From: Vicinamibacteria bacterium
GTDB lineage: Bacteria > Acidobacteriota > Vicinamibacteria > Marinacidobacterales > Marinacidobacteraceae
Direction: 5' to 3'
Assembly (NCBI GenBank): GCA_963668695.2
Contig: CAXXLQ010000004.1
Coordinates: 2,528,001-2,592,000, forward strand
Length of the DNA: 64,000 bases
Shown here: positions 1 through 64,000 of the stretch, in pieces
Layout of the letters: every line of letters starts with the position of its first letter
How positions within the stretch are numbered: position 1 is the first letter of the stretch
Program-made: the position numbers and the translations under genes
Notes under the pieces: model-generated
What the model saw: only the letters and a program-made list of their open reading frames with translations
Databases searched by the model: none
Told to the model about the DNA's origin: nothing

Positions 1-764
1 ACGAGATCAACCGCAACTTCCGGAACGAGGGCCTCTCCACCCGGCACAACCCCGAGTTCACCATGCTGGAGTTCTACCGGGCGTTCAGCGATTGCGGCGA
101 CATGATGGATCTCACGGAGCGCCTGGTGATCGCCGCGGCCGGCGCCGTGCTGTCCGGCGAGCCGGCGGTCTTCGGGGACGAGGAGATCCGCTTCGAAAAG
201 CCCTTCGCCCGGGTTTCGCTCTTCGGGGTTACGCAGGCGGCGCTCCGCGAGCAGGGAGTCGCTCTCGAGGACGGAGACCTCCGGTCCGTTCCGGCCCTCG
301 CCGACGCCCACCGGCGTCTTGACCTCCCGCTGCCGCCCGAAGAAAACGCCGGGAAGCTGCTCGTGAGCCTCTTCGAGGCGCTGGCCGAGCGCCGCCTGGT
401 GCAGCCCACCTTCGTGACCGGATACCCCGTCGAGGTGTCGCCGCTCTCCAAGGCGAATCCGGAAGAGCCCGGGATCACGGAGCGCTTCGAACTCTTCGCC
501 GGAGGTCTCGAGATCGCGAACGGGTTTTCCGAACTGAACGACCCCGACGAGCAGGCGGCGCGTTTCGGCGAGCAGATGGCGAAGCGCCAGGACGGCGACG
601 AACACGCCATGGACTGGGACTACATCGAGGCCCTCCGGCACGGCCTCCCGCCGACCGGGGGAGTTGGAGTGGGGGTGGACCGGGTGGCGATGCTGCTCAC
701 GAACTCGGCGGCGATCCGGGACGTGATCCTGTTCCCGCACCTCCGCCCACGGGAAGGAAAGTGA
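1..764 (+). CDS. lysS: Lysyl-tRNA synthetase class II, 3' part (runs off window start)
   Basis: [35 protein letters not shown] and motif 3 [14 protein letters not shown]. Confidence 0.97.
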
Positions 765-2035
765 CCGGCGGCGAAGGCGAGCGATCCCCCCGGCGGGGTT
801 TCCTCGCCTCCCTGCCGTTCGAACTCCAGATCGCCGGCCGCTACCTGATGCTCCGGAAACGGGGCATGTTCATTTCGGTGATCTCGGGGATCTCGGCGCT
901 CGGGGTGGTGCTGGGGGTCGCGATCCTGCTGGTGGCGCTCGCGATCATGACCGGCTTCCAGGGAGAGCTGCGGGCGCGAATCCTCGGGGCCCTCTCTCAT
1001 CTGACCGTTTACAGCCTCTCGGCAGACGGCTTTACCGACTACCGCGAGGTGGTGGAGACGGTGCAGGGGGTTCCCGGGGTCGAGGCGGCCGCGCCGGTGC
1101 TCTACGGCAAGGCGATCGCGCTCGGCCGCCGGGATGCGCTCGTGACCCTGAAGGGGGTGGACCCGGCGCGCGAGCCGGGAGTGAGCGAGTTCGCCTCCCG
1201 GATGACTGCCGGGAGTTTTTCCGATCTCGAAGGCATGGCTCCGGGAGAGCCGCCGCCGGTGGTCCTGGGGGAGGAGTTGGCCATCGCGCTCGGCGTCGGC
1301 GTGGGGGAGACGATCCGCCTCATGGTCCCCGGGGGGCGCCTGACTCCGCTCGGCACCGTTCCGACGACCCGGCGGTTCCGGGTGGCGGGTTCCTTCCGTC
1401 TGGGCCTTTACGACTACGACAATTCCTGGGCGCTCATCCCGCTCCCCGAGGCGCAGCGGCTCACCGGCCGGCCGGACGAAGCGAGCCAGGTGGAGGCGAG
1501 GGCCACCGACATGTTCGCGGTGCGGGAATTGGAAACCGCCGTTCGGGGGACGCTCGGTCCGGGGTATTCGACGCTCAACTGGATTGACCTGAACACCACC
1601 CTCTTTTCCGCCTTCTGGCTCGAGAAGCTGGCGACGGCGCTCTTCGTCAGCTTCATCGTGGGAGTGGCCGCGCTCAACATCGTGGCCGGCCAGATCGTCA
1701 CGGTGATCGAAAAGACCCGGGACATCGCCATCCTGCGGTCCATGGGGGCCACCCGGCGGAGCATCATGGCGCTCTTCATGGCGCAGGGCGCCGCGATCGG
1801 GACCCTGGGGACCGGAGTCGGGGCGGCGCTCGGGATCGCCGCCTGCCGGATCCTCGACGGCCGCATCCGGATTCCCGAGGACGTCTACCAGATCACCGCC
1901 GTGCCGTTCACCCTGCTCCCGGGTGACGTGGGGCTCGTGTGCATCTTCGCCCCCCTCGTCTGTTTTCTCGCCACCATTTACCCCGCCCGCCGGGCGGCGT
2001 CGCTGGTGGTCACCGACGCGCTCCGCTTCCAGTGA
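761..2035 (+). CDS. lolE: Lipoprotein-releasing ABC transporter permease LolC/E
   Basis: FISVISGISALGVVLGVAILLVALAIMTGF N-terminus, EKTRDIAILRSMGA, ATIYPARRAA C-terminus; followed by lolD. Confidence 0.93.
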   Translation: MTGGEGERSPRRGFLASLPFELQIAGRYLMLRKRGMFISVISGISALGVVLGVAILLVALAIMTGFQGELRARILGALSHLTVYSLSADGFTDYREVVETVQGVPGVEAAAPVLYGKAIALGRRDALVTLKGVDPAREPGVSEFASRMTAGSFSDLEGMAPGEPPPVVLGEELAIALGVGVGETIRLMVPGGRLTPLGTVPTTRRFRVAGSFRLGLYDYDNSWALIPLPEAQRLTGRPDEASQVEARATDMFAVRELETAVRGTLGPGYSTLNWIDLNTTLFSAFWLEKLATALFVSFIVGVAALNIVAGQIVTVIEKTRDIAILRSMGATRRSIMALFMAQGAAIGTLGTGVGAALGIAACRILDGRIRIPEDVYQITAVPFTLLPGDVGLVCIFAPLVCFLATIYPARRAASLVVTDALRFQ

Positions 2036-2715
2036 CGTTGCAACTCGAAGCCCGCGGCCTCGACAAGTCCTTCGGCTCGGGGGCCGGCCGCATTCCGGTA
2101 CTCCGCCAGCTCGATCTGGAGGTGCGGCGCGGCGAGATGGTGGCGATTACCGGCCGCAGCGGAGTGGGGAAGACGACGCTGCTGCATGTTCTGGGAGCGC
2201 TCGACCGGCCCGACGCCGGCTCGCTCCGGCTGGCCGGCGAGGAAGTGGCGCAGTTATCCGAACGCGAAGCCGCGGCGTTCCGCAACCGGAACGTGGGGTT
2301 CGTGTTCCAGCACCACCGGCTGCTCCCCGAGCTGACCGCGGTTGAAAACGCTTCGCTCCCCCTGCGCATCCGCCGGGTGCCCCGCGCCGCCGCCGAATCG
2401 CGGGCGGCGGAATTGCTGGGCGAGCTGGGTCTCGATGAGCGGCTCGGCCATCGCCCCGAGGAATTGAGCGGCGGCGAGCAACAGCGGGTGGCGGTCGCCC
2501 GGGCGCTCGCGGGCGACCCGGCGCTGCTGATCGCCGACGAGCCCACGGGGAACCTCGACGACGCGGCCAGCAGCCAGCTCCTGGACCTCCTCGCCGCGCT
2601 GCATGCCGCCCGCGGGCTCACCGCCGTCATCGCGAGCCACAGCCCCCAGGTCGCCGCGAGCTGCGACCGGGTGTTCCGGATGGAATCCGGCGTCCTGCAC
2701 GACGGCAGGGCGTAG
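2032..2715 (+). CDS. lolD: Lipoprotein-releasing ABC transporter ATPase
   Basis: Walker A GRSGVGKTT, LSGGEQQRVAVARAL, ADEPTGNLD; GTG start overlaps the upstream TGA. Confidence 0.93.
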   Translation: MTLQLEARGLDKSFGSGAGRIPVLRQLDLEVRRGEMVAITGRSGVGKTTLLHVLGALDRPDAGSLRLAGEEVAQLSEREAAAFRNRNVGFVFQHHRLLPELTAVENASLPLRIRRVPRAAAESRAAELLGELGLDERLGHRPEELSGGEQQRVAVARALAGDPALLIADEPTGNLDDAASSQLLDLLAALHAARGLTAVIASHSPQVAASCDRVFRMESGVLHDGRA

Positions 2716-2850
2716 GGGAGGCACCGCCGGCCTCCAGGCCGGCATCGCCCGCTGGCAGCCGGGCGAAACCGCGTTTGGCGGACGGGCTACGAAGGGCGCG
2801 CCGGGAGTCCGCCAAGCACCTGGCCCGGAGCTGGATTCCCGGAACTCTTA

Positions 2851-3068
2851 ACAGCCTGTGGTGAAACCCGCGCGGCGTTCGAGCGGCGATCCATCCCGCC
2901 TGAACCGCCCCCCCACCGGGAGAACTGGCGCTTTGCGGCGCTCTGCGTTGCGTTTCGGTCGAAATACACTCGGTATTCCTCCCTCACGCGCCTTGTCAGC
3001 CGGGCGCCTCGCCCCCACCGGGAGAACTGGCCGCTCTCGGCGCTCACCCGGGTTCCACCACAGGCTGT
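2851..3068. mobile_element. MITE family A copy
   Basis: 20-bp terminal inverted repeat ACAGCCTGTGGTG(A/G)AACCCG, TA on both flanks, core shared with ~10 other copies. Confidence 0.85.
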
Positions 3069-3111
3069 TAACGGGGACATTTGGTTGAGGCGGGATCAGT
3101 AGCCCCGTATC

Positions 3112-4048
3112 GTGGGTGCCACGATGCGGACGCGCGAGGAGGCGGCTGGTGATCCCGGCATTCTTCTTGGTCGCGTTGCAACTCGGTGGGTCGCCTACGG
3201 CTGTTGGGTTGTTGCTTCATGGGCCGCGGTCACAGGTGTCGGCTGCGGCGGCAGCGGCGGATCACCGACGGTCCCCGGTCCGGTCGTGTCCCCGGCTCCC
3301 GAGCCTCCGCCACCGGATCCGCCCGAGGCTCCGTCTCCCGGCGTCGTGGTGACCCCGGAGCAACTCGTTCTTGCCGAAGGAGAAACCACCACGCTGAGCG
3401 TACGGTTGGCGACGCCACCGACCGCTCCGGTCACCGTTGCCGCAAGTATCCAGGCCGACGCGGGACTCTTCGCCGAATTCGGCAAGGGCACTCCTCTAGA
3501 GATTGTCCAAGGCGGTCGTTTGGTGTTCGACGCGGATACTTGGGACTCGCAACAGACGGTAAAGGTGGTCGCGCAGCACGATTTCGACAGCGTCGATGAG
3601 CAGGCAGCCATCTACCTGGACACAACGAGTAACGACGCCGCTTATGAAAATCTGCCGCGGCTCAGTCTTCCAGCGCACATCACCGACGATGAGTCGGAGA
3701 ACCTTGGCATCTGGGTGTTCGGCCATAAGTTGTATGGCCCCCCCGAGGGGGAAACGAGGTTTTACGGTGTTTCATTGAGCGGTGAGCCGACCGGCGATGT
3801 GGTCGTAACGGTGGCGAGTAGTGATCCGGGAATCCTTGAGGTCACCGAGGGCGGTGAGCTGCTGTTCACGCCAGGTGACTTCGAGATGCTGCAGTGGTTT
3901 TCCCACTTTCAGGGTCAAGGCAGAACGAGACGCTGTCGCGCAACAACCTATCGTTGAGGAATTTGCCGTGCACTTCCTGTCGGGTCGCGGTGGCGGTGAG
4001 TGCGTCGTGGAGCCCAACCGAATCCGGGTGAGGGTCAGCGATCGCTGA
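3112..4048 (+). pseudogene. Surface lipoprotein with two Calx-beta/Ig-like repeats, frameshifted near 3900
   Basis: Lipobox-like GVGC, Pro-rich linker, repeated EGET..V.L...PT..V.V motif; removing one T at 3898-3901 joins the frame ending at 4048. Confidence 0.6.
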
Positions 4049-4303
4049 AAGGGACGCCGTCCGCCTCGGCCGTCGGCGCTGATTTCAGCGTCTGCTGGGC
4101 GGCGATTCCGGACCCCACCCGGGAGAAATGAGGCGGCCTTCGTCGAACGGCGGCGCCTCGCGGGGGGCGGCCGGTCCGCGTTTCGACCGCCTGCGGCGGG
4201 CGGTGCCGACCTGGAGGTCGGCGATCCCTTTGCCGGTGCGCCGGGAGGGGGATTTCCCCTCCTGCTAAATTGCGGCGTGGCGCGGTTGCCGCGCAGAGGA
4301 TCA

Positions 4304-6784
4304 GTGTTCGAGCGATACACGGAGCGCGCCAAGCGGGCCATCTACTTCGCCCGGCATGAGGCGTCGCAGTTGGGCGGGGACGCGATCGAGCCGGAACATC
4401 TCCTTCTGGGGCTGCTGCGGGAGCTTCCCGCCGCCGTCGCCGGGCGCCTCCACATCTCGCTCGAGCGGGTGCGGAGCGACGTCCAGAGCCATGTGCTGCT
4501 GCGGGACACCGTCTCTACCTCCGTCGGGATTCCGCTCTCCGCCGAATCCAAACGGGTTCTGGAGCACGCCCGCGAAGAAGCGGACCGGATGAACCACGAG
4601 AGCGTCGGGGCCGAGCATCTGCTGCTCGGCGTGCTCCGGGAGCCCGGGTCCGCCGCGGCCGCGATCCTGGCCCGCCAGGGAGTGCGGGCGCCCGCGGTCC
4701 GGGAAGCGGTTGCCCTCGATCACGGGCGACGGAAATCCGGAGCCCGGGCTCGCGAGACGCCGCTCCTCGCCGAGTTCTCCCGGGATCTCACCCAGGCGGC
4801 CGCGGACGGGGCGCTCGATCCCCTCATCGGCCGCGCGGCCGAACTGGACCGGGTGATCCAGATCCTCTGCCGCCGCACCAAGAACAATCCCGTCCTCATC
4901 GGCGAGCCGGGCATCGGGAAGACCGCGATCGTGGAAGGCCTCGCCGGCAGGATCGCCGCCGGCGAGTGCCCGATCTTCCTCGCCGACCGGCGGATCGTGT
5001 CCCTCGATATCTCGCTGGTGGTCGCCGGCACCAAATATCGGGGCCAGTTCGAGGAGCGGCTGAAGGCGATCATCAAGGAGCTCGAGGAGTCGCCCCAGTT
5101 CATCGTCTTCGTGGACGAGCTCCACACCCTGGTGGGCGCGGGATCCGCCGAGGGTTCACTCGACGCCGCCAACATCCTGAAGCCGGCGCTTTCCCGGGAC
5201 GGCATCCAGTGCATCGGCGCCACCACGCCGACGGAATTCCGGCGTCATATCGAGCGCGACCGGAGCCTGGAACGGCGCTTCCAGGGAGTGGTGGTCAAGC
5301 CGCCGAGCGACGAGGAGACCCTGGAGATCCTTCGGGGCGTGCAGGAGCGCTACGAGCGCTACCACCACGTCCGCTACACCGCGGAGGCCATCGACGCCGC
5401 GGTCCGGCAGGCCCAGCGCTACATCACCGATCGCTTCCTGCCCGACAAGTCGGTGGACCTGCTCGACGAAGCGGGATCGCGCGTCAAGCTGCGCGACAAC
5501 CGGTATTCGCAGGAGTTTGCGGAGATCCGGAAGCGCATCCAGGCGATCCGCAGGCGGAAGGACCAGGCGCTCGACAACGACGACCTCGAGCGCGCCTCCC
5601 TCGCCCAGGACCAGGAAAACGCCGAGCGCGAGAGCCTGGCGCTCGTGGAAGGCCGCTGGAAGGCGCGGGACGGCGAGGCGCCGCTCGTGACCCGGCGCGA
5701 TGTGGATGAGGTGGTGGCCCACTGGACCGGGATTCCGCTCGGTTCGATCGAAGAGGAAGAGGGCCGGAAGCTGCTCCGGATCGAAAACGTGCTTCACGAG
5801 CGCATCGTGGGTCAGAGAGAGGCGGTCGCCACCGTGGCGCGGGCCATCCGCCGGGCGCGCGCCGGGCTCAAGAGTCCCGAGCGGCCGGGCGGCGTGTTCC
5901 TCTTCCTGGGTCCGTCCGGAGTGGGCAAGACGGAGGTAGCGCGGTCGCTGGCCGAGTTCCTGCTGGGAACGGAACAGTCCCTGCTGCGTTTTGACATGAG
6001 CGAGTACATGGAACGGCATTCCGTTTCCCGTTTCATCGGTTCGCCGCCGGGCTACGTGGGACACGAGGAAGGGGGGCACCTCACCGAGCGGGTCCGCCGC
6101 AATCCCTATTCGGTGCTGCTCCTCGACGAGTTCGAAAAAGCCCACCCCGATGTCTGGAACCTCCTGCTCCAGGTGTTTGAGGACGGCCGGCTCACCGACG
6201 GCCTCGGGAACACCGTGGACTTCCGGAACTCGATCATCATCATGACTTCCAACCTGGGCGCCCGGCACATCCAGAAGCAGGCATCCCTGGGGTTCGCCTC
6301 CGCCGATGCGGGGCACCGGAAGCGCGCCATGCGCGAACTCATCCAGGGGGAGGTCAGGAAGACCTTCAGTCCCGAATTCATCAATCGCCTGGATGCGGTG
6401 GTCATCTTCGACATGTTGACCGAGGACGACCTCACCGAGATCCTGCGCCGCCTCATCGCCCGCATGAACCGCGAGCTATGCGACCGGGGACTCACGGTCG
6501 AACTCACGCCTGAAGCCGAGGCGTTCCTCGTCCGCGAAACGCTCCGGGAACGTTCCTACGGGGCGCGGCCCCTGCGGCGAGCCCTCCAGAAACATGTCGA
6601 GGATCCGCTCTCGGAGGCGGTCCTGACCGGAGCGGTGGGTCCCGGCGATCCGGTGGAAATCTTTCTGCGGGACGGGGAACTGCGGGACGGGGAACTGCCG
6701 GGCGGGGAACTCGTGGTCCGCCGGAGTGGCCAGGCGCTTCTTGGAGAAGCAGAGGAACCCGTTGAGGAGGCGGTGGCCGGATGA
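4304..6784 (+). CDS. clpC: ATP-dependent Clp protease ATPase subunit, ClpC-type
   Basis: MFERYTERA start, Clp-N repeats, GEPGIGKT and GPSGVGKT Walker A motifs, DRFLPDK. Confidence 0.95.
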   Translation: MFERYTERAKRAIYFARHEASQLGGDAIEPEHLLLGLLRELPAAVAGRLHISLERVRSDVQSHVLLRDTVSTSVGIPLSAESKRVLEHAREEADRMNHESVGAEHLLLGVLREPGSAAAAILARQGVRAPAVREAVALDHGRRKSGARARETPLLAEFSRDLTQAAADGALDPLIGRAAELDRVIQILCRRTKNNPVLIGEPGIGKTAIVEGLAGRIAAGECPIFLADRRIVSLDISLVVAGTKYRGQFEERLKAIIKELEESPQFIVFVDELHTLVGAGSAEGSLDAANILKPALSRDGIQCIGATTPTEFRRHIERDRSLERRFQGVVVKPPSDEETLEILRGVQERYERYHHVRYTAEAIDAAVRQAQRYITDRFLPDKSVDLLDEAGSRVKLRDNRYSQEFAEIRKRIQAIRRRKDQALDNDDLERASLAQDQENAERESLALVEGRWKARDGEAPLVTRRDVDEVVAHWTGIPLGSIEEEEGRKLLRIENVLHERIVGQREAVATVARAIRRARAGLKSPERPGGVFLFLGPSGVGKTEVARSLAEFLLGTEQSLLRFDMSEYMERHSVSRFIGSPPGYVGHEEGGHLTERVRRNPYSVLLLDEFEKAHPDVWNLLLQVFEDGRLTDGLGNTVDFRNSIIIMTSNLGARHIQKQASLGFASADAGHRKRAMRELIQGEVRKTFSPEFINRLDAVVIFDMLTEDDLTEILRRLIARMNRELCDRGLTVELTPEAEAFLVRETLRERSYGARPLRRALQKHVEDPLSEAVLTGAVGPGDPVEIFLRDGELRDGELPGGELVVRRSGQALLGEAEEPVEEAVAG

Positions 6785-9252
6785 CGAGAACCCGGATGAT
6801 GAGAATCTGGAAAATGGCGGGCGCCTGGGCGGCCGCTTCGGTACTGCTCGGCGGGCTCGCCGGGGCGGGAACGCCGGCCCCGATTCCCACCGCGCCCATC
6901 GCGGTGCAGCAATCGGAGACGGTCGAAGCCGTGCTCATCGAAGGCAACGACCTGATCGCGGCCGACGCCTGGCTCGCCCACCTGACGGTGAAGCTCGGCG
7001 ATCCGGTGGACCGGGAAGCCCTGCGCGCGGAGTTCCAGACGCTTTGGAACACCGGCTTTGCCGACGACATGCGCCTCGAACTCCGGGACGGCCCCGGGGG
7101 CGGCAAGCTGGTGGTGTTCGTGGTGCACGAGCGCCCGCGGGTTGCCACCCTGGAGTTCGTCGGATCCGAAGAGCTCGACAGCGACGACATCCTCGAAAAG
7201 CTCGAGGAGGAGGATTCCCAAATCGCGGTCGGGGCCCCTTACGACCCCGACAAGGTGGTGCGCGCCCGGGAGGCCATCGAGGAGATGCTGGTGGACAAGG
7301 GCCGCACCGAAGGGGCGGTGACGAGCACCATCACCGAAACCGACGCCGGGGTCCAGATCGTCTTCAACATCAACGACGAGCAGCAGATCCGGATCCGCCG
7401 GATCCAATTCGAGGGCATCGAGGCGCTCGACGAATGGCCGCTGCGCTGGTCGATGAAAAAAACGCGGGAAAGTCACCCGCTCGGTGCACTGCTCGGAGGT
7501 TCGACCTACACCGAGGAGCAGTACGCCGAGGACATTGAGGCGGTGCGGCAGGAGTACCTGAAGCGCGGCTACCTCGACGTTTCCTTCGGTCCCCCCGAGT
7601 TCGAATACGAGGACGGCTTCTCCCGCCAGTTCCTGTTCTGGAAGCGTGCCAAGCGCTGGATGGACGTCACCATCCCCGTGGTCGAAGGCGAGCAGTACCG
7701 GGTCGGCGAAGTCACCGTCGAGGGGGCCGATGTGTTTCCCGCCGAGTTCGTCCGCGCGTTCTTCCCGATCCTGGCCGGCGAGGTGTATGACGAGTCCAAG
7801 GTGAACAAGGGACTCGATTCGCTCCGCGAGGTGTACGGCGCCCGCGGTTACGTGCAGTTCACCGGCTTCCCCACCTGGCATCGCCGCCCCGAAGAGCGGA
7901 TCGTGGACGTGGTCATCAACCTGGCCGAGGAGGACCAGTTCCTGGTCAACCGGATCGAGTTCCGGGGGAATTCGACGACGAAGGACCGGGTGATCCGCCG
8001 CGAGATGTGGCTCAACGAGCAGGACATCATGAACATGGAGCTGCTGAAGGCCTCCATCCAGCGCATCAACCAGCTCGGCTACTTCCGGCCCATCGAGCAG
8101 CCGGAAATCGAGCCCAGCCCCGAGGACGAGACCAAGCTCGACATCACGCTCGACGTGGTCGAGGAAAACCGCAACCAGCTCACTTTTGGCGCCGGGGTGT
8201 CCGGGCTCGAGGGCCTGTTCGTGAACGCATCCTTCGGAACCACGAACTTCCTGGGCCGGGGCGAGACCGCGAACTTCTCGATCCAAACCGGAAGCCGCAC
8301 CCAGAACTACCAGATCGCCATCACCGATCCGTACTTCATGGACAAGCCCATCACGCTCGGCTTCGACGTGTTCAGCCGGGTCCTGAAGCTGCGGGAGTTC
8401 ACCCGCGGGGACCTCGGGGGGCGGATCGTCTTCGGCGTGCCCCTCGGGCGCTGGTCGCGGGCGTTTTTGAACTACGGCTACTCCGTGATCACCGTCAGCG
8501 AGCCGGACCCCGACATCGTCCTCAACCTCTACGACCTCTACTACAACAGCACCTATCTCGATCCGCGGTTCTACGGGCTGTCCGGGAACTTCCGCGAGAG
8601 CAAGATCAGCCCGACGTTAGTCCACAACACCGTGGACCACCCCATCTTTCCGAGCCGGGGAAAGAAGGCGACCGCTTCCTTCGACATCGCCGGCGGGGCC
8701 CTCGGCGGCAACGTCCACTACTTGAAGCCGACCCTGGAACTCGTGCACCACATGCGGGTGATCGGCAACACCTCGCTCGGCTTGCGCGCCATGGGGAGCT
8801 ACCTCCACGGCTACGGGGGCATCCCGCCCCCGGAGGGCCAGGAGATCGACATCTTCAACGTCGAGCAGACCGGAGTGCCGTACTACAACCGCTTCTTCCT
8901 GGGAGGCGAGTACCAGATCCGCGGCTACTACATCCGCTCCGTGGGGCCGAGGAACGCGCGGGGCCAGCTCCTCGGCGGAGACAAGATGTTGCTCTTCAAC
9001 GCCGAGTACGCGATCCCGCTGGCCGGCCCGCTGCGAGCCATTCTGTTCTTCGATGCGGGGAACGCGTTCGCCGAGGAACAGAACTGGAGCCTCTCGATGC
9101 TCCAGGATTTCCGGACCTCCACGGGCATCGAGATGCGCGTGTTCATCCCCATGCTGAACGTGCCCTTCCGGCTCATCTTCGCCTACAATCCCCATCGGGA
9201 TTATTACCATCGGCCCACGGCCTTCGTGTTCGGGATCGGAACGACCTTCTAG
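6781..9252 (+). CDS. bamA: Outer membrane protein assembly factor BamA
   Basis: Signal peptide, POTRA repeats (GNSTTKDRVIRRE), NFLGRGE, IRGY motif, terminal Phe. Confidence 0.95.
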   Translation: MTRTRMMRIWKMAGAWAAASVLLGGLAGAGTPAPIPTAPIAVQQSETVEAVLIEGNDLIAADAWLAHLTVKLGDPVDREALRAEFQTLWNTGFADDMRLELRDGPGGGKLVVFVVHERPRVATLEFVGSEELDSDDILEKLEEEDSQIAVGAPYDPDKVVRAREAIEEMLVDKGRTEGAVTSTITETDAGVQIVFNINDEQQIRIRRIQFEGIEALDEWPLRWSMKKTRESHPLGALLGGSTYTEEQYAEDIEAVRQEYLKRGYLDVSFGPPEFEYEDGFSRQFLFWKRAKRWMDVTIPVVEGEQYRVGEVTVEGADVFPAEFVRAFFPILAGEVYDESKVNKGLDSLREVYGARGYVQFTGFPTWHRRPEERIVDVVINLAEEDQFLVNRIEFRGNSTTKDRVIRREMWLNEQDIMNMELLKASIQRINQLGYFRPIEQPEIEPSPEDETKLDITLDVVEENRNQLTFGAGVSGLEGLFVNASFGTTNFLGRGETANFSIQTGSRTQNYQIAITDPYFMDKPITLGFDVFSRVLKLREFTRGDLGGRIVFGVPLGRWSRAFLNYGYSVITVSEPDPDIVLNLYDLYYNSTYLDPRFYGLSGNFRESKISPTLVHNTVDHPIFPSRGKKATASFDIAGGALGGNVHYLKPTLELVHHMRVIGNTSLGLRAMGSYLHGYGGIPPPEGQEIDIFNVEQTGVPYYNRFFLGGEYQIRGYYIRSVGPRNARGQLLGGDKMLLFNAEYAIPLAGPLRAILFFDAGNAFAEEQNWSLSMLQDFRTSTGIEMRVFIPMLNVPFRLIFAYNPHRDYYHRPTAFVFGIGTTF

Positions 9253-9303
9253 CGGTCGCGGGAGACAGCCCGCGTTCCGGCACCGAGCAGAGTTTTCAGG
9301 GAG

Positions 9304-9876
9304 TTGACCAACGTCATGAATCGTTTTGCCCGTTGCCTCCGGGGCGGCTTTTCGGGGGTGGCGCTCACGGGGTTGTTGCTGGCCGCGCCTTCCGCTTTCG
9401 CGCTGCAAGACGCCGAGCCCACTCGGGTGGCGGTGATCGACATCGACCGTATCGCCCAGGAGTCCGCCAGAGGACAGGCGATGTTCACCGAACTGCAGTC
9501 CCTGCAGGAAGAGATCCTTCGCGGCCGGCAGTCGCGGGAACAGGAAATCCGCGATCTGACGAACCGGGCGCAGTCGCAACTGCTCTCCGCGGAGGCCCGC
9601 GCCGATCTGACCCGCGACATCGAGCGGCGGAACACGGACCTGCAGCGCTGGCTCGAGGACCAGCAGCGCGCGTTCAACGACAAGCAGACCACCGGATTCG
9701 CCTCCCTCGAACAGGCTCTCGGACCGGTGGTGGAAGAGGTGGCCCGCGAGCAGAACATCCAGTTGATTCTCCGGGTGACTCCCGGCCTCACCTTCATCAT
9801 GGATCCCGCGCTCGATATTTCGAGTGAGGTGATCACGCGCTTCAACGCGCTGAGCGACGGCGGGGAAGAGCCGTAG
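9304..9876 (+). CDS. skp: OmpH/Skp periplasmic chaperone
   Basis: Signal peptide, RVAVIDIDRI, coiled coil, DISSEVI; downstream of bamA. Confidence 0.88.
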   Translation: MTNVMNRFARCLRGGFSGVALTGLLLAAPSAFALQDAEPTRVAVIDIDRIAQESARGQAMFTELQSLQEEILRGRQSREQEIRDLTNRAQSQLLSAEARADLTRDIERRNTDLQRWLEDQQRAFNDKQTTGFASLEQALGPVVEEVAREQNIQLILRVTPGLTFIMDPALDISSEVITRFNALSDGGEEP

Positions 9877-9918
9877 AGCCGTAGGGCGACGCCCACGCCC
9901 GCTGCCGGCGGGGCCGGG

Positions 9919-10485
9919 ATGACACGCTTCGAAGGGCCCCGGCCTCTCCTTGATGAAATCGGGGATGAGATCGGGGAAGATGCGGGTGAGGCGCCTTCCC
10001 GCCTCACCGCGCGCCGGCACGTCCCCGAAGACGAGCCGTTTTTCGCCGGGCACTTTCCGGCGATGCCGGTGGTCCCGGGGGTCTTCATGTTGGAAGCGCT
10101 CGCCGAATGCGCCCGCCGGTCGCTTCCGCCCGGCGCGACGCTTGCATCTGCACCCCTCGTGCGATTCCGCCGCCGCGTTTCTCCCGGGGAAACCCTCGAA
10201 CTCAGCGTAACCCCGACCGGCGGCGAGGGTGACCGGCGCCGGTTCGATGCCGTGGCTTCGGTGGAGGGTCGGGCCGCCGTCCAGGCGACCCTGGAGTTTC
10301 GGGCGGGGACCGGGACTTCGGCCGGGACTTCGGCCGGGACTTCGGCCGGGACTTCGGCCGGGACTTCGGCCGGGACTTCGGCCGGGACTTCGGCCGGGAC
10401 TTCGGCCGGGACTTCGGCCGGGACTTCGGCCGGGACTTCGGCCGGGACTTCGGCCGGGACTTCGGCCGGGACTGCGGAACGATGA
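9919..10485 (+). CDS. fabZ: 3-hydroxyacyl-ACP dehydratase FabZ-like with (TSAG)n tail
   Basis: [24 protein letters not shown] motif; bamA-skp context. Confidence 0.75.
10312..10473 (+). repeat. 12-bp VNTR (GGGACTTCGGCC) x13.5, in frame
   Basis: Perfect tandem copies read directly. Confidence 0.97.
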
Positions 10486-11789
10486 GCTCCGACTTTCAGG
10501 GGCTCGGACTTCTCGATCCGGAAGAACGCCGCGAAGCTTCGCCGCCCCCGGCAGGGAAGGGCGCCCGGCGTCCGTCCGGTGCGCCGCCCTTCCGCCGCCG
10601 CTCGCGCCAGGGGCCGCCGGGGACCGGCGGGCGCGGGTCGGGCTCGCGCCGTTCCGATGCCCGCCCGCTGCTCACCGGCCTGAGCCTTGGCGGGACGCTC
10701 GACGATCTGAGTGGCGTCTCCGTTCGCCGGCGCGCCGCCGTCACCGGGACCTCGGCCGGGTTCCACCTGTTGTTGTTGCTGCTGTTTTTGGGTGGACTCG
10801 TTCCCACCGCCCCTTCGGAGCCGGCCGCCGCGCCGACCGAGGATCCGCTCCTTTACGCCTTCGAGGCGCCGCCGCTCGAGGAGACGCAGCCGCTCGATGC
10901 CGTCATCGAGCCTCCGCCCCCCGCTCTTCTTCCCGAGGAGACGGCTCCGGAGGCTGCCGAAGCGCAGCCGCCGCCGCCAGCCGCCGGCATCGTGATCCCG
11001 GAGGCGCAGATCGCCGCCCCCAACACCGGTTTCCAGAACGATCTGCCCTTTTCCGAGGGCGAGGACGAGGAGTTCTACGTCGATCACGAGATGGGAGAAG
11101 AACTGGCCGCCGAGGATGACCGCAGCGAGGCGACGGACGGCGCGGAGCCGGAATTCGTATCCGAGATTCCGGCTATCGAGGATTCGGCCGAGGCGCTGGC
11201 CGAGCCGGCGCTCCAATCTCCCGGGTTCGGGCTGTCGGAGGGGCCGCTCCAGTTCGACGCCGAGGCATTCCGTCGTCTGATCAACGACCCGGCTGCCGAG
11301 GTGCGGCGGCTCGGTAACGAACTGGCGATGCGGGAGGCGCGCGCCCGGGCCGAGGAGGAACGCCGCAAGCAGGGGGCGCCCACCGACATCTGGCGGTTTC
11401 TCGAGGGCAAGCGCTTCCGGAACCCGGAAGGCGGGCTGGTCTCGAACCGCAACAACACCCTCTACTACGACGACCGGGGCGCCAACCTGGTGCCGTGGAT
11501 CGGCCGCCTCATCGCCGAGGTCCGCCGGAACTGGTACATCCCCTACGCCGCCTCCTACGATCGCGGCCACGTGGCGATTGCGATCAGCGTGCAGCGGAGC
11601 GGGCAGCTCGCCTGGTTGCAGGTAGTGGTCCCGTCGGGGGTGCCCGGCTTCGATAACGCCGCGGTCGGGGCGCTCCGCGGCGCCGAGTTGTTGCCGCTTC
11701 CGGATGACTACCCCGGGGCCGACTTCGAGATCATGCTGGTCTTTTGGTACAACGAACAGCCCTTCGATCTCTTCTCGACGCAGGATTGA
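10482..11789 (+). CDS. TonB/TolA C-terminal domain protein
   Basis: Single TM helix, Pro/Glu-rich linker, C-terminal VRRNWYIP...[14 protein letters not shown]...PLPDDYP. Confidence 0.8.
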
Positions 11790-11840
11790 GGCGGTGGGAT
11801 TGCCCCTCGTCCGGATGGCGCCGCCGGGAAGGGAACGCCG

Positions 11841-11888
11841 GCCAGTTTTCCCGGTGGGGCGTTCACGCCCCCACCGGGAGAACTGGCC
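11841..11888. terminator. Hairpin formed by two inverted copies of the 18-nt motif
   Basis: GCCAGTTTTCCCGGTGGGGCG-TTCA-CGCCCCCACCGGGAGAACTGGC; no clear U-tract. Confidence 0.45.
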
Positions 11889-11963
11889 AGCACCGCCCCG
11901 CGCGGCGAGGCGAGGTCGCGCAATGCTCCTCCGCAATGAGGACGCGCCGCCGGGGGCAACCAC

Positions 11964-14153
11964 ATGAGTAACACTGGCTCCCCCCGGCGCGGCGCCCGGG
12001 CGGCCTTGCTCACCGCCCTGTGCTTCGCGATCTCCCCTTCCGGCACTGCCGCCCAGCCCATCCCGGCCCCGCAGATCCGGATCGGTCTCGCCGACGGGGT
12101 CTCCGCGGCCCGGATCTCCGCGCCCGCTCCCTTCGTGCTGCGCGCCGGGGAACTCGTGATCGAGACCGCCGACGCGCTCATTTCGGCCGAGACGGGGGCA
12201 GGGGAAGCCGTCCTGGCACTGGGTTCCTTTGCCGGCGAGGCCGGGGCCCGGGAGGCGGCCGAAGCCTTTCGCGAGGAACGAAGCGACGGTCCCGAGGTGC
12301 GGGTGGAGCGCGACCCGGACACCGGGCGCTATCTCGCGGTCCTCCCGGCGGGCCCGGCTGCCGAAGCGGAGGTGGCCGGCCTCCGGGACGCCGGGTTCCC
12401 GGGCGCCGGCATCTTCCGCATTCCGGCCCCGGTCGGGGAGGCGCTCGTGGTCCGGCCGTTCGGCGGTGCACCGATCCGATTCTCCGCCGGCGTTTCGTTG
12501 ACCGCCGAGCCGCCCGGGGACGCGTTCCTCGAGTGGGAGGGGCGGCCCTACCGCGGTTCGTTCACGGTGTTCCGCAGCGGGGGGGGCGTGACCGTCGTCA
12601 ATGAGACGACGCTCGAGGAATACCTGTTCGGCGTCGTGCCGCGCGAGTTGCCGCCCGATCTCTTCCCGGAGATCGAGGCCCTGAAGGCGCAGGCCCTCGC
12701 GGCCCGCACCTATGCCCTCACGCCGAGGGACGCCTACATCCGGCGCGGCTACGACCTCTGCGGCAGTCCCGCCTGTCAGGTCTATGGGGGCGTGGCAGCG
12801 GAACGTCCGCTCTCCACGGCCGCGGTCCGGGAAACCGCGGGCGAGGCGCTCTTCCACGACGGCCGCCTGATTGACGCCCTCTACACGGCGGCTTGCGGGG
12901 GATACACCGAAAACGCCGAGAACGTGTTCTCCAACCCGACTCCGTATCTGGTGGCCCGGGCCTGCATCCGGGAGGCCGGCGGGGTCGGGCTGCGGGGGGC
13001 ATCCGCGGACGCCCCGCTCGACGCCGCGCTCGTCCGGATCGCCGGGGCGCTGCCGGCGGGCTGGAACGGGGCGGGCCTTTCCGCGCCCGCATCCCGCGGG
13101 GAGGCCGCGCGCATCCTGACGGGGGTCGTCCGCTGGCTGGGACTCCCGGCGTGCGACCCGGGGGGGAGAGCCGGGGGCGAACTGACTCTGAGCGAGTTCG
13201 GCCGGTTGGCGGAGGCCACCCGCTGCCGGGAGCCGGAGGGCTCGCTCCTGGGTCCGGGCCCGGACGGCGGTGAGTTGTCTCGGGAGGGAGGCCCGGCGAT
13301 CGGGCGCCTGCTCGCCGAGGGGCTTTTCGATCCCAGCGAGCGGGGACTCGATCCGGGACGGCCGGTGAGCCGCCGGGAAGTGGTCGGAGTCGGGGCCTCC
13401 CTGATGCGGCGCGATGGTCAGCTCCTGCGGCGCGGACAGATCCGGGAAGTCTCCGCGCGAGACGGCGGGGTTCACATCACCCTCGAAGCGGACAACGACG
13501 AGCCCGCAACCGGCGAGAAGGTCCTGGAGGCGCTCGAACCTGCCGGGGAGGCGCTCCTCTTCCGCGAAGTCCGGCCCACCCGCATCCCCGGCCGTGAAGA
13601 GCCGCCGGCGCTCGCGCTTCCCACCGGCGAAGTCCTTCTCCGGGTGGGGGACTTCATCCGCTACCACGCTGCGACCCGGCCGGCAGCGGGCGAAGAACCG
13701 CTCCGGTTCGAGCTGCTGGTTCTGGAAGACCTGGGCGACGCCCACGACCGCTTCTCGCGGCAGAGTTCGTGGCTGGTGCCGAAGAACAACGCCGATCTCT
13801 CGGACGTGGTGAACGAAGTGGAGCCCATCGGCCGGATCGTCGCCCTCGAACCGCTGGAGTTGGGGGTCTCCGGGCGGGTAGTCCGGCTTCGCATCACCGG
13901 CACTCAGGGGAGCTTCGAAGTGCGCGGCCTCCGCATCCGGCGTCTCCTGGGCCTCTCGGAGAATCTGTTCCGGGCCGAGGCCCGGCGCGACGAGAACGGC
14001 GACGTGACGGAATGGTGGTTCTTCGGCAGAGGCTGGGGGCACGGCCTCGGGCTCTGCCAGGCCGGGGCCTACGGGATGGCCGCTTCGGGCGCCGGCTACC
14101 GCGACATCCTGGCCCATTACTACCTGGGCACGGAGATTCGGTCCGTCCCGTGA
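11964..14153 (+). CDS. SpoIID/LytB domain peptidoglycan lytic enzyme
   Basis: LEEYLFGVVPRE, EALKAQALAARTYA, CQVYGG, GRGWGHGLGLCQAGAYGMA, ILAHYY. Confidence 0.92.
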   Translation: MSNTGSPRRGARAALLTALCFAISPSGTAAQPIPAPQIRIGLADGVSAARISAPAPFVLRAGELVIETADALISAETGAGEAVLALGSFAGEAGAREAAEAFREERSDGPEVRVERDPDTGRYLAVLPAGPAAEAEVAGLRDAGFPGAGIFRIPAPVGEALVVRPFGGAPIRFSAGVSLTAEPPGDAFLEWEGRPYRGSFTVFRSGGGVTVVNETTLEEYLFGVVPRELPPDLFPEIEALKAQALAARTYALTPRDAYIRRGYDLCGSPACQVYGGVAAERPLSTAAVRETAGEALFHDGRLIDALYTAACGGYTENAENVFSNPTPYLVARACIREAGGVGLRGASADAPLDAALVRIAGALPAGWNGAGLSAPASRGEAARILTGVVRWLGLPACDPGGRAGGELTLSEFGRLAEATRCREPEGSLLGPGPDGGELSREGGPAIGRLLAEGLFDPSERGLDPGRPVSRREVVGVGASLMRRDGQLLRRGQIREVSARDGGVHITLEADNDEPATGEKVLEALEPAGEALLFREVRPTRIPGREEPPALALPTGEVLLRVGDFIRYHAATRPAAGEEPLRFELLVLEDLGDAHDRFSRQSSWLVPKNNADLSDVVNEVEPIGRIVALEPLELGVSGRVVRLRITGTQGSFEVRGLRIRRLLGLSENLFRAEARRDENGDVTEWWFFGRGWGHGLGLCQAGAYGMAASGAGYRDILAHYYLGTEIRSVP

Positions 14154-14263
14154 GCTGGCGATCGGCGTTCCGCTTCACACCGGGACAGCAGCGCGCCGGA
14201 GCGCTGCTGGTCCTCGTGCTGCTGGTGATCGCTCTGATCCGCCGCTCAGCAGCCTGTGGATAA
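14150..14263 (+). CDS. Small membrane peptide; possibly the detached 5' end of miaA
   Basis: GTG overlaps the upstream stop; hydrophobic LLVLVLLVIALI; stop supplied by the MITE. Confidence 0.45.
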   Translation: MSWRSAFRFTPGQQRAGALLVLVLLVIALIRRSAACG

Positions 14264-14483
14264 AGTGGCGTGAGCGCCGAGAGCGGTGAGGCGCCCGGCT
14301 GACAAGGCGCGCGAGGGAGGAATACCCGGTGTATTTCGACCGAGGCGCCCGAAGCGCCCGAAGCGCAACGATGAGCGACGCGAAGCGCCGGTTCTCCCGG
14401 TGGGGGGGCGGTTCAGCCGGGATGCATCGCCGCTCGAGCCCCCACCGGGAGAACTGGGCCGCGAGACTTTGTTCACAGGCTGC
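14249..14483. mobile_element. MITE family A copy (reverse orientation)
   Basis: TIR GCAGCCTGTGGATAAAGT / ACTTTGTTCACAGGCTGC, TCA on both flanks. Confidence 0.85.
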
Positions 14484-15452
14484 TCAGATAGCTCGTCACC
14501 GAACGCGCCGCTCGTCCTGGCGCTCGTGGGACCGACCGCCAGCGGGAAGTCGGAACTCGCGGTAGCGGTGGCCGAGGCGCTCCCGTTTCCCGTCGAGATC
14601 GTCTCCTGCGACGCCTTCCAGACCTACCGGGAACTGGATATCGGCTCCGGGAAACCCTCGCCGGAGCTGCGCGCGCGCCTGCCGCACCACCTCCTCGACG
14701 CGCTCGACCCCGATGATCCGTGCACCGCCGGACGCCACGCGGACCTGGCGGCGTCGACGATCCGGAACATCCGGGGCCGCGGGGCGGTCCCGCTGGTCGT
14801 GGGCGGGAGCGGCCTCTACTTCCGGGCGCTGCGCGACGGGATCTTCGAGGGGCCCGTGCCGGACCCCCGGCTGCGGGCGCGGCTCGATGCCCTCTACCGG
14901 CGGCCGGGAGGCCCCCGCTGGCTGGAGCGGTTTCTTTCGCGGCTCGACCCCGAGGCCCACCGGCGCATTCATCCCAACGACCGCGTCCGTCGGGTCCGGG
15001 CCCTCGAAGTAGCGATCGCCGCGGGAGAACCGATCTCCCGGCTGCAGGCGACCCGCCGCCCTCCGCTTCCGGACGCGGATTGGCGGATCGCCGGCCTCGA
15101 CCCGCCCCGCGGCGTCCTCGAAGAGCGGATCGTCCAGCGGGTTCAGGGAATGTTCGCCGACGGGCTGCTGGACGAGGTCCGCCGCCTTCGCGACCGGTAC
15201 CCGGGTGAGTGGCCGGGGCGGCTTGCGATCGGGTACCGCGAGGTGCTTGCCTTCCTTGCCGAGGGCGGGGGACCGGACGATTCCGAGGCGCGGCTCGCCC
15301 AGGTCCAGGACCGGGTGGTGGTCTCCACCCGGCGCTACGCGAAGCGGCAGCTCACGTGGTTCCGCGCCGAACGAGGCGTAACCTGGGTTCCCGTTGCGGC
15401 GGACGGCTCCGCCGCGCGCGACGCGGTCTTGCGCGTCTTCCTTCCCGGTTGA
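14469..15452 (+). CDS. miaA: tRNA dimethylallyltransferase (start uncertain)
   Basis: GPTASGKS, EIVSCDAFQTYRELDIGSGKP, VGGSGLYFRAL, TRRYAKRQLTWFR. Confidence 0.93.
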   Translation: MFTGCSDSSSPNAPLVLALVGPTASGKSELAVAVAEALPFPVEIVSCDAFQTYRELDIGSGKPSPELRARLPHHLLDALDPDDPCTAGRHADLAASTIRNIRGRGAVPLVVGGSGLYFRALRDGIFEGPVPDPRLRARLDALYRRPGGPRWLERFLSRLDPEAHRRIHPNDRVRRVRALEVAIAAGEPISRLQATRRPPLPDADWRIAGLDPPRGVLEERIVQRVQGMFADGLLDEVRRLRDRYPGEWPGRLAIGYREVLAFLAEGGGPDDSEARLAQVQDRVVVSTRRYAKRQLTWFRAERGVTWVPVAADGSAARDAVLRVFLPG

Positions 15453-15510
15453 CTTCCTCGTTTTGGGCGCGCGGGATGGCACCGACACGCCCCCCGGAAG
15501 ACGTCACCCG

Positions 15511-15589
15511 GGAGCCGGTGGACAAAGTCAGGCGCCCCGGTTCTCCCGGTGGGGGCTTCGGCGTTCACGCCACCTTTTCCACGGGCTCC
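15511..15589. mobile_element. Internally deleted 79-bp MITE family A copy
   Basis: GGAGCCGGTGGACAAAG ... CTTTTCCACGGGCTCC inverted ends around one 18-nt motif. Confidence 0.65.
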
Positions 15590-15606
15590 TAGAATCCCCC
15601 CGTTCC

Positions 15607-16212
15607 TTGCGCGTCCTTCGAACCCTCCTCGCTGCGGTCCCTCTCCTGGGCGCGGCTTCTCCCGGCCGTCAGGCGCCGGCCCCGCCTCCCGACCCGGTGG
15701 AGAGCGGCGCGTGGCTCAAGATCTTCGGGATCATCTCGGGCGCCCCGGACCCCGTGGTGCTGTCGGAGGCCGAAGTCAACGCGCTGCTCGGTTCGGCGCA
15801 GCTTGCGGCGATCTTCGCGGAGCGGGCCGGTCTCACCGAGGTCCAGGCGCGGCTCCTTCCCGACGAGGTGCATCTCAGGGGGCGCATGGAGGTTTCGAGG
15901 CTCGCGGCGGCGCTCGGTCCGCTCGCCCCGCCACCCGGAAGTCCGCCCCAGCCCATCGAACTCGTACTGCGGTTGCGGGATGCCGGGGGTTCGGCGGAAG
16001 CCACCGTTCTTCGGGGAACCGTCTCCGGGATGGAGCTGCCGCCCCTGGTCATCGCCGGCGCCGTGTCGGAAGTGTTTTCCGGGGCCTTGACGGCCCAGTT
16101 TCCGGACGGGAGCCGACCCAGTCTGGACGGGACTCCCTTTCCGCTGCCGCAAAGAATTGACCGGTTCGAAGTGAGATCCGGAGAAATCCTGCTCCAACCC
16201 GCCACTCCCTGA
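15607..16212 (+). CDS. Hypothetical exported protein
   Basis: Signal-like N-terminus, LSEAEVNALL motif, overlaps into the recG operon; start uncertain. Confidence 0.6.
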   Translation: MRVLRTLLAAVPLLGAASPGRQAPAPPPDPVESGAWLKIFGIISGAPDPVVLSEAEVNALLGSAQLAAIFAERAGLTEVQARLLPDEVHLRGRMEVSRLAAALGPLAPPPGSPPQPIELVLRLRDAGGSAEATVLRGTVSGMELPPLVIAGAVSEVFSGALTAQFPDGSRPSLDGTPFPLPQRIDRFEVRSGEILLQPATP

Positions 16213-16238
16213 TCACAGTTCCCCAAGAAAAGACGGCC

Positions 16239-18464
16239 TTGCCCGGAATCACCCCGGATACCGAGGTCCGTTTCCTTCCGGGGGTCGGGCCCCGGCGCGC
16301 CGCCGCGCTCGCCGAAATAGGAGTGTTGCGGGCTTCGGACTTCCTGCTGCGGCTGCCTTTCCGCTACGAGGATCGGAGCGAGCACCGCCAGACCGCCGAG
16401 CTCGTCGACGGCGAAGCCGCGGCAGCGGAAGTGGTCGTCGCTTCGCTCAGCGTCCGCCCTACGCGGCGGCGGAACCTGAAGATCGTCGAGTTGCGCGGCC
16501 ACGACGCGAGCGGCCCGGTCAAGGCGACCTGGTTCAACCAGGTGCACCTCAAGCAGATCCTGAGACCGGGGCAGCGGGTGCTCCTGTTCGGGAAAGTCCG
16601 CCGTCCGGTCGCCGGAGGGGTCCCTGAATTCGCAAATCCGAGGTACGAACTCGTCACCCCGGACCGTGACCCCGATCCCGCGGGCCCCGGGACGGCAGGC
16701 CCCGGGATTGGCGACCCGGCGCCTTGGGATTCCGGCGTTCCCGCGGCGTCTTCCGAGAGCGTTTCCCCGGATTCGTCTTCCCCGTCCGGCGCGCACGCCG
16801 GCCGCATCGTGCCGATCTACGAGCGGGTCGGGTCGCTCACCCCGCGACTCCTCCGCACCATCCTGCATCGGCTGCTGGACGGCGGCGACGCGGTAGGGCC
16901 CGGCTATCTCCCCGAGGAACTGGTGGCGCGGATGGGGCTGCCGCCCCGGCGGAAGGCGCTCGAAGAAGTGCATTTCCCCCCGGACGGCGCCTCGCTCGCG
17001 GAACTCGACCGGAAACGATCTCCCGGCCACCAGCGGCTCATCCTGGAAGAGTTCTTCGTCTTTGCCCTCGGGCTCCAGTTGCGCCGCCGCCAGGACCGGG
17101 TCGGGCGGGCCGGCGGACACACCTTCACCGTGGACGACACGCTCCGCGACCTGGTGCGGCAGGTGCTGCCGTTCCGCCTCACCGGCTCCCAGCGTGCCGC
17201 GCTCGCCACGATCGCGGAGGAGTTCCGCTCCCCGCTCGCCATGCGGCGGCTCCTCCAGGGCGACGTGGGTTCCGGCAAGACGATCGTGGCAGTCATCGCG
17301 GCCCTCATCGTCATCCATCACGGGGCGCAGGCGGCGCTCATGGCTCCCACCGAGGTCCTCGCCGAGCAACATTTCGCAACCATCCGCAGACTGCTCGAGC
17401 CGCATCGCATCCGCGTCGTGCTGCTCACCGCGGGGCTCGGCGCCGGGGAGCACCGCGACACCCTGCGGGCGGTGGCGAGCGGCTGGGCCCAGTTCGTCGT
17501 CGGCACCCATTCGCTCATCCAGGAAGGCGCCCGGTTCCGGGACCTCGGATTCGCGATCGTGGACGAGCAGCACCGCTTCGGGGTCGCCCAGCGGCGCACG
17601 CTGGTGGAACGGGGCGGGGGCGCCGACCTGCTGGTGATGACGGCGACCCCGATTCCCCGCACCCTCACCATGGCCCTGCATGGGGACCTCGATCTGTCCG
17701 AACTCCGCGAGTTGCCTCCGGGGCGGCAGCCGGTGACCACCCTGGTCCGGGATCCGGGAGGGCTTCCCGAGGTGTACGCGCGGGTCCGCGAGGAAGTGGG
17801 GAAGGGCCGGCAGGGTTTCTATGTCTGTCCGTTGATCGAGGAATCGGAGGAGCTGCCGGGCGCCGGGGTCGAGGCCCGTTTCCGGGAGCTCTCCGAGGGG
17901 CCGTTCCGGGGGCTGCGGGTGGATTTCGTGCACGGCCGGGTTCCGGCGTCACGCCGGGAGCAGGTGATGAACGCCTTCGCCGGCGGGGAACTCGACGTGC
18001 TGGTCGCGACGACGGTGATCGAGGTAGGGGTGGATGTTCAAAACGCCACGGTGATGGTGGTGGAACACGCCGAGCGCTTCGGCCTCGCGCAGTTGCACCA
18101 GCTCCGCGGGCGGGTCGGGAGAGGCACCGATCCCGCCACCGCGATCCTGGTGGTGGGAGGAAAGCCGACCGAACTGGCGCTCCGCCGCCTGAAGGTGCTC
18201 GAGGAAACCACCGACGGATTCCGGATCGCCGAGGAGGATCTCGCGATCCGGGGCCCCGGAGACTTCCTCGGTACCCGGCAATCGGGGATCCCGCCGTTCC
18301 GGGTGGCCGACATCATCCGGGATGCCGACTTCTTGCGCCTCGCCCGCAAGGAAGCGAGTGATTTCCTGGCTTCTCCCGGGCTCGAAACGGCCGAGGGACG
18401 GCGAATCCTCGAACACGTCCGGGAGACCTGGGGCGAGCGCTTCGGTCTGACGGCCGGCGGGTGA
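16239..18464 (+). CDS. recG: ATP-dependent DNA helicase RecG
   Basis: RLLQGDVGSGKT, DEQHRFG, MTATPIPRTL, QLHQLRGRVGRG, DGFRIAEEDLAIRGPGDFLGTRQSG. Confidence 0.97.
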   Translation: MPGITPDTEVRFLPGVGPRRAAALAEIGVLRASDFLLRLPFRYEDRSEHRQTAELVDGEAAAAEVVVASLSVRPTRRRNLKIVELRGHDASGPVKATWFNQVHLKQILRPGQRVLLFGKVRRPVAGGVPEFANPRYELVTPDRDPDPAGPGTAGPGIGDPAPWDSGVPAASSESVSPDSSSPSGAHAGRIVPIYERVGSLTPRLLRTILHRLLDGGDAVGPGYLPEELVARMGLPPRRKALEEVHFPPDGASLAELDRKRSPGHQRLILEEFFVFALGLQLRRRQDRVGRAGGHTFTVDDTLRDLVRQVLPFRLTGSQRAALATIAEEFRSPLAMRRLLQGDVGSGKTIVAVIAALIVIHHGAQAALMAPTEVLAEQHFATIRRLLEPHRIRVVLLTAGLGAGEHRDTLRAVASGWAQFVVGTHSLIQEGARFRDLGFAIVDEQHRFGVAQRRTLVERGGGADLLVMTATPIPRTLTMALHGDLDLSELRELPPGRQPVTTLVRDPGGLPEVYARVREEVGKGRQGFYVCPLIEESEELPGAGVEARFRELSEGPFRGLRVDFVHGRVPASRREQVMNAFAGGELDVLVATTVIEVGVDVQNATVMVVEHAERFGLAQLHQLRGRVGRGTDPATAILVVGGKPTELALRRLKVLEETTDGFRIAEEDLAIRGPGDFLGTRQSGIPPFRVADIIRDADFLRLARKEASDFLASPGLETAEGRRILEHVRETWGERFGLTAGG

Positions 18465-18532
18465 GGGGGGACGGGCGGGGCCGACGGCGCACTACGCCAA
18501 AGCCACGCCACCGCTGTGGTAGGCTGGCGGAA

Positions 18533-18640
18533 GGCGCGCGTGACACGGTGCGATTCCGTCAGCCGTAGCACGTCCCAACCGGGACGGAGCGCCATGTGGG
18601 GTTGCCGGCTTCGGTCGGAGGACGGGCCCCACCGCGTGCC
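18533..18640 (-). ncRNA. Candidate structured RNA downstream of the PBECR-like nuclease gene
   Basis: Four stems closable by eye plus complementary loops CCGTC/GACGG; no family assigned. Confidence 0.45.
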
Positions 18641-18649
18641 ACCCGGTAC

Positions 18650-19477
18650 TTACCGCGCGTCGCGGACCAAAACGCCGCGCTTCTGTTCGCTCCGCAGGTT
18701 ACGTGTGTGTGACTTGTGGAAGGTGACGAGATAGATCTCGTCCTCTTCGGTTCGTTTCACGACTGCCCTAACAGCCTGTGGTGAAACCCACGCGGCGTTC
18801 GAGCGGCGATCCATCCCGCCTGAACCGCGCCGCTTTGCGGCGCTCTGCGTTGCGTTTCGGTCGAAATACACCCGGTATTCCTCCCTCACGCGCCTTGGCA
18901 GCCGGGCGCCTCACCGCTCTCGGCGCTCACCCGGGTTCCACCACAGGCTGTTATACCAACGACCGTGGAACTTGCCGAAGAAAGAAAGACTCCGACGGCC
19001 AGGGTGCCGGATCGCCGTACCGTGTTCGACCAAGGTCGGTAGCCGGCCGTAGTCCGTCACACTGAGGTCCGGGTGCTTGACGAGTTGCTTGAACGCCGTG
19101 TCCGGGGAGAGGCGGACGACCCGCGACCACGCTTCTGTTGGCTCGGTGGCGGATCCCAGGGCTTCATGTGCCCCCTTGGGAAGAAGGGCGACAGGTAGTT
19201 CGGCGAGGCCCGGTTCCATCTCCGGCCTCATCTCGCTCGCCTCGGGATGTTTCTGCCGCACAGCCCTGATCTGGGCATCGAAGCATCGGAACACGGGTCC
19301 GCAGCAGACCGACCGGACGGCGGTGCGCGCCAACGCGTCGTCGGGCTCTCCGTCCAGTTTCGTGATGAATCGGTTCATCGCTGCGGGCGATGGATCGGTA
19401 ACCAGGGATGCCAGCGCGGACTCATATTCGTCCGCGGCGCCAGCCTCCGTCGCGGGTAAATCCTCGCCGGGTTTCAC
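18650..19477 (-). pseudogene. PBECR2-like (barnase/RelE-fold) nuclease-domain gene interrupted by a MITE
   Basis: VRLSPDTAFKQLVKHPDLSVTDY...GRWY|RAVVKRTEEDEIYLVTFH resembles MuF-associated PBECR domains; excising the MITE restores a 214-aa ORF. Confidence 0.65.
18771..18951. mobile_element. MITE family A copy, 181 bp, without the 18-nt motif
   Basis: TIRs plus TA duplication; lies inside a gene. Confidence 0.92.
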
Positions 19478-19720
19478 GGCGGCGCCTGGTTGGACATGGG
19501 CGCGGGAGACCTCGCCGGGGCGAGGATCTGTCAGCCCGTCAGGGGTTACGGCTGTCGGCGGCAGGCATGGACGGCGAAGAGGGAGAGGCGCAGCGCAACC
19601 TCCCGTGCTCGCCGGGCCTCACTTGGCGACCGCTCCCGCTGGATTCCCCTGCGCCACGGAGAACATTGGCTCTGGTGGGGCGAGGCCACAAAGCCCCGGT
19701 GGAACGGAGGGCGACATGAA

Positions 19721-20914
19721 CTACCCCGCTCTGGCTTCCGGCACCATCGCCGTGGCCGGCTCGTCCACCTCCTCCCGGACGGCGTCGTCCCCAGCCCCTA
19801 CGGGGTGGACGCCATCGCCATCCGCGGTTGTCCGCAGCAGTGCGTCTCCGAACGGATCCGGCGCTTGCGGGACAACCTCCATGTCGTGCGTTGCGGTCGC
19901 GACCGCTTCGGGAAACCAACTGTCCCGCGTTCCCTGGTGAATCACGCTCGCCCTGGCGGCCTCCCGGGTGAGAAATACCGCGAACTCGTGCGGGCCGCCG
20001 CTGCGCCAACGCCGCACGGTTTCGGGGAGCGCCATTGGGTGTTCCATCGCTCGATCACCGATCACACAGCCTGGCCGGTAGGTGCGGAGGGCGTTTCCGA
20101 AGACGCTGTATTTCCGCCCGACGCGGTCGGTCAGCGCGTACGTCATGGGACCGGTCAGAACGGCCACGTGGGCAAGCCCGACCGTCCGGTGCGCGAGATC
20201 CCACGCATCCAGCGGGGCCGATTCCGGATTCGTTTCCTGGGGACCCAGTCCGATGCCGAAAACCGGGCGGGTCCGATGCCCGCTCCCGATGAGGTGGATC
20301 AGCCCCTCCACGCCTTCCTCGTTCTGGATGATCCACGGGGCCGGCAGCAGACGCCAGCCGTAGTCCGACAGTCCTGGGGAACGGGTCAGCCAGCGCACGA
20401 TCCCGGGTACCCACAGCGGGGCCGTCCGTTGGCGAAGGTGGCGCTGGGGCGCAAGGAGCGTGGCGCGGAGGTAGCTCGTCGATCCCGAACGGAAGAGGAT
20501 GACGACCGCCTTCCAGGCGGCCAGTCCGGCGTTGGCGCCTGCCTCGAGCGACACGCCGAAATAGCGACTCGCCCCCGCTTCCCGGTCGACGGCTCGTACG
20601 ATGGCGCCAGCCGATCGATGTTGCTCGACATGCAGTCTTTGTCCGTCCGGACGGGAAACCCCGTCGAATGCGGGGGGCAGGGGGCCCACATGCGCCTCCA
20701 GCCAGCGAAGAACCTGATCCCGGGATCGGTCGAACTCGCCGCCCTTCCCGTCCGCCGCGATTTCGGCGGATACCGCCACCGCGGGCCGGAGTTCCGAGCC
20801 GCTCGCGAAAGTGTCCGGCAGCCGCGCCCGGCGGACGCGGGGAGTCTCGATGGCATTCGGATCGAGCCCGGCTTGGTTCCGGGCGGGATCAGGAACGGGC
20901 AGAGAAACGGGCAT
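19721..20914 (-). CDS. Hypothetical protein (accessory islet)
   Basis: 397-aa ORF with GGAG SD; globular-looking core LAHRTVGLAHV...SVFGNALRTYRPG...HP. Confidence 0.75.
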   Translation of the reverse strand: MPVSLPVPDPARNQAGLDPNAIETPRVRRARLPDTFASGSELRPAVAVSAEIAADGKGGEFDRSRDQVLRWLEAHVGPLPPAFDGVSRPDGQRLHVEQHRSAGAIVRAVDREAGASRYFGVSLEAGANAGLAAWKAVVILFRSGSTSYLRATLLAPQRHLRQRTAPLWVPGIVRWLTRSPGLSDYGWRLLPAPWIIQNEEGVEGLIHLIGSGHRTRPVFGIGLGPQETNPESAPLDAWDLAHRTVGLAHVAVLTGPMTYALTDRVGRKYSVFGNALRTYRPGCVIGDRAMEHPMALPETVRRWRSGGPHEFAVFLTREAARASVIHQGTRDSWFPEAVATATHDMEVVPQAPDPFGDALLRTTADGDGVHPVGAGDDAVREEVDEPATAMVPEARAG

Positions 20915-20985
20915 GATGGCTCCTGGGAGAACGGGATGGGGCTCTGGACGAACCGGGTTGTGGTGCGAAAGCGGGAGGTCCTGCG

Positions 20986-21633
20986 TTGAGCGTGCGGATC
21001 GCGGGCGGATCGCTCGCCGGCCGCGTGTTGACCGGGCCGCCGCGTCCCGGGGGGCGACGGGGCACCGCTCCGGACGGAGCCCGGCCGACGGCCGCAAGAC
21101 TCAGGAAGAGCCTCTTCACGGTGCTGTCCGACGAATTGGTCGGGGCTCGAGTGCTCGATATCTGCGCCGGGGTGGGAACGCTCGGCTTCGAGGCGATCTC
21201 CCGGGGCGCTCGTGAGTGCGTGTTCGTGGAACGTTCCCCGCGGATGGCCCGGCTGGTCGAACGAAATGCCGAGCGCCTTGCCGTGGACACCTTCAAGCTG
21301 GTGGTGGCGGATGCGCTTCGCGAACTGCGACGGCTCCGCCGCGCCGGGAGGGGATTCGACGTGGCCTTCCTGGATCCTCCGTGGGAAAGCTGGGAGGCAG
21401 GAACCGGCGTACAGCTGCTCGCCGAGGCCATCGGCCTCGCGCCGCTGGTGGTGGCGGAGCACCGTTGTTCGTGGGTGCCTCCGCTTAGGGTGGCCGCTGG
21501 CGCAGATGACGAGTCGAACCCGGCGATGCCTGCGCCCGCAGGACTGAAGACCCGCACCACGACCGCCGGAGATGGAGCGTTCTCGCTGTACCGGCGGGAG
21601 GGGGCGGCTGAAGAACGGCGCACAATTTCCTAG
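20986..21633 (+). CDS. rsmD: 16S rRNA m2G966 methyltransferase
   Basis: VRIAGG, RPTAARLRKSLF, LDICAGVGTLGFEAISRGA, FLDPPW; precedes coaD. Confidence 0.9.
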   Translation: MSVRIAGGSLAGRVLTGPPRPGGRRGTAPDGARPTAARLRKSLFTVLSDELVGARVLDICAGVGTLGFEAISRGARECVFVERSPRMARLVERNAERLAVDTFKLVVADALRELRRLRRAGRGFDVAFLDPPWESWEAGTGVQLLAEAIGLAPLVVAEHRCSWVPPLRVAAGADDESNPAMPAPAGLKTRTTTAGDGAFSLYRREGAAEERRTIS

Positions 21634-21915
21634 ACGAAACTGCGCCGGGTTTTTTCCCATCCGGCGGCCGAATTCGGCCCGAATGTGGAAAAGTCGTGCT
21701 CGGTGCGCGGGAAAGAGCCGCGGGGATGGTCCGCCGAGCCCGTTTGGAGCGCCGCCGGGCCCGTTCAGAGCGTCACCGATGAGGGCCACGCTCCGGGAAG
21801 TCAGCCGGCCGCGGAGCCGCTATTCCCCGGAACCGCTATTCCCCGGAACCTGACCGTATGTTAGGTTTCGCGCGCGTCTCACGGACCGGCGCTGCCCTTG
21901 GAAAGAACCTCCCGC

Positions 21916-22413
21916 ATGGCCATCTGCCCGGGTTCTTTCGACCCTCTCACCCTGGGGCACGTGGACATCATCCGACGCGCCGCCCGGCAGTTCGACCGGG
22001 TCGTCGTCGCGGTGCTCCACAACACCGGGAAGGCGCCGCTCTTCACGGTTCCGGAGCGCCTTGAGTTCATTCGAGCGACCTTTGCGGACGATGCCGGGGT
22101 GGAAGCGGACGCCTTCTCGGGGCTGCTCGTGGCCTATGCCCGCCGTCGCGGCGCGGGCGCCATCGTGCGCGGGATCCGGGCCGTCTCCGATTTCGAGTAC
22201 GAGTTCCAGATGGCGCTCATGAACCGCCGGCTGGCGCCTGAAGTCGAGACGGTCTTCCTGACTCCGGCGGAGGAGTATTCCTACGTCAGTTCGAGGCTGA
22301 TCAAGGAGATCACGGCGCTCTCCGGCGATGTCAGCGGTCTCGTTCCGGACGCGGTGGCGCGCCGTCTTGCCGAGAAGTTCGCTTCCTCCTCCGAATCCGC
22401 CGAAACCGAGTGA
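21916..22413 (+). CDS. coaD: Phosphopantetheine adenylyltransferase
   Basis: PGSFDPLTLGH, RGIRAVSDFEYEFQMALMN, SSRLIKE. Confidence 0.97.
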   Translation: MAICPGSFDPLTLGHVDIIRRAARQFDRVVVAVLHNTGKAPLFTVPERLEFIRATFADDAGVEADAFSGLLVAYARRRGAGAIVRGIRAVSDFEYEFQMALMNRRLAPEVETVFLTPAEEYSYVSSRLIKEITALSGDVSGLVPDAVARRLAEKFASSSESAETE

Positions 22414-22432
22414 CCGGCCCAGAGAGATCCTC

Positions 22433-23620
22433 ATGACCGATTCAGGAATCCATCTCGCCCAGCGCGTCGCCGCGATCTCGCCTTCGCCCACGATGGCGGT
22501 GATGGCGGAGGCGATGCGCCTGCGCGCCGCCGGAGAGAACGTGGTGGACTTCTCGGCGGGACAGCCCGACTTCGACACGCCGTCGGTGGCGCGAGAGGCG
22601 GGGATCCACGCCATCGAGTCGGGCTACACCCGCTATACCGCGAACCCCGGCGCTCCCGATCTCCGGGCCGCGGTGGCCGACTGCTACCGCCGCGACTTCG
22701 ATCTGGACTTCGGAGCGGGGAACGTCCTGATCACCTCCGGAGGCAAGCACGCCCTCACCGGGCTCCTGCTCGCCACCTGTGAAGAAGGGGATGAAGTCGT
22801 CATCCCCACGCCCTACTGGCCGACCTTCCCCGAGCAGGTCAAGATCGTCGGCGCGGATCCGGTCTTCGCTCGGGCCGGGGAAGACACGTGGTTTCGGCCC
22901 ACCCGGGCCGTGATCGAGGCGGGTGTGACCGACCGCACCCGGGCCATCATCCTGAACATCCCGGGAAACCCCTCCGGGGTGGTGCTCTCGCCCCGTGAGC
23001 TGGAAGACGTGGCGCAACTGGCCCTCGAGGCCGACGCCTACCTCCTCTGGGACGACACCTACGCCCGGCTGACGTTCGAGCCCTCGCCGGAAGGGGCCTA
23101 CCGCCGGATGCAGGACATCCTGGGGCACCGGTTCCTGGTGGCCGGCGGGGCTTCCAAGACCTACGCGATGACGGGATGGCGGCTCGGCTGGGCGATCGGT
23201 CCGGAGCCGGTCATCAAGGGCGCGGCTTCACTGCAGAGCCAGATGACCTCGAACGCCAGCTCCATCTCCCAGAAGGCGGCGCTCGCCGCGGTGACGGCGG
23301 ACCCGGCCGGCTTCGCGTGGATGACCGAGGAGTTCGCACGCCGGATGGTGCGGATGCGGGACGGGTTGCTTGCGATCGAGGGGGTCCGCTGCGGTGCGCC
23401 CGACGGGGGCTTCTACCTCTTCCCGAACTTCGAGGCGGTGCTCAAGCCGGGTGAGGGGTCGGGGTCGCTTGCTGCGGCGCTCTTGGACGAGGAGCGGGTC
23501 GCCACCGTGCCGGGGGTGGCGTTTGGCCACGACACGCACCTGCGGCTCAGCTACGCCACTTCCGACGACGTGATCGACGAGGGCCTGGGGCGGATCCAGC
23601 GGTTTTTTGCTGCGCGCTGA
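22433..23620 (+). CDS. PLP-dependent class I aminotransferase (aspartate aminotransferase-like)
   Basis: GQPDFDTP, NIPGNPSG, DDTY, SKTYAMTGWRLG, PGVAFG, RLSYA. Confidence 0.93.
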   Translation: MTDSGIHLAQRVAAISPSPTMAVMAEAMRLRAAGENVVDFSAGQPDFDTPSVAREAGIHAIESGYTRYTANPGAPDLRAAVADCYRRDFDLDFGAGNVLITSGGKHALTGLLLATCEEGDEVVIPTPYWPTFPEQVKIVGADPVFARAGEDTWFRPTRAVIEAGVTDRTRAIILNIPGNPSGVVLSPRELEDVAQLALEADAYLLWDDTYARLTFEPSPEGAYRRMQDILGHRFLVAGGASKTYAMTGWRLGWAIGPEPVIKGAASLQSQMTSNASSISQKAALAAVTADPAGFAWMTEEFARRMVRMRDGLLAIEGVRCGAPDGGFYLFPNFEAVLKPGEGSGSLAAALLDEERVATVPGVAFGHDTHLRLSYATSDDVIDEGLGRIQRFFAAR

Positions 23621-23683
23621 GGCTTGTCAGCCGGAAGCCGAGTCACGCTTTCGGAAGATCTGCGAGAGATAGCCTGAGACTCA

Positions 23684-24265
23684 GTGTTGTTGGGAGACTT
23701 CGATAGCGCTGTTCTGGCGGCGGCGATCGGTCTACTTGGCGTGGTAATCGGAACGATCGTGGGCCACCTTCTGAACTCAAAGACAGCGATTTCTGTTGCG
23801 CGCGAAACAGCAAAGATCAACCAACAAAACGAAATCGACCGTCGGGTGTGGGATTTGCGACGGGTGGGCTACTCGGTCGTACTCGCAACCTTGGGTGAGG
23901 TGTCCGACTAGGCGGATCGGCTGGATGACGGATTCCACGGCCCCTTGGCGAATTCCGAGGCCTTCTTCCAGAGCGACGCGTGCCGGACATACAACGAGCG
24001 AATGGGGGCCACCTGGGCCAAGTGCAGGGCGGAATTCGGTAAGAACCGGTTGATCTTCTCCAAGCGCTTCAACAGGGCTTTTGGGGAGTTGGAGCGTTCC
24101 TTGCCGCATGAATACGAAGCTCTCAACGAATCGCCAGACGACCTGGCAGCCATTCATGCGAAGTGCTTTCGGGACGCGCACGCTGATCTCTCACAAATAG
24201 CCCTGGAGGACTTTGGCCTGACCTCAGAGGAGGAGCCAGCTACCAAGAATTCTGTGCGCGCGTAG
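23684..24265 (+). pseudogene. Membrane-anchored hypothetical protein with an internal amber stop (23909-23911)
   Basis: Two same-frame ORFs separated by one TAG; N-terminal TM helix; lower GC than flanks. Confidence 0.6.
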
Positions 24266-24375
24266 ATCGCCGGGTGGGAGAGCAATCGGGCCGGCAATGG
24301 TTCTGGCCGCCCTCGCCCATATGCGTCGTAGAGATCTGCTCTCGGCGGGTTCGTTGCTACGGCGTTCCTATCCCC

Positions 24376-25518
24376 CTAGTTCGAGGGCGGCCACTTTTCC
24401 GGGTTGGTCCGATACGCCTGCCGGGGACTCCGCGGGCTGTCCGGGAACTGGAGTTCCAGTAGACCCGCATCCACCATCGGGCCGAGGTGGCGATGCACCA
24501 GGCTCCGCTGGTGCATCGAGAACCAGCGCGCGAGTTCCTTGGCGGTGGTCCAATCGCGGAGCCGGCAGATGTCCAGGATGAGCGGATGGAGCACCTCCCG
24601 CGACGGGCGCTCGCTGAGTGCCAGGACGGGGCGGTGCAGCACCCTGGGCAGGCCCTTGAGGCGGTCTTCAGGGTTGTCGTGCGGGGCTGGGTTTGGCGCT
24701 GGTTGGGGCGCCGGGTCCACGGACGGCGGTTGGCGGTCGGTTGGTGGGCGCGGGGAAGGCACTGGGTCGGGGGCTGGTGCGGGCTGGTGCGACGAGGGCT
24801 TGGGCGCTTGCTCCGCCGCGGCGTCGTCGGGGGCGGCCCGCGCGTGGGGAGGTTCCGACGGGGCTTCGCCTGGCTCGTCGCCGTGACCGGCAGCCGGGTC
24901 GTTTCGGCGCGGCGCTGGGACAGGCGGCGCTTCACCGGGGATGATTTCGGGGAGGCGCTTCGGCGGTGGCCGCGGGAGGAGTCGCCCATCCGGTGCGGGT
25001 GCATCGTCCGGGACGTCGTCTGGCTCGTCCGATTCGCGGAGTTTGAATTGGGTCGGCCGGTCGGCCTGGAACATTCCGGCCAGGCCGCCCAGGACGGAAA
25101 GGGCTGTCTCCCCGAGATTGGCCAGCGCCGTAATCCGGCCGCCAAAGCGCTGGGCGTCGGCGCCCGCTTTACGGATCTTCGCTTCCGTCTCCCCGCGCTT
25201 GCCGTCGGGATGGCGGAACGCCCTGGCGGCCGCCGAGGCTCTGACGCCGATCTTGCGGATGCCCTGGCCGGCCTTGGCCGCCACCTGCACGGCAGGCTTT
25301 GCTGCTTCGACGACGCGGCCGATCCATGCCGCTCCCGGCCTCGCGTTCTTTTTCGTGAAGTCCCAAGCGTTGGCGAGGCCCGAGAGTAGAAGGCGAACCC
25401 AGTCCAGAGCGCCTCGCAGCCGAGGACGTGGTTTCCGAAGCCAGGCGCGAATGGCTTCGAGTCCAGGCGGTGGCTCTTCCGGCCGCTGGAAGAGAAAGGG
25501 GCGGTTGGAATCCGGCAT
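24376..25518 (-). CDS. Hypothetical protein with C-terminal winged-HTH (Fic-C-terminal-like)
   Basis: ILDICRLRDWTTAKELARWF...HLGPMVDAGLLELQFPDSPRSPRQAYRT matches the wHTH tail seen on Fic and RecG-C/AlbA regulators. Confidence 0.75.
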   Translation of the reverse strand: MPDSNRPFLFQRPEEPPPGLEAIRAWLRKPRPRLRGALDWVRLLLSGLANAWDFTKKNARPGAAWIGRVVEAAKPAVQVAAKAGQGIRKIGVRASAAARAFRHPDGKRGETEAKIRKAGADAQRFGGRITALANLGETALSVLGGLAGMFQADRPTQFKLRESDEPDDVPDDAPAPDGRLLPRPPPKRLPEIIPGEAPPVPAPRRNDPAAGHGDEPGEAPSEPPHARAAPDDAAAEQAPKPSSHQPAPAPDPVPSPRPPTDRQPPSVDPAPQPAPNPAPHDNPEDRLKGLPRVLHRPVLALSERPSREVLHPLILDICRLRDWTTAKELARWFSMHQRSLVHRHLGPMVDAGLLELQFPDSPRSPRQAYRTNPEKWPPSN

Positions 25519-25696
25519 TGCGAAGCTCGTCGACAGTGCGGGCGAACGTATTCGCCGGGAAGCCGGAATGGTTCGTGAAATCGGGCCGTACTGAAGCGAT
25601 TCGGAGGTGTAAGAACTGAGTTACTACGCCCGCAACTTCCGAACGTAATGGGGCGGCTGCCGATACCCGGTCATGATCGCGGGGCCGGATGGGAGC

Positions 25697-27872
25697 AACA
25701 TTTCGCATTACCCGGGTCTGGCCGGGGAACATGTCGCAGTAGCGGGATCGGCTGGAGGGGCACATGTCGCAACAATTCGGATCTGCCGGGAGAACATGTC
25801 GCACTAGTTGGACCGGCTGGATCGGAACATGTCGCAATAGCGGCATCTGCCGGGGAACATGTCGCAGTAGCCGGATCCGCCGGTGAAACATGTCGCACTA
25901 GTTGGATCGGCTGGATCGGAACATGTCGCAATAGCGGCATCTGCCGGGGAACATGTCGCAGTAGCGGGGCCGGCTGGAGCCGAACATGTCGCAGTAGCCG
26001 GATCTTCCGGGGGAACATGTCGCACTAGTTGGACCGGCTGGATCGGAACATGTCGCAATAGCGGCATCTGCCCGGGGAACATGTCGCACTAGTTGGATCG
26101 GCTGGATCGGAACATGTCGCAATAGCCGGATCCCGGGCTCACGCGGGCGGTCACCCCTCTCCCCGCCCGAGGGCTCGTTTCGGCTCGAGCACTATCAGTG
26201 CGTAAAAGTAGGTGTCTCCCAAGTGCGTAAAAGTTGGTGTCTCTTGACAGCTCTGGTTGGATCGGCTGGAGGCGAACATGTCGCAGTAGCCGGATCTTCC
26301 GGGGAACATGTCGCTCTAGTTGGATCGGAACATGTCGCACTAGCCGATGCTGCCCGTGGAACATGTCGCTGTAGCGGGATCGGCTGGGGTCGAACATGTC
26401 GCAGTAGCCGGATCTGGCGGGGAACATGTCGCAGTAGCGGGATCGGTTGGAGCCCTACATGTCGCACTAGCCGGTTCTGCCCGGAGAACATGTCGCACTA
26501 GCGGGATCGGCTGGATCGGAACATGTCGCTTTAGCGGGATCTGCCGGAGGAACATGTCGCAGTAGCGGGATCGGTTGGAGCCGAACATGTCGCACTAGCC
26601 GGATCTGCCCGGGGAACATGTCGCTCTAACGGGATCGGTTGGAGCCGAACATGTCGCAATAGCCGGATCTGCCGGGGGAACATGTCGCACTAGCGGGATC
26701 TGCCGGTGGAACATGTCGCAGTAGCGGGATCGGTTGGAGGAACATGTCGCACTAGCCGGATCTGCCGGGGAACATGTCGCACTAGCGGGATCTGCCGGTG
26801 GAACATGTCGCAGTAGCGGGATCGGTTGGAGCCGAACATGTCGCACTAGCCGGATCTGCCGGGGGAACATGTCGCTCTAGCGGGATCGGTTGGAGCCGAA
26901 CATGTCGCACTAGCCGGATCTGCCGGGGGAACATGTCGCAGTAGCGGGATCGGTTGGAGCCGAACATGTCGCACTAGCCGGATCTGCCGGGGAACATGTC
27001 GCAGTAGCGGGATCGGCTGGGGCCGAACATGTCGCACTAGCCGGATCTGCCGGGGGAACATGTCGCAGTAGCGGGATCGGCTGGGGCCGAACATGTCGCA
27101 CTAGCCGGATCTGCCGGGGGAACATGTCGCAGTAGCGGGATCGGTTGGAGCCGAACATGTCGCACTAGCCGGATCTGCCGGGGGAACATGTCGCAGTAGC
27201 GGGATCGGCTGGAGCCGAACATGTCGCACTAGCCGGATCTGCCGGGGGAACATGTCGCAGTAGCGGGATCGGCTGGAGGCGAACATGTCGCACTAGCCGG
27301 ATCTGCCGGGGGAACATGTCGCAGTAGCGGGATCGGCTGGAGCCGAACATGTCGCACTAGCCGGATCTGCCGGGGGAACATGTCGCAGTAGCGGGATCGG
27401 CTGGAGTCGAACATGTCGCACTAGCCGGATCTGCCGGGGGAACATGTCGCAGTAGCGGGATCGGCTGGGGTCGAACATGTCGCACTAGCCGGATCTGCCG
27501 GGGGAACATGTCGCACTAGCGGGATCGGCTGGGCCGAACATGTCGCAGTAGCCGGATCTGCCGGGGGAACATGTCGCAGTAGCGGGATCGGTTGGAGCCG
27601 AACATGTCGCACTAGCCGGATCTGCCGGGGGAACATGTCGCTCTAGCGGGATCGGTTGGAGCCGAACATGTCGCACTAGCCGGATCTGCCGGGGAACATG
27701 TCGCAGTAGCGGGATCGGCTGGAGCCGAACATGTCGCTCTAGCCGGATCTGCCGGGGAACATGTCGCAGTAGCGGGATCGGCAGGAGCCGAACATGTCGC
27801 AGTAGCGAGATCGGTTGGAGGCGAACATGTCGCAGTAGCGGGATCGGCCGGGGGAACATGTCGCAGTAGCGG
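25697..27872. repeat. Satellite-like tandem array, ~65 units of 30-33 bp in two blocks (~14 and ~51 units)
   Basis: Core AACATGTCGCnnTAGnnGGATC; alternating 31- and 33-bp units give a 64-bp higher-order repeat. Confidence 0.97.
26197..26249 (-). mobile_element. Solo IS21-like transposon end
   Basis: Minus strand begins TGTCAAGAGACACC and carries two 22-bp direct repeats 25 bp apart. Confidence 0.55.
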
Positions 27873-27953
27873 GGCGGGCTCACCGGGAGCGGCGGTGCGT
27901 ATTTCGCCGCGCTGCGCGCGGCGGTGCGTATTTCGCCGCGCTGCGCGCGGCGG

Positions 27954-28021
27954 TGCCGGTCTGAAGACCGGCGGTCCCGTGCCTACGCGCCACCATGCCG
28001 ACCCGGAGGTCGGCGGTCCCT
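27954..28021. repeat. REP-like palindrome pair; related copies at ~2720, ~4203, ~50626, ~58274, ~61822
   Basis: GCCGGTCTGAAGACCGGCGGTCCC and GCCGACCCGGAGGTCGGCGGTCCC hairpins. Confidence 0.7.
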
Positions 28022-28059
28022 TCCCGGCCGGCCCTATCCGGTTCCGTTCCGGACCCGTC

Positions 28060-29085
28060 TCACGGCTGAAGTTGGCAGTGGCGCGCGCCTGCTGCCCCAC
28101 CGGCTGACCCGAACAGGCCTGGGCACTTCGCTGCGACGGTAGCGAAGATCCGGCGGGCGACCTGGGTGTGTTCCGCCTCCGCCGGATGCATTTCCGCTGA
28201 CCCGTCGTCCCCGGTCACCCTGTCCTCCGTCGGCACGACGATGACCCTTCGGCGATGGGCTAGTTCTTCCGATGTCGCGCGCACGATGACCCCGCCAAAC
28301 CTCTGGGACAGCAACTCCAGGACTGCGTCACGATGCTCTGCCGGGATCTCTTTTTCTCCCAGGACGGCGCGGATATGGGGGCCGAACGCTCCGGCGTTGC
28401 CGGGTGCGGGACTCACCACCACGGTATTCGGCGAAAGGGCGTCGCGGGCATTCAGAATGGCCTGGAAGGCCCGCTCGATTCTCTGGAGCGTACTTTTCAG
28501 CCGCTCCTGGTCGACATAGTCCTGAGGCTCCTTGCCACTGCCCGTCCTGAGCAGCAGCGGGTCCAGGGCATTCTCGCCAGCGAGATCGTTTCCACCACCG
28601 GACAGGAGAACGAAGGTGATATTGCCCCCGGACTTTCTCAGGACGTTTGCCAACTGGTGCTGCATCGCTCCGGAAGGCGTCGCTGCGGCTTCGCTTCCCG
28701 ACGCAACCAGATGCAGGACATTCGTCGGCGTCTCGTTGCGCAGCAGACGTACGAACTCCCGAGTGAGACTCGCGTCCGGAAGCGAGCGCCCGGCGCCTCC
28801 GATCGCAACGACGTTGACCCGATCGCCACACTGCCGGAGCATGGAGACGAACAGATCCGGCGATGCCGTAGCGGCGTCGTCGCAGCCGATGTCGACCGCG
28901 TCGGGTGGGGGCAGGGGCGGTGGTGGCGGTGGAGGCGGCGCCGGTGGGGGCACGGGTGGAGGCGGCGGCGGTTCCTGCGGTGGCGACGGCGGTGGTCGCG
29001 GCCCTCGCAGACATGCGGAAACCGCGAATCCGGACAGGGCCGCCGCCAGCGACAACAACATCAGGGTGGCGATGGCTCTCTTCAC
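28060..29085 (-). CDS. Exported SGNH/GDSL-fold protein with Pro-rich linker
   Basis: GGAGG SD + GTG, signal peptide, LLSGGGNDL block III, EMHP block V. Confidence 0.7.
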   Translation of the reverse strand: MKRAIATLMLLSLAAALSGFAVSACLRGPRPPPSPPQEPPPPPPVPPPAPPPPPPPPLPPPDAVDIGCDDAATASPDLFVSMLRQCGDRVNVVAIGGAGRSLPDASLTREFVRLLRNETPTNVLHLVASGSEAAATPSGAMQHQLANVLRKSGGNITFVLLSGGGNDLAGENALDPLLLRTGSGKEPQDYVDQERLKSTLQRIERAFQAILNARDALSPNTVVVSPAPGNAGAFGPHIRAVLGEKEIPAEHRDAVLELLSQRFGGVIVRATSEELAHRRRVIVVPTEDRVTGDDGSAEMHPAEAEHTQVARRIFATVAAKCPGLFGSAGGAAGARHCQLQP

Positions 29086-29550
29086 AGTTCCTCCGCGGCG
29101 GCCGGCAGCGAGCGACCTGGGACGGTATCGGGGTGTGTTTTTCGAAATCAATGCCCGGCATCCCCTCCGGACGGCCTCCCCAGTGCGGTCAACGCGTTGA
29201 AAAGGCGACCCAATTGTGCCGCATTCGACGCAAAGGTGGGGTTCTGTTTTCTCGGTGGCCTTCGGCCATCGGTGCCGGCCTCCGCCGGGAGGACCGGCGG
29301 GCGGTCCCAGGCCGTCCCCGCGGCCAGCCCGACCGGACACCGGGGTTCCCTTCCTCGTCCGCGCATCCGGTCCATTGCCATAGGGCGTCCGCCGCCATAA
29401 AATTCAATGCAGCCCGGCGGGATGTTTGGCCGCCTCGCCTGTGATGCGGCGGCGCTCCGGCCGGGTCTTTCCGTGCGGCAAACGGCGCGAGGGGGAACCC
29501 GTTGTGGTTCCGCGCACTCTCCCCGGCAACCCCTTTCCCGAAGGAAGTTC

Positions 29551-30951
29551 ATGACCACCGAACCCCACCCGACGCCGCCCGAGGGCGGCCGCATTTCCAT
29601 TCAGAACGGGCTCCTCCAGGTCCCCGACCACCCGATCATTCCCTTCATCGAGGGCGACGGCACCGGGCGGGACATCTGGCGGGCCAGTGTCCGCGTATTC
29701 GACGCCGCCGTCGAAGTCGCCTACGGCGGAGCGCGCCGCATCGAGTGGCTCGAGGTGCTGGCCGGCGAGAAGGCCTTCAAAGAGACCGGCGACTGGCTTC
29801 CCGAAGAGACGGTAGCGACCTTCCGGGACTACGTGGTCGGGATCAAAGGACCCCTCACCACGCCGGTGGGCGGCGGGATCCGCTCGCTCAACGTGGCGCT
29901 CCGCCAGCTCCTCGACCTCTACGTCTGCCTGCGGCCGGTGAAGTGGTACCAGGGCGTCCCGAGCCCGGTGTACCGCCCGGATCAGGTGGACATGGTCATC
30001 TTCCGGGAGAACAGCGAGGACATCTACGCCGGCGTCGAGTACCGCGAGGGAACCGCAGAGGTCAAGAAGCTCGTCGCTTTCCTCCGCGACGAGATGGGAG
30101 TCACGAAGATCCGCTTCCCCGAAACCTCGGGCATCGGCATCAAGCCGGTGAGCCGCGAGGGGACCGAGCGCCTGGTGCGCGCCGCGATCCGCTACGCCCT
30201 CGAGCAGGGACGGCGGAGCGTCACGCTCGTCCACAAGGGGAACATCATGAAGTTCACCGAGGGCGCTTTCCGGGATTGGGGCTACGCCCTCGCGGCGCGG
30301 GAGTTCCGCGCCGAGACGGTGAGCGAGCGGGAGAGCTGGATCCTGTCGAACCGGGAATCGGGCTCCGGGATCACCACCGTGGACAACGCCCGCGCCATCG
30401 AGCCGGGCTACGACCTGATGCCCGACGAGCGCCGGGCCGAGGTCCGGGACGAGGTGGAAGGCTGTCTGTCCGAGCTGTGGGATTCGCACGGAAACGGCCA
30501 GTGGAAGGAGCGCGTTCTGGTCCGGGACGCGATCGCCGACATCACGCTGCAGCAGGTCCTTACCCGGGCAAGCTCGTTCGATGTGATCGCCACCATGAAC
30601 CTGAACGGCGACTACCTCTCGGACGCCCTCGCCGCCCAGATCGGCGGCATCGGCATCGCCCCCGGAGGAAACATCAACTACGACACCGGACACGCCATCT
30701 TCGAGGCCACCCACGGGACGGCGCCCAAGTACGCCGACCAGGACAAGGTGAATCCCGGTTCGGTGATCCTGTCCGGGGTGATGATGTTCCGTCATCTGCA
30801 CTGGGAAGAGGCCGCCGACCTGATCGAGCGGTCCATCGAAGCCACGATCGCCCAGAAGCGGGTGACCTACGACTTCCACCGGCTGATGGACGGCGCGACC
30901 AAACTCAAGACCTCGGAGTTCGCGGATGCGATCATCGAGAACATGGCCTGA
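29551..30951 (+). CDS. icd: Isocitrate dehydrogenase (NADP, dimeric type)
   Basis: [57 protein letters not shown]. Confidence 0.97.
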
Positions 30952-30997
30952 TCCGCGGGTTCCAGACCAACAGGAATTCCGCAAAAGGGGGTTGCAG

Positions 30998-31924
30998 ATG
31001 CGACCGAAAGTGACCGTGGTCGGCGCTGGCAACGTCGGCGCCACCACCGCCCAGCGGCTGGCCGACGCCGAGCTCTGCGACGTCGTCCTCATCGACATCA
31101 TCGACGGCATTCCCCAGGGGAAGGGCCTCGACATGCTGGAGGCCTGCCCGGTGACGGGCAGCGACGTCCAGGTGAGCGGCACCTGCGACTACGCGGACAC
31201 CGCGGGGTCCGACGTCGTGGTCATCACCGCCGGGCTACCCCGGAAGGCCGGGATGAGCCGGGACGACCTGCTCCGGAAGAACTACCAGATCGTGAGCAGC
31301 GTCACCCGCCACGCGATGGAGCATTCTCCGGATGCCATCCTGGTGGTGGTCTCGAACCCCCTCGACGCCATGGTGCAGACCGCGCTCCGGGCCAGCGGCC
31401 TGCCGAAGGCGCGGGTGGTCGGGATGGCGGGGGTTCTCGATTCGGCGCGCATGCGGGCGTTCATCGCTGCCGAAGTGAACGTCTCGGTCGAGAACGTCCA
31501 CGCCTTCGTGCTCGGCGGGCACGGGGATGACATGGTGCCGCTGCCGCGCTACTCCACGGTCGCCGGGATTCCGCTCCCGGACTTCATGTCCGAGGAAGCC
31601 ATCGCCCGGATCGTCGAGCGGACCCGGAAGGGCGGCGGCGAGATCGTGGCGTACCTGAAGACCGGATCGGCCTACTACGCCCCCTCGGCGGCCATCGTCG
31701 AGATGGTGGACGCCATCCTGAAGGACAAGAAGAAGATCCTTCCCTGCACGGCCTACCTCGAGGGCGAGTACGGCGTGGACGGCCTCTATCTGGGGGTGCC
31801 GGTCAAGCTCGGACGCTCGGGCGTCGAAGAGGTCATCGAGATCAAGCTCACCCCGGACGAGCAGGCCGCGCTCGACCGGTCCGCTGCCGCGGTCCGCGAG
31901 CTCACCGAAAAGATCGGCGTCTAG
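30998..31924 (+). CDS. mdh: Malate dehydrogenase (LDH-like)
   Basis: [38 protein letters not shown]. Confidence 0.96.
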
Positions 31925-32095
31925 GAGTCCGTCCGAGGTATGAACGCGGCATTCGACGGGCGATTCATCCCGGCTGAATCGCTACGCTCATCGTTGCGCT
32001 TCGGTCGAAAGAGCGCTGCTATTCCTCCCTCACGCGCCTTGTCAGCCGGGCGCCTCGCCCGTCTCGGTGCTCGCGCCATACCCCGGACGGACTCC
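31924..32095. mobile_element. MITE family A core with variant arms
   Basis: GGAGTCCGTCCGAGGTATG / CATACCCCGGACGGACTCC inverted ends; fills the whole mdh-sucC spacer. Confidence 0.8.
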
Positions 32096-32097
32096 AA

Positions 32098-33267
32098 ATG
32101 AACCTTCACGAGCACCAGGCGAAGGGGCTCCTTGCCGAGTACGGCGTCCCCGTCCCGCGCGGCAAGGTCGCGTTCAGCGTGGACGAAGCGGTCGCCGCCG
32201 CCTCGGAACTCGGCCTCCCGGTGGTGGTGAAGGCCCAGATCCACGCCGGCGGCCGGGGAAAGGCCGGAGGAGTGCGCCTCGCCCGGACCGAAGCGGAGGT
32301 GCGGGCCGCCGCGGACGCGATCCTCGGCGCCACCCTGGTGACGAAGCAGACCGGGCCCGAGGGCCGGCTCGTGCGGCGGCTCCTGATCGAGGAAGGGGTC
32401 GCGATCGCCCGGGAGCTCTACGTCAGCTTCATCATCGACCGCTCGACCGGCCGCCCGATGTGCATCGCGAGCGCCGCCGGGGGAATGGACATCGAGGAAG
32501 TGGCGGCCGAGTCGCCCGAGAAGATCCTGACCGTGACCGTGGACCCGGCGATGGGAATGCAGCCCTTCCAGGCGCGCCGCCTGGCGTTCGGGCTGGGGTT
32601 CGAGGGGCAGGTCTTCAAGAACGGGACGAAGTTCCTGACGGCGCTCTACCGCGCCTTCGAGGGACTCGACGCCAGCCAGGTCGAGATCAACCCGATGCTG
32701 GTGACCGAGGGCGGCGAGGTACTGGCGCTCGACGCCAAGGTCTCGGTGGACGACAGCGCGCTTTTCCGCCAGCCCAGGGTCGCCTCGCTCCGCGACATCC
32801 ACGAGGAGTCGCCGCTGGAGGTCGAGGCCAGCAAGTACCGCCTCAGCTACATCAAGCTCGACGGCTCGGTGGGCTGCATGGTGAACGGCGCCGGCCTCGC
32901 GATGGCAACCATGGACATCGTGAAGCTGGCCGGCGCGTCGCCCGCGAACTTCCTCGACGTCGGGGGCGGAGCCAGCGCCGAGCAGATCGAAAACGCCTTC
33001 CGCATCCTCTCCTCGGACCCCGCGGTGCGGGTGGTGCTGATCAACATCTTCGGGGGCATCCTGCGCTGTGACCGCCTCGCGGAGGGCCTCATCGCGGCCG
33101 TCCGGAAGCTCGGAGTGAGCCTGCCGGTCGTGATTCGCATGGAAGGCACGAATGGGGAACTCGCCCGCCGGATGCTCGAGGAGTCGGGGCTCGACTTCAC
33201 TACCGCGAACGGCATGCGCGACGCCGCCAACCAGGTCGTCGGAAAGTTGAACCTAAACAGCCCATGA
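32098..33267 (+). CDS. sucC: Succinyl-CoA synthetase beta subunit
   Basis: [45 protein letters not shown]. Confidence 0.97.
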
Positions 33268-33719
33268 ACAAAGTGAACCGGCATTCCCGAGCCAGAAGGG
33301 ATGGTGGTCGGGTGACCCCGCCCCCCGTCCCTTCCGCTCCGGGGTCTCCGCGGTGCTCGCGCCCCGCTCCGGGGTCTCCGCGGTGCTCGCGCCCCGCTCC
33401 GGAAGCCCGAGCCGGAAGGGATGGTGGTCGGGTAGCCCCGCCCCCCGCCCCTTCCGCTCCGGGGTCTCCGCGGTGCTCGCGCCCCGCTCCGGAAACGAGC
33501 GGCGATGCATCCCGGCTGAACCGCCCCCCCACCGGGAGAACTGGCGCTTTGCTCCGCTCGTCGTTGCGCTTCGGTCGAAATACACTCGGGCCAGTTCTCC
33601 CGGTGGGGGCTCCTCCCTCGCGCGTCTTGTCAGCCGGGCCCCCACCGGGAGGACTGGCCCCACCGGGAGAACTGGGCCTCACCACTCTCGGTGCTCGCCC
33701 CACTTTGCCCACGGACTGT
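33257..33719. mobile_element. Composite MITE family A copy with internal tandem duplications
   Basis: ACAGCCCATGAACAAAGTG / CACTTTGCCCACGGACTGT ends; duplicated internal blocks 33286-33492; four 18-nt motifs. Confidence 0.75.
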
Positions 33720-33730
33720 TCGGAGGCCGC

Positions 33731-34606
33731 ATGAGCGTTCTGGTCGGTAACGAGACCCGCCTGCTCGTGCAGGGAATCACCGGGCGCGAAGGAGCGTTCC
33801 ACGCCGCGGCCTGCCGCGACTACGGGACGACGCTGGTCGCGGGAGTCACTCCCGGGAAGGGGGGACAGACCGCCGCGGCAGGCGTGCCGATCTTCGACAC
33901 GGTGGCCGAGGCGGTGGCGGCAACCGGCGCCAACACCTCGTTCGTCGTCGTCCCGCCGGCCTTCGCCGCGGACGCCCTCTCGGAAGCGGCCGACGCCGGA
34001 ATGGATCTGGCGGTAAGCATCACCGAGGGCGTCCCGACCCGGGACATGGTCCGGGTGATGCGCGCCGTCCCGCCGGGCGGCACCCGCATTCTCGGCCCGA
34101 ACTGCCCGGGAGTCATTTCTCCGGGGCGAGCCAAGGTCGGCATCATGCCGGGATTCATCCACCGGGAGGGCCACGTCGGGGTCGTCTCCCGGAGCGGGAC
34201 GCTCACCTACGAGGCGGTGCATCAGCTCAGCCAGCGCGGCATCGGCCAGAGCACCTGCGTCGGGATCGGCGGCGATCCGGTCATCGGCACCTACTTCGTC
34301 GATGTGCTCGAGCTCTTCGCGGCGGATGACGAGACCGAGGCGGTCATCCTGATCGGCGAGATCGGCGGGGGCGCCGAGGAAGAAGCCGCGGAATTCATCC
34401 GGCGCGAACTCGACAAGCCGGTCGTCAGCTTCATCGCCGGCCAGACCGCCCCTCCGGGACGGAGGATGGGTCACGCCGGGGCGATCGTCATGGGCGGCAA
34501 GGGAACCGCCGCGGACAAGATGGAGGCGCTCCGTTCGGCCGGTTGCACGGTCGTCGAGAGCCCCGCCGATCTCGGCGCCGCCATGGAAGCCCGACTTCGC
34601 GCGTAA
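33731..34606 (+). CDS. sucD: Succinyl-CoA synthetase alpha subunit
   Basis: [35 protein letters not shown]. Confidence 0.97.
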
Positions 34607-34828
34607 CAGCCCGTGGTGAAAGCACCCCGCACGAGCCCCAGGAGGTCGCGCGCGGCGAATCCGTCGGTTTGTGTGCGTGCGGGGCGCTTTCCCCACGGGT
34701 TGGTGGTGCGAATCGCTGCGCGATTCGCACCACCGTCTTTCGTGGGGAGGGGAAACCCCTCCCCACACCCCACCCCCGCGGCGCTGCGCGCCGCGAATGG
34801 ATGCCTTCCGGGTTTCACCACGAGCTGT
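34606..34828. mobile_element. MITE family B (family A-type arms, different core)
   Basis: ACAGCCCGTGGTGAAA / TTTCACCACGAGCTGT with TA on both sides; core recurs at 53274 and 59921. Confidence 0.8.
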
Positions 34829-34853
34829 TAGCCCCGAGCAGAAAGAGAAGAGC

Positions 34854-35273
34854 ATGAGAACGTTTTCCATCGTGAAACCCGACGCGGTAGCGGCCGGGAA
34901 CACCGGGGCCATCCTGCAGTCGCTGGAAGCGGCCGGTTTCCGGCTGGTCGCCCTGCGCCTCGTCCGGATGACCAAGGCCGAGGCGGAAGGGTTCTACGGC
35001 GTCCACCGCGAGCGGCCGTTCTTCTCGAGCCTCACCGATTTCATGTCCTCGGGCCCGGCGGTCGTCGTGGCTCTCGAGCGGGACGATGCGATCTCCGAAC
35101 TGCGGCGCTTGATGGGCGCCACGAACCCGGCCGACGCGGCTCCCGGCACCATCCGGGCGCGCTTCGCATCCTCCATCGAACGGAATGCGATCCATGGTTC
35201 GGATTCGCCGGAATCGGCCGCCTTCGAACTCGTGTACTTTTTCCCGGAATTGGAGGGTTCTAGCGGGCTCTAG
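34854..35273 (+). CDS. ndk: Nucleoside diphosphate kinase
   Basis: [29 protein letters not shown]. Confidence 0.97.
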
Positions 35274-35418
35274 CGGGCTCTCCGGGTTTCATGGGACCCG
35301 TTGACAGTCCCCCGGCTGCGTGCCAGTGTTGACACGGCACCCCTTCACACGTACACACTCGTTGCCGCTCGGATCGTGGCGTAAAGGTACCGGGGAAGGG
35401 GTGGTACCGTTGGGAGCC

Positions 35419-35703
35419 ATGCCGGAGCAGAGCAACAACATCACGCGAGCCAACGTGATCGCGGTGGTTGCTGCTCTAGGAATTGTCGCTGAGGTCGGCC
35501 GGGAGGTTGAGGCGCATCGCTACGAGGAAGTTCGAACTAGCGGTCATCCCGTCATGGACCAAATCTATGGCGGCGAGGTGCCACCATCGGGGGAGATTTT
35601 CCCTAAACCTGTGTCGGGTTCCGACCCTGTAGACCACGCGGTAAACGCTCGTCCCGCTCGTTGGTCGTTCGCCCGGAAACGAACGGCGATGCATCCCGGC
35701 TGA
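35419..35703 (+). CDS. Small hypothetical protein, 3' end runs into a MITE remnant
   Basis: GGGAG SD + ATG, hydrophobic segment, lower GC. Confidence 0.35.
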   Translation: MPEQSNNITRANVIAVVAALGIVAEVGREVEAHRYEEVRTSGHPVMDQIYGGEVPPSGEIFPKPVSGSDPVDHAVNARPARWSFARKRTAMHPG

Positions 35704-35849
35704 ATAGCTCCGCTTCGCGTCGCCCATCGTTGCGCTTCGCTCGAAATACACTCGGGCCAGTTCTCCCGGTGGGGGCTCCTCCCTCGCGCGCCTTGTCAGC
35801 CGGGCGCCTCACCGCTCTCGGTGCTCACCCCACCTTGTCCACGGACTGC
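35673..35849. mobile_element. MITE family A copy lacking its left arm
   Basis: Core and right arm match the copy at 33489-33719. Confidence 0.75.
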
Positions 35850-35880
35850 TAACGCTGACGCCGGACGGAGGAAATCGAAA

Positions 35881-36465
35881 CTGGGAAGCATCAAGCCGGA
35901 TCGCTGGATCCGCCGGATGTCGAAAGAGCACCGGCTGATCGATCCGTTCGTGGACCATCAGGTCGGGCAGGGGGTCATCTCCTACGGGCTGTCCGCCTAC
36001 GGCTACGACATCCGCGTCTCCAACGAGTTCAAGATCTTCACGAACGTTCACACCACGATCGTGGACCCGAAGAACTTCGACGAGCGGAGCTTCGTGGACT
36101 ACAAGGGCGAGGTGTGCGTCATCCCGCCCAACTCCTTCGCACTCTCCAACACGATCGAGAACTTCCGGATACCGCGGAACGTCTACGGCATCTGCATCGG
36201 CAAGTCCACCTACGCGCGTTGCGGCATCATCATCAACGTGACCGGGTTCGACGCCGAGTGGGAAGGGAACGCGACGCTCGAGATCTCGAACACGACCCCG
36301 CTTCCGTGCCGCATCTATGCCGGGGAGGGGATCGCGCAGGTGCTCTTCTTCGAGAGCGACGAGGATTGCGAGGTCAGCTACCGGGACAAGAAGGGGAAGT
36401 ACCAGGGGCAGGAACGCATCACCCTGCCCACGATCCTCGGCCGGGGCTCCGGTTCCGGCACGTAG
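35881..36465 (+). CDS. dcd: dCTP deaminase, copy 1 (CTG start)
   Basis: [45 protein letters not shown]. Confidence 0.95.
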
Positions 36466-36491
36466 CAGCACTGGGCTCGGAATCGAAACCG

Positions 36492-37202
<711 letters not shown>

Positions 37203-37257
37203 GAATATAGCCGCGTGTAAGCGGTAAGGGGGCGTCGCCTCAACCGAGGAGAACACC

Positions 37258-38236
37258 ATGAGACGAATCATCCTCTCTCTTTTCGCAACGGGCCTGCTCG
37301 CTGCCTGTCCCGGGGATTCCGGGGTCCCTCCCCCGTCCCCGACCACGCCCCTCGCCGGCGAGGCGACGCCCACCGGAGGGGGTGGGAGCGGCCTCTCGAC
37401 CCTGAGCCTCGGGGATCCGAAGATCCTCACGGTGGTCAAGGAGCAGTTCATTCAGACCTTCGGCGACGACTCGTGCTCGGTGCCTGCCGGAGCGGTTGAG
37501 GTCAGCGACCAATGGCTCAGAGTCGGATCCGGGTTGCAGTGCCGCCAGATTGCCTGGACAATCGGAAACTCGGGGGGTAGTTGCGAGGCGGGTTGCAAGG
37601 ACTGGCCAGACCCCACTACCGAGGGAGAAGGCGAAGGCGCCACCACCGAGGAGACTCCAACCACCGAGGTCCCGCCGCCGCCCGTGGAGGACGCTGCCCG
37701 TGGAGGACCTGCCCGTGGAGGACACGCCCGTGGAGGACACGCCCATGGAGGACACGCCCATGGAGGACACGCCCATGGAGGACCTGCCGCCAGTGGACTC
37801 ATGCACGGCTTCCTTCGCGACATATACCCAATCTACGAACGAGGCAATACAAGCGGCGACTTGCGACTCTTTAACCCTTTGCAAGTGGGATGCTGGGAAA
37901 TGTGTAACCTGCCAATCGAAGTTGATTGACGGAGTCGGGACCTGCCTCGACAAGCAGGTGCCTGAAATCGTGCCAGGGACCGTGTCAGGGACCGTGCCTG
38001 AAACCAATAGGTGCGAAAACCCAGACGACGAAAACCTATACAACCCGCCGGGGGGCTTCGTGGCCGGGGTGTGGAGAGACCACGACTCCGTGTGTACAAA
38101 AAGAGTGCGGGGTGGAAAATGTGAGGCTCTTTATTGGGTCGGCGTGGTCGGGGCGAGCTCAGTCGAGGCGTGTTCCGTGCCGCCTAGCTGGTGTAGCGTC
38201 CTCGATCGAGGGGACATCGGACAATGCAAAAGATAG
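37258..38236 (+). pseudogene. Cys-rich lipoprotein, frameshifted at ~37693
   Basis: GAGGAG SD, lipobox LAAC; one extra base in the first of seven 15-bp repeats switches frame. Confidence 0.65.
37681..37786 (+). repeat. 15-bp tandem repeat x7 (PVEDT/PMEDT)
   Basis: CCC(G/A)TGGAGGAC(ACG/CTG); first unit is 16 bp. Confidence 0.93.
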
Positions 38237-38269
38237 GGCCTAACTCAGTGGTCAGAGTGTCCGCCTGTC
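38235..38269 (+). pseudogene. 5' fragment of a tRNA (Asp-GTC-like)
   Basis: TAACTCAGTGGTCAGAGTG D-arm, then TCCGC CTGTC; truncated after the anticodon. Confidence 0.5.
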
Positions 38270-38283
38270 TCCGCTCATCACTC

Positions 38284-38331
38284 AGGGCCGTAGCTCAGCC
38301 GGTTAGAGCGCCTGTCCGATAAACAGGAGGG
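38284..38331 (+). pseudogene. 5' two-thirds of tRNA-Ile(GAT), no T-arm
   Basis: TAGCTCAGCCGGTTAGAGCG D-arm; CCTGT-CCGATAA-ACAGG anticodon arm; no GTTCRA T-loop follows. Confidence 0.65.
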
Positions 38332-38384
38332 ACGAGGCGACGCACGGGTTCCGTCTGGTCCGGGTTCACGCCATTCTTTACGAC

Positions 38385-38585
38385 ATGGACGACAACGAAA
38401 TCCTCAATACGGTAGACACGGCCGACATCGACGAGGGCCTCTGCTCCGTCAACCACACTGTCGACTACACGTTTATCAAGTTCGACCGAACTGACGAAAT
38501 CGGCCGGGTCCTGCTTTTCTTCGCGCCCCGTACGACTCAGAACATCGAGGCGTCGGAGTTCACCTATCGGGTCTTCCCGGAGTGA
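38385..38585 (+). CDS. Short hypothetical ORF or gene fragment
   Basis: 66-aa ORF ending 3 nt before the second dcd repeat. Confidence 0.4.
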
Positions 38586-38658
38586 CTTACCGCTCTCGGT
38601 GCTCACCCCACCTTGTCCACGGACTGCTAGCTCTGACGCCGGACGGAGGAAATCGAAA

Positions 38659-39243
38659 CTGGGAAGCATCAAGCCGGATCGCTGGATCCGCCGGATGTCG
38701 AAAGAGCACCGGCTGATCGATCCGTTCGTGGACCATCAGGTCGGGCAGGGGGTCATCTCCTACGGGCTGTCCGCCTACGGCTACGACATCCGCGTCTCCA
38801 ACGAGTTCAAGATCTTCACGAACGTTCACACCACGATCGTGGACCCGAAGAACTTCGACGAGCGGAGCTTCGTGGACTACAAGGGCGAGGTGTGCGTCAT
38901 CCCGCCCAACTCCTTCGCACTCTCCAACACGATCGAGAACTTCCGGATACCGCGGAACGTCTACGGCATCTGCATCGGCAAGTCCACCTACGCGCGTTGC
39001 GGCATCATCATCAACGTGACCGGGTTCGACGCCGAGTGGGAAGGGAACGCGACGCTCGAGATCTCGAACACGACCCCGCTTCCGTGCCGCATCTATGCCG
39101 GGGAGGGGATCGCGCAGGTGCTCTTCTTCGAGAGCGACGAGGATTGCGAGGTCAGCTACCGGGACAAGAAGGGGAAGTACCAGGGGCAGGAACGCATCAC
39201 TCTGCCCACGATCCTCGGCCGGGGCTCCGGTTCCGGCACCTAG
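38659..39243 (+). CDS. dcd: dCTP deaminase, copy 2 (identical protein)
   Basis: Direct repeat of copy 1 at offset 2778 bp. Confidence 0.95.
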
Positions 39244-39250
39244 CGGCGAC

Positions 39251-39760
39251 GTGGAGCTGATCGCGGGCGCCGCTCTCCGGCGCCGGCTCGCCGACGATCC
39301 GCCGCTTCTCTCCGGCCTGGTGGATCCGGAGGTGCAGATCCAGATGAACGGAGTGGATCTCACCCTCGCCGAGGTGAGTCTCTTCGGGACGGGTCCGGGC
39401 CGGGTGGATTTCGACAACCGCAGCCGCCGCATTCCGGCGCCGGAACCGCTCTCGCCCGACGGCGACGGCGTCTTTCGGCTCCCCGCCGGGCCTTACTGGA
39501 TTCGCTACCACGAAGTGGTGAACATCCCGCCGGACGTTTTCGCCATCGGACGCACCCGGTCGTCGCTGCTCAGAAGCGGAGCGCAGATCGGCACCGCGCT
39601 ATGGGACTCGGGGTACCGAGGACGCAGCGGTTCCCTCCTGACCGTCCACCATCCCGACGGACTGGAACTCATCCGCGACGCCCGCATCCTCCAACTGGTG
39701 TTCTTCCAGTTGGCGGCGCCGGCCGAGCGGACCTACTCGGGCGAGTACCAGAACGAGTAG
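39251..39760 (+). CDS. dut: Trimeric dUTPase, archaeal/dcd-like type
   Basis: QMNGVDLTL, RSSLLRSG, TALWDSGYRG, YSGEYQ. Confidence 0.8.
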   Translation: MELIAGAALRRRLADDPPLLSGLVDPEVQIQMNGVDLTLAEVSLFGTGPGRVDFDNRSRRIPAPEPLSPDGDGVFRLPAGPYWIRYHEVVNIPPDVFAIGRTRSSLLRSGAQIGTALWDSGYRGRSGSLLTVHHPDGLELIRDARILQLVFFQLAAPAERTYSGEYQNE

Positions 39761-39881
39761 CTCCGGGCGCCCGGCGTAAACAGCAGCCGGACGGTCTTTC
39801 CCCCACCCGCGCGCCCGTCTGCCGGCGTGGCATGGCGGTTGCATTTCGGTAGAGACCGGCCACAATCAGGTCAACAAGTCC

Positions 39882-40925
39882 ATGCATTTCGTCATTCCGA
39901 TCGTTCTTTCCCTGCTGATGGCAGTTCCGGCTCCCGCTCAGCCCCGCTCCGACACGAACCTGCGAGACGAGATCACGTCGGCGATCGAAGAAGCGAATCT
40001 GCCGATCGGCATTTTCGAAGTGGAGGTGCGGGACGGAGTTGCCGTGCTGAGCGGGGAAGTGCTGGACGAGAGCACGCGGACGCGGGTGGTGGAGCTGGCG
40101 CTCTTCGTGGACGGGGTGGTTGCGGTCGAAACGGACATCGCCGTGCTGCAGATGGAAGAGCCGGAGGATGCGGAAGCCGAGGGAATCGCCTCCGAGGCGC
40201 CCGCGGCAGAAGCTGAGGAAGATGCCGCTCGCGCTCCATCGCCCCCGCCGGCCGCGCGGACCGCAACGCGCGCCGATGGGGCCGTGCAGGCCGAGGTGGT
40301 GCGGGAGATCGAGCGGGCGGATCTCGAAGGCGGCGATCCCCGGGTCATCGTGACGGACGGGGTCGTCCGGCTCACCGGGCAGGTCGCGAGCGCGTGGGAG
40401 TGGCGCGACGTCGTCGAGCGCGCCGAATCGGTTTCCGGAGTGCTGGCCGTAGATCCGGATCTCGAGGTCGCCGAGCCGGAGAGCATGGAGGACCTCGTCG
40501 AAGGGGTCCGGCGGGCCGTGCTCCGCTATTCGTACTACACGGTTTTCGACGACATCAACTTCGGGGTGGAAGAGCCGTACGAGATCGTCCTGCTGGGGTC
40601 GGTGACCGAACCGTTCAAGAAGACCGAGCTCGAGAAACGGGTTGCCAAGGTCTTTGGAGTGAAGAGCGTGGACAACCGGATCGAGGTCCTCCCGCTCTCC
40701 CCGAACGATCAGGACCTTCGCCGCGCCCTCTACTACCGGATCTACCGGGACTCCCGCTTCTCGGATCGGGCCAACCGGGTGAATCCCCCGATCCACATCG
40801 TGGTTTCGCGGGGGGTGGTGGCGCTTACCGGAGTGGTCCGGAGCGCGATCGAATCCCGGATTCTCGAGTCCATCGCCCGCAGCACGCCAGGGGTCTTCCG
40901 GGTAATCAACCGCCTCGAACACTGA
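39882..40925 (+). CDS. Multi-BON-domain exported protein
   Basis: Signal peptide; repeated V.V.DGV..L.G.V...GV..V.N.L motifs. Confidence 0.88.
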   Translation: MHFVIPIVLSLLMAVPAPAQPRSDTNLRDEITSAIEEANLPIGIFEVEVRDGVAVLSGEVLDESTRTRVVELALFVDGVVAVETDIAVLQMEEPEDAEAEGIASEAPAAEAEEDAARAPSPPPAARTATRADGAVQAEVVREIERADLEGGDPRVIVTDGVVRLTGQVASAWEWRDVVERAESVSGVLAVDPDLEVAEPESMEDLVEGVRRAVLRYSYYTVFDDINFGVEEPYEIVLLGSVTEPFKKTELEKRVAKVFGVKSVDNRIEVLPLSPNDQDLRRALYYRIYRDSRFSDRANRVNPPIHIVVSRGVVALTGVVRSAIESRILESIARSTPGVFRVINRLEH

Positions 40926-41336
40926 CAGCCGGTGGATAAAGTGGCGTGAGCGCCGAGGCTGGCGAGGCCCAGTTCTCCCGGTGGGGGTCCGGCTGACAAG
41001 GCGCGCGAGGGAGGAGCCCCCACCGGGAGAACTGGCCCGGGTGTATTTCGACCGAAACGCAACGATGAGCGCCGCGAAGCGACGCGGTTCAGCCGGGATG
41101 GATCGCCGGCCGAACGCCGCGTGGGTTTCATCACCGGTTGTTTGGCCGGGATGGATCGCCGGCCGAGCCCCCACCGGGAGAACTGGGCCACGCGGGTTTC
41201 ATTACAGGCTGTTTGGCCGGGATGGATCGCCGGCCGAGCCCCCACCGGGAGAACTGGGCCGCGCGGGTTTCATTACAGGCTGTTCAGCCGGGATGGATCG
41301 CCGCTCGAACGCCGCGTGACTTTGTCCACAGGCTGT
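40925..41336. mobile_element. MITE family A (reverse) with internal 71-bp tandem expansion
   Basis: ACAGCCGGTGGATAAAGT / ACTTTGTCCACAGGCTGT ends. Confidence 0.82.
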
Positions 41337-41370
41337 TACTTGGGCGGCCCCGGGGCCGCCCCGGCGAGCG

Positions 41371-42372
41371 TCAGGATTCGGTCGGAGGTTCGGGTACGAG
41401 CGCGCGGGCGCGCTTCGGGGGCAGGGCGCTCCAGAGAAGCTTCTTGCGGAGCACCCGGAAGTAGTTCGTTTCGGGCAGGCTGAGAAGCTGCATCCGGACT
41501 TCGGACTTGCGGACTCTGAGCGCGTCTCCGGGGAGCACGGGATAGCTCGCCTGCCCGTCGAACGTCACATGGACCTGCCGCCGGCGGCCCCGCAGCGTCA
41601 GGGTCAACTCCTCGGTGTCCGGGAAGACGACGGGCCGCTGGGTCAGGGTCAGCGGCACGATGGGGGCCAGAATGATCGCCTCGACGGCGGGATGAACCAC
41701 CGGTCCCCCGGCCCCGATGTTGTAAGCGGTGGATCCGGTCGGAGTCGCGATGATGACGCCGTCGCCGAGCACGGTGGCTACGAAGCCATGGGCGGTCGTG
41801 ATGCGTACCTCGAGCACGCGGGCGATCGCGCTTCCGGTGATGACCACGTCATTCACGGACATCTCCTCGAGCAGGGTCTCGCCCTCCCGGAGGAGGGAGA
41901 TCCGCAGCGTCGTGCGTTCGTCCACAACTCCCTGGCCCGCCAGGATCTTCTCCAGTCCCGGGTACAACTGGTCGATCGGCGCGTTCGTGAGGAAGCCGAG
42001 GCTCCCCAGATTGACGCCGAAGATCGGGACCTGATGGTCGCCCATCGCGCGCGCCGCCGAGAGGAGGGTGCCGTCACCTCCGAGAACCAGCACCATGTCC
42101 CGGTCCTCCCCGATCGCTTTGAGCGGAACCGAGCCTCCGTCGCCGCCGATCGACTCCGCGAGTTTTTCCTCCAGCGTGACGCTCACGCCTTGGCTCCGAA
42201 GCCAGCCGGCCAGCCCGCGCGTCGTCTCGGCAGTCTCGGGCGCGACAATCTTGGCGACGATCCCGACGCGAAGGTCCCTCTCTGCCGGAGGAACGAAAGA
42301 CCGGGCTTTCGACTGGACGGCCCCACGCCGGCGGGAACGGGAGTTGCGGCGCCCGGCGGCGGCCTGGGGCAT
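41371..42372 (-). CDS. nadK: NAD kinase
   Basis: GGDGTLL, GVNLGSLGFLT, ND, TPTGSTAY. Confidence 0.96.
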   Translation of the reverse strand: MPQAAAGRRNSRSRRRGAVQSKARSFVPPAERDLRVGIVAKIVAPETAETTRGLAGWLRSQGVSVTLEEKLAESIGGDGGSVPLKAIGEDRDMVLVLGGDGTLLSAARAMGDHQVPIFGVNLGSLGFLTNAPIDQLYPGLEKILAGQGVVDERTTLRISLLREGETLLEEMSVNDVVITGSAIARVLEVRITTAHGFVATVLGDGVIIATPTGSTAYNIGAGGPVVHPAVEAIILAPIVPLTLTQRPVVFPDTEELTLTLRGRRRQVHVTFDGQASYPVLPGDALRVRKSEVRMQLLSLPETNYFRVLRKKLLWSALPPKRARALVPEPPTES

Positions 42373-42383
42373 CGGCAGGGGAG

Positions 42384-43331
42384 TCAGGCCGTCCGGTGGA
42401 GGATGCGGTCCGTCAACAACCGGAGGAGATGGATTCCCGCGAACTTTACGGGTGGTCCGGATCCGGCACTGGCCTCGTCCAGCAGACTGCGGGCCATCGC
42501 GGCGCGGCGGGACGCTTCCGCGCGGGCCGCTTCCAACCCATGGATCGCCGGATAGGTGGCCTTCCCGGCGGCGCGATCCTTGCCGGCTGACTTGCCGAGC
42601 CTGGCGCTGGTTTGCTCTTCGTCCAGCAGGTCATCCACGATCTGAAACATGAGTCCGAGTTCTCGCCCGAAACCCCCGAGGGTATCCGCCTGCCAGGTGG
42701 TGCCTCCCCCGGCAAACGCACCCAGTGCGACCGATGCGGAGATCAGCGCTCCGGTCTTCCCCCGGTGAATCGCTTCCAGCCCCCGGGCGTCGGGGGTTCG
42801 GGTTTCCGCCTCCATGTCGAGAACCTGGCCGCCCACCATCCCGTCGGGCCCGGCAGCGACGGCCAGACGCTTCACACACTCGAGCCGTATCTCCGGCGGC
42901 GCGTCGCTGCCTGCGATGGTGTCGAAGGCGAGGGTGTGAAGCGCGTCTCCGGCGAGTACGGCGATCGCCTCGCCGAACCGGACGTGGACCGTCGGCTGTC
43001 CGCGCCTCAGGTCGTCGTTGTCCATGCACGGCAGATCGTCGTGGATCAGCGAGTAGGTGTGAACCATCTCGAGCGCGCTGGCCACCGGGAGGGCGTTGTG
43101 GCTCTTCCCGCCCACCGCGATCGCTGATGCCATCGCCAGCGCCGGCCGGATTCGTTTTCCCCCGCCGAGGACGGCATGGCGCATGGCGCTGGCGAGCGTT
43201 GCCGTAGGGCCGGTCGCCGGTGGGAGCACGCCATCGAGAAAGGCGTCCACCTCCCGCGCGCAGTCGGCGAGGAAATCCCCCAGATCGACGGGCCGCACCG
43301 CCGCCGGGCTGCCGGCGTCAGAAAGGAGCAT
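42384..43331 (-). CDS. ispA: Polyprenyl (farnesyl) diphosphate synthase
   Basis: GGKRIRP, SLIHDDLPCMDNDDLRRG, FQIVDD. Confidence 0.95.
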   Translation of the reverse strand: MLLSDAGSPAAVRPVDLGDFLADCAREVDAFLDGVLPPATGPTATLASAMRHAVLGGGKRIRPALAMASAIAVGGKSHNALPVASALEMVHTYSLIHDDLPCMDNDDLRRGQPTVHVRFGEAIAVLAGDALHTLAFDTIAGSDAPPEIRLECVKRLAVAAGPDGMVGGQVLDMEAETRTPDARGLEAIHRGKTGALISASVALGAFAGGGTTWQADTLGGFGRELGLMFQIVDDLLDEEQTSARLGKSAGKDRAAGKATYPAIHGLEAARAEASRRAAMARSLLDEASAGSGPPVKFAGIHLLRLLTDRILHRTA

Positions 43332-43830
43332 CGGAGTCGGGGTCTTCCCCCGCCTGGCGGGCCGCTGGCGGGGCGGCGCCGGAGGTGGTGCCGGAGGTGG
43401 TACCGGTTTGGGTGATCTGCTCCTGGGCGGCGCCGAGAATCGCTTCGCAGCGGGCTGCCAGCCGCTGAGCCTCCCCGTGGAGGTCGATGACTCGCGCCAG
43501 CGGCAGATCCTCGTTCTCGAGGGTGTTCACGACCTCGGCCAGCCGGTCCCGTACCGCTTCGTACGGCTCCCTTGGGCCTTCGCCGGCGCTTGGTCCCGGC
43601 GGGCCGGCGTCGTTCCCGGCGTCATTCGCCGCCTTGCTGGTCGCCTTGCGGGCCGCTTCCACGATGGCCTCGAGTCTCCGGTGCATGGAGGCCGCGCGAG
43701 CATGGAGCTGCAATCGTTCTTCGAGCGCGACGGCCGGGTCTTCGAGCTGCGCGGTCACCGCCTTCAGTTCGGCCTCCACCGACTCGAAGCTCGGTTCCGG
43801 CGGCGGGGCGGTACTGCCGGATTCGGTCAT
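43318..43830 (-). CDS. xseB: Exonuclease VII small subunit with two tandem XseB domains
   Basis: Two SFE/PYE..L......LE....L motifs; located between xseA and ispA. Confidence 0.8.
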   Translation of the reverse strand: MTESGSTAPPPEPSFESVEAELKAVTAQLEDPAVALEERLQLHARAASMHRRLEAIVEAARKATSKAANDAGNDAGPPGPSAGEGPREPYEAVRDRLAEVVNTLENEDLPLARVIDLHGEAQRLAARCEAILGAAQEQITQTGTTSGTTSGAAPPAARQAGEDPDSDAPF

Positions 43831-45464
43831 GACGGGTTTCCTTCGGGATTCTGCCCCGCGGAGCGGGGTGCTGCGGGACCTGTGCCCGACAGTTCGCGCG
43901 GGGGCCGCACTGACTCGACGGCCGCGCCGAGTTCACCATCCCCAAGCAGCAACCGTAGCCGATCGCCGACGCGGACGGTCTTGCTGGAAACGAGCGCGCG
44001 TCCTCCGGAGTCCAGCGCCAGGCTGTAGCCGCGCCGTAGAACGACCCGCGGGTCAAGGGCGTCCAGATTCTGGCCGATTCTCTCGGCAATGAAGGAGCGG
44101 CGCTCCAGACACCTCTCCAGCGAGGCGCGCTGCCGGGTGCGGCGGTCGGCAAGGGCGGCGCGCTCCGATTCCAGGAGCCGGGGCAGGGGTTGTGCGGAAA
44201 CCCGGCGCCGCGTGGCTTCGAGCCGCTCCTCCTGATCCCGGAGCAGCGGCAATCCCGCGAGGCGCTCGCGGAGCCGGCTCAACTGGGCGAACTGGCCCGC
44301 GAGTTTCTGGGCCGGGTGGTTTTGCTCGAGCCGCGCGCGGACCGTTCGCAGTCGCTCTTCGCTGCTCTGGATCGTGCGCTCCGCCGCAGCGAGCGCGATG
44401 GAACGATCCTGTTGCCGGCTTTGTCGTTCCTGCTCGAGCCACCCGGGCAGCGCCGTGGTCGCCCGGTGCGTGAGGAAAGTCGCCACCCGATCCTGCGCTG
44501 CGCTCAGGACCCGGCGCGCCACGGTTTCGGCCACCCTCCGGCGATCCTCGATCTCCCGAAGCAGATCGCTCCGCTCGGGGAGGATTTCCCGAGCTGCCGC
44601 CGAGGGCGTGCTGCAGCGACGATCGGCTACCCGGTCGAGGAGCGGCCGATTCTGCTCGTGGCCGATCGCGCTGACGAGCGGCACGGGGCAGGCGGCCGCG
44701 GCGCGCACCACGATCTCGTCGCTGAAGGGGAGGAGATCCTCCACCGACCCGCCGCCCCGGGCCACCACGATGACGTCGAGCGCTTCGCGGCCCAGAGCAC
44801 GAATCCCGGCGGCCAGCGCCGCCGGCGCGGCGGGCCCCTGTACCGGTGCGAAGTGTTCCCGGATCATGACCCCGGGAAAGCGGGTGCGGGCCGCTCGTGT
44901 GAAGTCGGCCCAGGCGTCGCTTCCCGCAGCGGTCAGGAGTCCGATCCGGAGCGGGAGAAAGGGGAGGGGACGTTTCCTTGCGGGATCGAACAGGCCTTCG
45001 CGCTCGAGGCGCGCCTCCCTTTCCAGGAGTTGCTGGAGCAGCGTCCCGATCCCGGCCTTCTCGAGGCGCTGGACCTGAAACTGGTAGCGGCTCTTCCCCT
45101 CGTACAGGCGCAACCGGCCGAAGGCGCGAATCCGGTCCCCCGGCTCGGGAGTGAAGGCGAAGCTCCGGGCGTCAGTGGCCCACGCCACGGCTTCGAGGAC
45201 GGTTGTTTCTTCGCGAAGGGACAGGTAGAGGTGGCCGCTTCGCGGGCGGCTCACCTGGGAAAGTTCCCCCTCGATCCAGAAGCTCCGGGGAAATCCGTCC
45301 TCGAGCACCTCGCGGATGCGGGCGCTGATTTCCCGGACCGAGTACGGAGCCCCGGAAGACCCCGGCCGGGCTGCGGCTACCGTCTCGATCCGGGGTTCCG
45401 CCGGCGGCGGGGAAACGGGTGGGGCCGGAGACGGCGGCTGTCCGAAGAGAGAGCGGCGCGTCAT
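43827..45464 (-). CDS. xseA: Exonuclease VII large subunit
   Basis: SGHLYLSL, ARGGGSVEDL, SAIGHE, TPSAAA, LRRGYS. Confidence 0.96.
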   Translation of the reverse strand: MTRRSLFGQPPSPAPPVSPPPAEPRIETVAAARPGSSGAPYSVREISARIREVLEDGFPRSFWIEGELSQVSRPRSGHLYLSLREETTVLEAVAWATDARSFAFTPEPGDRIRAFGRLRLYEGKSRYQFQVQRLEKAGIGTLLQQLLEREARLEREGLFDPARKRPLPFLPLRIGLLTAAGSDAWADFTRAARTRFPGVMIREHFAPVQGPAAPAALAAGIRALGREALDVIVVARGGGSVEDLLPFSDEIVVRAAAACPVPLVSAIGHEQNRPLLDRVADRRCSTPSAAAREILPERSDLLREIEDRRRVAETVARRVLSAAQDRVATFLTHRATTALPGWLEQERQSRQQDRSIALAAAERTIQSSEERLRTVRARLEQNHPAQKLAGQFAQLSRLRERLAGLPLLRDQEERLEATRRRVSAQPLPRLLESERAALADRRTRQRASLERCLERRSFIAERIGQNLDALDPRVVLRRGYSLALDSGGRALVSSKTVRVGDRLRLLLGDGELGAAVESVRPPRELSGTGPAAPRSAGQNPEGNPS

Positions 45465-45504
45465 CGTCCTCCGGATGCTATTCCGGCGGAAGACCGGCTG
45501 CTAG

Positions 45505-46206
45505 CTAACCGCGGCCCCGGCGGCGGGCCCGGCGCTCCGCCTCGGCTGCCTTCCGCTCGGCGCGTTCCTGCTTACGGAGCTCCCGGGCGGCTTCTTTCTC
45601 GCGCTCGCGGACCGCGTTCATCGTGCGGGACAGAAGGCGGGTGATGGCCGACTGCGCCTGGCCGCTGGTGCCTTGCTTGTCCGCCATGTGTTCCACCACC
45701 AGCCACTTGCGGATACGGGAGCGGCGCTTCTCCTCTTCCCGGCTGATGGTCTTCAGCTCGTGGCGCAGGTGGAGGCGCTTCAACGCGGTTGCGAGGCTCG
45801 ACGCGGTCCCTTCGCGCTCCTGGGCCGTGATCTGGTCCAGGCGCTCGGAGGCGTCGTCGATGGTCGGATCGAAGTCCGAACCGAGGATGCCCTCGATCAC
45901 CCCCGGGGAGTCCCCGGAGTGGCGGATGCCTCGAGACACCAAATGGCCAACCGGAACCAGAACGCGATTCCCGGTCGAGGAATCCTGCGGGGTGAGTTCC
46001 AGCAGTTCCAGGCCGCTCGCTGCGTCCTGAATCACATCCCCGACGTGACAGTGGCCGATCTGGGGATAGAAGATCAGATCTCCCGCCTCGAAAACGCCCG
46101 GGACCGGACCGCCGCCGTCCGCACCCTCTTCGGACAGCTCTTCCTCGGCCGGTTCTTCCTCGGCCGGTTCTTCCTCGGCCGGTTCTTCCTCGGATACCGT
46201 CTCCAT
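45505..46206 (-). CDS. CarD-family protein with acidic N-terminal repeat
   Basis: FEAGDLIFYPQIG, VLVPV...GIR CarD N-domain pattern. Confidence 0.75.
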   Translation of the reverse strand: METVSEEEPAEEEPAEEEPAEEELSEEGADGGGPVPGVFEAGDLIFYPQIGHCHVGDVIQDAASGLELLELTPQDSSTGNRVLVPVGHLVSRGIRHSGDSPGVIEGILGSDFDPTIDDASERLDQITAQEREGTASSLATALKRLHLRHELKTISREEEKRRSRIRKWLVVEHMADKQGTSGQAQSAITRLLSRTMNAVREREKEAARELRKQERAERKAAEAERRARRRGRG

Positions 46207-46415
46207 GAGGTCGGCTCCCCCTTCCTGCGCGACCGTCAATTTCTTGGGCGAGGTAGCGGATTCAGATCAGGAGGCGACGGAAGATGCAAGGGACTCACTA
46301 TTTTACCACGCTGCTTCCGCGCACGGCGGTCCCGCGCGAACCCCTACCGGGAGAACTGGGCCCCGCGACTCCTGTCCACGGCCGGCTGGCAGCGGTGGTC
46401 AGGCGCACGAGTTGA

Positions 46416-47410
46416 GCAGCCCGCAGACAAAGTCGCGCGGCGTTCGTGCGGCGATCCATCCCGGCCAAACAGCCTGTGGTGGAACCCACGCGGCCCAGTT
46501 CTCCCGGTGGGGGCTCGGCCAGCGATCCATCCCGGCCAAACAACCGGTGATGAAACCCACGCGGCCCAGTTCTCCCGGTGGGGGCTCGGCCGGCGATCCA
46601 TCCCGGCCAAACAACCGGTGATGAAACCCACGCGGCCCAGTTCTCCCGGTGGGGGCTCGGCCGGCGATCCATCCCGGCCAAACAGCCTGTAATGAAACCC
46701 GCGTGGCCCAGTTCCATCCCGGCCAAACAGCCTGTAATGAAACCCGCGTGGCGTTCGGCCGGCGATCCATCCCGGCTGAACCGCGTCGCTGCGCGCCGCT
46801 CGTCGTTGCGTTTCGGTCGAAATACACTAGGTATTCCTCCCTCACGCGCCTTGTCAGCCGGACCCCCACCGGGAGAACTGGGCCTCGCCGGCCTCGGCGC
46901 TCACGCGGGTTCCACCACCGGCTGTTCACCGCGTCGCTTCGCGTCGCTCATCGTTGCGTTTCGGTCGCAATACACGCGGTATTCCTCCCTCACGCGCCTT
47001 GTCAGCCGGGCGCCTCGCCCCCACCGGGAGGACTGGCCGACCTCGGCGCTCACGTGGGTTCCACCACCGGCTGTTCACCGCGTCGCTACGCGCCGCTCAT
47101 CGTTGCGTTTCGGTCGCAATACACCCGGGCCAGTTCTCTGGGGGCTCCTCCCTCACGCGCCTTGTCAGCCGGGCGCCTCGCCCCCACCGGGAGGACTGGC
47201 CGGCCTCGGCGCTCACGCGGATTCCACGACCGGCTGTTCACCGCGTCGCTGCGCGGCGCTCATCGTTGCGTTTCGGTCGCAATACACCCGGGCCAGTTCT
47301 CCCGGTGGGGGCTCCTCCCTCGCGCGCCTTGTCAGCCGGGCGCCTCGCCCCCACCGGGAGAACTGGGCCTCGCCGCTCTCGGCGCTCGCGCCACTTTATC
47401 CACAGGCTGC
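46416..47410. mobile_element. Expanded MITE family A (71-bp and ~150-bp internal tandem units)
   Basis: GCAGCCCGCAGACAAAGT ... ACTTTATCCACAGGCTGC enclosing four core copies. Confidence 0.85.
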
Positions 47411-47896
47411 TAGCGCGGCGTCGTAGTCCGGTTCTTCCTTGATTTCCGGAACGAGCTGGGAATAGCCGACCTTGCCGTCCGGGCCCACCACGACCACCGC
47501 CCGCGCCAGGAGTCCGGCGAGCGGCCCCTCCGTGATTGTGAGGCCGTATGCCTCACCGAACGAACTGCCGCGCATCTCCGAGACGCAGCGGACCGCCTCG
47601 ATGTCCTCGGCGGCGCAGAAACGCCCGTGGGCGAACGGGAGATCCCGCGATACGCACAGGACGGTCACCCCCTCGAGGGCGGCGGCTTCTTCGTTGAAGC
47701 GCCGGACCGAGGCCGCGCACACGGGGGTGTCCACGCTCGGGAAAATGTTAAGGATCAGCCGCTGCCCGGCGTAGTCGCGGAGCGCAACGTCACCGAGGTC
47801 GCCGCCGGTAAGCGTGAAATCGGGAGCGGTGTCTCCAGCCTTGGGAACATCTCCCGAAATGGCGAACGGGGTGCCGCCAAGCGTGACGGTAGCCAT
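47396..47896 (-). CDS. tpx: Thiol peroxidase
   Basis: LNIFPSVDTPVCAASVRRFN, SRDLPFA.RFC, EPDYDAAL. Confidence 0.96.
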   Translation of the reverse strand: MATVTLGGTPFAISGDVPKAGDTAPDFTLTGGDLGDVALRDYAGQRLILNIFPSVDTPVCAASVRRFNEEAAALEGVTVLCVSRDLPFAHGRFCAAEDIEAVRCVSEMRGSSFGEAYGLTITEGPLAGLLARAVVVVGPDGKVGYSQLVPEIKEEPDYDAALAACG

Positions 47897-47925
47897 GACC
47901 TGTCTCCTCCTTGAGAAAAAGGTGA

Positions 47926-48106
47926 GGAGCCTGTCCCGGTAATAGCACGGCATTCGACCGGCGATGCATCCCGGCTGAACCGCGCCGCTTTGCGGCGCTC
48001 ATCGTTGCGCTTCGGTCGAAATACACTCGGTATTCCTCCCTCACGCGCCTCGTCAGCCGGGCGCCTCACCGGTCTCGGTGCTCCCGCTATTACCGGGACA
48101 GACTCC
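47926..48106. mobile_element. MITE family A core with variant arms
   Basis: GGAGCCTGTCCCGGTAATAGC / GCTATTACCGGGACAGACTCC. Confidence 0.82.
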
Positions 48107-48230
48107 TAGCCCCCGGGATTCACGGGACGGGATCCCTGAAAACCGGGGGCGATCCGGGTAGTGGAGAAAGCGGAACGGGCCGCTTCTGACCGGGTAGGAT
48201 AGCAACCCGGCCGGCTGGGAGGCTCACATC

Positions 48231-49217
48231 ATGAAGACACTTGTTCCCCGTTCCATCACCGTTCCCGCGCCCACGCGCCCCGCGGGTTTCGGGCGGCTGC
48301 CGGTCGTGCTCGCGTTCGGGCTCGCGATGAGCCTCGCTGGTTGTTCCCCCCCGGAGGGAGGGGAGGAATCACCCGAAGAGGAAGGCGCCACCGGGATGAC
48401 GGAGGCCAGCGAAGCGGGGCCCTCGTGGAACCGGATCGCCTCGCTGTTGGCCGACGGTCAGGTTGTCTTCGGGATCTTTTCCGGGGAGAAGACTCCGGAA
48501 ACCGCGATGGAGATGGCGAAGTTGGAGTTGGCGGATTTCATCTTCTATTCGCTCGAAACGGGGCCTTTCGATCTCACCACCATGGCAACGTATCAGGAGG
48601 CCCTGTCCCCGCCCGACTCCCGCGGAGCCGCTAATCCTCATCCGATCGCGTTGCGCATCCCGCCCATCCGCGACGGGATGGACGAAGCCGCGGAGCGAAC
48701 GGCTGCCGGGCTCGACGCCGGGGCGTATTCGATCGTCTTTCCGCATGTCGAGAACGCTGACGAGGCGCGGCAGGCGGTGGCCTCGATGCGGCCGGTCCGC
48801 GCCGGCGGGCTGCGGGGCGACCCGGACGCCGAGGCGGCGCGGGTGTTTGGAGTCTCCCCGGAGGATTACGCAGCGCGCGCCGACATCTGGCCTCTGGACC
48901 CCCGGGGAGAACTGGTGAGCATGGTGCTGATCGAGGACCAGGTGGGGGTAGCGAACGCGCTCGACATCGTCAGGGTGCCCGGAGTGAGCGTTGCGTTTCC
49001 CGGTCCCGGCGATCTGCGGCGCGCTTACGAGGGCGACATGGAGTCGGTGGAAGGTGCGATCCAGACCGTGCTGGCCGCCTGCCTGGAGGCTGGCGTTCCT
49101 TGCGGGATCACGGCGGGTCCCGATGACATCGCCATGCGGATCGAGCAGGGATTCCGCGTCTTTATCGTGACTTCTCCGGACGCCCTGGCCGTCGGCCACC
49201 AGGCCGCCGGCCGCTAG
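48231..49217 (+). CDS. HpcH/HpaI aldolase-family protein with lipoprotein signal
   Basis: LAGC lipobox; LDAGAYSIVFPHVENADEA, VLIED..GV, PGPGDL. Confidence 0.82.
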   Translation: MKTLVPRSITVPAPTRPAGFGRLPVVLAFGLAMSLAGCSPPEGGEESPEEEGATGMTEASEAGPSWNRIASLLADGQVVFGIFSGEKTPETAMEMAKLELADFIFYSLETGPFDLTTMATYQEALSPPDSRGAANPHPIALRIPPIRDGMDEAAERTAAGLDAGAYSIVFPHVENADEARQAVASMRPVRAGGLRGDPDAEAARVFGVSPEDYAARADIWPLDPRGELVSMVLIEDQVGVANALDIVRVPGVSVAFPGPGDLRRAYEGDMESVEGAIQTVLAACLEAGVPCGITAGPDDIAMRIEQGFRVFIVTSPDALAVGHQAAGR

Positions 49218-49263
49218 ACGTTTCTCGGGAACACCGGCAACAAAGAACCGGAGGAAAGGACTC

Positions 49264-50607
49264 ATGTCCGAACACAACAAAGCAGCACTCCTCGAGCGGG
49301 ACGCCGAGCACCTGATCCATCCGATCCACAGCAACGCGGCGACCGCCGGGGGCCACGTTTGGGTCCGTGGGGAAGGGGCCCGGCTGTTCGACGCCGACGG
49401 CCGGGACTACGTGGACGCCCTTTCCGGACTCTGGAACGTCTTTATCGGGCACGGTCGGGGGGAACTGGCCGACGCCGCTGCGAACCAGATGCGCGAGCTC
49501 GGTTACGCCTCGGGGTACGCGGGCAGCACCAACCGGCGGGCCATCGCCCTGGCGGAGACGCTCGCCGAGATCGCCTATCCGAGCATCAACCGTTTCTTCC
49601 TCACCTCGGGCGGCGGAGAATCGACGGACTCCAGCATCAAGACCGCCCGCTACTACTGGAAGGTCCGCGGCAAGCCGGACAAGACCAAGGTCATCTCCCG
49701 CATCTGGGGCTATCACGGCGTGACGCTGGCGGCGATGTGCGCCACCGGCATCAGCGCCTACTGGCCGATGTTCGAGCCCCGGATTCCGGGCTTTCGGCAC
49801 ATCGGGTCACCGTATCCCTACTTCTACGATCCCCCGCCCGGGAAAACCCGGGGGGAGGCCGCCGCCGACGAACTGGAAACGGCGATTCTGGAAGAAGGGC
49901 CGGACACCGTGGCGATGTTCATCGCCGAGCCGATCCAGGGCGCGGGCGGGGTGATCATCCCCACCGACGACTACTTCCCCCGTATCCGGGAGATCTGCGA
50001 CCGCTACGAGGTGCTGCTCGTCTCCGACGAGGTCATCACCGGGTTCGGGCGCACCGGCACGATGTTCGGCCTGACCCACTGGGGGATCGAGCCCGACATC
50101 ATGCAGTTCGCCAAGGGGATCACCTCCGGATACATCCCCCTCGGGGGGATCGGGCTCTCCGACCGGGTGGCCGCAACGCTGGACACCGGCGATCAGGTCT
50201 GGATGCACGCCTATACCTACAGCGCCCATCCGGTGTGCTGCGCCGTCGCGCTCGAAAACCTCCGCATCATCCGTGAGGAGGGACTGGTCGAAATGGCGGC
50301 GGAGAAGGGCGCCGCGCTGATCCGCAATCTCGAGCAGGCGGTCGGCGGCCACCCTCACGTGGGTGAGGTTCGCGGGCAGGGTCTCATCGCCGGGGTCGAG
50401 GTGGTGGCCGACCGCGAGACCCGGGAACTCTTCCCGGCGTCCGAGAAAGTGGGCCCCCGCCTCCTGAAGGTGATCGACGATCACGGTGTCTTCAGCCGGA
50501 TGCGCGGCGACGTGTTCGTCTGCGCCCCGCCGGTCTGCTCCACTTCCGCCGATCTCGAGCAAATCGCCGACGCGGTGGCCGCCGCCCTCGGAGAGGTACT
50601 GGGCTAG
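49264..50607 (+). CDS. Class III PLP aminotransferase (omega-amine/putrescine type)
   Basis: DALSGLW, GYHG, EPIQGAGG, DEVITGFGRTG, AKGITSGY. Confidence 0.94.
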   Translation: MSEHNKAALLERDAEHLIHPIHSNAATAGGHVWVRGEGARLFDADGRDYVDALSGLWNVFIGHGRGELADAAANQMRELGYASGYAGSTNRRAIALAETLAEIAYPSINRFFLTSGGGESTDSSIKTARYYWKVRGKPDKTKVISRIWGYHGVTLAAMCATGISAYWPMFEPRIPGFRHIGSPYPYFYDPPPGKTRGEAAADELETAILEEGPDTVAMFIAEPIQGAGGVIIPTDDYFPRIREICDRYEVLLVSDEVITGFGRTGTMFGLTHWGIEPDIMQFAKGITSGYIPLGGIGLSDRVAATLDTGDQVWMHAYTYSAHPVCCAVALENLRIIREEGLVEMAAEKGAALIRNLEQAVGGHPHVGEVRGQGLIAGVEVVADRETRELFPASEKVGPRLLKVIDDHGVFSRMRGDVFVCAPPVCSTSADLEQIADAVAAALGEVLG

Positions 50608-50625
50608 GAGCGGCAGGAGCGCTTG

Positions 50626-50960
50626 GGAGCGCCGGTCTTCAGGCCCCCACCGGGAGAACTGGCCAGCATCGCCCGCGTAGCGGGCGCAACTCCCATCGCC
50701 CCCCCGAGCCGAAGCGCGAGGACGGCAGTCCCGCTCACCCCACTTCCACGACGTAGCTTCAGGCCCTCACCGGGAGAACTGGCCGGCATCGCCCGCGCAG
50801 CGGGCGAAACTCCCGTCGCCGCCCGAGCAGAAGCGCGAGGACGGCAGTCCCGCTCACCCCACTTCCACGACGTAGCTTCAGGCCCTCACCGGGAGAACTG
50901 GCCGGCATCGCCCGCGCAGCGGGCGCAACTCCCGTCGCCATCCGAGCAGAAGCGCGACGA
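50626..50960. repeat. Three tandem ~120-bp REP-derived units, each with the 18-nt motif
   Basis: CTTCAGGCCC(C/T)CACCGGGAGAACTGGCC at ~50637, 50757, 50876; related unit at 58274. Confidence 0.85.
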
Positions 50961-51002
50961 CGGCCGTCCACTGACTACTTTTGTCACCCCGCGCGGTTAG
51001 CT

Positions 51003-51671
51003 TTGGTGTTCGAGGATGTCGGAATGATGAAGACTCACATCGATCGCATCGCAACCCTGGTCCATCTGGGGGGTCCGGACCCAGCGGCTGTCAAGGTTGA
51101 AGGAATAGCTTCTCAAGAAGGACACCGGACATCGTGGCGGTTCAAAAGATCTGTGTGTCCGAAGCCGATTCCCCAAAGTGTGAACTCGAAAGAATCGGCT
51201 ACCGCAGCGCGGTTCGGCGTAACGGAGTCCTGGTGGGACTTCGGAGTCGCGATCCTGAGCCGCGGGGATCTCCCAGCGCCGACGAATGTCGTCAAACATC
51301 TGCCCTGCCCTAAACATCTGCCCTACCCTAAATATCTGCCCTGCCCTCAGGCGAAGGGCTCGCGGTACCTGTCCACCGCAATTGGCAGGCTCCGTACCGC
51401 TTCCCTCTACGCCCCGTACTTGAGCCAACTGAGAAAGGCCGAGGCCATCAGACGACGCATCACCAGGCTGCAGCATCTGCGGACCCACCTCCGCAACCAG
51501 GACCTCGCGGACGGGGAGAGCGTCCTGGGCGGGGACTTCCTGGGCGGGGACTTCAACGTCAAGGCCCACGACCTGCCGAAGCCTGATCAGGGGCACCACT
51601 CCGAAGACGAACGACGCGAATTCTCGGCGCTTTGCCGAGAGCGGGAGCCGCTCCGGGAGCATCGTCCATGA
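51003..51671 (+). pseudogene. Degenerate exonuclease III/EEP-family gene
   Basis: SQE, GVAILSR, SLYAP and GGDFNV in correct order; C-terminal SDH absent. Confidence 0.55.
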
Positions 51672-52096
51672 GTGATGAGCTTCCGCGCGTCTTCGAGGTC
51701 GCGGGCGTAATTTTCTGGTTGTTCTACGCCCTCGTGCTGCCGGTGGTCGGCGGCGCCTGGTTCCTCGTTGTCCTCTGCCTCGCCTTCTTCGAGTGGCTTG
51801 CGGGCTGACGCGCGTTTGCCGGGCATCTACCAGCGGTCCCCCGACCACGCCTTCCACGGGCCGGCGCCGAGCGAGCCGCACTACCACGGCTGGACCGTCC
51901 ACGGGGCGCGCGCGATGTTCGCGGTGCCGCTGCGGTTCGCCACGGCGCCCTTCTTCCGGCGCGACAGCAGCCTCCCTGGCTAGCCCAGAGAGCGCCGGCG
52001 TCCCTTCAACGGGCCGCCGCGGTCCGTTCCAGCAGGTCGCAGAGGCGCGGCAGGGCCCGCCGGTCTTTTTCCCGGTCGGCGGTCTCCCTCCCGCCC

Positions 52097-53263
52097 TCAG
52101 ACGACTTCGACGATGTAGCGCTCGCGGAGCAGCCGCCACGCCGACGCTGCGAACGCGGTCAACGGAATCGCCAGCAGCGTCCCGGTGAGGCCGCCGAGCG
52201 CGCTGCCCCAGAAGAGGACCGCGACGATGATCGCCATCCAGTGGAGACCCGTCTGGTCACCCATGATCTTGGGGGTGAGCACCCATCCTTCGATCAACTG
52301 CACGGCGATCAGGACACCGGCGGTCAGAGCCGCGAGCACGAGCCCGCCGTCCGGTTGGATCCAGGCCAGCGGCACCGCGACGGCAAACCCCACGGCCGTC
52401 CCCAGGTAGGGAATGATGGTCAAGACGCCGAGCCCCAACCCGATCACGAAACCGTAGTCGAGGCCGATCGCGGTGAATCCCACCGCCACCAGCAGCCCCT
52501 GGAGGAACGCCACCACGAGTTGGGCCCGGAAGAACACGATCAGGATCTGCACGAAATCCCTGGTGAGCCGGACCACGCTGTCCCGGGTCCGCGGTTTCAG
52601 GAACGGCAGAACCCGGGCCGTGTCGGTGGGCGGGGGCTCCCACAGCAGGAAGAACCCGAAATAGAGTGGCAGAACCGCCCAGGAGAGCAGCGCGCCGACT
52701 CCCCGCAGGATTCCGGCGCTGGCCGCGACCGCCTGTTCCCCGACCAGGGCGAGCCCCTGGAGAAGGGACGCCTGCTGGCTCAGCACGAAGTCCCGGACCT
52801 GCTGTCCCACCGGGTGGTTTTCGAAGAAGTCCACGAACGTCGGGGTCTCGGCGACCACCCAGGCATAGGCGTTTTCAAGAAGGGTCGGCGCCCGTTGCAC
52901 CAGATCGCCAAGCTGGGTCGCGAGCAGGCGCCCGAAGACGAGCGCGAAGCCGGCGAGGGCCGCCGCCACGGATACGTACACCGCGATGAGCGCCGCCCAG
53001 GCGGGCAGCCGCAGGCGGGTCCGGAAGGCGTGGAACCACGGCTTGAAGACCAGCGCGGCCAGACCGCCCACCGCGAGGGGGAGCAGCACGTGGGAGAACG
53101 CGGAGACGAACCGGTAGAGGAGCCAGACGACGCCGCAGCCGGCGCCGAGAATGACCGCTGACGACAGAACGACCAAGGCCGCCGCCCGCGGATCTCCGGA
53201 ACGGGCCGGCTCCGAGCCCCCCGGCCGTTCCGGGCCCCCCGGCCGCCCCGTCCCGTCGTGCAT
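52097..53263 (-). CDS. AI-2E family transporter
   Basis: Multiple TMs, IPYLG, QLIEGWVLTPKIMG, G.LLAIP. Confidence 0.9.
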   Translation of the reverse strand: MHDGTGRPGGPERPGGSEPARSGDPRAAALVVLSSAVILGAGCGVVWLLYRFVSAFSHVLLPLAVGGLAALVFKPWFHAFRTRLRLPAWAALIAVYVSVAAALAGFALVFGRLLATQLGDLVQRAPTLLENAYAWVVAETPTFVDFFENHPVGQQVRDFVLSQQASLLQGLALVGEQAVAASAGILRGVGALLSWAVLPLYFGFFLLWEPPPTDTARVLPFLKPRTRDSVVRLTRDFVQILIVFFRAQLVVAFLQGLLVAVGFTAIGLDYGFVIGLGLGVLTIIPYLGTAVGFAVAVPLAWIQPDGGLVLAALTAGVLIAVQLIEGWVLTPKIMGDQTGLHWMAIIVAVLFWGSALGGLTGTLLAIPLTAFAASAWRLLRERYIVEVV

Positions 53264-53273
53264 CAGCCCGTTA

Positions 53274-53494
53274 GCGCCCGGTGGCGAAAGCCCTCGCCGT
53301 CAGTTCGCGGCGCAGAGCGCCGCGGGGGTGGGGTGTGGGGAGGGGTTTCCCCTCCCCACGAAAGACGTTGTCGCGAATCGCGGAGCGGTTCGCGGCAACC
53401 TCCCGCGGGGAAAGCGTCCCGCATTCACGGGATTTTGCCGAGTTTGCACGTCTCGCGCGCTAGCCGCGGTGCGGGGCGCTTTTCCCACGGGAGC
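53274..53494. mobile_element. MITE family B copy
   Basis: Reverse complement of the 34606-34828 core incl. GGGGAGGGGTTTCCCCTCCCC hairpin. Confidence 0.7.
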
Positions 53495-54994
53495 CTAATA
53501 TCGATAGCTGTCCGGCTTGTAGGGCCCGTCGATCGGGACGTCGATGTAGTCGCTCTGCTCCGGCGTCAGGCGGGTGAGCCGCGCTCCGAGCTTGTCGAGA
53601 TGCAGACGGGCGACTTCCTCGTCGAGATGCTTCGGCAGTACGTGGACACCGAGGGCGTAGTGCTCCGGCCGCTGGTGCAGTTCCAGTTGCGCGAGCACCT
53701 GGTTCGCAAAGCTCGAACTCATCACGAAACTGGGATGGCCGGTCGCGTTCCCGAGGTTCAGCAGCCGTCCCTCCGAAAGCACCAGGATCTGCCGTCCGTC
53801 CGGGAAGATCCAGGCGTCCACCTGGGGCTTGATGTTCTGGCGCCGGATACCCGGTTCGGCGGCGAGTCCCGCCATGTCGATTTCGTTATCGAAGTGGCCG
53901 ACGTTTCCGACGATGGCGTTTCGCTTCATGCGCCGCATGTGCTCCACGCCGATCACCCGGACGTTTCCGGTGGTGGTTACGAAAACGTCGGCCTCGTCGA
54001 CCACGTCTTCCAACCGGACCACCTGATACCCGTCCATGAGCGCCTGGAGCGCGCAGATGGGGTCCACTTCGGTGACGACGATCCGGCACTTCTGCCCGGC
54101 GAGCGACTGCGCCGCGCCCTTACCCACCTCGCCGTAGCCGAGCACCACCGCGAGCTTGCCGCTCAGCATCACGTCGGTGCCCCGCATGAGGCCGTCCACC
54201 AGCGAGTGCCGGATTCCGTAGACGTTGTCGAACTTGCTCTTCGTGACCGAGTCGTTGACGTTGATCGCGGGAAACAGCAGCGATCCCTCGCGGTGCATGC
54301 GGGCCAGCCGGTGGACCCCGGTGGTGGTTTCCTCGGTGACGCCCACGATGCCGGCGGCGAGCGCTCCGAGCCAGCCCGGCCGTTCTTCGGCGGCGGCCGC
54401 GAGGAGCGAATAGATGACGGCCACTTCCTCGTTCTCCGCCGATTCCGGCGCCGGAACGGCTCCCGCGCGCTCGCATTCCACGCCCTTGTGTACCAGCAGG
54501 GTGGCGTCGCCGCCGTCATCCAGGATGAGGCTGGGGCCGCGCCCGTCCGGCCAGTCGAAGGCCTGCGCCGTGCACCACCAGTACTCGGCGAGCGTCTCGC
54601 CCTTCCACGCGAAGACCGCCGGCCCTCTCAGGTCGTGGGCGTCTCCGCCGCGTCCCGCCACCACGGCGGCGGCGGCGTGGTCCTGGGTCGAGTAGATGTT
54701 GCAGCTCGCCCAGCGCACTTCCGCGCCGAGATCCAGCAGTGTTTCGATGAGCACCGCGGTCTGGATCGTCATGTGGAGCGATCCGGTGATCCGGGCGCCG
54801 GCGAGCGGCCGGTCCACCGCGTAGCGCTCCCGAATCGCCATCAGACCCGGCATCTCGTGTTCTGCAAGTTCGATTTCGCGCCGCCCGAAGGCGATGGTTT
54901 CCGGGGAGAGATCGGCGACGCGATGAGGAACGCCCCCGAACAGCGGTAGTCCGGTGTTCAGGAAGGTCCGGGTCGCAGCGGGGGCTTGGGGCAC
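53495..54994 (-). CDS. ahcY: S-adenosylhomocysteine hydrolase
   Basis: [45 protein letters not shown]. Confidence 0.98.
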
Positions 54995-55028
54995 GGATTC
55001 CGGGTCCTTTGGGAAGAGCGGTCGTGGA

Positions 55029-55946
55029 TCAGCGGTCGTTTTTTCGGCGTCCGCCGCCGAGGAAGGCGGTAGACAGGAACCCCCCGGCGAGGGCCAAACC
55101 GGCGGTGACGATCTGGGCGCCCGTCGGTACGAAATGGACGCCGTTCATGGTCTGGAAGGGCCAGAGCCCTGCCGAGGCTCCCAGCAGGAGCCCGAAGAGC
55201 ACGCCGAGAGTCACCTGCCGATGGGCGCCCAGAAAGTATCGCACGAGGCGCGCGGCGGCGGCGATGCCGAGCGCTATGCCGAAGAAGAAGGGGAGGACGC
55301 CGGAAATGGCCGCGAGAATCGCCGACGGATCCCAGGGCCGCGATCCGAGGGTGTCTGCCAGCCGGTCCGCCGCGTTCAGAAACGGCAGGTACATCCCCAT
55401 CAACAGCAGCAGGGTGCTGCCGCTGATCCCGGGCAGCACCATCGCGAAGGCGGCGACCGCTCCGGCCCCGAAGAGGGCGGGCGCCGACGCCGCGAGTGCC
55501 GACGCCTCCGGGCCTCCCCGGCTTACCAGCACGATCGGAAGCACTACTGCCAGCGCTCCCGCGACCGATCCCACCCCAAAGGCCCGGTCGGGAGATGACG
55601 CCATCCGCCAGAGCAGCGGGGCGCCCCCGAGCGTGAGGCCGAGGAACAGCGCGAAGAACAGGACCGGCCACGCGGTGAAGGCGTCGCGAGCCGCACCGGC
55701 GACGCCGAAGACGGCCAGCAGGGCTGATCCGACGGTCACCAGGAGGCGGGCCACCGAGGCGCGCCGCAGCCGTCCCGAGGTGATTTCGGCGACCGCGCCT
55801 ACCAGCTCCGGGTAGACCCCGGCGGCCAGAATCATCGTTCCGGCGCTCACCCCAGGTACGAGACTCGCGAGGCCGCCGAGGATTCCGGCCACCGCACATC
55901 GTCCCAGGGTTACCCTGCGGCCGGTCCCTCCGCTGAGCTGCACCAT
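55029..55946 (-). CDS. DUF368-family membrane protein
   Basis: LVPGVSAGT and [13 protein letters not shown] repeats. Confidence 0.85.
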
Positions 55947-56034
55947 TTGGCGAGTGTACGGTTCAAGAGCGCTCCCCCGGCCGCTCGCGATCGGCCATGA
56001 TCCCGGCGCCGGTCCCAAGCACCCGAGGGCCTAA

Positions 56035-56689
56035 ACAGCCTGTGCTGAAACCCAGGCGGCGTTCGAGCGGCGATCCATCCCGGCCAAACAACCGGTGATG
56101 AAACCCACGCGGCCCAGTTCTCCCGGTGGGGGCTCGGCCGGCGATCCATCCCGGCCAAACAACCGGTGATGAAACCCACGCGGCCCAGTTCTCCCGGTGG
56201 GGGCTCGGCCGGCGATCCATCCCGGCTGAACCGCGTCGCTTCGCGGCGCTCATCGTTGCGTTTCGGTCGGAATACACGCGGTATTCCTCCCTCACGCGCC
56301 TTGTCAGCCGGACCCCCACCGGGAGAACTGGGCCTCGCCGGCCTCGGCGCTCACGCGGGTTCCACCACCGGCTGTTCACCGCGTCGCTTCGCGCCGCTCA
56401 TCGTTGCGTTTCGGTCGGAATACACCCGGGCCAGTTCTCCCGGTGGGGGCTCCTCCCTCACGCGCCTTGTCAGCCGGGCGCCTCCCCGGCCTCGGCGCTC
56501 ACGTGGGTTCCACCACCGGCTGTTCACCGCGCCGCTTTGCGGCGCTCGGCGTTGCGCTTCGGTCGAAATACACTCGGGCCAGTTCTCCCGGTGGGGGCTC
56601 CTCCCTCACGCGCCTTGTCACCCGGACCCCCACCGGGAGAACTGGGCCTCCCCGCTCTCGGCGCTCACCCGGGTTCCACCACAGGCTGT
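56035..56689. mobile_element. Expanded MITE family A
   Basis: ACAGCCTGTG ... CACAGGCTGT with TAA on both flanks; same internal tandem units as 46416-47410. Confidence 0.88.
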
Positions 56690-56691
56690 TA

Positions 56692-58275
56692 ATGCTTCGA
56701 AAAACGAGTGTCACCTTCGTCGCTCTCCTCCTCACCGCCAGCGGCTGCGGGGACCGCTACGACCGGATTCTGGTGGGCGGCGAGGTGTACGACGGGCGCG
56801 GGAACCCGCCGCAGGTCATGGATATCGGCATCAACGGCGACCGCATCGCCGCCATCGGGGACCTGTCCGCGGCAAGCGCCGGGCAGCGCACCGACGTCTC
56901 CGGGCTCGCGGTGGTCCCCGGCCTGGTGGATATCCACAGCCACGCGGTCCTTGGCGTCTTCCGTCACCCGCTCGCGGAGAACTACCTGCGGCAGGGGGTG
57001 ACCACCGCCGTCGGCGGCCCCGACGGCGGCTCGCCGCTGCCGGTCGGCGCGTGGCTGGAGCGGTTCGAGGCGGAGGGCTCCGCGATCAACATGGGGCTCC
57101 TGGTCGGGCACGGGACCGTGCGCCGCGAAGTTCTGGGAATGGAGGATCGGGCCCCGACCGAAGCCGAACTCGACGCCATGCGCGACCTGGTGGACGCCGC
57201 GATGCGCGAGGGAGCGTTCGGTCTCTCCACCGGGCTCAAGCTCCTCCCCGGCGCCTTCGCCGAGACCGAGGAGGTCATCGCCCTCGCCCGGGTGGCCGCG
57301 GGCTACGGCGGCGTTCACATCAGCCACCTGCGCGAGGAGGGGCTGGCGCTGCTGGACGCGGTGCGCGAGACGATCCGCATTGGCGAGGAGGGAGGTCTCC
57401 CCACCCAACTCACCCATCACAAGGTGGTCGGCGCCCCGATGTGGGGTCGGAGCGAGGCGAGCCTCGCCCTCGTGGACGAAGCGGTGGCCCGCGGGGTGGA
57501 TGTGACGATCGACCAATATCCCTACACCGCCTCGTCCACTTTTCTCACGATCCTGTTTCCGGCCTGGAGCCTCGCCGGCGGCGCCGAAGCTCTCGCCGGG
57601 CGCCTCCGGGACCACGGGGACCCCGGGGACCGGGAGCGGATCCGGTTGGCGGTCCGGGAGAACCTCGAAGTGGATCGTGGCGGCGGCAGCCCCGACAACG
57701 TCGTCATCGCCGATTGCGAGTGGGACCCGTCGCTCGAAGGGAAGAGCCTCGGCGACATCCTTCGCGAACGGGGTCTCCCCGTCACGACCGACGCGGGGGC
57801 GACGCTCGCCCTCGAACTCCAGGAAAAAGGCGGGTTCCTCGGCGTCTTCCACGCCATGCACGAGGACGATGTCCGACGCATCATGCTCCATCCGCGGACC
57901 ATGATCGCCTCCGACGGCGGCATCGTGGCCCCCGGCGAAGGGGTGCCGCATCCGCGGAACTACGGGACCTTCGCCCGGGTGTTTTCGCTCTATGTCCGCG
58001 AGGCCGGCCTGCTTTCCTTCGCCGAGGCGGTCCGCAAGATGACTTCGCTCCCGGCCGGCCGGCTCGGGATGACCGATCGGGGGGTGCTGGAGGAAGGGGC
58101 GGTTGCGGACATTGCGGTGCTCGACCCGGAAGCGGTCGAGGCGCCGGCCGGGTTCGGCGATCCGCACCGGTACGCCACCGGGGCGCGGCACGTGCTGGTC
58201 TCCGGGGTCTTGGTCCTCGAGGACGGGGAGGTCACCGGCGCCCGTCCCGGCCGCGCACTCCGCCGCGGCCGGTAG
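56692..58275 (+). CDS. N-acyl-D-amino acid deacylase family amidohydrolase (lipoprotein)
   Basis: ASGC lipobox, PGLVDIHSH, SHLREE, DQYPY, HPRNYGTFAR. Confidence 0.92.
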   Translation: MLRKTSVTFVALLLTASGCGDRYDRILVGGEVYDGRGNPPQVMDIGINGDRIAAIGDLSAASAGQRTDVSGLAVVPGLVDIHSHAVLGVFRHPLAENYLRQGVTTAVGGPDGGSPLPVGAWLERFEAEGSAINMGLLVGHGTVRREVLGMEDRAPTEAELDAMRDLVDAAMREGAFGLSTGLKLLPGAFAETEEVIALARVAAGYGGVHISHLREEGLALLDAVRETIRIGEEGGLPTQLTHHKVVGAPMWGRSEASLALVDEAVARGVDVTIDQYPYTASSTFLTILFPAWSLAGGAEALAGRLRDHGDPGDRERIRLAVRENLEVDRGGGSPDNVVIADCEWDPSLEGKSLGDILRERGLPVTTDAGATLALELQEKGGFLGVFHAMHEDDVRRIMLHPRTMIASDGGIVAPGEGVPHPRNYGTFARVFSLYVREAGLLSFAEAVRKMTSLPAGRLGMTDRGVLEEGAVADIAVLDPEAVEAPAGFGDPHRYATGARHVLVSGVLVLEDGEVTGARPGRALRRGR

Positions 58276-58458
58276 GAGCGCCGGTCTTCAGGGCCCGACC
58301 GGGAGAACTGGCCAGCATCGCCCGCCGGAGGCGGGCGAAACGCGCGATGCTCACCACCCTCGCGGTGCCCACGGTAACGCTGGGTTCCCGAGGTTGAAGA
58401 AGACGCGCTGGCAGCATCGGAAACGCCTCCACGAAGCGAAAACCGCGAAGATACCCCG

Positions 58459-59088
58459 GTGTTCGCTGTTCGCGATCTGTCCATCTCCGGCCTGCCGCCG
58501 CTCGCCTTCGAGGTGCCGCCGGCCGGCGTCCTCGCGATTTCGGGTCCCTCCGGGTCGGGCAAGACCCTCCTGCTCCGGGCCCTCGCCGACCTCGATCCGC
58601 ATGGGGGACAACTCTCGTGGTCGGGAAGATCGTGCGAGGGGGTACCGGCGCCCGAGTGGCGCCGGCAGGTGGGACTGCTCCCCGCCGAACCGCGCTTCTG
58701 GCACCCCACGGTCGGCGCGCACTTCCCGGCCGAAGCGAACGCGCTGGGGGAGGAGTTCGCCTCCCTCCGGCTTGACCCCAAGATTCGAGATGCCGACCCC
58801 ATGCTCCTGTCCACCGGCGAACGATCCCGGCTGGCGCTCCTGCGACTCCTGCTGCGCGCTCCCGAAGTCCTTCTCCTCGACGAGCCCACGGCCAACCTCG
58901 ACCAGGACAACCGGGCGCTCGTCATAGGACGGATCGACCGCTACCGGAGAGAGCACGGGGCGCCCGTACTGTGGGTTTCCCATCTCCCGGAGGTGGTCGC
59001 CGCCGCGGACCGGGTGCTGGTTCTTCCGGAAGGGAACGTGCGGTTGCCCTCTCCCGGAAGCGCGGCCGCGGCGGAGAATTCTCCGTGA
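58459..59088 (+). CDS. ABC ATPase, FetA/YbbL-like
   Basis: GPSGSGKT, WRRQV, LSTGE, LLLDEPTANLD. Confidence 0.85.
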   Translation: MFAVRDLSISGLPPLAFEVPPAGVLAISGPSGSGKTLLLRALADLDPHGGQLSWSGRSCEGVPAPEWRRQVGLLPAEPRFWHPTVGAHFPAEANALGEEFASLRLDPKIRDADPMLLSTGERSRLALLRLLLRAPEVLLLDEPTANLDQDNRALVIGRIDRYRREHGAPVLWVSHLPEVVAAADRVLVLPEGNVRLPSPGSAAAAENSP

Positions 59089-59873
59089 TTCCTCTCACCT
59101 ACTGGGACCTCGTCGCGGCGGCGGCCACGGTGGTGGCGCTCGCCGCCGCGAACCGGATGGCGGGACTCGGCGCCTCCCGCCAACTGCTCTGGCTCGCCGC
59201 CCGGGGGTCCGCTCAGCTTCTGCTGTTGGGGCTCGTGCTGCGGTTCGTACTCGGAACGAGTCATCCCGTGATCGTCGGACTCATGGCGCTCTTCATGCTG
59301 GCGGTTGCGACGCGCGAGGTGAAGGTCCGCCAGGCGCGCCCGCTGGCCGGACGCTGGGGCTACTTCGCCGGAGCCCTGGCGATGTTCCTCTCGTCGTTCC
59401 TTTTCACTGTGTTCGCGCTCGCGGTGGTGCTTGGGCCCGATCCCTGGTGGGCGCCCCGGTTTTCCATCCCGCTCCTCGGCATGCTGCTCGGAAACACCAT
59501 GAACGGGGTTTCGCTCTCCACCGAGCGACTGACCGAAGCGGTGGTCCGGAGCCGCGACGTGATCGAACAGCGCCTCGCCCTCGGGGAAACCCGCGAGCAG
59601 GCGGTGTCCGACATTTCCCGGGAGAGCGTGCGGGCCGGGTTGATCCCGATTTTCAATGCGATGGCGGCTGCCGGAGTGGTGAGCCTTCCCGGAATGATGA
59701 CCGGGCAGATCCTCGCCGGAGCCCCGGTGGACCAGGCCGTCCGGTACCAGATCCTGATCCTGCTGCTCATCGCCGCGGGGACCGGTTTCGGGGTGTTGGC
59801 CGCGGTGCGGGTGGTATCCCGGAGGCTCTTCGACGACCGGCACCGGCTGCGGATCGATCGCCTCGCCGCCTGA
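59085..59873 (+). CDS. ABC permease, FetB/UPF0014-like
   Basis: IPLLGMLLGNTM, GVVSLPGMMTGQILAG, AVRYQI. Confidence 0.9.
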   Translation: MIPLTYWDLVAAAATVVALAAANRMAGLGASRQLLWLAARGSAQLLLLGLVLRFVLGTSHPVIVGLMALFMLAVATREVKVRQARPLAGRWGYFAGALAMFLSSFLFTVFALAVVLGPDPWWAPRFSIPLLGMLLGNTMNGVSLSTERLTEAVVRSRDVIEQRLALGETREQAVSDISRESVRAGLIPIFNAMAAAGVVSLPGMMTGQILAGAPVDQAVRYQILILLLIAAGTGFGVLAAVRVVSRRLFDDRHRLRIDRLAA

Positions 59874-59920
59874 AGAGGTCGCGCGGAAGACTCCGCGCCC
59901 GTCGACCAGACAGGCGATAG

Positions 59921-60121
59921 TCAGTAGTCGGGCGGCGGCGCGGAGCGCCGCCGGGGGAGGGGTTTGGGGAGGGGTTTCCCCTCCCCACAAAGAACGGAGG
60001 TGAGGATCGCGCAGCGATTCGCACCTCCACCCGTGGGAAAAGCACCCCGCTGCAGAGAAATCCACGGGTTCTGCCGTTTCCTTTGCGTTGGAGGAGAAAG
60101 GGGTGCATTTCCCACGGGCGT
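59921..60121. mobile_element. Degenerate MITE family B copy
   Basis: Shares GGGGAGGGGTTTCCCCTCCCC and GATCGCGCAGCGATTCGC hairpins. Confidence 0.6.
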
Positions 60122-60160
60122 TTGTAGGATACTGACCGGCTTCCGGAGGGCACCTACCGA

Positions 60161-61819
60161 ATGTCTCGAAACCGTCGCTCAAGCCTGCTTCTGGCTCTGC
60201 TCGTCGCCTGCGCGGTGGCCGCGCCACTGGCCGCTCAGGAAGACCTTCCCTTCCCGGTGCCGGACCGCACCGACGGGGAAGGGCCCTGGGACCGATTGAT
60301 CCTGCGCGGGCCCATCGTGATCGACGGCACCGGAGCGCCGCCGTACGGCCCCGTGGACATCATCGTCGAGGGCAACATCATCCACTCGATCCACAACGTG
60401 GGCACCGGGGTGACTCCGATCCGCGAAGAGGATCGTCCCAAGGCGGAGCCGGGGGATCACGAGATCGATCTCGAAGGCCACTACATCCTGCCCGGATTCA
60501 TCGACATGCACCTCCATCAGCACAACGAGGGCGAGGGGCAGAAGGTGCCCACCGAGTACATCCACAAACTCTGGATGGGCCACGGGATCACCACGGGCGG
60601 CGACCTCGGCAACTTCAACACCCGCTGGCTCATCCATCACAAGAACAGGGCGTGGAACAACGAAATCACCTCCCCGCGCATCCAGGCGTTCGTGGTCTTC
60701 GGGCGGGACGGTGAGGAACCGGTGACGAACCCCGACGCCGCCCGCCGCTGGGTGCAGTGGGTGAAGGAACAGGGGGCCGACGGGATCAAGTTCTTCGGAG
60801 CGCAGCCGCGGATCTTCCGGGCGGCGCTCGACGAAGCGGCCAAGCAGGGGCTCCGCTCCACCTCCCATCACGCCCAACTCGACGTGGTGGGCATGAACGC
60901 GCTCGAAACCGCCCGTGCCGGGCTGACCTCCATGACCCACTGGTACGGCCTCCCCGAGGCGATGTTCGTGGACAAGGCAATCCAGCACTACCCGGCCGAC
61001 TACAACTACAACAACGAGTACCACCGTTTTGGAGAAGCCGGACGGCTGTGGGCCCAGGCCGCGCCCCCGTTCTCGGAGAAATGGAACGAGGTGATGAACG
61101 AGCTCCTGGAGCTGGACTTCTCGATCCACCCGACCTGGGTCGCCTACATCGGCACCCGGGATCTCATGCGCCAGCAGCGGAACGAGTGGCACTCCGTTTA
61201 CACCCATCCCAACCTCTGGGAGTTCTACCGGCCGAACGCCGAGAACCACGCCTCCTACTTCTTCGACTGGACCACCCAGGTCGAACTCAACTGGAAGGAG
61301 AACTACCGGCTCTGGATGACCTTCGTGAACGAGTTCAAGAACCGCGGAGGCCGCGTCGCGGTCGGTAGCGACTCGGGCTACACCTTCAATCTCTACGGAT
61401 TCGGCTTTGTCCAGGAGCTCGAACTGATGCAGGAAGCGGGCTTCCATCCGCTCGAGGTCATCAAGGCGGCGACCCTGAACGGCGCCCAGGTGCTCGGGCT
61501 CGATGACCGGCTCGGGAGCATCGAAGAGGAAAAGCTTGCCGACTTCGTGGTGCTCGAGGAGAACCCCCTTCACAACCTGAAGGTGCTCTACGGGACCGGA
61601 ACGATCCGGCTGAACCACGAAACCGGCCGGACCGAGCGGATCGGCACGATCCGCTACACCATCAAGGACGGCATCGTGTACGACACCCGGAAGCTGCTCT
61701 CCGACGTGCGCGAGACCGTGCGCGCCGCCCGCGCCGAGCAGGGGCTTCCGCCCCCGCCGATGCCGCTCTTCCTCGAGGACAACGCCGACCACGACTTCCC
61801 GAAGCCGGGCAAGCGCTAG
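60161..61819 (+). CDS. Exported amidohydrolase-family protein
   Basis: Signal peptide, PGFIDMHLH, GSDSG, AATLNGA, KLAD. Confidence 0.9.
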   Translation: MSRNRRSSLLLALLVACAVAAPLAAQEDLPFPVPDRTDGEGPWDRLILRGPIVIDGTGAPPYGPVDIIVEGNIIHSIHNVGTGVTPIREEDRPKAEPGDHEIDLEGHYILPGFIDMHLHQHNEGEGQKVPTEYIHKLWMGHGITTGGDLGNFNTRWLIHHKNRAWNNEITSPRIQAFVVFGRDGEEPVTNPDAARRWVQWVKEQGADGIKFFGAQPRIFRAALDEAAKQGLRSTSHHAQLDVVGMNALETARAGLTSMTHWYGLPEAMFVDKAIQHYPADYNYNNEYHRFGEAGRLWAQAAPPFSEKWNEVMNELLELDFSIHPTWVAYIGTRDLMRQQRNEWHSVYTHPNLWEFYRPNAENHASYFFDWTTQVELNWKENYRLWMTFVNEFKNRGGRVAVGSDSGYTFNLYGFGFVQELELMQEAGFHPLEVIKAATLNGAQVLGLDDRLGSIEEEKLADFVVLEENPLHNLKVLYGTGTIRLNHETGRTERIGTIRYTIKDGIVYDTRKLLSDVRETVRAARAEQGLPPPPMPLFLEDNADHDFPKPGKR

Positions 61820-61988
61820 AAAGGGAGCGCCGGCCTTCAGGCCGGCACTGCGGCGCGCAGCGCCGCGGAACCGCGTACCGCACATCCCGCAGAAGCGCGG
61901 GAACGGCTTGGAACGCCGGCCTCCGGCCGGCACGGCCCGCCGATAGGCGGGCGAAACCGCGCAACGCCACGCGGGAAGAAGCGCGCAG

Positions 61989-63188
61989 GGAACCCACCTC
62001 TCGCTCCCCCCCACCGACATCGAGTTCCTGCGCGACGTGGTCGGCGATGCCCGCATCGTCGCCCTCGGGGAGAACACGCGCGGCACCCGGGATTTCTTCG
62101 AGATGAAGACGCGCGTTCTGCGTTTCTTAGTGGAAGAGATGGGGTTCAGGACCTTCGCCATGCAGGTGAACTGGCCCGAAGCTCGGCGCGTGGATCGCTA
62201 CGTTCGCACCGGTCAGGGCGATCCGGACAAGCTGCTCGCCGGGCTCTACCACTGGTGGTGGAACACCGAGTCGGTGCTGGAAGTGATCGAGTGGATGCGG
62301 GAGCACAATGCTGCGGGGGGCGATGTGGGCTTTGCCGGGTTCGACATGCTGTTCTCCGGGATGCCACTCCACAATCTTCGGCTGTTCCTCCGCGAGGTGG
62401 AGCCGGTCGCGGCCGACAAGGTGACTGTCCAACTGAATTGCCTTGGCCGCTTCGCGAACGGTCCCGACGGTTGGCGTTCCTTCCCCGAATACGACGATCA
62501 GTCTTCCGAGTACCACGCCGCTTGCGGGGCCGCGCTCAATGAAACCTGGGATGGGTTCCTCTTGATGCGGGACAAATACGAAGCGCTGGTGGGCGAGGAG
62601 GACTACGAAGTGGCCCTCCAGAACCTGCGGTTGGCCGTTCAGTACCACCTTTGGACTGCTGACGAGCGGGGCCGTGGTGAATCCATGGCCGAGAACGTGG
62701 AATGGATCCGTCGCCGGAGCGGCCCCCAACATCGAATCCTGCTGTGGGCCGACAACTACCACGCTTCCACCGAGCCGGGGGGCATGGGGGCCCATCTGCG
62801 CGAGGCCTTCGGGGACGAGTTTCTGACGGTCGGATTCAGCCACGAGCGGGGCCGATTCGTCGGGGTGTACCGGAGCGAAACCCCCAATCCCGGGTTCGCC
62901 GCCTTCGACCTCGACGCTCCCATCGCGGGATCCTTCGAGCACTATTTGTCGAGCGCGTCCTACCCACAGTTCCTCCTCGACCTTCGCGATCTGGATGCCA
63001 TCCAGGTTGGAGGCGCCAGGTTTGCCGAGACGCGGGCCTTCCGATTCATCGGGATCAACTACGAGCCGGCGATGCCCGAGTCCTTTTGGGTCCAGACACC
63101 GCTCAGTGATTGGTACGACGTGCTCATCCACGTCAAGACCACCCGCCCTAGCGTGGTCCTGCCGCTCCGTTTTCCGCACTCGTTCTAG
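61989..63188 (+). CDS. Erythromycin esterase-family protein, apparently 5'-truncated
   Basis: RIVALGENTRGTRDFF, GFD, MAENVEW, LWADNYH, MGAHLR; homology begins upstream of the first start codon (62037). Confidence 0.75.
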   Translation, partial: GTHLSLPPTDIEFLRDVVGDARIVALGENTRGTRDFFEMKTRVLRFLVEEMGFRTFAMQVNWPEARRVDRYVRTGQGDPDKLLAGLYHWWWNTESVLEVIEWMREHNAAGGDVGFAGFDMLFSGMPLHNLRLFLREVEPVAADKVTVQLNCLGRFANGPDGWRSFPEYDDQSSEYHAACGAALNETWDGFLLMRDKYEALVGEEDYEVALQNLRLAVQYHLWTADERGRGESMAENVEWIRRRSGPQHRILLWADNYHASTEPGGMGAHLREAFGDEFLTVGFSHERGRFVGVYRSETPNPGFAAFDLDAPIAGSFEHYLSSASYPQFLLDLRDLDAIQVGGARFAETRAFRFIGINYEPAMPESFWVQTPLSDWYDVLIHVKTTRPSVVLPLRFPHSF

Positions 63189-63244
63189 GGCTGCCACGCG
63201 TCCCCGGTTTACGGCGTTGCACGCGTAGTTGGCAAACCGCTCGC

Positions 63245-63641
63245 GTGCGCGACGGGAATCGGAGAAGGGAGACGACCGTACCCGGATTGCTGCCCAGGAA
63301 GCGGCCCCTGGCCTTGACTCGTCCGCTCTGGATCGCTGTCATCCTGATGCTCACCCAGGGATGCCAGGAAGACGCGGCGGTGGGGACGGTGCCGCAGCTT
63401 CCGCTAACAACTCTCCCGCCGGATCCGATACCGGTGTGGTTCGCGGACAACGCCCGACCCTTTGATGGTTCCCATCTGTTCCTTCCCCACACCGACATCG
63501 AGTTCCTCCGCGACATCGCGGGCGGCACGCGCATCGTCGCTCCGGGCGAAGCCACCCACGGCACGCGGGATTTCTTCGAGATGAGGCCCCGACTCCTCCG
63601 TTTCCTGGTGGAGGAAATGAGATTCAACACGTTCGCTATCG
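63245..63641 (+). pseudogene. Erythromycin esterase-family N-terminal fragment
   Basis: Signal/lipobox then TDIEFLRD...GEATHGTRDFFEM; homology stops at FAI. Confidence 0.7.
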
Positions 63642-63653
63642 GGCCGGCTGGGT

Positions 63654-64000
63654 CTACCACGCCAGCAAGACTCCCACTCCGGCCGCCATCACACCCAGGA
63701 ACACCGGCGCGATGACCCGGAGGAGCGGGCGGGCGCCCAGTGCCGCCACCATTCCCATCTTGAAACCAGGTTGGCCAGGCCGGCCGTCAGAATGAGCTTC
63801 CCGGTTTGTGCGGGTGGGAGGCGCCCGTCATTCATCATGTTGGCGAGCGAGAGCGTGACGGCATCCACGTCGGTCAATCCGCTCAGAATGGCCACCCCGT
63901 AGAGTCCCGGGGAGCCGAGGACATCCTCGGCGAAAGCGATGAGCAGCAGGACGACTCCATAGAGCGCGGCGAAGACCAGGGCGGTCTTGAATTCCGCCGG
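63654..64000 (-). CDS. MgtC/SapB (DUF4010) membrane protein, 3' part, with a 1-bp frameshift near 63763
   Basis: ALVFAALY, SGLTDVDAVTLS, ANLV(FK); shifted frame gives a final TM helix ending at 63654. Confidence 0.75.

Follow-up and report, generated by a model that had tools for sequence, protein, structure and literature searches.

Repeated independent gain of an 18-nt word within two intergenic repeat backbones in marine Vicinamibacteria

The same 18-nt word, CCCCACCGGGAGAACTGG (the 18-mer), has entered two intergenic repeat backbones of a marine clade of Vicinamibacteria independently at no fewer than 14 positions, and is among the smallest insertion-like units seen in bacteria. We describe it in a window of 64 kb, by which we mean the whole stretch of DNA analysed, and in loci outside the window that were collected by exact match to the 18-mer, a set that is therefore biased toward filled, perfect copies. 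An earlier sequence-only reading of the window had proposed either an ultra-small insertion unit or a selected signal, and its claims are taken up below where the evidence bears on them.

Results

An 18-mer confined to non-coding DNA

The more than 30 occurrences noted in the sequence-only reading proved to be 35 (25 exact, ten with one mismatch and none with two), or 36 when up to three mismatches are allowed, against 0.16 expected by chance; none of 100 shuffled windows reached 36. Beyond two mismatches the search returned background, with 1, 4 and 22 matches in the window at three, four and five mismatches, as against 0.2, 2.1 and 15.8 in the shuffles. The single three-mismatch match, at 48898 inside a coding region, was set aside as chance. 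As the same reading had proposed, the copies are intergenic: none of the 35 is coding in a window with a coding share of 68% by rough GC3-based gene calls checked against Pfam, and they occupy 11 of its 32 non-coding gaps at an overall density of roughly 0.5 copies per kb.

The 18-mer is non-palindromic, occurs in both orientations and has no terminal inverted repeat; folded with its flanks on both strands it forms no hairpin (−2.7 and −2.9 kcal/mol; z +0.36 and +0.50). Favoured flanks are (G/C)C before and (G)CC after, with G/C at −2/−1, giving a core of 18 nt, or about 20-23 nt with these flanks; the GCC/GGCC duplications suspected at some junctions are such favoured flanks and not target-site duplications. 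No sub-word of 10 nt or longer occurs outside full copies in the window, apart from 11 matching nt at 48898, the chance match in a coding region. A larger insertion sequence that would leave the 18-mer as its footprint, or carry it as its end, was rejected, as this search of the window gave no such half-word, whether bounding a longer element or standing alone.

One explanation for such a pattern is a host-level signal, for example an uptake-like sequence or a site bound by a protein of the nucleoid, of segregation or of regulation, which would be kept perfect by selection or molecular drive and for which insertion would be only the rare origin. Consistent with this proposal are the 35 copies in 64 kb, nearly all perfect and with no decayed tail in the window, and a preference for particular bases that reaches beyond the 18-mer. 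Against it, no copy is coding, despite the 18-mer having, as read from the sequence, no stop codon in any frame, and a length that is a multiple of three. As a full account we consider a host-level signal rather unlikely.

Two unrelated repeats serve as hosts

All copies in the window lie within two repeat superfamilies or in tandem arrays derived from them. Of the several unrelated families seen in the sequence-only reading, the hosts are indeed unrelated, but they number two, the remainder being arrays built from those two. The first is a 184-nt MITE with terminal inverted repeats (27-nt inverted ends) that folds (z −4.31). As had been noted, the reference copy (18770..18953, + strand) is empty at all sites, whereas a full-length twin (2850..3070, +), 97.3% identical to it after removal of the 18-mer, is filled after ...CTGAACCGC and after ...GGGCGCCTC.

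Across the window and the outside loci ten MITE positions are occupied, each in one orientation: 27−, 43−, 56+, 61/62+, 70/71+, 107−, 127+, 137/138+, 143-145+ and 146-148−. We refer to position 27 as site D, 61 as A, 107 as B, 138 as C' and 144 as C. In the twin, the 18-mer fills A (2911..2928, +) and C (3013..3030, +; net gain 19 nt). A MITE in reverse orientation (14250..14482, −) is filled at A by the variant AACCGG (14388..14405, −) and at D (14440..14457, +); the AACCGG variant also adjoins a solitary MITE-end-like fragment (15537..15554, −), and a CCCTACC variant adjoins a degenerate MITE end (46342..46359, +). Site B is filled in the MITE at 35680-35830 (35757..35774, −), C' (40969..40986, −) and B (41018..41035, +) in a reversed MITE at 40925-41142, and D (56185..56202, −) in the MITE at 56158-56376; further copies occur at C' (56314..56331 and 56628..56645, both +) and at B (56431..56448 and 56579..56596, both −). 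Partial MITEs without the 18-mer lie at 31944..32072 and 47948..48083 (both +). The gap between sucC and sucD holds a MITE spanning reference positions 31-163 (33496..33700, +) with four copies: one at A (33527..33544, +), one at B in place of TAT (33591..33608, −) and a tandem pair at C', in which the variant GGAGGACTGG (33640..33657, +) is followed by the 18-mer (33658..33675, +).

Once the 18-mer is removed, 93 MITE copies have between them just 11 further insertions that reach 5 nt, all singletons and several of them remnants of the 18-mer; the 18-mer is the dominant, almost the sole, insertion class in the MITE. This dominance, the sharply bounded, indivisible form of the unit and its fixed orientation at each site are consistent with a true ultra-small mobile unit, in which a putative dedicated enzyme or RNA-templated writer, encoded elsewhere in the genome, would insert an 18-20-nt cassette into preferred G+C-rich or hairpin DNA, hitting the same site repeatedly. 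We hold such a unit to be possible, if on the unlikely side. MITE copies that are 97-98% identical differ in their occupancy, and many changes of occupancy state appear on a tree of 77 copies, near-random at A, C' and C, the tree being built from sequences too short to separate recurrent same-site insertion from hitch-hiking. These differences and state changes could reflect recurrent insertion rather than hitch-hiking, and a mobile unit would account for them, as it would for new sites restricted to lineages: 127 and 56 are filled only in OZ246946, and 107 only in four Marinacidobacterium-type genomes.

A single MITE can carry up to seven copies, a load that is hard to justify for a host-level signal. 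Such MITEs are one argument for a single heavily loaded ancestral composite repeat, in which empty sites would be the products of later deletion. This ancestor would have needed ten or more copies in 184 nt, and the confinement of some sites to single lineages further speaks against it.

The second host is a REP-like double hairpin, in which the 18-mer occupies at least four positions (window and outside loci). One intact copy without the 18-mer lies at 61822..61870 (+), and a second intact unit (61900..61960, +) carries an empty GGAAC^GCCGGCC site; the splitting of other REP hairpins, proposed earlier, is seen at 50645..50662 (+; 3' arm, GG^CC) and at 58294..58311 (+; 3' arm, variant CCCGACC). 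What had been taken for a free inverted pair is a further REP hairpin with the 18-mer in both arms, namely the 5' arm (11842..11859, −; one mismatch) and the 3' arm (11869..11886, +). The product is a long hairpin (−30.9 kcal/mol, z −4.85), indicating that symmetric double insertion keeps the REP hairpin foldable. The use of both orientations, with inverted pairs forming hairpins, is in keeping with a host-level signal, as is the flank of the REP site, where the original AAC is kept in two copies and AGC is present in four, as if tuned afterwards. That the second, unrelated backbone is filled at four or more positions again counts against a loaded ancestor.

Inspection of the targets revealed that MITE site D and the REP site share an identical 8-nt target, GAAC^GCCG, that sites A and A2 of the MITE, which lie on opposite arms of a single small palindrome, both read CGC-NN^CGCT, and that the REP hairpin has three GG^CC positions filled by a clean 19-mer. 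Use of one 8-nt target in two unrelated backbones and the clean 19-mers at GG^CC both favour a mobile unit. Flanks shared in groups (GAAC^GCCG, CGC-NN^CGCT, GG^CC) are also as predicted by the copying of short patches guided by short homology, the process that we prefer (see Discussion); against patch copying, the three target types could equally fit the preferences of a putative enzyme.

Filled and empty sites define the junctions

Filled and empty versions, compared between paralogous copies, were found at all ten MITE positions and at four or more REP positions. Filled sites are longer by a net 18 or 19 nt and have 0-3 of the target bases replaced, the inserted unit measures 18-21 nt across sites, and a target duplication is absent at all nine junction classes. 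Junction type is fixed within a site and differs between sites. At D, GT or AT gives way to the reversed 18-mer followed by GC in 47 of 47 filled copies, GC being present in none of 38 empties; at B, TAT is replaced by G, the reversed 18-mer and GC; at site E, TT is replaced by GC and the 18-mer; C' gains a clean 18 nt and C a clean 19 nt. The base replacements described in the sequence-only reading hold at individual copies, with TAT displaced by the reversed copies at 33591 and 35757 and GT, where that reading had given CGT, displaced in ...GCGGCGTTCG at 46495.

Simple deletion or point mutation fails to explain this pattern, because empty sites carry bases that are absent from filled sites. 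A loaded ancestor meets the same difficulty: the empties carry GT, TAT, AT or TT, uniformly across species, and slippage on flanking short repeats would not yield the observed empty sequence. With the junctions, the second backbone and the lineage-restricted sites all contradicting it, descent from one ancestral composite with later deletions, which the earlier reading had named as its own refutation, is very improbable.

The junctions are fuzzy in a way that argues against a classical transposase (net gains of 18 or 19 nt, units of 18-21 nt and no target duplication). The ultra-small insertion unit of the sequence-only reading is supported as a description by the at least 14 positions in two backbones. 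Mobile units more generally are disfavoured by variation in junction length (18, 19, 20 or 21 nt, and a loss of 0-3 bases from the target) over at least three target types, and by the lack of any target duplication, terminal repeat or hairpin for an enzyme to hold. Invariance of the junction within each site is more simply explained by a single origin per site, and no transposase, RAYT, reverse transcriptase or recombinase was found among the 48 ORFs scanned in the 64-kb window.

In three pairs of putatively orthologous loci we found no clean gain in place. One orthologous intergenic spacer has kept the 18-mer between flanks that can no longer be aligned, as would be expected of a host-level signal.

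Copies recombine with one another and form arrays

Copies of the 18-mer mediate deletions between themselves, an activity on which a loaded ancestor would depend. Chimeric flanks record these exchanges: a site-B left flank joined to a site-D right flank marks a deletion, and a site-C left flank joined to a site-C' right flank marks a 7-nt duplication. The one true 7-nt duplication, GCCTCGC on both sides of the copy at 47349..47366 (+; site-C left, site-C' right), looks like the outcome of unequal exchange between copies at two neighbouring sites. It lies in an array of four overlapping MITE units (46726..47412, +; periods 148-163 nt) that also contains copies at C' (46864..46881, +), at C (47019..47036 and 47182..47199, both + and both variant GGAGGACTGG) and at B (47293..47310, −).

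Other arrays have 71-nt units, each a MITE end with the 18-mer at site D (41169..41186 and 41240..41257, +, the next unit, 41279-41337, being empty; 46495..46512, 46566..46583, 46637..46654 and 56114..56131, all −), or 119-nt units with the variant CCTCACC (50765..50782 and 50884..50901, both +). At a finer scale, head-to-tail tandems of units of exactly 18 nt, up to three consecutive, support a mobile unit, and a few incomplete tandem pieces, 11-13 nt long, occur in one genome. These acidobacteria may have a natural writer of short DNA cassettes. It would be a sequence-specific machine comparable to telomerase or to a natural prime editor, such as a reverse transcriptase or nuclease-polymerase whose built-in template is 18 nt long, and would add one or more exact units at nicks in G+C-rich hairpin DNA. 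If real, it would explain the fixed unit, the 18-nt tandems, the 11-13-nt pieces as re-starts, the missing target duplication and the small junction losses; we regard it as a long shot.

The 18-mer is shared among species and strongly conserved

When one genome per species was scanned, the exact 18-mer turned up in more than 15 assemblies of Candidatus Marinacidobacterium and related Vicinamibacteria, and an identical word in many species is what a host-level signal would produce. By script, 237 of 257 copies were assigned to the two repeat families, and 17 were unclassified, mostly repeat variants by eye. Such concentration, in place of spread over the genome, runs counter to a host-level signal.

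Mismatches affect 6 of 558 positions in the 18-mer and 198 of 1705 in its flanks; a hand tally of the MITE groups only gave 3 of 468 against 125 of 1430 (Fisher test, P 1e-12). Conservation of the 18-mer exceeds that of an average position in the host repeats about tenfold, but the argument is weaker than it first appears because the best MITE block (positions about 120-143) has a mismatch rate of 2.3%, close to the 1.6% of the 18-mer. For the selected binding or uptake-like signal of the sequence-only reading, this tenfold conservation and the presence in many species lend support, and a genome-wide spread of the uptake type is not seen; a selected signal probably contributes to the explanation. 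One genome alone carries a doubly substituted variant, which is present ten times and spread over two MITE sites and two REP contexts. Its presence in several contexts indicates copying with inheritance, and such a subfamily would also be expected of a mobile unit.

Discussion

Our preferred reading, held tentatively and with something less than conviction, is that the 18-mer is a discrete module that arises by short templated patch copying, rides on its host repeats and is retained through a clade-specific recognizing factor. New copies would be rare, each formed when an existing copy serves as template for a short patch in DNA that has a few bases in common with the donor flanks, with the hairpin arms of REP and MITE as favoured recipients. 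The process would be template switching during replication or repair, or very short ectopic conversion, and not cut-and-paste transposition. Most copies would then stem from hitch-hiking on MITE and REP amplification and from exchange between the copies of these repeats, with the 18-mer itself providing 18 nt of homology for deletions and duplications. Its near-invariance and its dominance as an insertion class would reflect the putative sequence-specific factor, protein or RNA, which may serve the repeats' own propagation or the host. Against patch copying, occasional longer dragged flanks or truncations would be expected, and the units are sharply bounded at 18-21 nt; these bounds look more enzyme-defined than random.

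The system is a favourable one in which to decide among these readings, as it offers one invariant non-palindromic word, sharp filled and empty sites, two backbones and subfamily variants. Several closed chromosomes of related species carry the 18-mer, and comparative genomics could find a responsible gene or RNA. A dedicated gene or RNA, if it exists, would represent a new kind of DNA-writing activity. Alternatively, ordinary replication errors and selection may prove enough, which would show how a binding or recognition word colonizes selfish repeats. By way of deletions, duplications and arrays the 18-mer reshapes the repeats that host it, and it sits in operons such as sucC-sucD; it therefore bears on the reading and assembly of genomes from these uncultured marine bacteria.

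Among known repeats, the MITE class differs from the 18-mer in having terminal inverted repeats, a fixed target duplication and a size of roughly 50-500 nt, and the claim that a core of 18 nt is too short for a known MITE or REPIN is upheld. REP units are palindromic hairpins, many families of which, though not all, bear a GTAG or CGTC end tag (PMC3733652, PMC3116915). The 18-mer resembles REPs and REPINs with their RAYT in being intergenic, highly repeated and a suspected non-autonomous replicator, and it lives in a REP-like hairpin family; unlike them, it forms no hairpin alone, and the window has no RAYT gene.

The BIME/RIP elements of Escherichia coli combine REP palindromes with short motifs that lie outside the palindromes, among them an IHF-binding one. 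They share with the 18-mer the interleaving of short non-palindromic modules with REP-type hairpins in variable combinations, clusters and tandems. In contrast to the 18-mer, BIME motifs lie between palindromes rather than in stems or at ten MITE positions, and are not a single word reused in both orientations.

Uptake sequences (Neisseria DUS and Pasteurellaceae USS) have cores of 9-12 nt, originate through point mutation and often lie within genes. They resemble the 18-mer in being short, in recurring about once every 1-2 kb with nearly all copies perfect, in being common to related species and in often forming inverted pairs, whereas the 18-mer is 18 nt long, is gained by insertion, has no coding copy in the window and lies almost wholly inside other repeats. 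The mobile GC clusters and double-hairpin elements of fungal mitochondria and the palindromic elements of Rickettsia are likewise very short (tens of nt to about 150 nt), nested and found as filled and empty sites; they are palindromic or hairpin-forming, belong to A+T-rich organelle or reduced genomes and in some cases lie within genes.

The closest precedent is the cyanobacterial small dispersed repeats (SDRs). Elhai and colleagues reportedly described these very small repeats in 2008 (Genome Res 18:1484), at about 20-27 nt, and they are said to be mobile; they are also said to comprise hairpin-forming families of 21-27 nt, with a core hairpin in SDR4-6. To our knowledge no enzyme has been assigned to them, insertion-like repeats shorter than about 30 nt have hardly been studied since, and we know of no mechanism for any. 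The 18-mer is shorter, does not fold and belongs to Acidobacteriota at 68% G+C; it is nested in a MITE and a REP, whereas SDRs are nested in an 8-nt palindrome, and the two show no sequence relationship. Its 18-nt core falls just below the SDR size range, and, as SDRs do, it has filled and empty sites nested in other repeats, seen here in paralogous copies. Both are units of tens of nucleotides, highly repeated, intergenic and described as possibly mobile, and a paper that cites the SDR work mentions tandem reiteration.

The word is over-represented and lies between genes

Counting of the non-palindromic 18-nt word CCCCACCGGGAGAACTGG on both strands of the 64-kb window yielded 36 matches at three or fewer mismatches against 0.16 expected, a number that none of 100 dinucleotide-preserving shuffles came near. 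Twenty-five of these are exact, 10 carry one mismatch and none carries two; matches at three, four and five mismatches (1, 4 and 22, as compared with 0.2, 2.1 and 15.8 in block shuffles) correspond to background, and the three-mismatch match, at 48898 inside an HpcH-type gene, is a chance one. The observed and expected counts, along with this mismatch spectrum, rule out chance or base composition as the source of the word.

The window itself is an ordinary chromosomal stretch of 68% G+C whose genes include aspS, an ABC transporter, a Clp ATPase, bamA, skp, a TonB-like gene, spoIID, miaA, recG, icd, mdh, sucCD, ndk, dcd, xseAB and ahcY. By gene calls that are approximate, roughly 68% of it is coding, and none of the 35 word copies (21 on the plus strand, 14 on the minus) falls in this fraction; 11 of 32 non-coding gaps hold the word, in clusters, such that a binomial P on the coding absence overstates independence. 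The sequence-only reading had reported more than 30 occurrences, essentially all intergenic, and had proposed comparing the count with expectation and coding with intergenic DNA; within the window both comparisons agree with its description. It had also suggested looking for the word beside RAYT, reverse transcriptase or recombinase genes, yet neither these nor a transposase were seen among the 48 ORFs scanned in the window.

Taken alone, the word forms no fold on either strand (z +0.36 and +0.50), which rules out a hairpin or terminator role for the word itself. Inspection of the window for pieces of the word of 10 nt or more outside full copies revealed none save one match of 11 nt, in the coding chance hit near 48905, indicating that the word is not, within the window, the end or footprint of a longer element.

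Distribution of the word among genomes

A scan for the exact 18-mer across a collection of one genome per species (596 Gb) returned at least 112 loci (designated here by L-numbers). All but a few of those listed belong to assemblies named Candidatus Marinacidobacterium (a genus of Acidobacteriota, class Vicinamibacteria), 'Vicinamibacteria bacterium' or 'Acidobacteria bacterium'. More than 15 assemblies carry the exact word among the matches listed, several of them closed chromosomes such as OZ252286, OZ244986, OZ246946 and CBDHFO010000017; its presence in many independent assemblies, in chromosome-level records and short contigs alike, makes an assembly or adaptor artefact unlikely. Long reading frames of high GC3 contain the single matches in Georgenia, Pseudarthrobacter and an Acidimicrobiaceae MAG, which are chance matches; about 17 such matches are predicted for an 18-mer in 596 Gb at equal base use. 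A plasmid or phage origin was rejected, as PLSDB and INPHARED offered only chance-level partial matches (E 0.2 or more). One 6.1-kb contig labelled as a Gammaproteobacteria MAG (L051, JAKZVH010000183.1) holds two copies of the word in an acidobacterial-type REP context, and may be misbinned or may have acquired the repeat by transfer.

No locus identical to the window was found among those listed. Since the repeats of the window are 80-98% identical to those of the listed genomes, the window probably comes from a related member of the same clade. The loci were chosen for exact copies of the word and are hence biased; unbiased counts come from the one window only.

Two repeat superfamilies host the word

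The window and listed loci together contain 257 copies of the word at two or fewer mismatches. Most (184) reside in BLAST-detectable copies of a 184-nt MITE, with a further 14 in fragments of it. A REP-type box neighbors another 39, three are chance matches in other phyla, and the remaining 17 are unclassified and, judged by eye, mostly REP variants. The reference copy of the 184-nt element (18770-18953), which is empty of the word, is a MITE with 27-nt inverted ends that forms a long hairpin (-49 kcal/mol, z -4.31); partial units of the element are also arrayed head to tail, repeating every 71, 148 or 163 nt. The other host, a REP-like double hairpin, has intact copies at 61822-61870 and 61900-61960. 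The several unrelated repeat families claimed earlier therefore come down to two superfamilies, along with arrays built from these.

Within the REP, a single copy of the word disrupts the stem (50610-50700, z -0.30), and a pair at 11842 and 11869 sits symmetrically in both arms to give a 22-bp-class hairpin (-30.9 kcal/mol, z -4.85). What had been described as a free inverted pair at 11841 is thus a doubly filled REP with the word in each arm. By eye, the word plus its right flank, CGGGAGAACTGGCC, agrees at 10 of 14 positions with the REP head, AGGGAGCGCCGGCC (for example, 50651-50664 versus 61822-61835); the word could derive from the REP head, or the likeness could be chance in G+C-rich DNA.

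Further observations concern the MITE as an element. At one orthologous locus (L033 versus L059), one species carries an additional MITE not present in the other, and a shared neighboring MITE has opposite internal orientation in the two; the additional copy shows that the MITE is itself mobile, and the comparison is evidence that it has been so recently or is invertible. The 463 nt between sucC and sucD (33268-33730) consist of repeats throughout: a 90-nt family present two to three times (33286-33492) and, after it, a MITE that carries the word four times. Because the same 90-nt family is joined to the same MITE between unrelated genes in another genome (L072), the pair looks like a composite mobile unit inside the operon. 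No Rfam family reached its gathering score in the window, apart from one borderline tRNA match outside this gap, and a permissive RNA-family scan of 33268-33730 returned only microRNA-hairpin models far below threshold.

Each site has its own junction and a single orientation

Having stripped the word from all sequences of the window and listed loci, we aligned the remainder to the reference MITE and mapped the removed copies back. Forward copies fall at positions 56 (1 copy), 61/62 (site A, 17), 70/71 (A2, 6), 127 (E, 4), 137/138 (C', 40) and 143-145 (C, 15), and reverse copies at positions 27 (D, 49), 43 (4), 107 (B, 43, plus 1 at 110) and 146-148 (4); no position takes both orientations. 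Filled and empty sites coexist, as the sequence-only reading had noted, and their alignment shows that junctions are the same within one position and unlike between positions. At position 27, the reversed word plus GC stands in place of GT or AT in 47 of 47 filled copies, with GC in 0 of 38 empty ones. The insertion replaces TAT at position 107, AT at 43 and TT at 127, and converts GC or GG to CC plus the word at 61 and 71; two copies empty at position 61 already read CC, making the insertion there a clean 18 nt. Position 138 likewise shows a clean 18-nt insertion, and position 144 a clean 19-nt one.

In the REP hairpin, a clean 19-mer is found at three GG^CC positions, and a fourth site, GGAAC^GCCGGCC, has taken up 18 nt; this site, which retains AAC in two copies and has AGC in four, shares its 8-nt target with MITE position 27. 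Assignments of REP sites past these four tested ones were made by eye. No target-site duplication is present at any junction, contrary to the GCC/GGCC duplications suspected earlier. Across all copies, C precedes the word in 234 of 255 cases and G occupies position -2 in 205 of 255, with CC or GCC following. The idea of a restriction fragment, a blunt 19-mer cut out and ligated at GG^CC, fits three REP positions only, and fails as a general rule because MITE sites D, B, A, E, 43 and C' do not conform to it.

What emerges is a discrete 18-nt module, with subfamilies, that two backbones have acquired at 14 or more positions, losing a few target bases in the process. The reading we favor, and hold tentatively, combines patch copying with hitch-hiking on the MITE and REP and recognition by a clade-specific factor. 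A new copy would arise as a short patch copied from an existing copy into a sequence sharing a few flanking bases, and copy numbers would then grow as the word rides on its hosts. Patch copying is supported by the sharing of targets: GAAC^GCCG in both MITE and REP, CGC-NN^CGCT on both arms of a small palindrome, and GG^CC on both REP arms. The main rival, a dedicated writer that inserts the word, would suit a sharply bounded unit, the specificity of the insertions for this word, and tandem units of exactly 18 nt, which run two or three in a row at MITE position 138 (partial re-starts of 11-13 nt occur in one genome); we regard it as doubtful, given that junction length varies and that several types of target are used.

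The word is conserved as well as the best part of its host

Within site groups of the window, mismatches amount to 6 in 558 nt for the word and to 198 in 1705 nt for the flanks; a hand tally that leaves out the heterogeneous REP group gives 3/468 versus 125/1430 (Fisher test). Mismatch to the column majority averages 10.7% over 77 MITE copies, and the best 18-nt stretch (~120-143) reaches 2.3%. At 1.6% (10/630) in the unbiased window sample, the word is therefore conserved as well as the best MITE block, and not uniquely so, which weakens conservation as proof of function. Decay of the word does occur, as seen in a tandem partner with four mismatches in L005 and in a copy with an internal deletion in the window family.

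The MITE also holds internal constrained parts, since its best-conserved block (~111-143; window 18880-18912) shows 2-3% mismatch over 77 copies against the 10.7% mean; this block is the 31-nt segment bracketed by the inverted pair of words at positions 107 and 138.

Once the word is stripped from 93 MITE copies, the remaining insertions of at least 5 nt number just 11, each a singleton and several of them word remnants; word insertions are thus by far the dominant class in the MITE, by number of sites and by frequency. A clade-specific factor recognizing ~20-23 nt, as our preferred reading supposes, would account for both the conservation and the single dominant insertion. A host-level signal such as an uptake sequence overlaps this recognition component; as a full explanation it appears unlikely, the word being wholly absent from genes and packed up to seven times into one MITE.

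Occupancy points to repeated gain or to exchange between copies

We built a quick maximum-likelihood tree from 77 MITE copies with the word taken out, a weak tree given sequences of 184 nt, and placed site occupancy on it. The fewest changes required were 16 for site D (34 filled; shuffled-label mean 23), 10 for A (13 filled; 12.3), 12 for B (37 filled; 26), 14 for C' (17 filled; 15.6) and 11 for C (12 filled; 11.3). Occupancy differs in most of 119 MITE pairs at 93% identity or more: the MITE at 2850 (A and C filled) and L039 (none) are 98.4% identical, and L033 (none) and L094 (D, B and C) are 97.3% identical. Several pairs of sites show all four combinations of presence and absence in the window alone. 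Together, these patterns indicate either repeated gain at the same site or exchange between copies; a single gain followed by clean descent does not fit.

With low certainty, we prefer few origins spread by exchange and hitch-hiking over repeated gain, because the junction never varies within a site, because the tree rests on 184 nt, and because copies close to the consensus are not necessarily young. Such exchange by way of the word can be seen directly where a site-B left flank meets a site-D right flank, deleting positions 28-107, and where a right-end flank is joined to a site-B flank. At 47349-47366, a site-C left flank meets a site-C' right flank, with the intervening 7 nt, GCCTCGC, on both sides, as would be expected from unequal exchange between a position-144 and a position-138 copy; no other genuine duplication of flanks was seen.

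Signs of copying with inheritance come from a doubly substituted variant, CCCTACCGGGAGAACCGG, which occurs 10 times, only in OZ246946 among the matches listed; four MITEs have it at position 27 and four at position 127, and it also lies in two REP contexts. The MITEs concerned, one of which has seven copies, carry the standard word at their other positions. By counts from loci selected because they hold the word, positions 127 and 56 are filled in OZ246946 only, among the matches listed, and position 107 only in four Marinacidobacterium-type genomes including the window, being absent from 12 MITE matches of two others.

Comparison of putatively orthologous loci covered three pairs, that of L033 and L059 among them. 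By blastn, no listed locus overlapped the window genes, and tblastn gave one true orthologue pair (the window and L088, downstream of an amidohydrolase gene), in which both members carry the word in the same orientation and the flanks cannot be aligned. Between L005 and L036, a deletion reduced a MITE to 'end plus word'. In none of the three has the word been cleanly gained in place. The sequence-only reading had named one ancestral composite repeat with later deletions as the scenario that would undo its proposal; the bases present at empty sites, the second backbone and the lineage-restricted sites all contradict it, leaving it very improbable.

Other repeats of the window

Several further features of the window were recorded. 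A 2.2-kb tandem array (25692-27870) comprises ~34 copies of a 64-nt unit, without spacers, each made of two 32-nt halves beginning GAACATGTCGCA; its G+C is reduced (0.644) and its GC skew (+0.14) is the most pronounced in the window. On either side lie a Fic-like ORF and an ORF that matches no Pfam family; the array could be iteron-, centromere- or satellite-like. Two copies of a dCTP deaminase gene together with the DNA upstream of it (35808-36107 and 38586-38885; dcd at 35917-36465 and 38695-39243) are 99% identical, and a third, diverged DCD-like ORF comes after them (39251-39760). Between the duplicates lie ~2.2 kb with lower G+C (0.627), which hold a 15-nt coding tandem repeat (37679-37783) as well as ORFs lacking any Pfam match; the segment is possibly an insertion with target duplication. 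ARAGORN did not confirm the borderline tRNA match (38284-38363, 30 bits against a cut-off of 29). Finally, a perfect 12-nt tandem repeat, CCGGGACTTCGG, in 14 copies with 99% matches (10310-10477), is situated either in the 5' part of the TonB-like gene or immediately upstream of it.

Comparison with known repeat systems

Text searches of the literature returned no description of the word or of repeats in this clade, and no occurrence of the name 'Marinacidobacterium'. The word differs from a MITE in its size and in having neither terminal repeats nor a duplication, and from REP and REPIN elements in having no palindrome; it resembles uptake sequences in density and perfection but not in distribution. 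As described in papers that cite the original work, the small dispersed repeats of heterocystous cyanobacteria (Elhai et al., 2008) measure ~20 bp, recur in tandem, may be mobile and are inserted with precision inside the HIP1 octamer. On these descriptions they are the closest precedent, from which the word differs in phylum, length, hosts and the lack of a hairpin, and we regard it as a variant within a kind of repeat already known but little explored.

Follow-up and report, generated by a model that had tools for sequence, protein, structure and literature searches.

A conserved pseudoknotted small RNA adjoining MuF-C genes in Vicinamibacteria and viral sequences, a candidate partner of a predicted phage-derived RNase

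The window analyzed here is a stretch of 64,000 nucleotides from a Vicinamibacteria genome, and the features of interest lie between recG (16239..18464, plus strand; Pfam DEAD, Helicase_C, RecG_wedge and RecG_dom3_C) and rsmD (20986-21633, plus strand), which flank a 2.5-kb insert with two minus-strand genes. Positioned 68 nt past the stop codon of recG, and probably on the same strand, is a structured small RNA of about 108 nt (18533..18640). Beyond it, and convergent with recG, lies an ORF assigned below to the phage domain MuF-C, which is present in two pieces. The 5′ piece (18954..19477, minus strand) is 98% identical to the intact 214-aa protein P0001 and carries a conserved K-Q...H-P-D-L...Y block, and the 3′ piece (18650..18768, minus strand), running to a TAA at 18650-18652, matches residues 175-214 of the same protein. 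The ORF is split by a MITE-like repeat of 185 bp with 21-nt terminal inverted repeats (18769..18953), of which at least 40 near-full-length copies with 91–100% identity occur in the genome, identified from 580 first-look candidates. A contig from an RNA library joins 18767 to 18951 with the MITE missing, indicating that a MITE-free allele exists in nature, and in the sister genome G027 the MuF-C orthologue is uninterrupted and the RNA differs at 1 of 108 positions. In the window the RNase gene is broken and the RNA is intact; the local module, with its RNase gene interrupted by the MITE, may be decaying. The MITE itself is apparently flanked by TA, is very abundant in RNA-library contigs, and has other copies in loci L003-L031.

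The second minus-strand gene, gene A (19721..21097), is HEC-07-like, matching PADLOC profile PDLC04161 at E 2.1e-41 over profile positions 20-302 of 553; an overlap of the ORF with the beginning of rsmD leaves its start codon uncertain, and the gene had no Pfam match. Gene A resembles the N-terminal two domains of HEC-07 (AdoMetDC-like and thioredoxin-like), and its homologues are found upstream of MuF-C paralogues in four other loci (L041, L043, L054 and L059). P0001 had no PADLOC match, from which it appears that the RNase part of the insert is not HEC-07's own. Two further observations concern the surroundings. The spacer between gene A and the MuF-C ORF (19478-19720) contains a 16-nt unit once here and three times in G027 (L032, 2140-2290), where a second short spacer unit is also duplicated; and the sole Rfam match in the window is a tRNA at 38284-38363 on the plus strand, scoring 30 bits against a gathering score of 29.

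Judged from its relatives, the interrupted ORF encodes on its own what is the C-terminal domain in phage MuF, namely MuF-C of the PBECR clade. Paralogues in related genomes, at 30–40% identity, constitute the C-terminal part of Phage_Mu_F (PF04233) proteins, and PF04233 was detected in 8 of 9 upstream ORFs scanned from viral or genomic loci, in L080 as well, and by eye in L034, L042 and L049. Relatives of MuF are annotated as “minor head protein and DNA pilot”, i.e. as a virion protein. In the portions of Iyer et al. (2017, PMC5512222) that treat this domain, MuF-C is placed in the PBECR clade, the domain of phage Mu itself is described as inactive and “probably RNA binding”, and orthologues are considered likely RNases; the corresponding portions of Jamet et al. 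(2017, PMC5576092) name the same domain Ct_MAD, give its function as unknown, and restrict it to temperate phages. Neither the ORF pieces nor the intact orthologues matched any Pfam family at E up to 10, PBECR models included, and MuF-C may be a domain with no Pfam model of its own; searches of the ORF against Pfam, PHROGs and NCBIfam gave nothing meaningful.

An AlphaFold model of P0001 built with 31 sequences had pLDDT 87 and pTM 0.84. Its residues 118-206 found their best matches, all of them weak, among BrnT, RelE-type toxins, CdiA-CT domains and colicin D, with VIA Z not above 5.0 in any case (7vd7, Z 5.0; BrnT 3u97, Z 4.9, with Foldseek probability 1.00 and E 0.028) and Foldseek E of at least 0.025 for all BECR-type matches, none being at or below 0.001. 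The residues expected of MuF-C and PBECR domains are present and are lost in the relatives that have no RNA: across the 31 sequences K130, Q131, H135 and Y143 are invariant, and T182 and S191 are at least 90% conserved. The preliminary description of this locus had called the product a PBECR-like nuclease. Membership in the MuF-C/PBECR clade stands, on the PF04233 fusions and on the relevant portions of Iyer et al. (2017, PMC5512222), but the Pfam PBECR models do not match and the fold matches are weak; the earlier label is right in substance, its enzymatic meaning being a prediction.

On the minus-strand reading, the TAA of the ORF (18652-18650) is followed by a 9-nt spacer and then by the element, which begins at 18640. 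Helix P1 pairs GGCACGCG (18640-18633) with CGCGCGCC (18540-18533) at 7 of 8 positions, relatives having 8 of 8; P2 pairs GTGGGG (18632-18627) with CCCCAC (18601-18596); P3 is CGTCCC-GGTT-GGGACG (18586-18571); and P4 pairs ACGG (18566-18563) with CCGT (18548-18545). All of the helices listed in the preliminary description are thus present in the sequence, together with an inner hairpin, P2a (18618-18605), that its list did not include. The kissing loop that it proposed holds as well, CCGTC at 18625-18621 being complementary to GACGG at 18560-18556, and this loop-loop helix covaries across copies. Read 5′ to 3′ on the plus strand, the order of helices is P1, P4, P3, and P2 enclosing P2a. The element is single-copy in its 4.1-Mb genome and bears no relation to the local 185-bp repeat, as had been noted. 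It is multibranched and has no terminator-like site, in agreement with the earlier statement that it is not a terminator, and differs from the single G+C-rich hairpin with a U-tract that defines the intrinsic type. There is no ORF between the element and convergent recG, so that the nuclease gene is, as described, followed by no gene for protein immunity.

A fold no better than that of shuffled sequences had been named beforehand as evidence against the element, and for the single sequence this is what was found: the minus strand folded at -46.7 kcal/mol (z +0.29, with 117 of 200 shuffles equally good) and the plus strand at -56.5 kcal/mol (z -1.43, with 15 of 200 shuffles equally good). The shuffle test is uninformative in DNA of 68% G+C, and we judge the RNA to be real despite that result because of comparative covariation. 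The other outcome named as adverse, that homologues would have no conserved structure beside them, did not occur, since the regions downstream of homologues contain the element and it covaries there. An element of about 108 nt was found downstream of paralogues of the ORF in G026, G007 and G008, with obvious compensatory changes; among 27 copies from 4 genomes, 91.1% of cells were paired, compared with 36–52% when partners were slid. In a set of 103 distinct copies (A5), 95.9% were paired, with 523 double-change cells versus 43–79 in slid controls. Covariation in this set is seen in P1, P2a, P3 and the loop-loop helix, the last being 99.6% paired with 4 of 5 pairs covarying, so that the RNA forms a pseudoknot, as type III antitoxin RNAs do. 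The DNA pattern by which A5 was gathered fixed parts of P2 and P4, and their invariance in that set is partly by construction; a second sample (A7) was chosen via the protein alone to remove this bias. Its 57 distinct RNAs were 95.0% paired, with 255 double-change cells versus 19–48 in slid controls, and here P2 does covary, changing from U-A to C-G and from G-C to A-U, with CACCGUGUC invariant. Nine unpaired bases are invariant. The weakest helix is outer P3 (TGGCGC/GTGCTA, with 2 G-U pairs), which is 79% paired and could not form on the plus strand. RNAalifold on a first MAFFT alignment nested the pseudoknot and lost P2, P3 and P4, for which reason hand-set structures and model-based alignments were used; alignments fitted to a model favor the structure, and the compensatory changes are still plain in the raw sequences.

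The covariance model, which matches the window copy at 121.7 bits, identified the element in 7 of 28 genomes of the family, with 1, 1, 2, 1, 1, 13 and 34 copies, and in 1 of 150 other sampled genomes of the phylum. A loose DNA pattern gave mostly chance matches in genomes, and a stricter motif filter was applied; with the two-motif pattern and this filter 83 further loci were obtained, mostly on IMG/VR contigs of 30–45 kb and otherwise in records titled Pseudomonas, Caulobacter, Desulfovibrio and Rhodospirillales. Locus L198, also picked up by the pattern, was dropped as a false positive. A blastn search of 50,697 cultured-phage records with two variants of the RNA returned nothing real, and the element was not found in E. 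coli genomes. The Rfam search that had been suggested yielded no known family: Rfam 15 had no match to the element on either strand, at gathering score or at E up to 10, nor at E up to 1 to four other copies or to the type-2 element described below. On the comparative evidence, the element is a real, uncatalogued and widespread class of structured small RNA of about 90–112 nt.

The association of this RNA with MuF-C is close. The MuF-C ORF ends 0–45 nt before the element in 64 of the 83 pattern-found loci, the remaining 19 having short flanks or no ORF picked by the script, and in most phage copies P1 abuts the stop codon by 0–8 nt. When 80 viral loci were selected by MuF-C alone, the RNA was directly downstream in 69, with 2 loci cut by the contig end and 9 having no RNA. 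The K-Q-x3-H motif was kept in all 69 of the RNA-bearing loci versus none of the 9 testable RNA-less loci, and the VVKAT block was likewise replaced in 9 of 9; these nine fall into about three sequence groups and thus represent few independent events. Phage DMS3 gp28 has neither RNA nor motif, the next gene abutting gene F, and the D3112/DMS3-type Pseudomonas phages, the closest cultured relatives by protein, do not carry the RNA. There are exceptions to the linkage, namely the tandem-domain proteins of L039 (G008) and L044 (G007) and the locus L037 (G009), which keep the motif with no model match nearby. Joint presence, and joint loss with the predicted catalytic residues, suggest that the RNA is of consequence only beside a MuF-C that is active as an RNase or binds RNA. 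The pairing of nuclease and RNA proposed in the preliminary description is accordingly borne out as a tight one, and we are confident that this is a genuine RNA gene functionally tied to MuF-C.

Both strands allow the helices to form. The preliminary description had read the RNA on the minus strand, as lying 3′ of the gene, and this is probably wrong. In viral copies, the 4-nt loops of P2a and P3 are GNRA, UNCG or CUUG in 61 of 69 cases when read on the plus strand versus 0 of 69 on the gene strand, and acidobacterial 4-nt loops belong to stable classes in 33 of 60 versus 6 of 60; the P2a loop in the window is UUCG on the plus strand. A TAnnnT box ends 5–8 nt before P1 on the plus reading in 41 of 46 acidobacterial and 38 of 57 viral copies, compared with 0 of 46 and 0 of 57 for an equivalent box upstream of P1 on the gene strand. 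In 32 of the 41 acidobacterial copies the box is exactly 7 nt from P1, often with TGn. These statistics point in the window to a candidate extended -10 element, TGG plus TAGGCT (18517..18525, plus strand), also ending 7 nt before P1; a generic sigma-70 promoter scan made no call at the element or the box. The 12 nt that follow P1 contain five or more U in 31 of 57 viral copies on the plus reading versus 11 of 57 on the gene strand, this U-rich run being the complement of the Lys-rich tail of MuF-C, and acidobacterial copies have no U-tract after P1. The balance of G-U against A-C in covarying helices, 28 versus 49, picks no strand. Folding energy hardly separates the strands: the lower energy belongs in 71 of 103 copies to the plus strand, which is also the G-richer one, and the mean difference is 1.5 kcal/mol. 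The outer P3 G-U pairs and the U-G pair of P4 favor the gene strand. Contigs of the RNA library on this region consist only of the MITE and one low-depth contig (278 nt, depth 5, covering 18557-18767 and 18951-19017), which shows neither strand nor ends and may be DNA carry-over, and the uncovered parts are uninformative. On balance we regard the plus strand as highly probable for function. The hairpin caps and the TAnnnT box together argue for a small RNA gene on that strand convergent with the RNase gene, and the element is probably such a separate gene, as opposed to the 3′ tail of the RNase gene.

In two genomes the RNA is amplified. In G007 and G008, MuF-C genes are followed by 4–7 RNA copies with periods of about 160–520 nt, the spacers of which are mutual duplicates. 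Orphan copies occur among genes for amidohydrolase, ribonucleotide reductase, TonB and aspartyl-tRNA synthetase, some of them retaining the last 20–30 nt of the MuF-C ORF and some being followed by a gene-strand hairpin and a T-rich run. This pattern suits an RNA that acts in trans and has outlasted the protein gene better than it suits a mobile repeat. Several other arrangements were seen in the related genomes. In L059 (G026), about 70–100 nt of the recG 3′ end is found on both sides of the element (locus 1501-1637), and the N-terminus of protein P0004 is that recG end read in reverse frame, which continues into half of a MuF-C domain; the recG 3′ end looks like a repeated insertion or recombination site for such modules. 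A DUF5131 (phage Gp37/Gp68) gene lies beside a small RNA array in both L073 (G007) and L083 (G008).

A second, unrelated element of about 150 nt (A8) occurs at L041:470-631(-), L048:1943-2104(+), L080:1216-1377(+), L054:1793-1954(-) and elsewhere. This conserved type-2 element is found after more divergent MuF-C paralogues (VVRLPxRIMxKQ type), shares arrays with the first element, and has a long-range helix with compensatory changes; in L048 it had no Rfam match. The proteins of L039 (G008) and L044 (G007) have two tandem MuF-C domains, both with K-Q-x3-H, and neither type of element was found downstream of them. In L037 (G009) the MuF-C stop codon is followed by a shorter, dissimilar stretch that an 8-bp GC stem closes; it could be a third type of RNA, the locus extending only 281 nt on that side.

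The RNA is a strong candidate for the partner or the antidote of MuF-C. That it is specifically an antidote or immunity factor of the PBECR RNase domain is our tentative reading, quite possible if still short of probable. The RNA would be made from its own -10 promoter on the plus strand, would fold into a compact globule, and would bind the PBECR domain and keep the RNase inactive. In a phage it would shield the lysogen or producing cell, and the RNase would be freed after packaging and injection; in a defense-type module it would be freed upon infection sensed via gene A. Tandem arrays and orphan copies in related genomes would supply the RNA in excess. A protein-binding RNA made in excess is favored by its compact fold and invariant unpaired bases, by a putative promoter of its own, and by the occurrence of arrays and orphans. 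At this locus a predicted RNase and its RNA appear to have been taken out of a phage and placed behind a HEC-07-like sensor gene, between recG and rsmD. A fuller picture, in which a virion-delivered MuF-C RNase is paired with a constitutive kissing-loop RNA, the pair has been captured as a HEC-07-like defense effector and antidote, and orphan arrays serve as decoys against injected RNases, is more doubtful.

Among alternatives to an antidote, pairing of the RNA, or of read-through, with the 3′ end of the muF mRNA, to which it is fully complementary, would come next. Such cis-antisense action of type I kind, setting MuF-C dosage by cleavage or by blocked read-through into the next head gene, is rather unlikely. 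It would account for a convergent layout with a dedicated -10 box and for a P1 so close to the stop codon in most phage copies, and joint loss with active-type motifs would fit an antidote of any sort; however, plain pairing needs neither a pseudoknot that buries its loops nor nine invariant unpaired bases, and orphans and arrays far from muF genes have no cis target. After it we would rank the RNA as substrate or cofactor, either cut by the PBECR domain to a stable product or carried by it, packed in the capsid and injected with MuF. The same data on linkage and joint loss are consistent with this, MuF is a virion protein, and RNA binding is proposed for MuF-C in the portions of Iyer et al. 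(2017, PMC5512222) on that domain, but many copies per RNase gene suit an excess inhibitor better, and we consider a substrate or cargo role not a likely one.

Improbable, and placed after these, is a gene-strand element, i.e. a part of the muF mRNA, either a structured 3′ tail or a spacer between cistrons, acting as stabilizer, processing site or control on translation of the next gene. A phage late operon must transcribe that strand, several copies have the ribosome site and ATG of the next gene within 25 nt, G-U exceeds A-C in outer P3 (115 versus 20) and P4 agrees, and the hairpin and T-rich run after some orphans are on that strand. Against it, the stable tetraloops of viral copies belong exclusively to the other strand (61 versus 0 of 69), the conserved box can be read as TAnnnT in 42 of 46 acidobacterial copies there versus 2 of 46 on the gene strand, the element is kept where no gene follows, as in the window and in orphans, and a translation spacer would not be expected to disappear jointly with residues of the protein. 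Least probable by far is a selfish dispersed repeat or DNA-level site with no role as RNA. The 34 copies in G008 and 13 in G007, some amid housekeeping genes, and the duplicated recG 3′ end that flanks one G026 copy could be taken that way, yet compensatory changes affect five helices including the pseudoknot, tetraloops are of RNA type, no terminal inverted repeats or target duplications were seen, most carriers are single-copy, and orphans keep the last nucleotides of the MuF-C ORF as decayed modules would.

The preliminary description had likened the locus to type III toxin-antitoxin systems. Like ToxIN, CptIN and TenpIN, the module would place the gene of an endoribonuclease, predicted as such here, beside that of a pseudoknotted RNA and do without a protein antidote, and it shares with them a phage or defense context and, in relatives of this locus, tandem RNA arrays. 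The differences are substantial. The predicted toxin fold is BECR/RelE-like, not ToxN-like, and no Pfam family was matched at E up to 10, the ToxN/AbiQ, CptN and TenpN families among them; the RNA is of about 108 nt with four helices, in contrast to repeats of 36–45 nt; and it is downstream, probably convergent and with its own promoter, whereas the type III antitoxin is upstream on the same transcript. Instead of an upstream tandem repeat there is one copy downstream in the window and a single copy in phages, and even the arrays of G007 and G008 are downstream. As membership, then, the parallel fails on toxin family and gene order, and the resemblance is one of logic only.

The bsrG/SR4 and txpA/RatA systems, which we take to be type I pairs of Bacillus prophage-like regions with convergent antisense RNAs overlapping the toxin 3′ end, are similar in that, in a prophage setting, the gene for a convergent small RNA adjoins the toxin gene at its 3′ end or runs into it. 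Toxins of that sort are small membrane peptides, and their RNAs act by base pairing. Here, in contrast, the partner is a predicted RNase domain; orphan copies and a conserved tertiary fold set the RNA itself apart.

Relative to the MuF-C or Ct_MAD domain as treated in portions of PMC5512222 and PMC5576092, the ORF is the same domain, with the same PF04233 fusion and occurrence in temperate Mu-like phages, but here it stands alone behind a defense-type gene and has an RNA. No associated RNA is mentioned in those portions of Iyer et al. (2017, PMC5512222) and Jamet et al. (2017, PMC5576092), “non-coding” occurring 0 times in the text of the latter. HEC-07, as summarized by Payne et al. (bioRxiv 10.1101/2024.01.29.577857), combines AdoMetDC-like, thioredoxin-like and C-terminal RelE-type RNase domains in one polypeptide, and in the same summary is among the seven of nine candidates that lowered plaquing in E. 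coli. Gene A corresponds to its AdoMetDC-like and thioredoxin-like part only, its match ending at position 302 of the 553 of the three-domain profile, and a RelE-fold RNase effector is common to both systems, here as a prediction. HEC-07 has its own RelE domain and, in that summary, no reported RNA, unlike the separate phage-derived MuF-C gene and RNA of this locus. MuF polymorphic toxins (Jamet et al. 2017, PMC5576092; FEBS Open Bio 2025, PMC12226406) are alike in having a MuF carrier, a variable C-terminal effector and a producer that needs protection; protein immunity is encoded downstream of them, whereas here the RNA alone is downstream, with no ORF. The literature consulted on RNAs of MuF, PBECR and Mu-like phages does not describe this RNA, counting a 224-motif survey apart from its supplements, the motifs of which are held in Rfam, where there was no match. 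We consider it a new RNA class and, with the predicted RNase, a new variant of the logic of RNase-plus-RNA modules.

Few head proteins of temperate phages are as common as MuF. What its C-terminal domain does has been a question ever since the domain received its name, with the function of Ct_MAD given as unknown in the portions of Jamet et al. (2017, PMC5576092) on the domain, and an RNase or RNA binder predicted in those of Iyer et al. (2017, PMC5512222). An RNA that co-occurs with the predicted catalytic residues provides a direct handle on that function and is likely to be a ligand, substrate or inhibitor of the domain. On the soberest reading, this is a new and widespread class of RNA with a well-supported pseudoknot, fit for inclusion in Rfam and for structural work. 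If it is indeed an antidote, the logic of RNA antitoxins would reach BECR/RelE toxins and proteins injected from virions, and the locus analyzed here would represent a defense system built from a phage-derived pair of enzyme and RNA.

Follow-up and report, generated by a model that had tools for sequence, protein, structure and literature searches.

A phased repeat array upstream of a winged-helix gene in Acidobacteriota chromosomes: a putative protein-docking module

The window, by which we mean the whole 64,000-nucleotide stretch of DNA that was analysed, contains an array of 65 direct repeats immediately upstream of the gene for a winged-helix protein, P0001. An array with a period of 32±1 bp was also found directly upstream of a homologous gene at 24 of 26 related loci, and on this comparative evidence the pairing of array and gene is well supported. 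The array is quite probably a binding site of P0001, to judge from the agreement of sequence features described below. We moderately favour the fuller reading that it is the cognate multi-site docking platform of this protein, in which case array and gene would together make up a two-part module complete in itself. It is a tentative proposal that the module serves to tether or organise the locus, over regulation alone, and a centromere- or tether-like role is likewise putative.

Plasmids offer the best-known cases of binding-site arrays beside the gene of the cognate protein, in the form of centromeres or iterons. The same logic would here be found on chromosomes, where the protein belongs to an uncharacterised family, a motor protein is absent, as many as 65 phased sites are present and a genome holds several modules that differ from one another. 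The module can be seen as an instance of the theme of a binding protein with an adjacent repeat platform, and this function is plausible.

Structure of the array and its surroundings

The features of the locus are, in order of position:
24376..25518, minus strand: P0001 gene (380 aa); the array ends 177 bp upstream
25519..25695, minus strand: leader, 177 bp from the array to the P0001 start codon
25696-27872, all units on the plus strand: repeat array, 65 units, about 2.2 kb
25696..26132, plus strand: gene-proximal sub-array, 14 units (30-33 bp) with a lower identity to the unit consensuses (86.9%)
26133..26249, plus strand: interruption, 117 bp of unrelated DNA that splits the array into 14 and 51 units
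26250..27872, plus strand: distal sub-array, a partial unit followed by 51 units in strict 31/33-bp alternation
27889..27956, plus strand: perfect 29-bp repeat (2.3 copies), then G+C-rich hairpins
28060..29340, minus strand: upstream gene, conserved 426-aa protein, co-directional with the P0001 gene

Tandem Repeats Finder recovers the repeats as a single array at 25692-27870 (period 64, 34.3 copies, 83% matches, score 2408). The 9-mer ACATGTCGC is present in 64 copies between 25729 and 27856, all on the plus strand, with no copy on the minus strand and none outside the array in the whole 64 kb. A degenerate first unit, ACATTTCGC at 25696, brings the total to 65 units. Unit lengths (n=65) are 33 bp (27 units), 31 bp (25), 30 bp (8), 32 bp (2) and 24 bp (1); the remaining two are a 164-bp interval containing the interruption and the last unit. 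Over the 63 ordinary intervals the mean spacing is 31.65 bp (sd 1.5), which corresponds to three helical turns of ~10.55 bp. The 31- and 33-bp units take turns, which gives a 64-bp dimer; in the centre, 21 of 26 two-unit steps measure 64 bp and the other 5 measure 63 bp. Identity to the two unit consensuses is highest within the distal sub-array, at 26831-27500 (98.3%), and lower elsewhere (86.9% at 25696-26134, 91.1% at 26260-26830 and 94.4% at 27501-27900). The original prediction had described about 65 units, alternating lengths forming a 64-bp dimer, a homogeneous centre with degenerate ends and cores lying on roughly one face of the helix, and had suggested the Tandem Repeats Finder search; the counts, the 98.3% versus 87-94% identity and the spacing bear it out in each of these respects.

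The array has a G+C content of 0.60-0.65 and is marked by two short motifs: GGATC occurs 60 times (27.3 per kb, versus 2.17 per kb in the rest of the window) and CTAG 29 times (13.2 versus 0.42 per kb). There is no A+T-rich stretch at the array, and no second array with a period of 30-34 bp was found in the 64-kb window.

The 117-bp interruption, which went unmentioned in the original prediction, is a remnant of an insertion-sequence end. It contains two copies of a 22-bp direct repeat (26197-26218 and 26222-26243) followed by TTGACA. The same insertion-sequence end abuts the arrays at three of the related loci (L002, L003 and L016), and a diverged form is found at L023; no fixed position of the insertion point within the repeat unit was seen.

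The array is placed between two co-directional minus-strand genes, those of the 426-aa protein and of P0001. The leader on the P0001 side is conserved in sequence in the four closest orthologous loci (window, L001, L002 and L003) and presumably carries the promoter of the P0001 gene. A scan for promoter and terminator consensus sequences over 24300-28400 gave no sigma-70-like promoters and no intrinsic terminators. On the other side, the stretch from the last distal unit to the upstream gene holds the 29-bp repeat and the hairpins. The 426-aa protein has a signal- or lipobox-like N-terminus (as read from the alignment) and a run of prolines, and its match to GDSL-like proteins is weak; the syntenic ORF in L001 shares 78% identity with it, and L004 has a counterpart too. 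Its gene is a context gene, which lies outside the module in other classes of locus.

Coding repeats were rejected as an explanation of the array: each of the six frames has 10-29 stops, the GC content is flat across codon positions, and the ORFs of 61-132 aa inside the array begin at the ATG within the core. A CRISPR array was rejected as well, since whole 31/33-bp units recur and there is no unique sequence between units. No Cas family was found among the 46 ORFs of the window with Pfam, the lone Cas3-like_C_2 match being a weak secondary one inside RecG. The array had been predicted to be non-coding, with a period that is no multiple of 3 and recurring stops, and not to be CRISPR, and both statements hold.

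The same-orientation, strand-asymmetric repeats between two co-directional genes could also give rise to a repetitive RNA product, a sponge or a processed small-RNA array, with the protein acting on this RNA or on its gene. We folded 128-nt two-dimer stretches from three of the array classes described below on both strands (6 folds), and some of them beat their shuffles (z -2.84 for the minus strand of L012 and -2.59 for the plus strand of L025). However, the z-scores range from -0.49 to -2.84 with no consistency between strands or classes, no consistent structure emerges, and the predicted pairs link neighbouring palindromic cores instead of forming a hairpin within the unit. Over 25300-28200 Rfam gave no match at E<=1, nor did the array match at gathering scores; the repeats are accompanied by no promoter or terminator consensus, and the window contains no tRNA or tmRNA. 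Conservation of the spacing and of a protein-matched core across classes suits recognition at the DNA level. We rate a functional RNA product as very unlikely.

Linkage and co-variation across related loci

A scan of one genome per species yielded 26 related loci, several genomes contributing more than one. They stem from Candidatus Marinacidobacterium, Vicinamibacteria and other Acidobacteriota assemblies. Linkage was counted from gene to array, i.e. as the presence of an array given a gene. Of the two loci beyond the 24 with an array, L007 has only 92 bp of flanking sequence, which leaves 25 testable loci; the other, L020, shows no array and no periodicity upstream of the gene, and its gene is frameshifted with a disrupted C-terminal wing. 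Family genes are frameshifted at L011, L017, L018 and L020, and three of these four retain their arrays. The arrays at L006 and L008 are short or degenerate. In 23 of the 25 arrays measured (24 loci and the window), 47-229 bp separate the array from the start of the gene, the exceptions being L002, where a remnant of an insertion sequence lies in between, and L010.

Within the 479 kb that were fetched, the only arrays of this kind away from the gene are distal blocks at L003, L016 and L026 and a block of another class at L012, and all of them are separated from the proximal array or gene by IS21, by a serine recombinase with an rve integrase, or by an insertion-sequence end. The array had been predicted to be paired with the neighbouring winged-helix gene, with a survey of related genomes and their flanking genes as a check and similar arrays at random loci as counter-evidence. 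The related loci support the pairing (24 of 26), and the strays in the 479 kb of fetched DNA are all separated from a proximal array or family gene by insertion elements.

The array length and continuity are not tightly constrained, because the copy number of the units varies from ~6 to 65 and insertion elements interrupt arrays at several loci. Genomes carry two to four modules with differing cores, for example OZ244986.1 (L003, L005, L016 and L020), OZ252286.1 (L001, L023 and L025) and CBDHFO010000017.1 (L002, L012 and L026).

The cores of the arrays fall into about eight classes:
Class A: GCGACATGT (window, L001-L003); in L004 GCTACATGT
Class B: TATCGCACCCAG and variants
Class C: ATAGACGCATGC
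Class D: GACGCCGGTGG
Class E: GAATGCGGATAGCTG
Class F: GCTACTAGTAGC
Class G: GTGCATGGAGTTCC
Class H: GCTGGGTGCAGACG

Where a consensus could be extracted (L004, L010 and L018 gave none), the units of different classes align in one register and share a constant segment, rCCGAyCC on the gene-sense strand. Several cores contain palindromes of 6-12 bp. Because the units align in this way around a shared segment while the cores are class-specific, the alignment suggests common descent of the arrays with diversification. Of 25 tabulated arrays, 16 have 32 bp as their most frequent unit spacing; six arrays have a mixed 31/33-bp spacing (five of class A and L018), L008 and L011 are spaced at 33 bp, and in L024 three units make up 97 bp. 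The spacing thus seems to be under constraint, with a period of 32 bp kept across the classes: where 31- and 33-bp units occur they alternate, and a pair of them still covers 64 bp. A uniform C-richness of the arrays on the gene-sense strand was considered and dropped, as the skew ranges from -0.37 to +0.13.

The core classes match clades of the winged-helix tree, with class B forming a basal grade. Within the recognition helix, residue 342 is H or Q in class A, K or R in B, R in C and D, E in E, N in F, Y or Q in G and Q in H, and it is followed by an invariant R343 and a nearly invariant H344. If the binding is true, the modules would be a natural set of orthogonal protein-DNA address pairs, with residue 342 as a likely specificity residue.

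These comparisons bear on the question whether the array is a neutral satellite that arose by slippage and unequal crossing-over and lies beside the gene by chance. A homogenised centre, degenerate edges, variable copy number and tolerated insertions are all signs of concerted evolution and would be expected of such a satellite. It would not be expected to accompany the gene at 24 of 25 testable loci in about eight diverged classes, nor to keep a fixed period and orientation while the recognition helix changes to match, and we consider this origin very improbable. Since the classes follow phylogeny, however, linkage and co-variation are also expected from the co-inheritance of neighbours.

The window is part of the core chromosome of a high-G+C bacterium (G+C 0.59-0.74 per 1-kb step), with the genes of ClpB, BamA, Skp, MiaA, RecG, RsmD, CoaD and an aminotransferase on one side of the locus and icd, mdh, sucC and sucD on the other. 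The order icd, array, gene, aminotransferase, CoaD and RsmD is kept in the class A loci of the window, L001, L003 and L004. In classes B and F two genes of trypsin-like peptidases follow the module, usually along with an AAA_14/DUF4143 ATPase. This neighbourhood of peptidases and ATPase thus occurs with two different cores, and the divergence is parallel (48% identity for the protein, 47% for the neighbour). The surroundings in classes C, D and G include toxin-antitoxin, restriction, integrase and transposase genes. The only feature common to all loci beside the family gene is the array.

Mobile surroundings of this kind, together with an array beside the gene of its binding protein as is typical of plasmid partition and iteron systems, might point to the relic of a mobile replicon: an integrated plasmid or island would have left behind its centromere or iteron origin along with the protein that binds there. 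The class A loci, however, are embedded among housekeeping genes in a conserved order. No ParA, ParM, TubZ or Rep family was found in the 119 ORFs flanking the 26 loci or in the 46 window ORFs, the ATPases among them being AAA_14/DUF4143, IstB, AAA_16, ClpB and ABC proteins. A tblastn search with P0001 gave no match in 72,556 plasmid or 50,697 phage records, and the A+T-rich stretch of an origin is absent. A replicon relic is very unlikely, and we rate it as low as the neutral satellite.

The protein P0001

P0001 can be divided into three parts:
residues ~14-147: N-terminal part, conserved motif and helices
residues 148-285: linker, proline-rich and disordered
residues ~285-375: C-terminal winged helix, with the recognition helix at 337-350 and the class-variable H342

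The only Pfam domain is Fic-like_C (PF21247) at residues 327-370 (29.8 bits versus a cut-off of 27, E 5.7e-7). A Fic catalytic domain is absent, Pfam gives no MerR or DUF536 match, and NCBIfam and PADLOC have no family for the protein. In a structure model built from 73 relatives, the winged helix has a pLDDT above 90 from about residue 285, and four long N-terminal helices are predicted with low confidence (pLDDT 50-70). The best match among solved structures is the Fic protein 4rgl (E 0.013 in the profile search and 0.0077 with Foldseek). Apart from this, profile and fold searches of the PDB returned generic winged-helix matches only, resembling MarR/ArsR-type regulators, and nothing credible for the N-terminal domain. 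Z-alpha look-alikes in the fold search were set aside, as the core classes do not share alternating purine-pyrimidine runs. For residues 1-150, the best scores in the ESM Atlas were 0.77 and 0.75, both to unnamed clusters.

The N-terminal motif PPGLEAIRAWLRKPRP around residues 13-32 is almost invariant among relatives, and the helix at 20-28 is amphipathic, judged from the sequence. We found 85 relatives, many of them 43-50% identical over 99% of the query; few of them have a named source, which is given as Acidobacteria. Among 1.84 billion representatives, a profile search gave 58 matches at E<=1e-30, and weaker matches mostly cover the winged helix only.

A fold like that of MarR/ArsR-type regulators raises the question whether regulation is all there is to the module. 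The array would then be the amplified operator of an autoregulated transcription factor, buffering or titrating it or tying its level to the copy number of the units, as in a contingency locus, with no structural or positioning role. The position of the array 47-229 bp upstream of the gene in 23 of 25 cases, the conserved leader between the two and the copy number of ~6-65 are in line with this explanation. On the other hand, one or two operators would be enough for autoregulation, yet there is an array at every testable intact locus. Furthermore, a simple repressor needs neither a conserved N-terminal domain nor a long tether, and titration does not call for a period that is conserved across diverged cores. 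Due to these features, we regard regulation alone as unlikely, though it is the most serious of the alternatives.

Proposed mechanism and relation to known systems

According to the docking-platform reading, each 32-bp unit would consist of a class-specific core of ~14-16 bp, often with a 6-12-bp dyad (here ACATGT), and the constant segment rCCGAyCC would separate the cores. The C-terminal winged helix would read the core, probably as a dimer. With cores at every third helical turn, the bound proteins would lie on roughly one face of the DNA and present their N-terminal helical domains, tens of them and here up to 65 or more, on flexible proline-rich tethers of 100-180 residues. The outcome would be a large multivalent nucleoprotein body at a single chromosomal address. 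This body would most likely tether or organise the locus, either by self-association of the N-terminal domains or by the binding of a partner or surface through the motif. The array probably also titrates P0001 and feeds back on its expression, because it sits just upstream of the protein's own leader. Binding, the dimer stoichiometry, tethering and autoregulation are parts that we infer. The disordered linker of 100-180 residues counts against a need for the three-turn spacing.

A further, rather doubtful extension is that the modules form a chromosomal addressing system, in which several orthogonal pairs of array and winged-helix protein position a locus or cargo without a dedicated NTPase. 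The cargo would be bound by the conserved N-terminal motif, and the array core and recognition helix would have co-evolved. Such a system would be a new kind of chromosome-organising or hitch-hiking device and no variant of plasmid partition.

The sopC centromere of the F plasmid is an array of 12 tandem units of 43 bp adjoining the gene of the binding protein; each unit has a short inverted repeat that takes up one bound dimer, and the spacer adds nothing to affinity (PMC2910045). The 32-bp unit here likewise comprises a short dyad core and a spacer, and the array adjoins the gene. However, the module described here is chromosomal and lacks a SopA/ParA NTPase, has up to 65 units and occurs as several orthogonal modules per genome. 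P0001 is also unrelated to SopB, with a C-terminal winged helix versus a ParB-type HTH.

In tubC, the direct repeats precede the operon and may be divided into separate blocks, and TubR, a dimeric winged-helix protein, assembles into a filament along them (PMC5016525). Upstream repeat blocks and a winged-helix protein, here a putative binder, are shared features. However, there is no TubZ gene here, the fold similarity of P0001 is a generic winged-helix one, and TubR has no N-terminal helical domain or long tether. The repeat unit of TubR is ~12 bp long.

RacA, pSK1 Par and RocS combine a winged helix with a coiled-coil or oligomerisation region and a disordered or membrane-binding end, and work without a dedicated NTPase; RacA binds repeated centromere-like sequences (ram sites) and anchors the DNA to a cell structure, and the membrane binding of RocS requires multivalency (PMC11500499). 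By analogy, we take these proteins to be the closest counterparts of P0001 in function and protein architecture. P0001 shows no sequence or profile match to the three families, and its architecture is analogous, not homologous. The order of its parts is reversed, with a C-terminal winged helix of the Fic-like_C type versus an N-terminal one of the MerR type, and its putative sites form one dense phased array, whereas theirs are dispersed. pSK1 Par, for its part, binds repeats upstream of its own gene.

Iteron origins have helically phased direct repeats beside the gene of a winged-helix Rep protein, which binds them and autoregulates. P0001 differs from Rep in that it has one winged helix versus two and no Rep family domain; the array, with its G+C content, offers no A+T-rich unwinding element, and the context is one of chromosomal housekeeping genes. 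Seen as partition loci, the window and 24 of the 26 related loci have tandem repeats adjoining a putative binding-protein gene; a linked NTPase (ParA, ParM or TubZ) and a plasmid or phage replicon were not found at them. The module belongs to none of the sopC/SopB, tubC/TubR and RacA/pSK1 Par/RocS systems: its loci sit on chromosomes and have no linked NTPase, and its winged helix differs in type and lies at the C-terminus. The literature, as represented by titles and the openings of abstracts, gave no account of arrays like these, and a literature search for Marinacidobacterium gave no match; the view that the two-part system is undescribed stands to that extent.

If the binding is true, the module would open a direct way to study how loci on the chromosomes of uncultured Acidobacteriota are marked or organised. 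The arrays also matter in the analysis of sequence data, where they could be mistaken for CRISPR-like repeats. They are likely breakpoints in metagenome assemblies of this group of Acidobacteriota, because short-read contigs end in or just beside them at L010, L013 and L007, those of L010 and L013 starting inside the array.

Insertion sequences in and beside the arrays

The array of the window is broken at 26133-26249 by the remnant of an insertion-sequence end, which contains two 22-bp direct repeats followed by TTGACA. This end was also found at four of the related Acidobacteriota loci that encode relatives of the winged-helix protein P0001 (locus names begin with L, and each locus has its own coordinates):

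Insertion-sequence end sites
Window, 26133-26249: remnant, at the break in the array
L002, about 9453-9830: end
L003, about 3141-3330: end
L016, about 1743-1930: end
L023, about 9584: end, in diverged form

The same end is adjoined by arrays of three different classes, i.e. core types, and a near-identical end sequence of about 190 bp is common to L003 and L016, which belong to a single genome. IS21 elements lie within or adjoining the arrays in L012 and L026, as do a serine recombinase and an rve integrase in L003. Taken together with the shared end, these elements show that the arrays are recurrent insertion sites.

Immediately past the distal end of the window array, a perfect 29-bp repeat (2.3 copies, 27889-27956) is followed by G+C-rich hairpins that are not accompanied by a T run.

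Family genes and proteins at related loci

Small ORFs with 33-bp (11-residue) coding repeats sit directly downstream of the genes for P0001 relatives (family genes) at three loci:

L002, 11410-12563
L008, 11129-11674
L013, 1343-1690

One of these ORFs gave a weak Apolipoprotein match (E 3.5e-7) that is below the cut-off, and in L002 an incomplete further copy of the winged-helix region comes after the repeat ORF. The family genes in L011, L017, L018 and L020 each read as two overlapping ORFs and are therefore frameshifted, which makes them either pseudogenes or assembly errors; among these four loci, the array is absent only in L020.

The profile search of sequence representatives also yielded P0118 (3802 residues), in which 33 separate stretches match profile positions 25-85 of the N-terminal helical region. 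P0118 is a giant repeat protein made of a similar helix.

Other repeats and genes in the window

A second repeat family, unrelated to the array, spans 2914-58311. Its 15-mer, CACCGGGAGAACTGG, has 36 copies on both strands of the 64-kb window versus 0.11 expected (up to one mismatch). The copies are mostly intergenic and often form part of longer tandem units (71, 119, 148 or 163 bp). The family resembles REP or MITE elements.

Example sites of the repeat family
41116-41303
46449-47366
50637-50969
56068-56625

Two dCTP deaminase genes are separated by about 2 kb of DNA with a lower G+C content:

35704-36465: dCTP deaminase
38416-39243: dCTP deaminase

Their products are identical at 215 of 217 aligned residues, and the arrangement may have arisen recently, by duplication or insertion. 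At 38284-38363 Rfam gives a borderline tRNA match (30 bits versus 29) that ARAGORN does not call.

The ORF at 19721-21097 (-) has a match in PADLOC, to the candidate defence family HEC-07 (E 2.1e-41), but none in Pfam; about 110 bp of it overlap with the beginning of the RsmD gene. Finally, the ORF at 10233-11789 has a TonB C-terminal domain at its end and contains a 12-bp repeat (14 copies, 99% matches, 10310-10477) that presumably encodes a repeated tetrapeptide.
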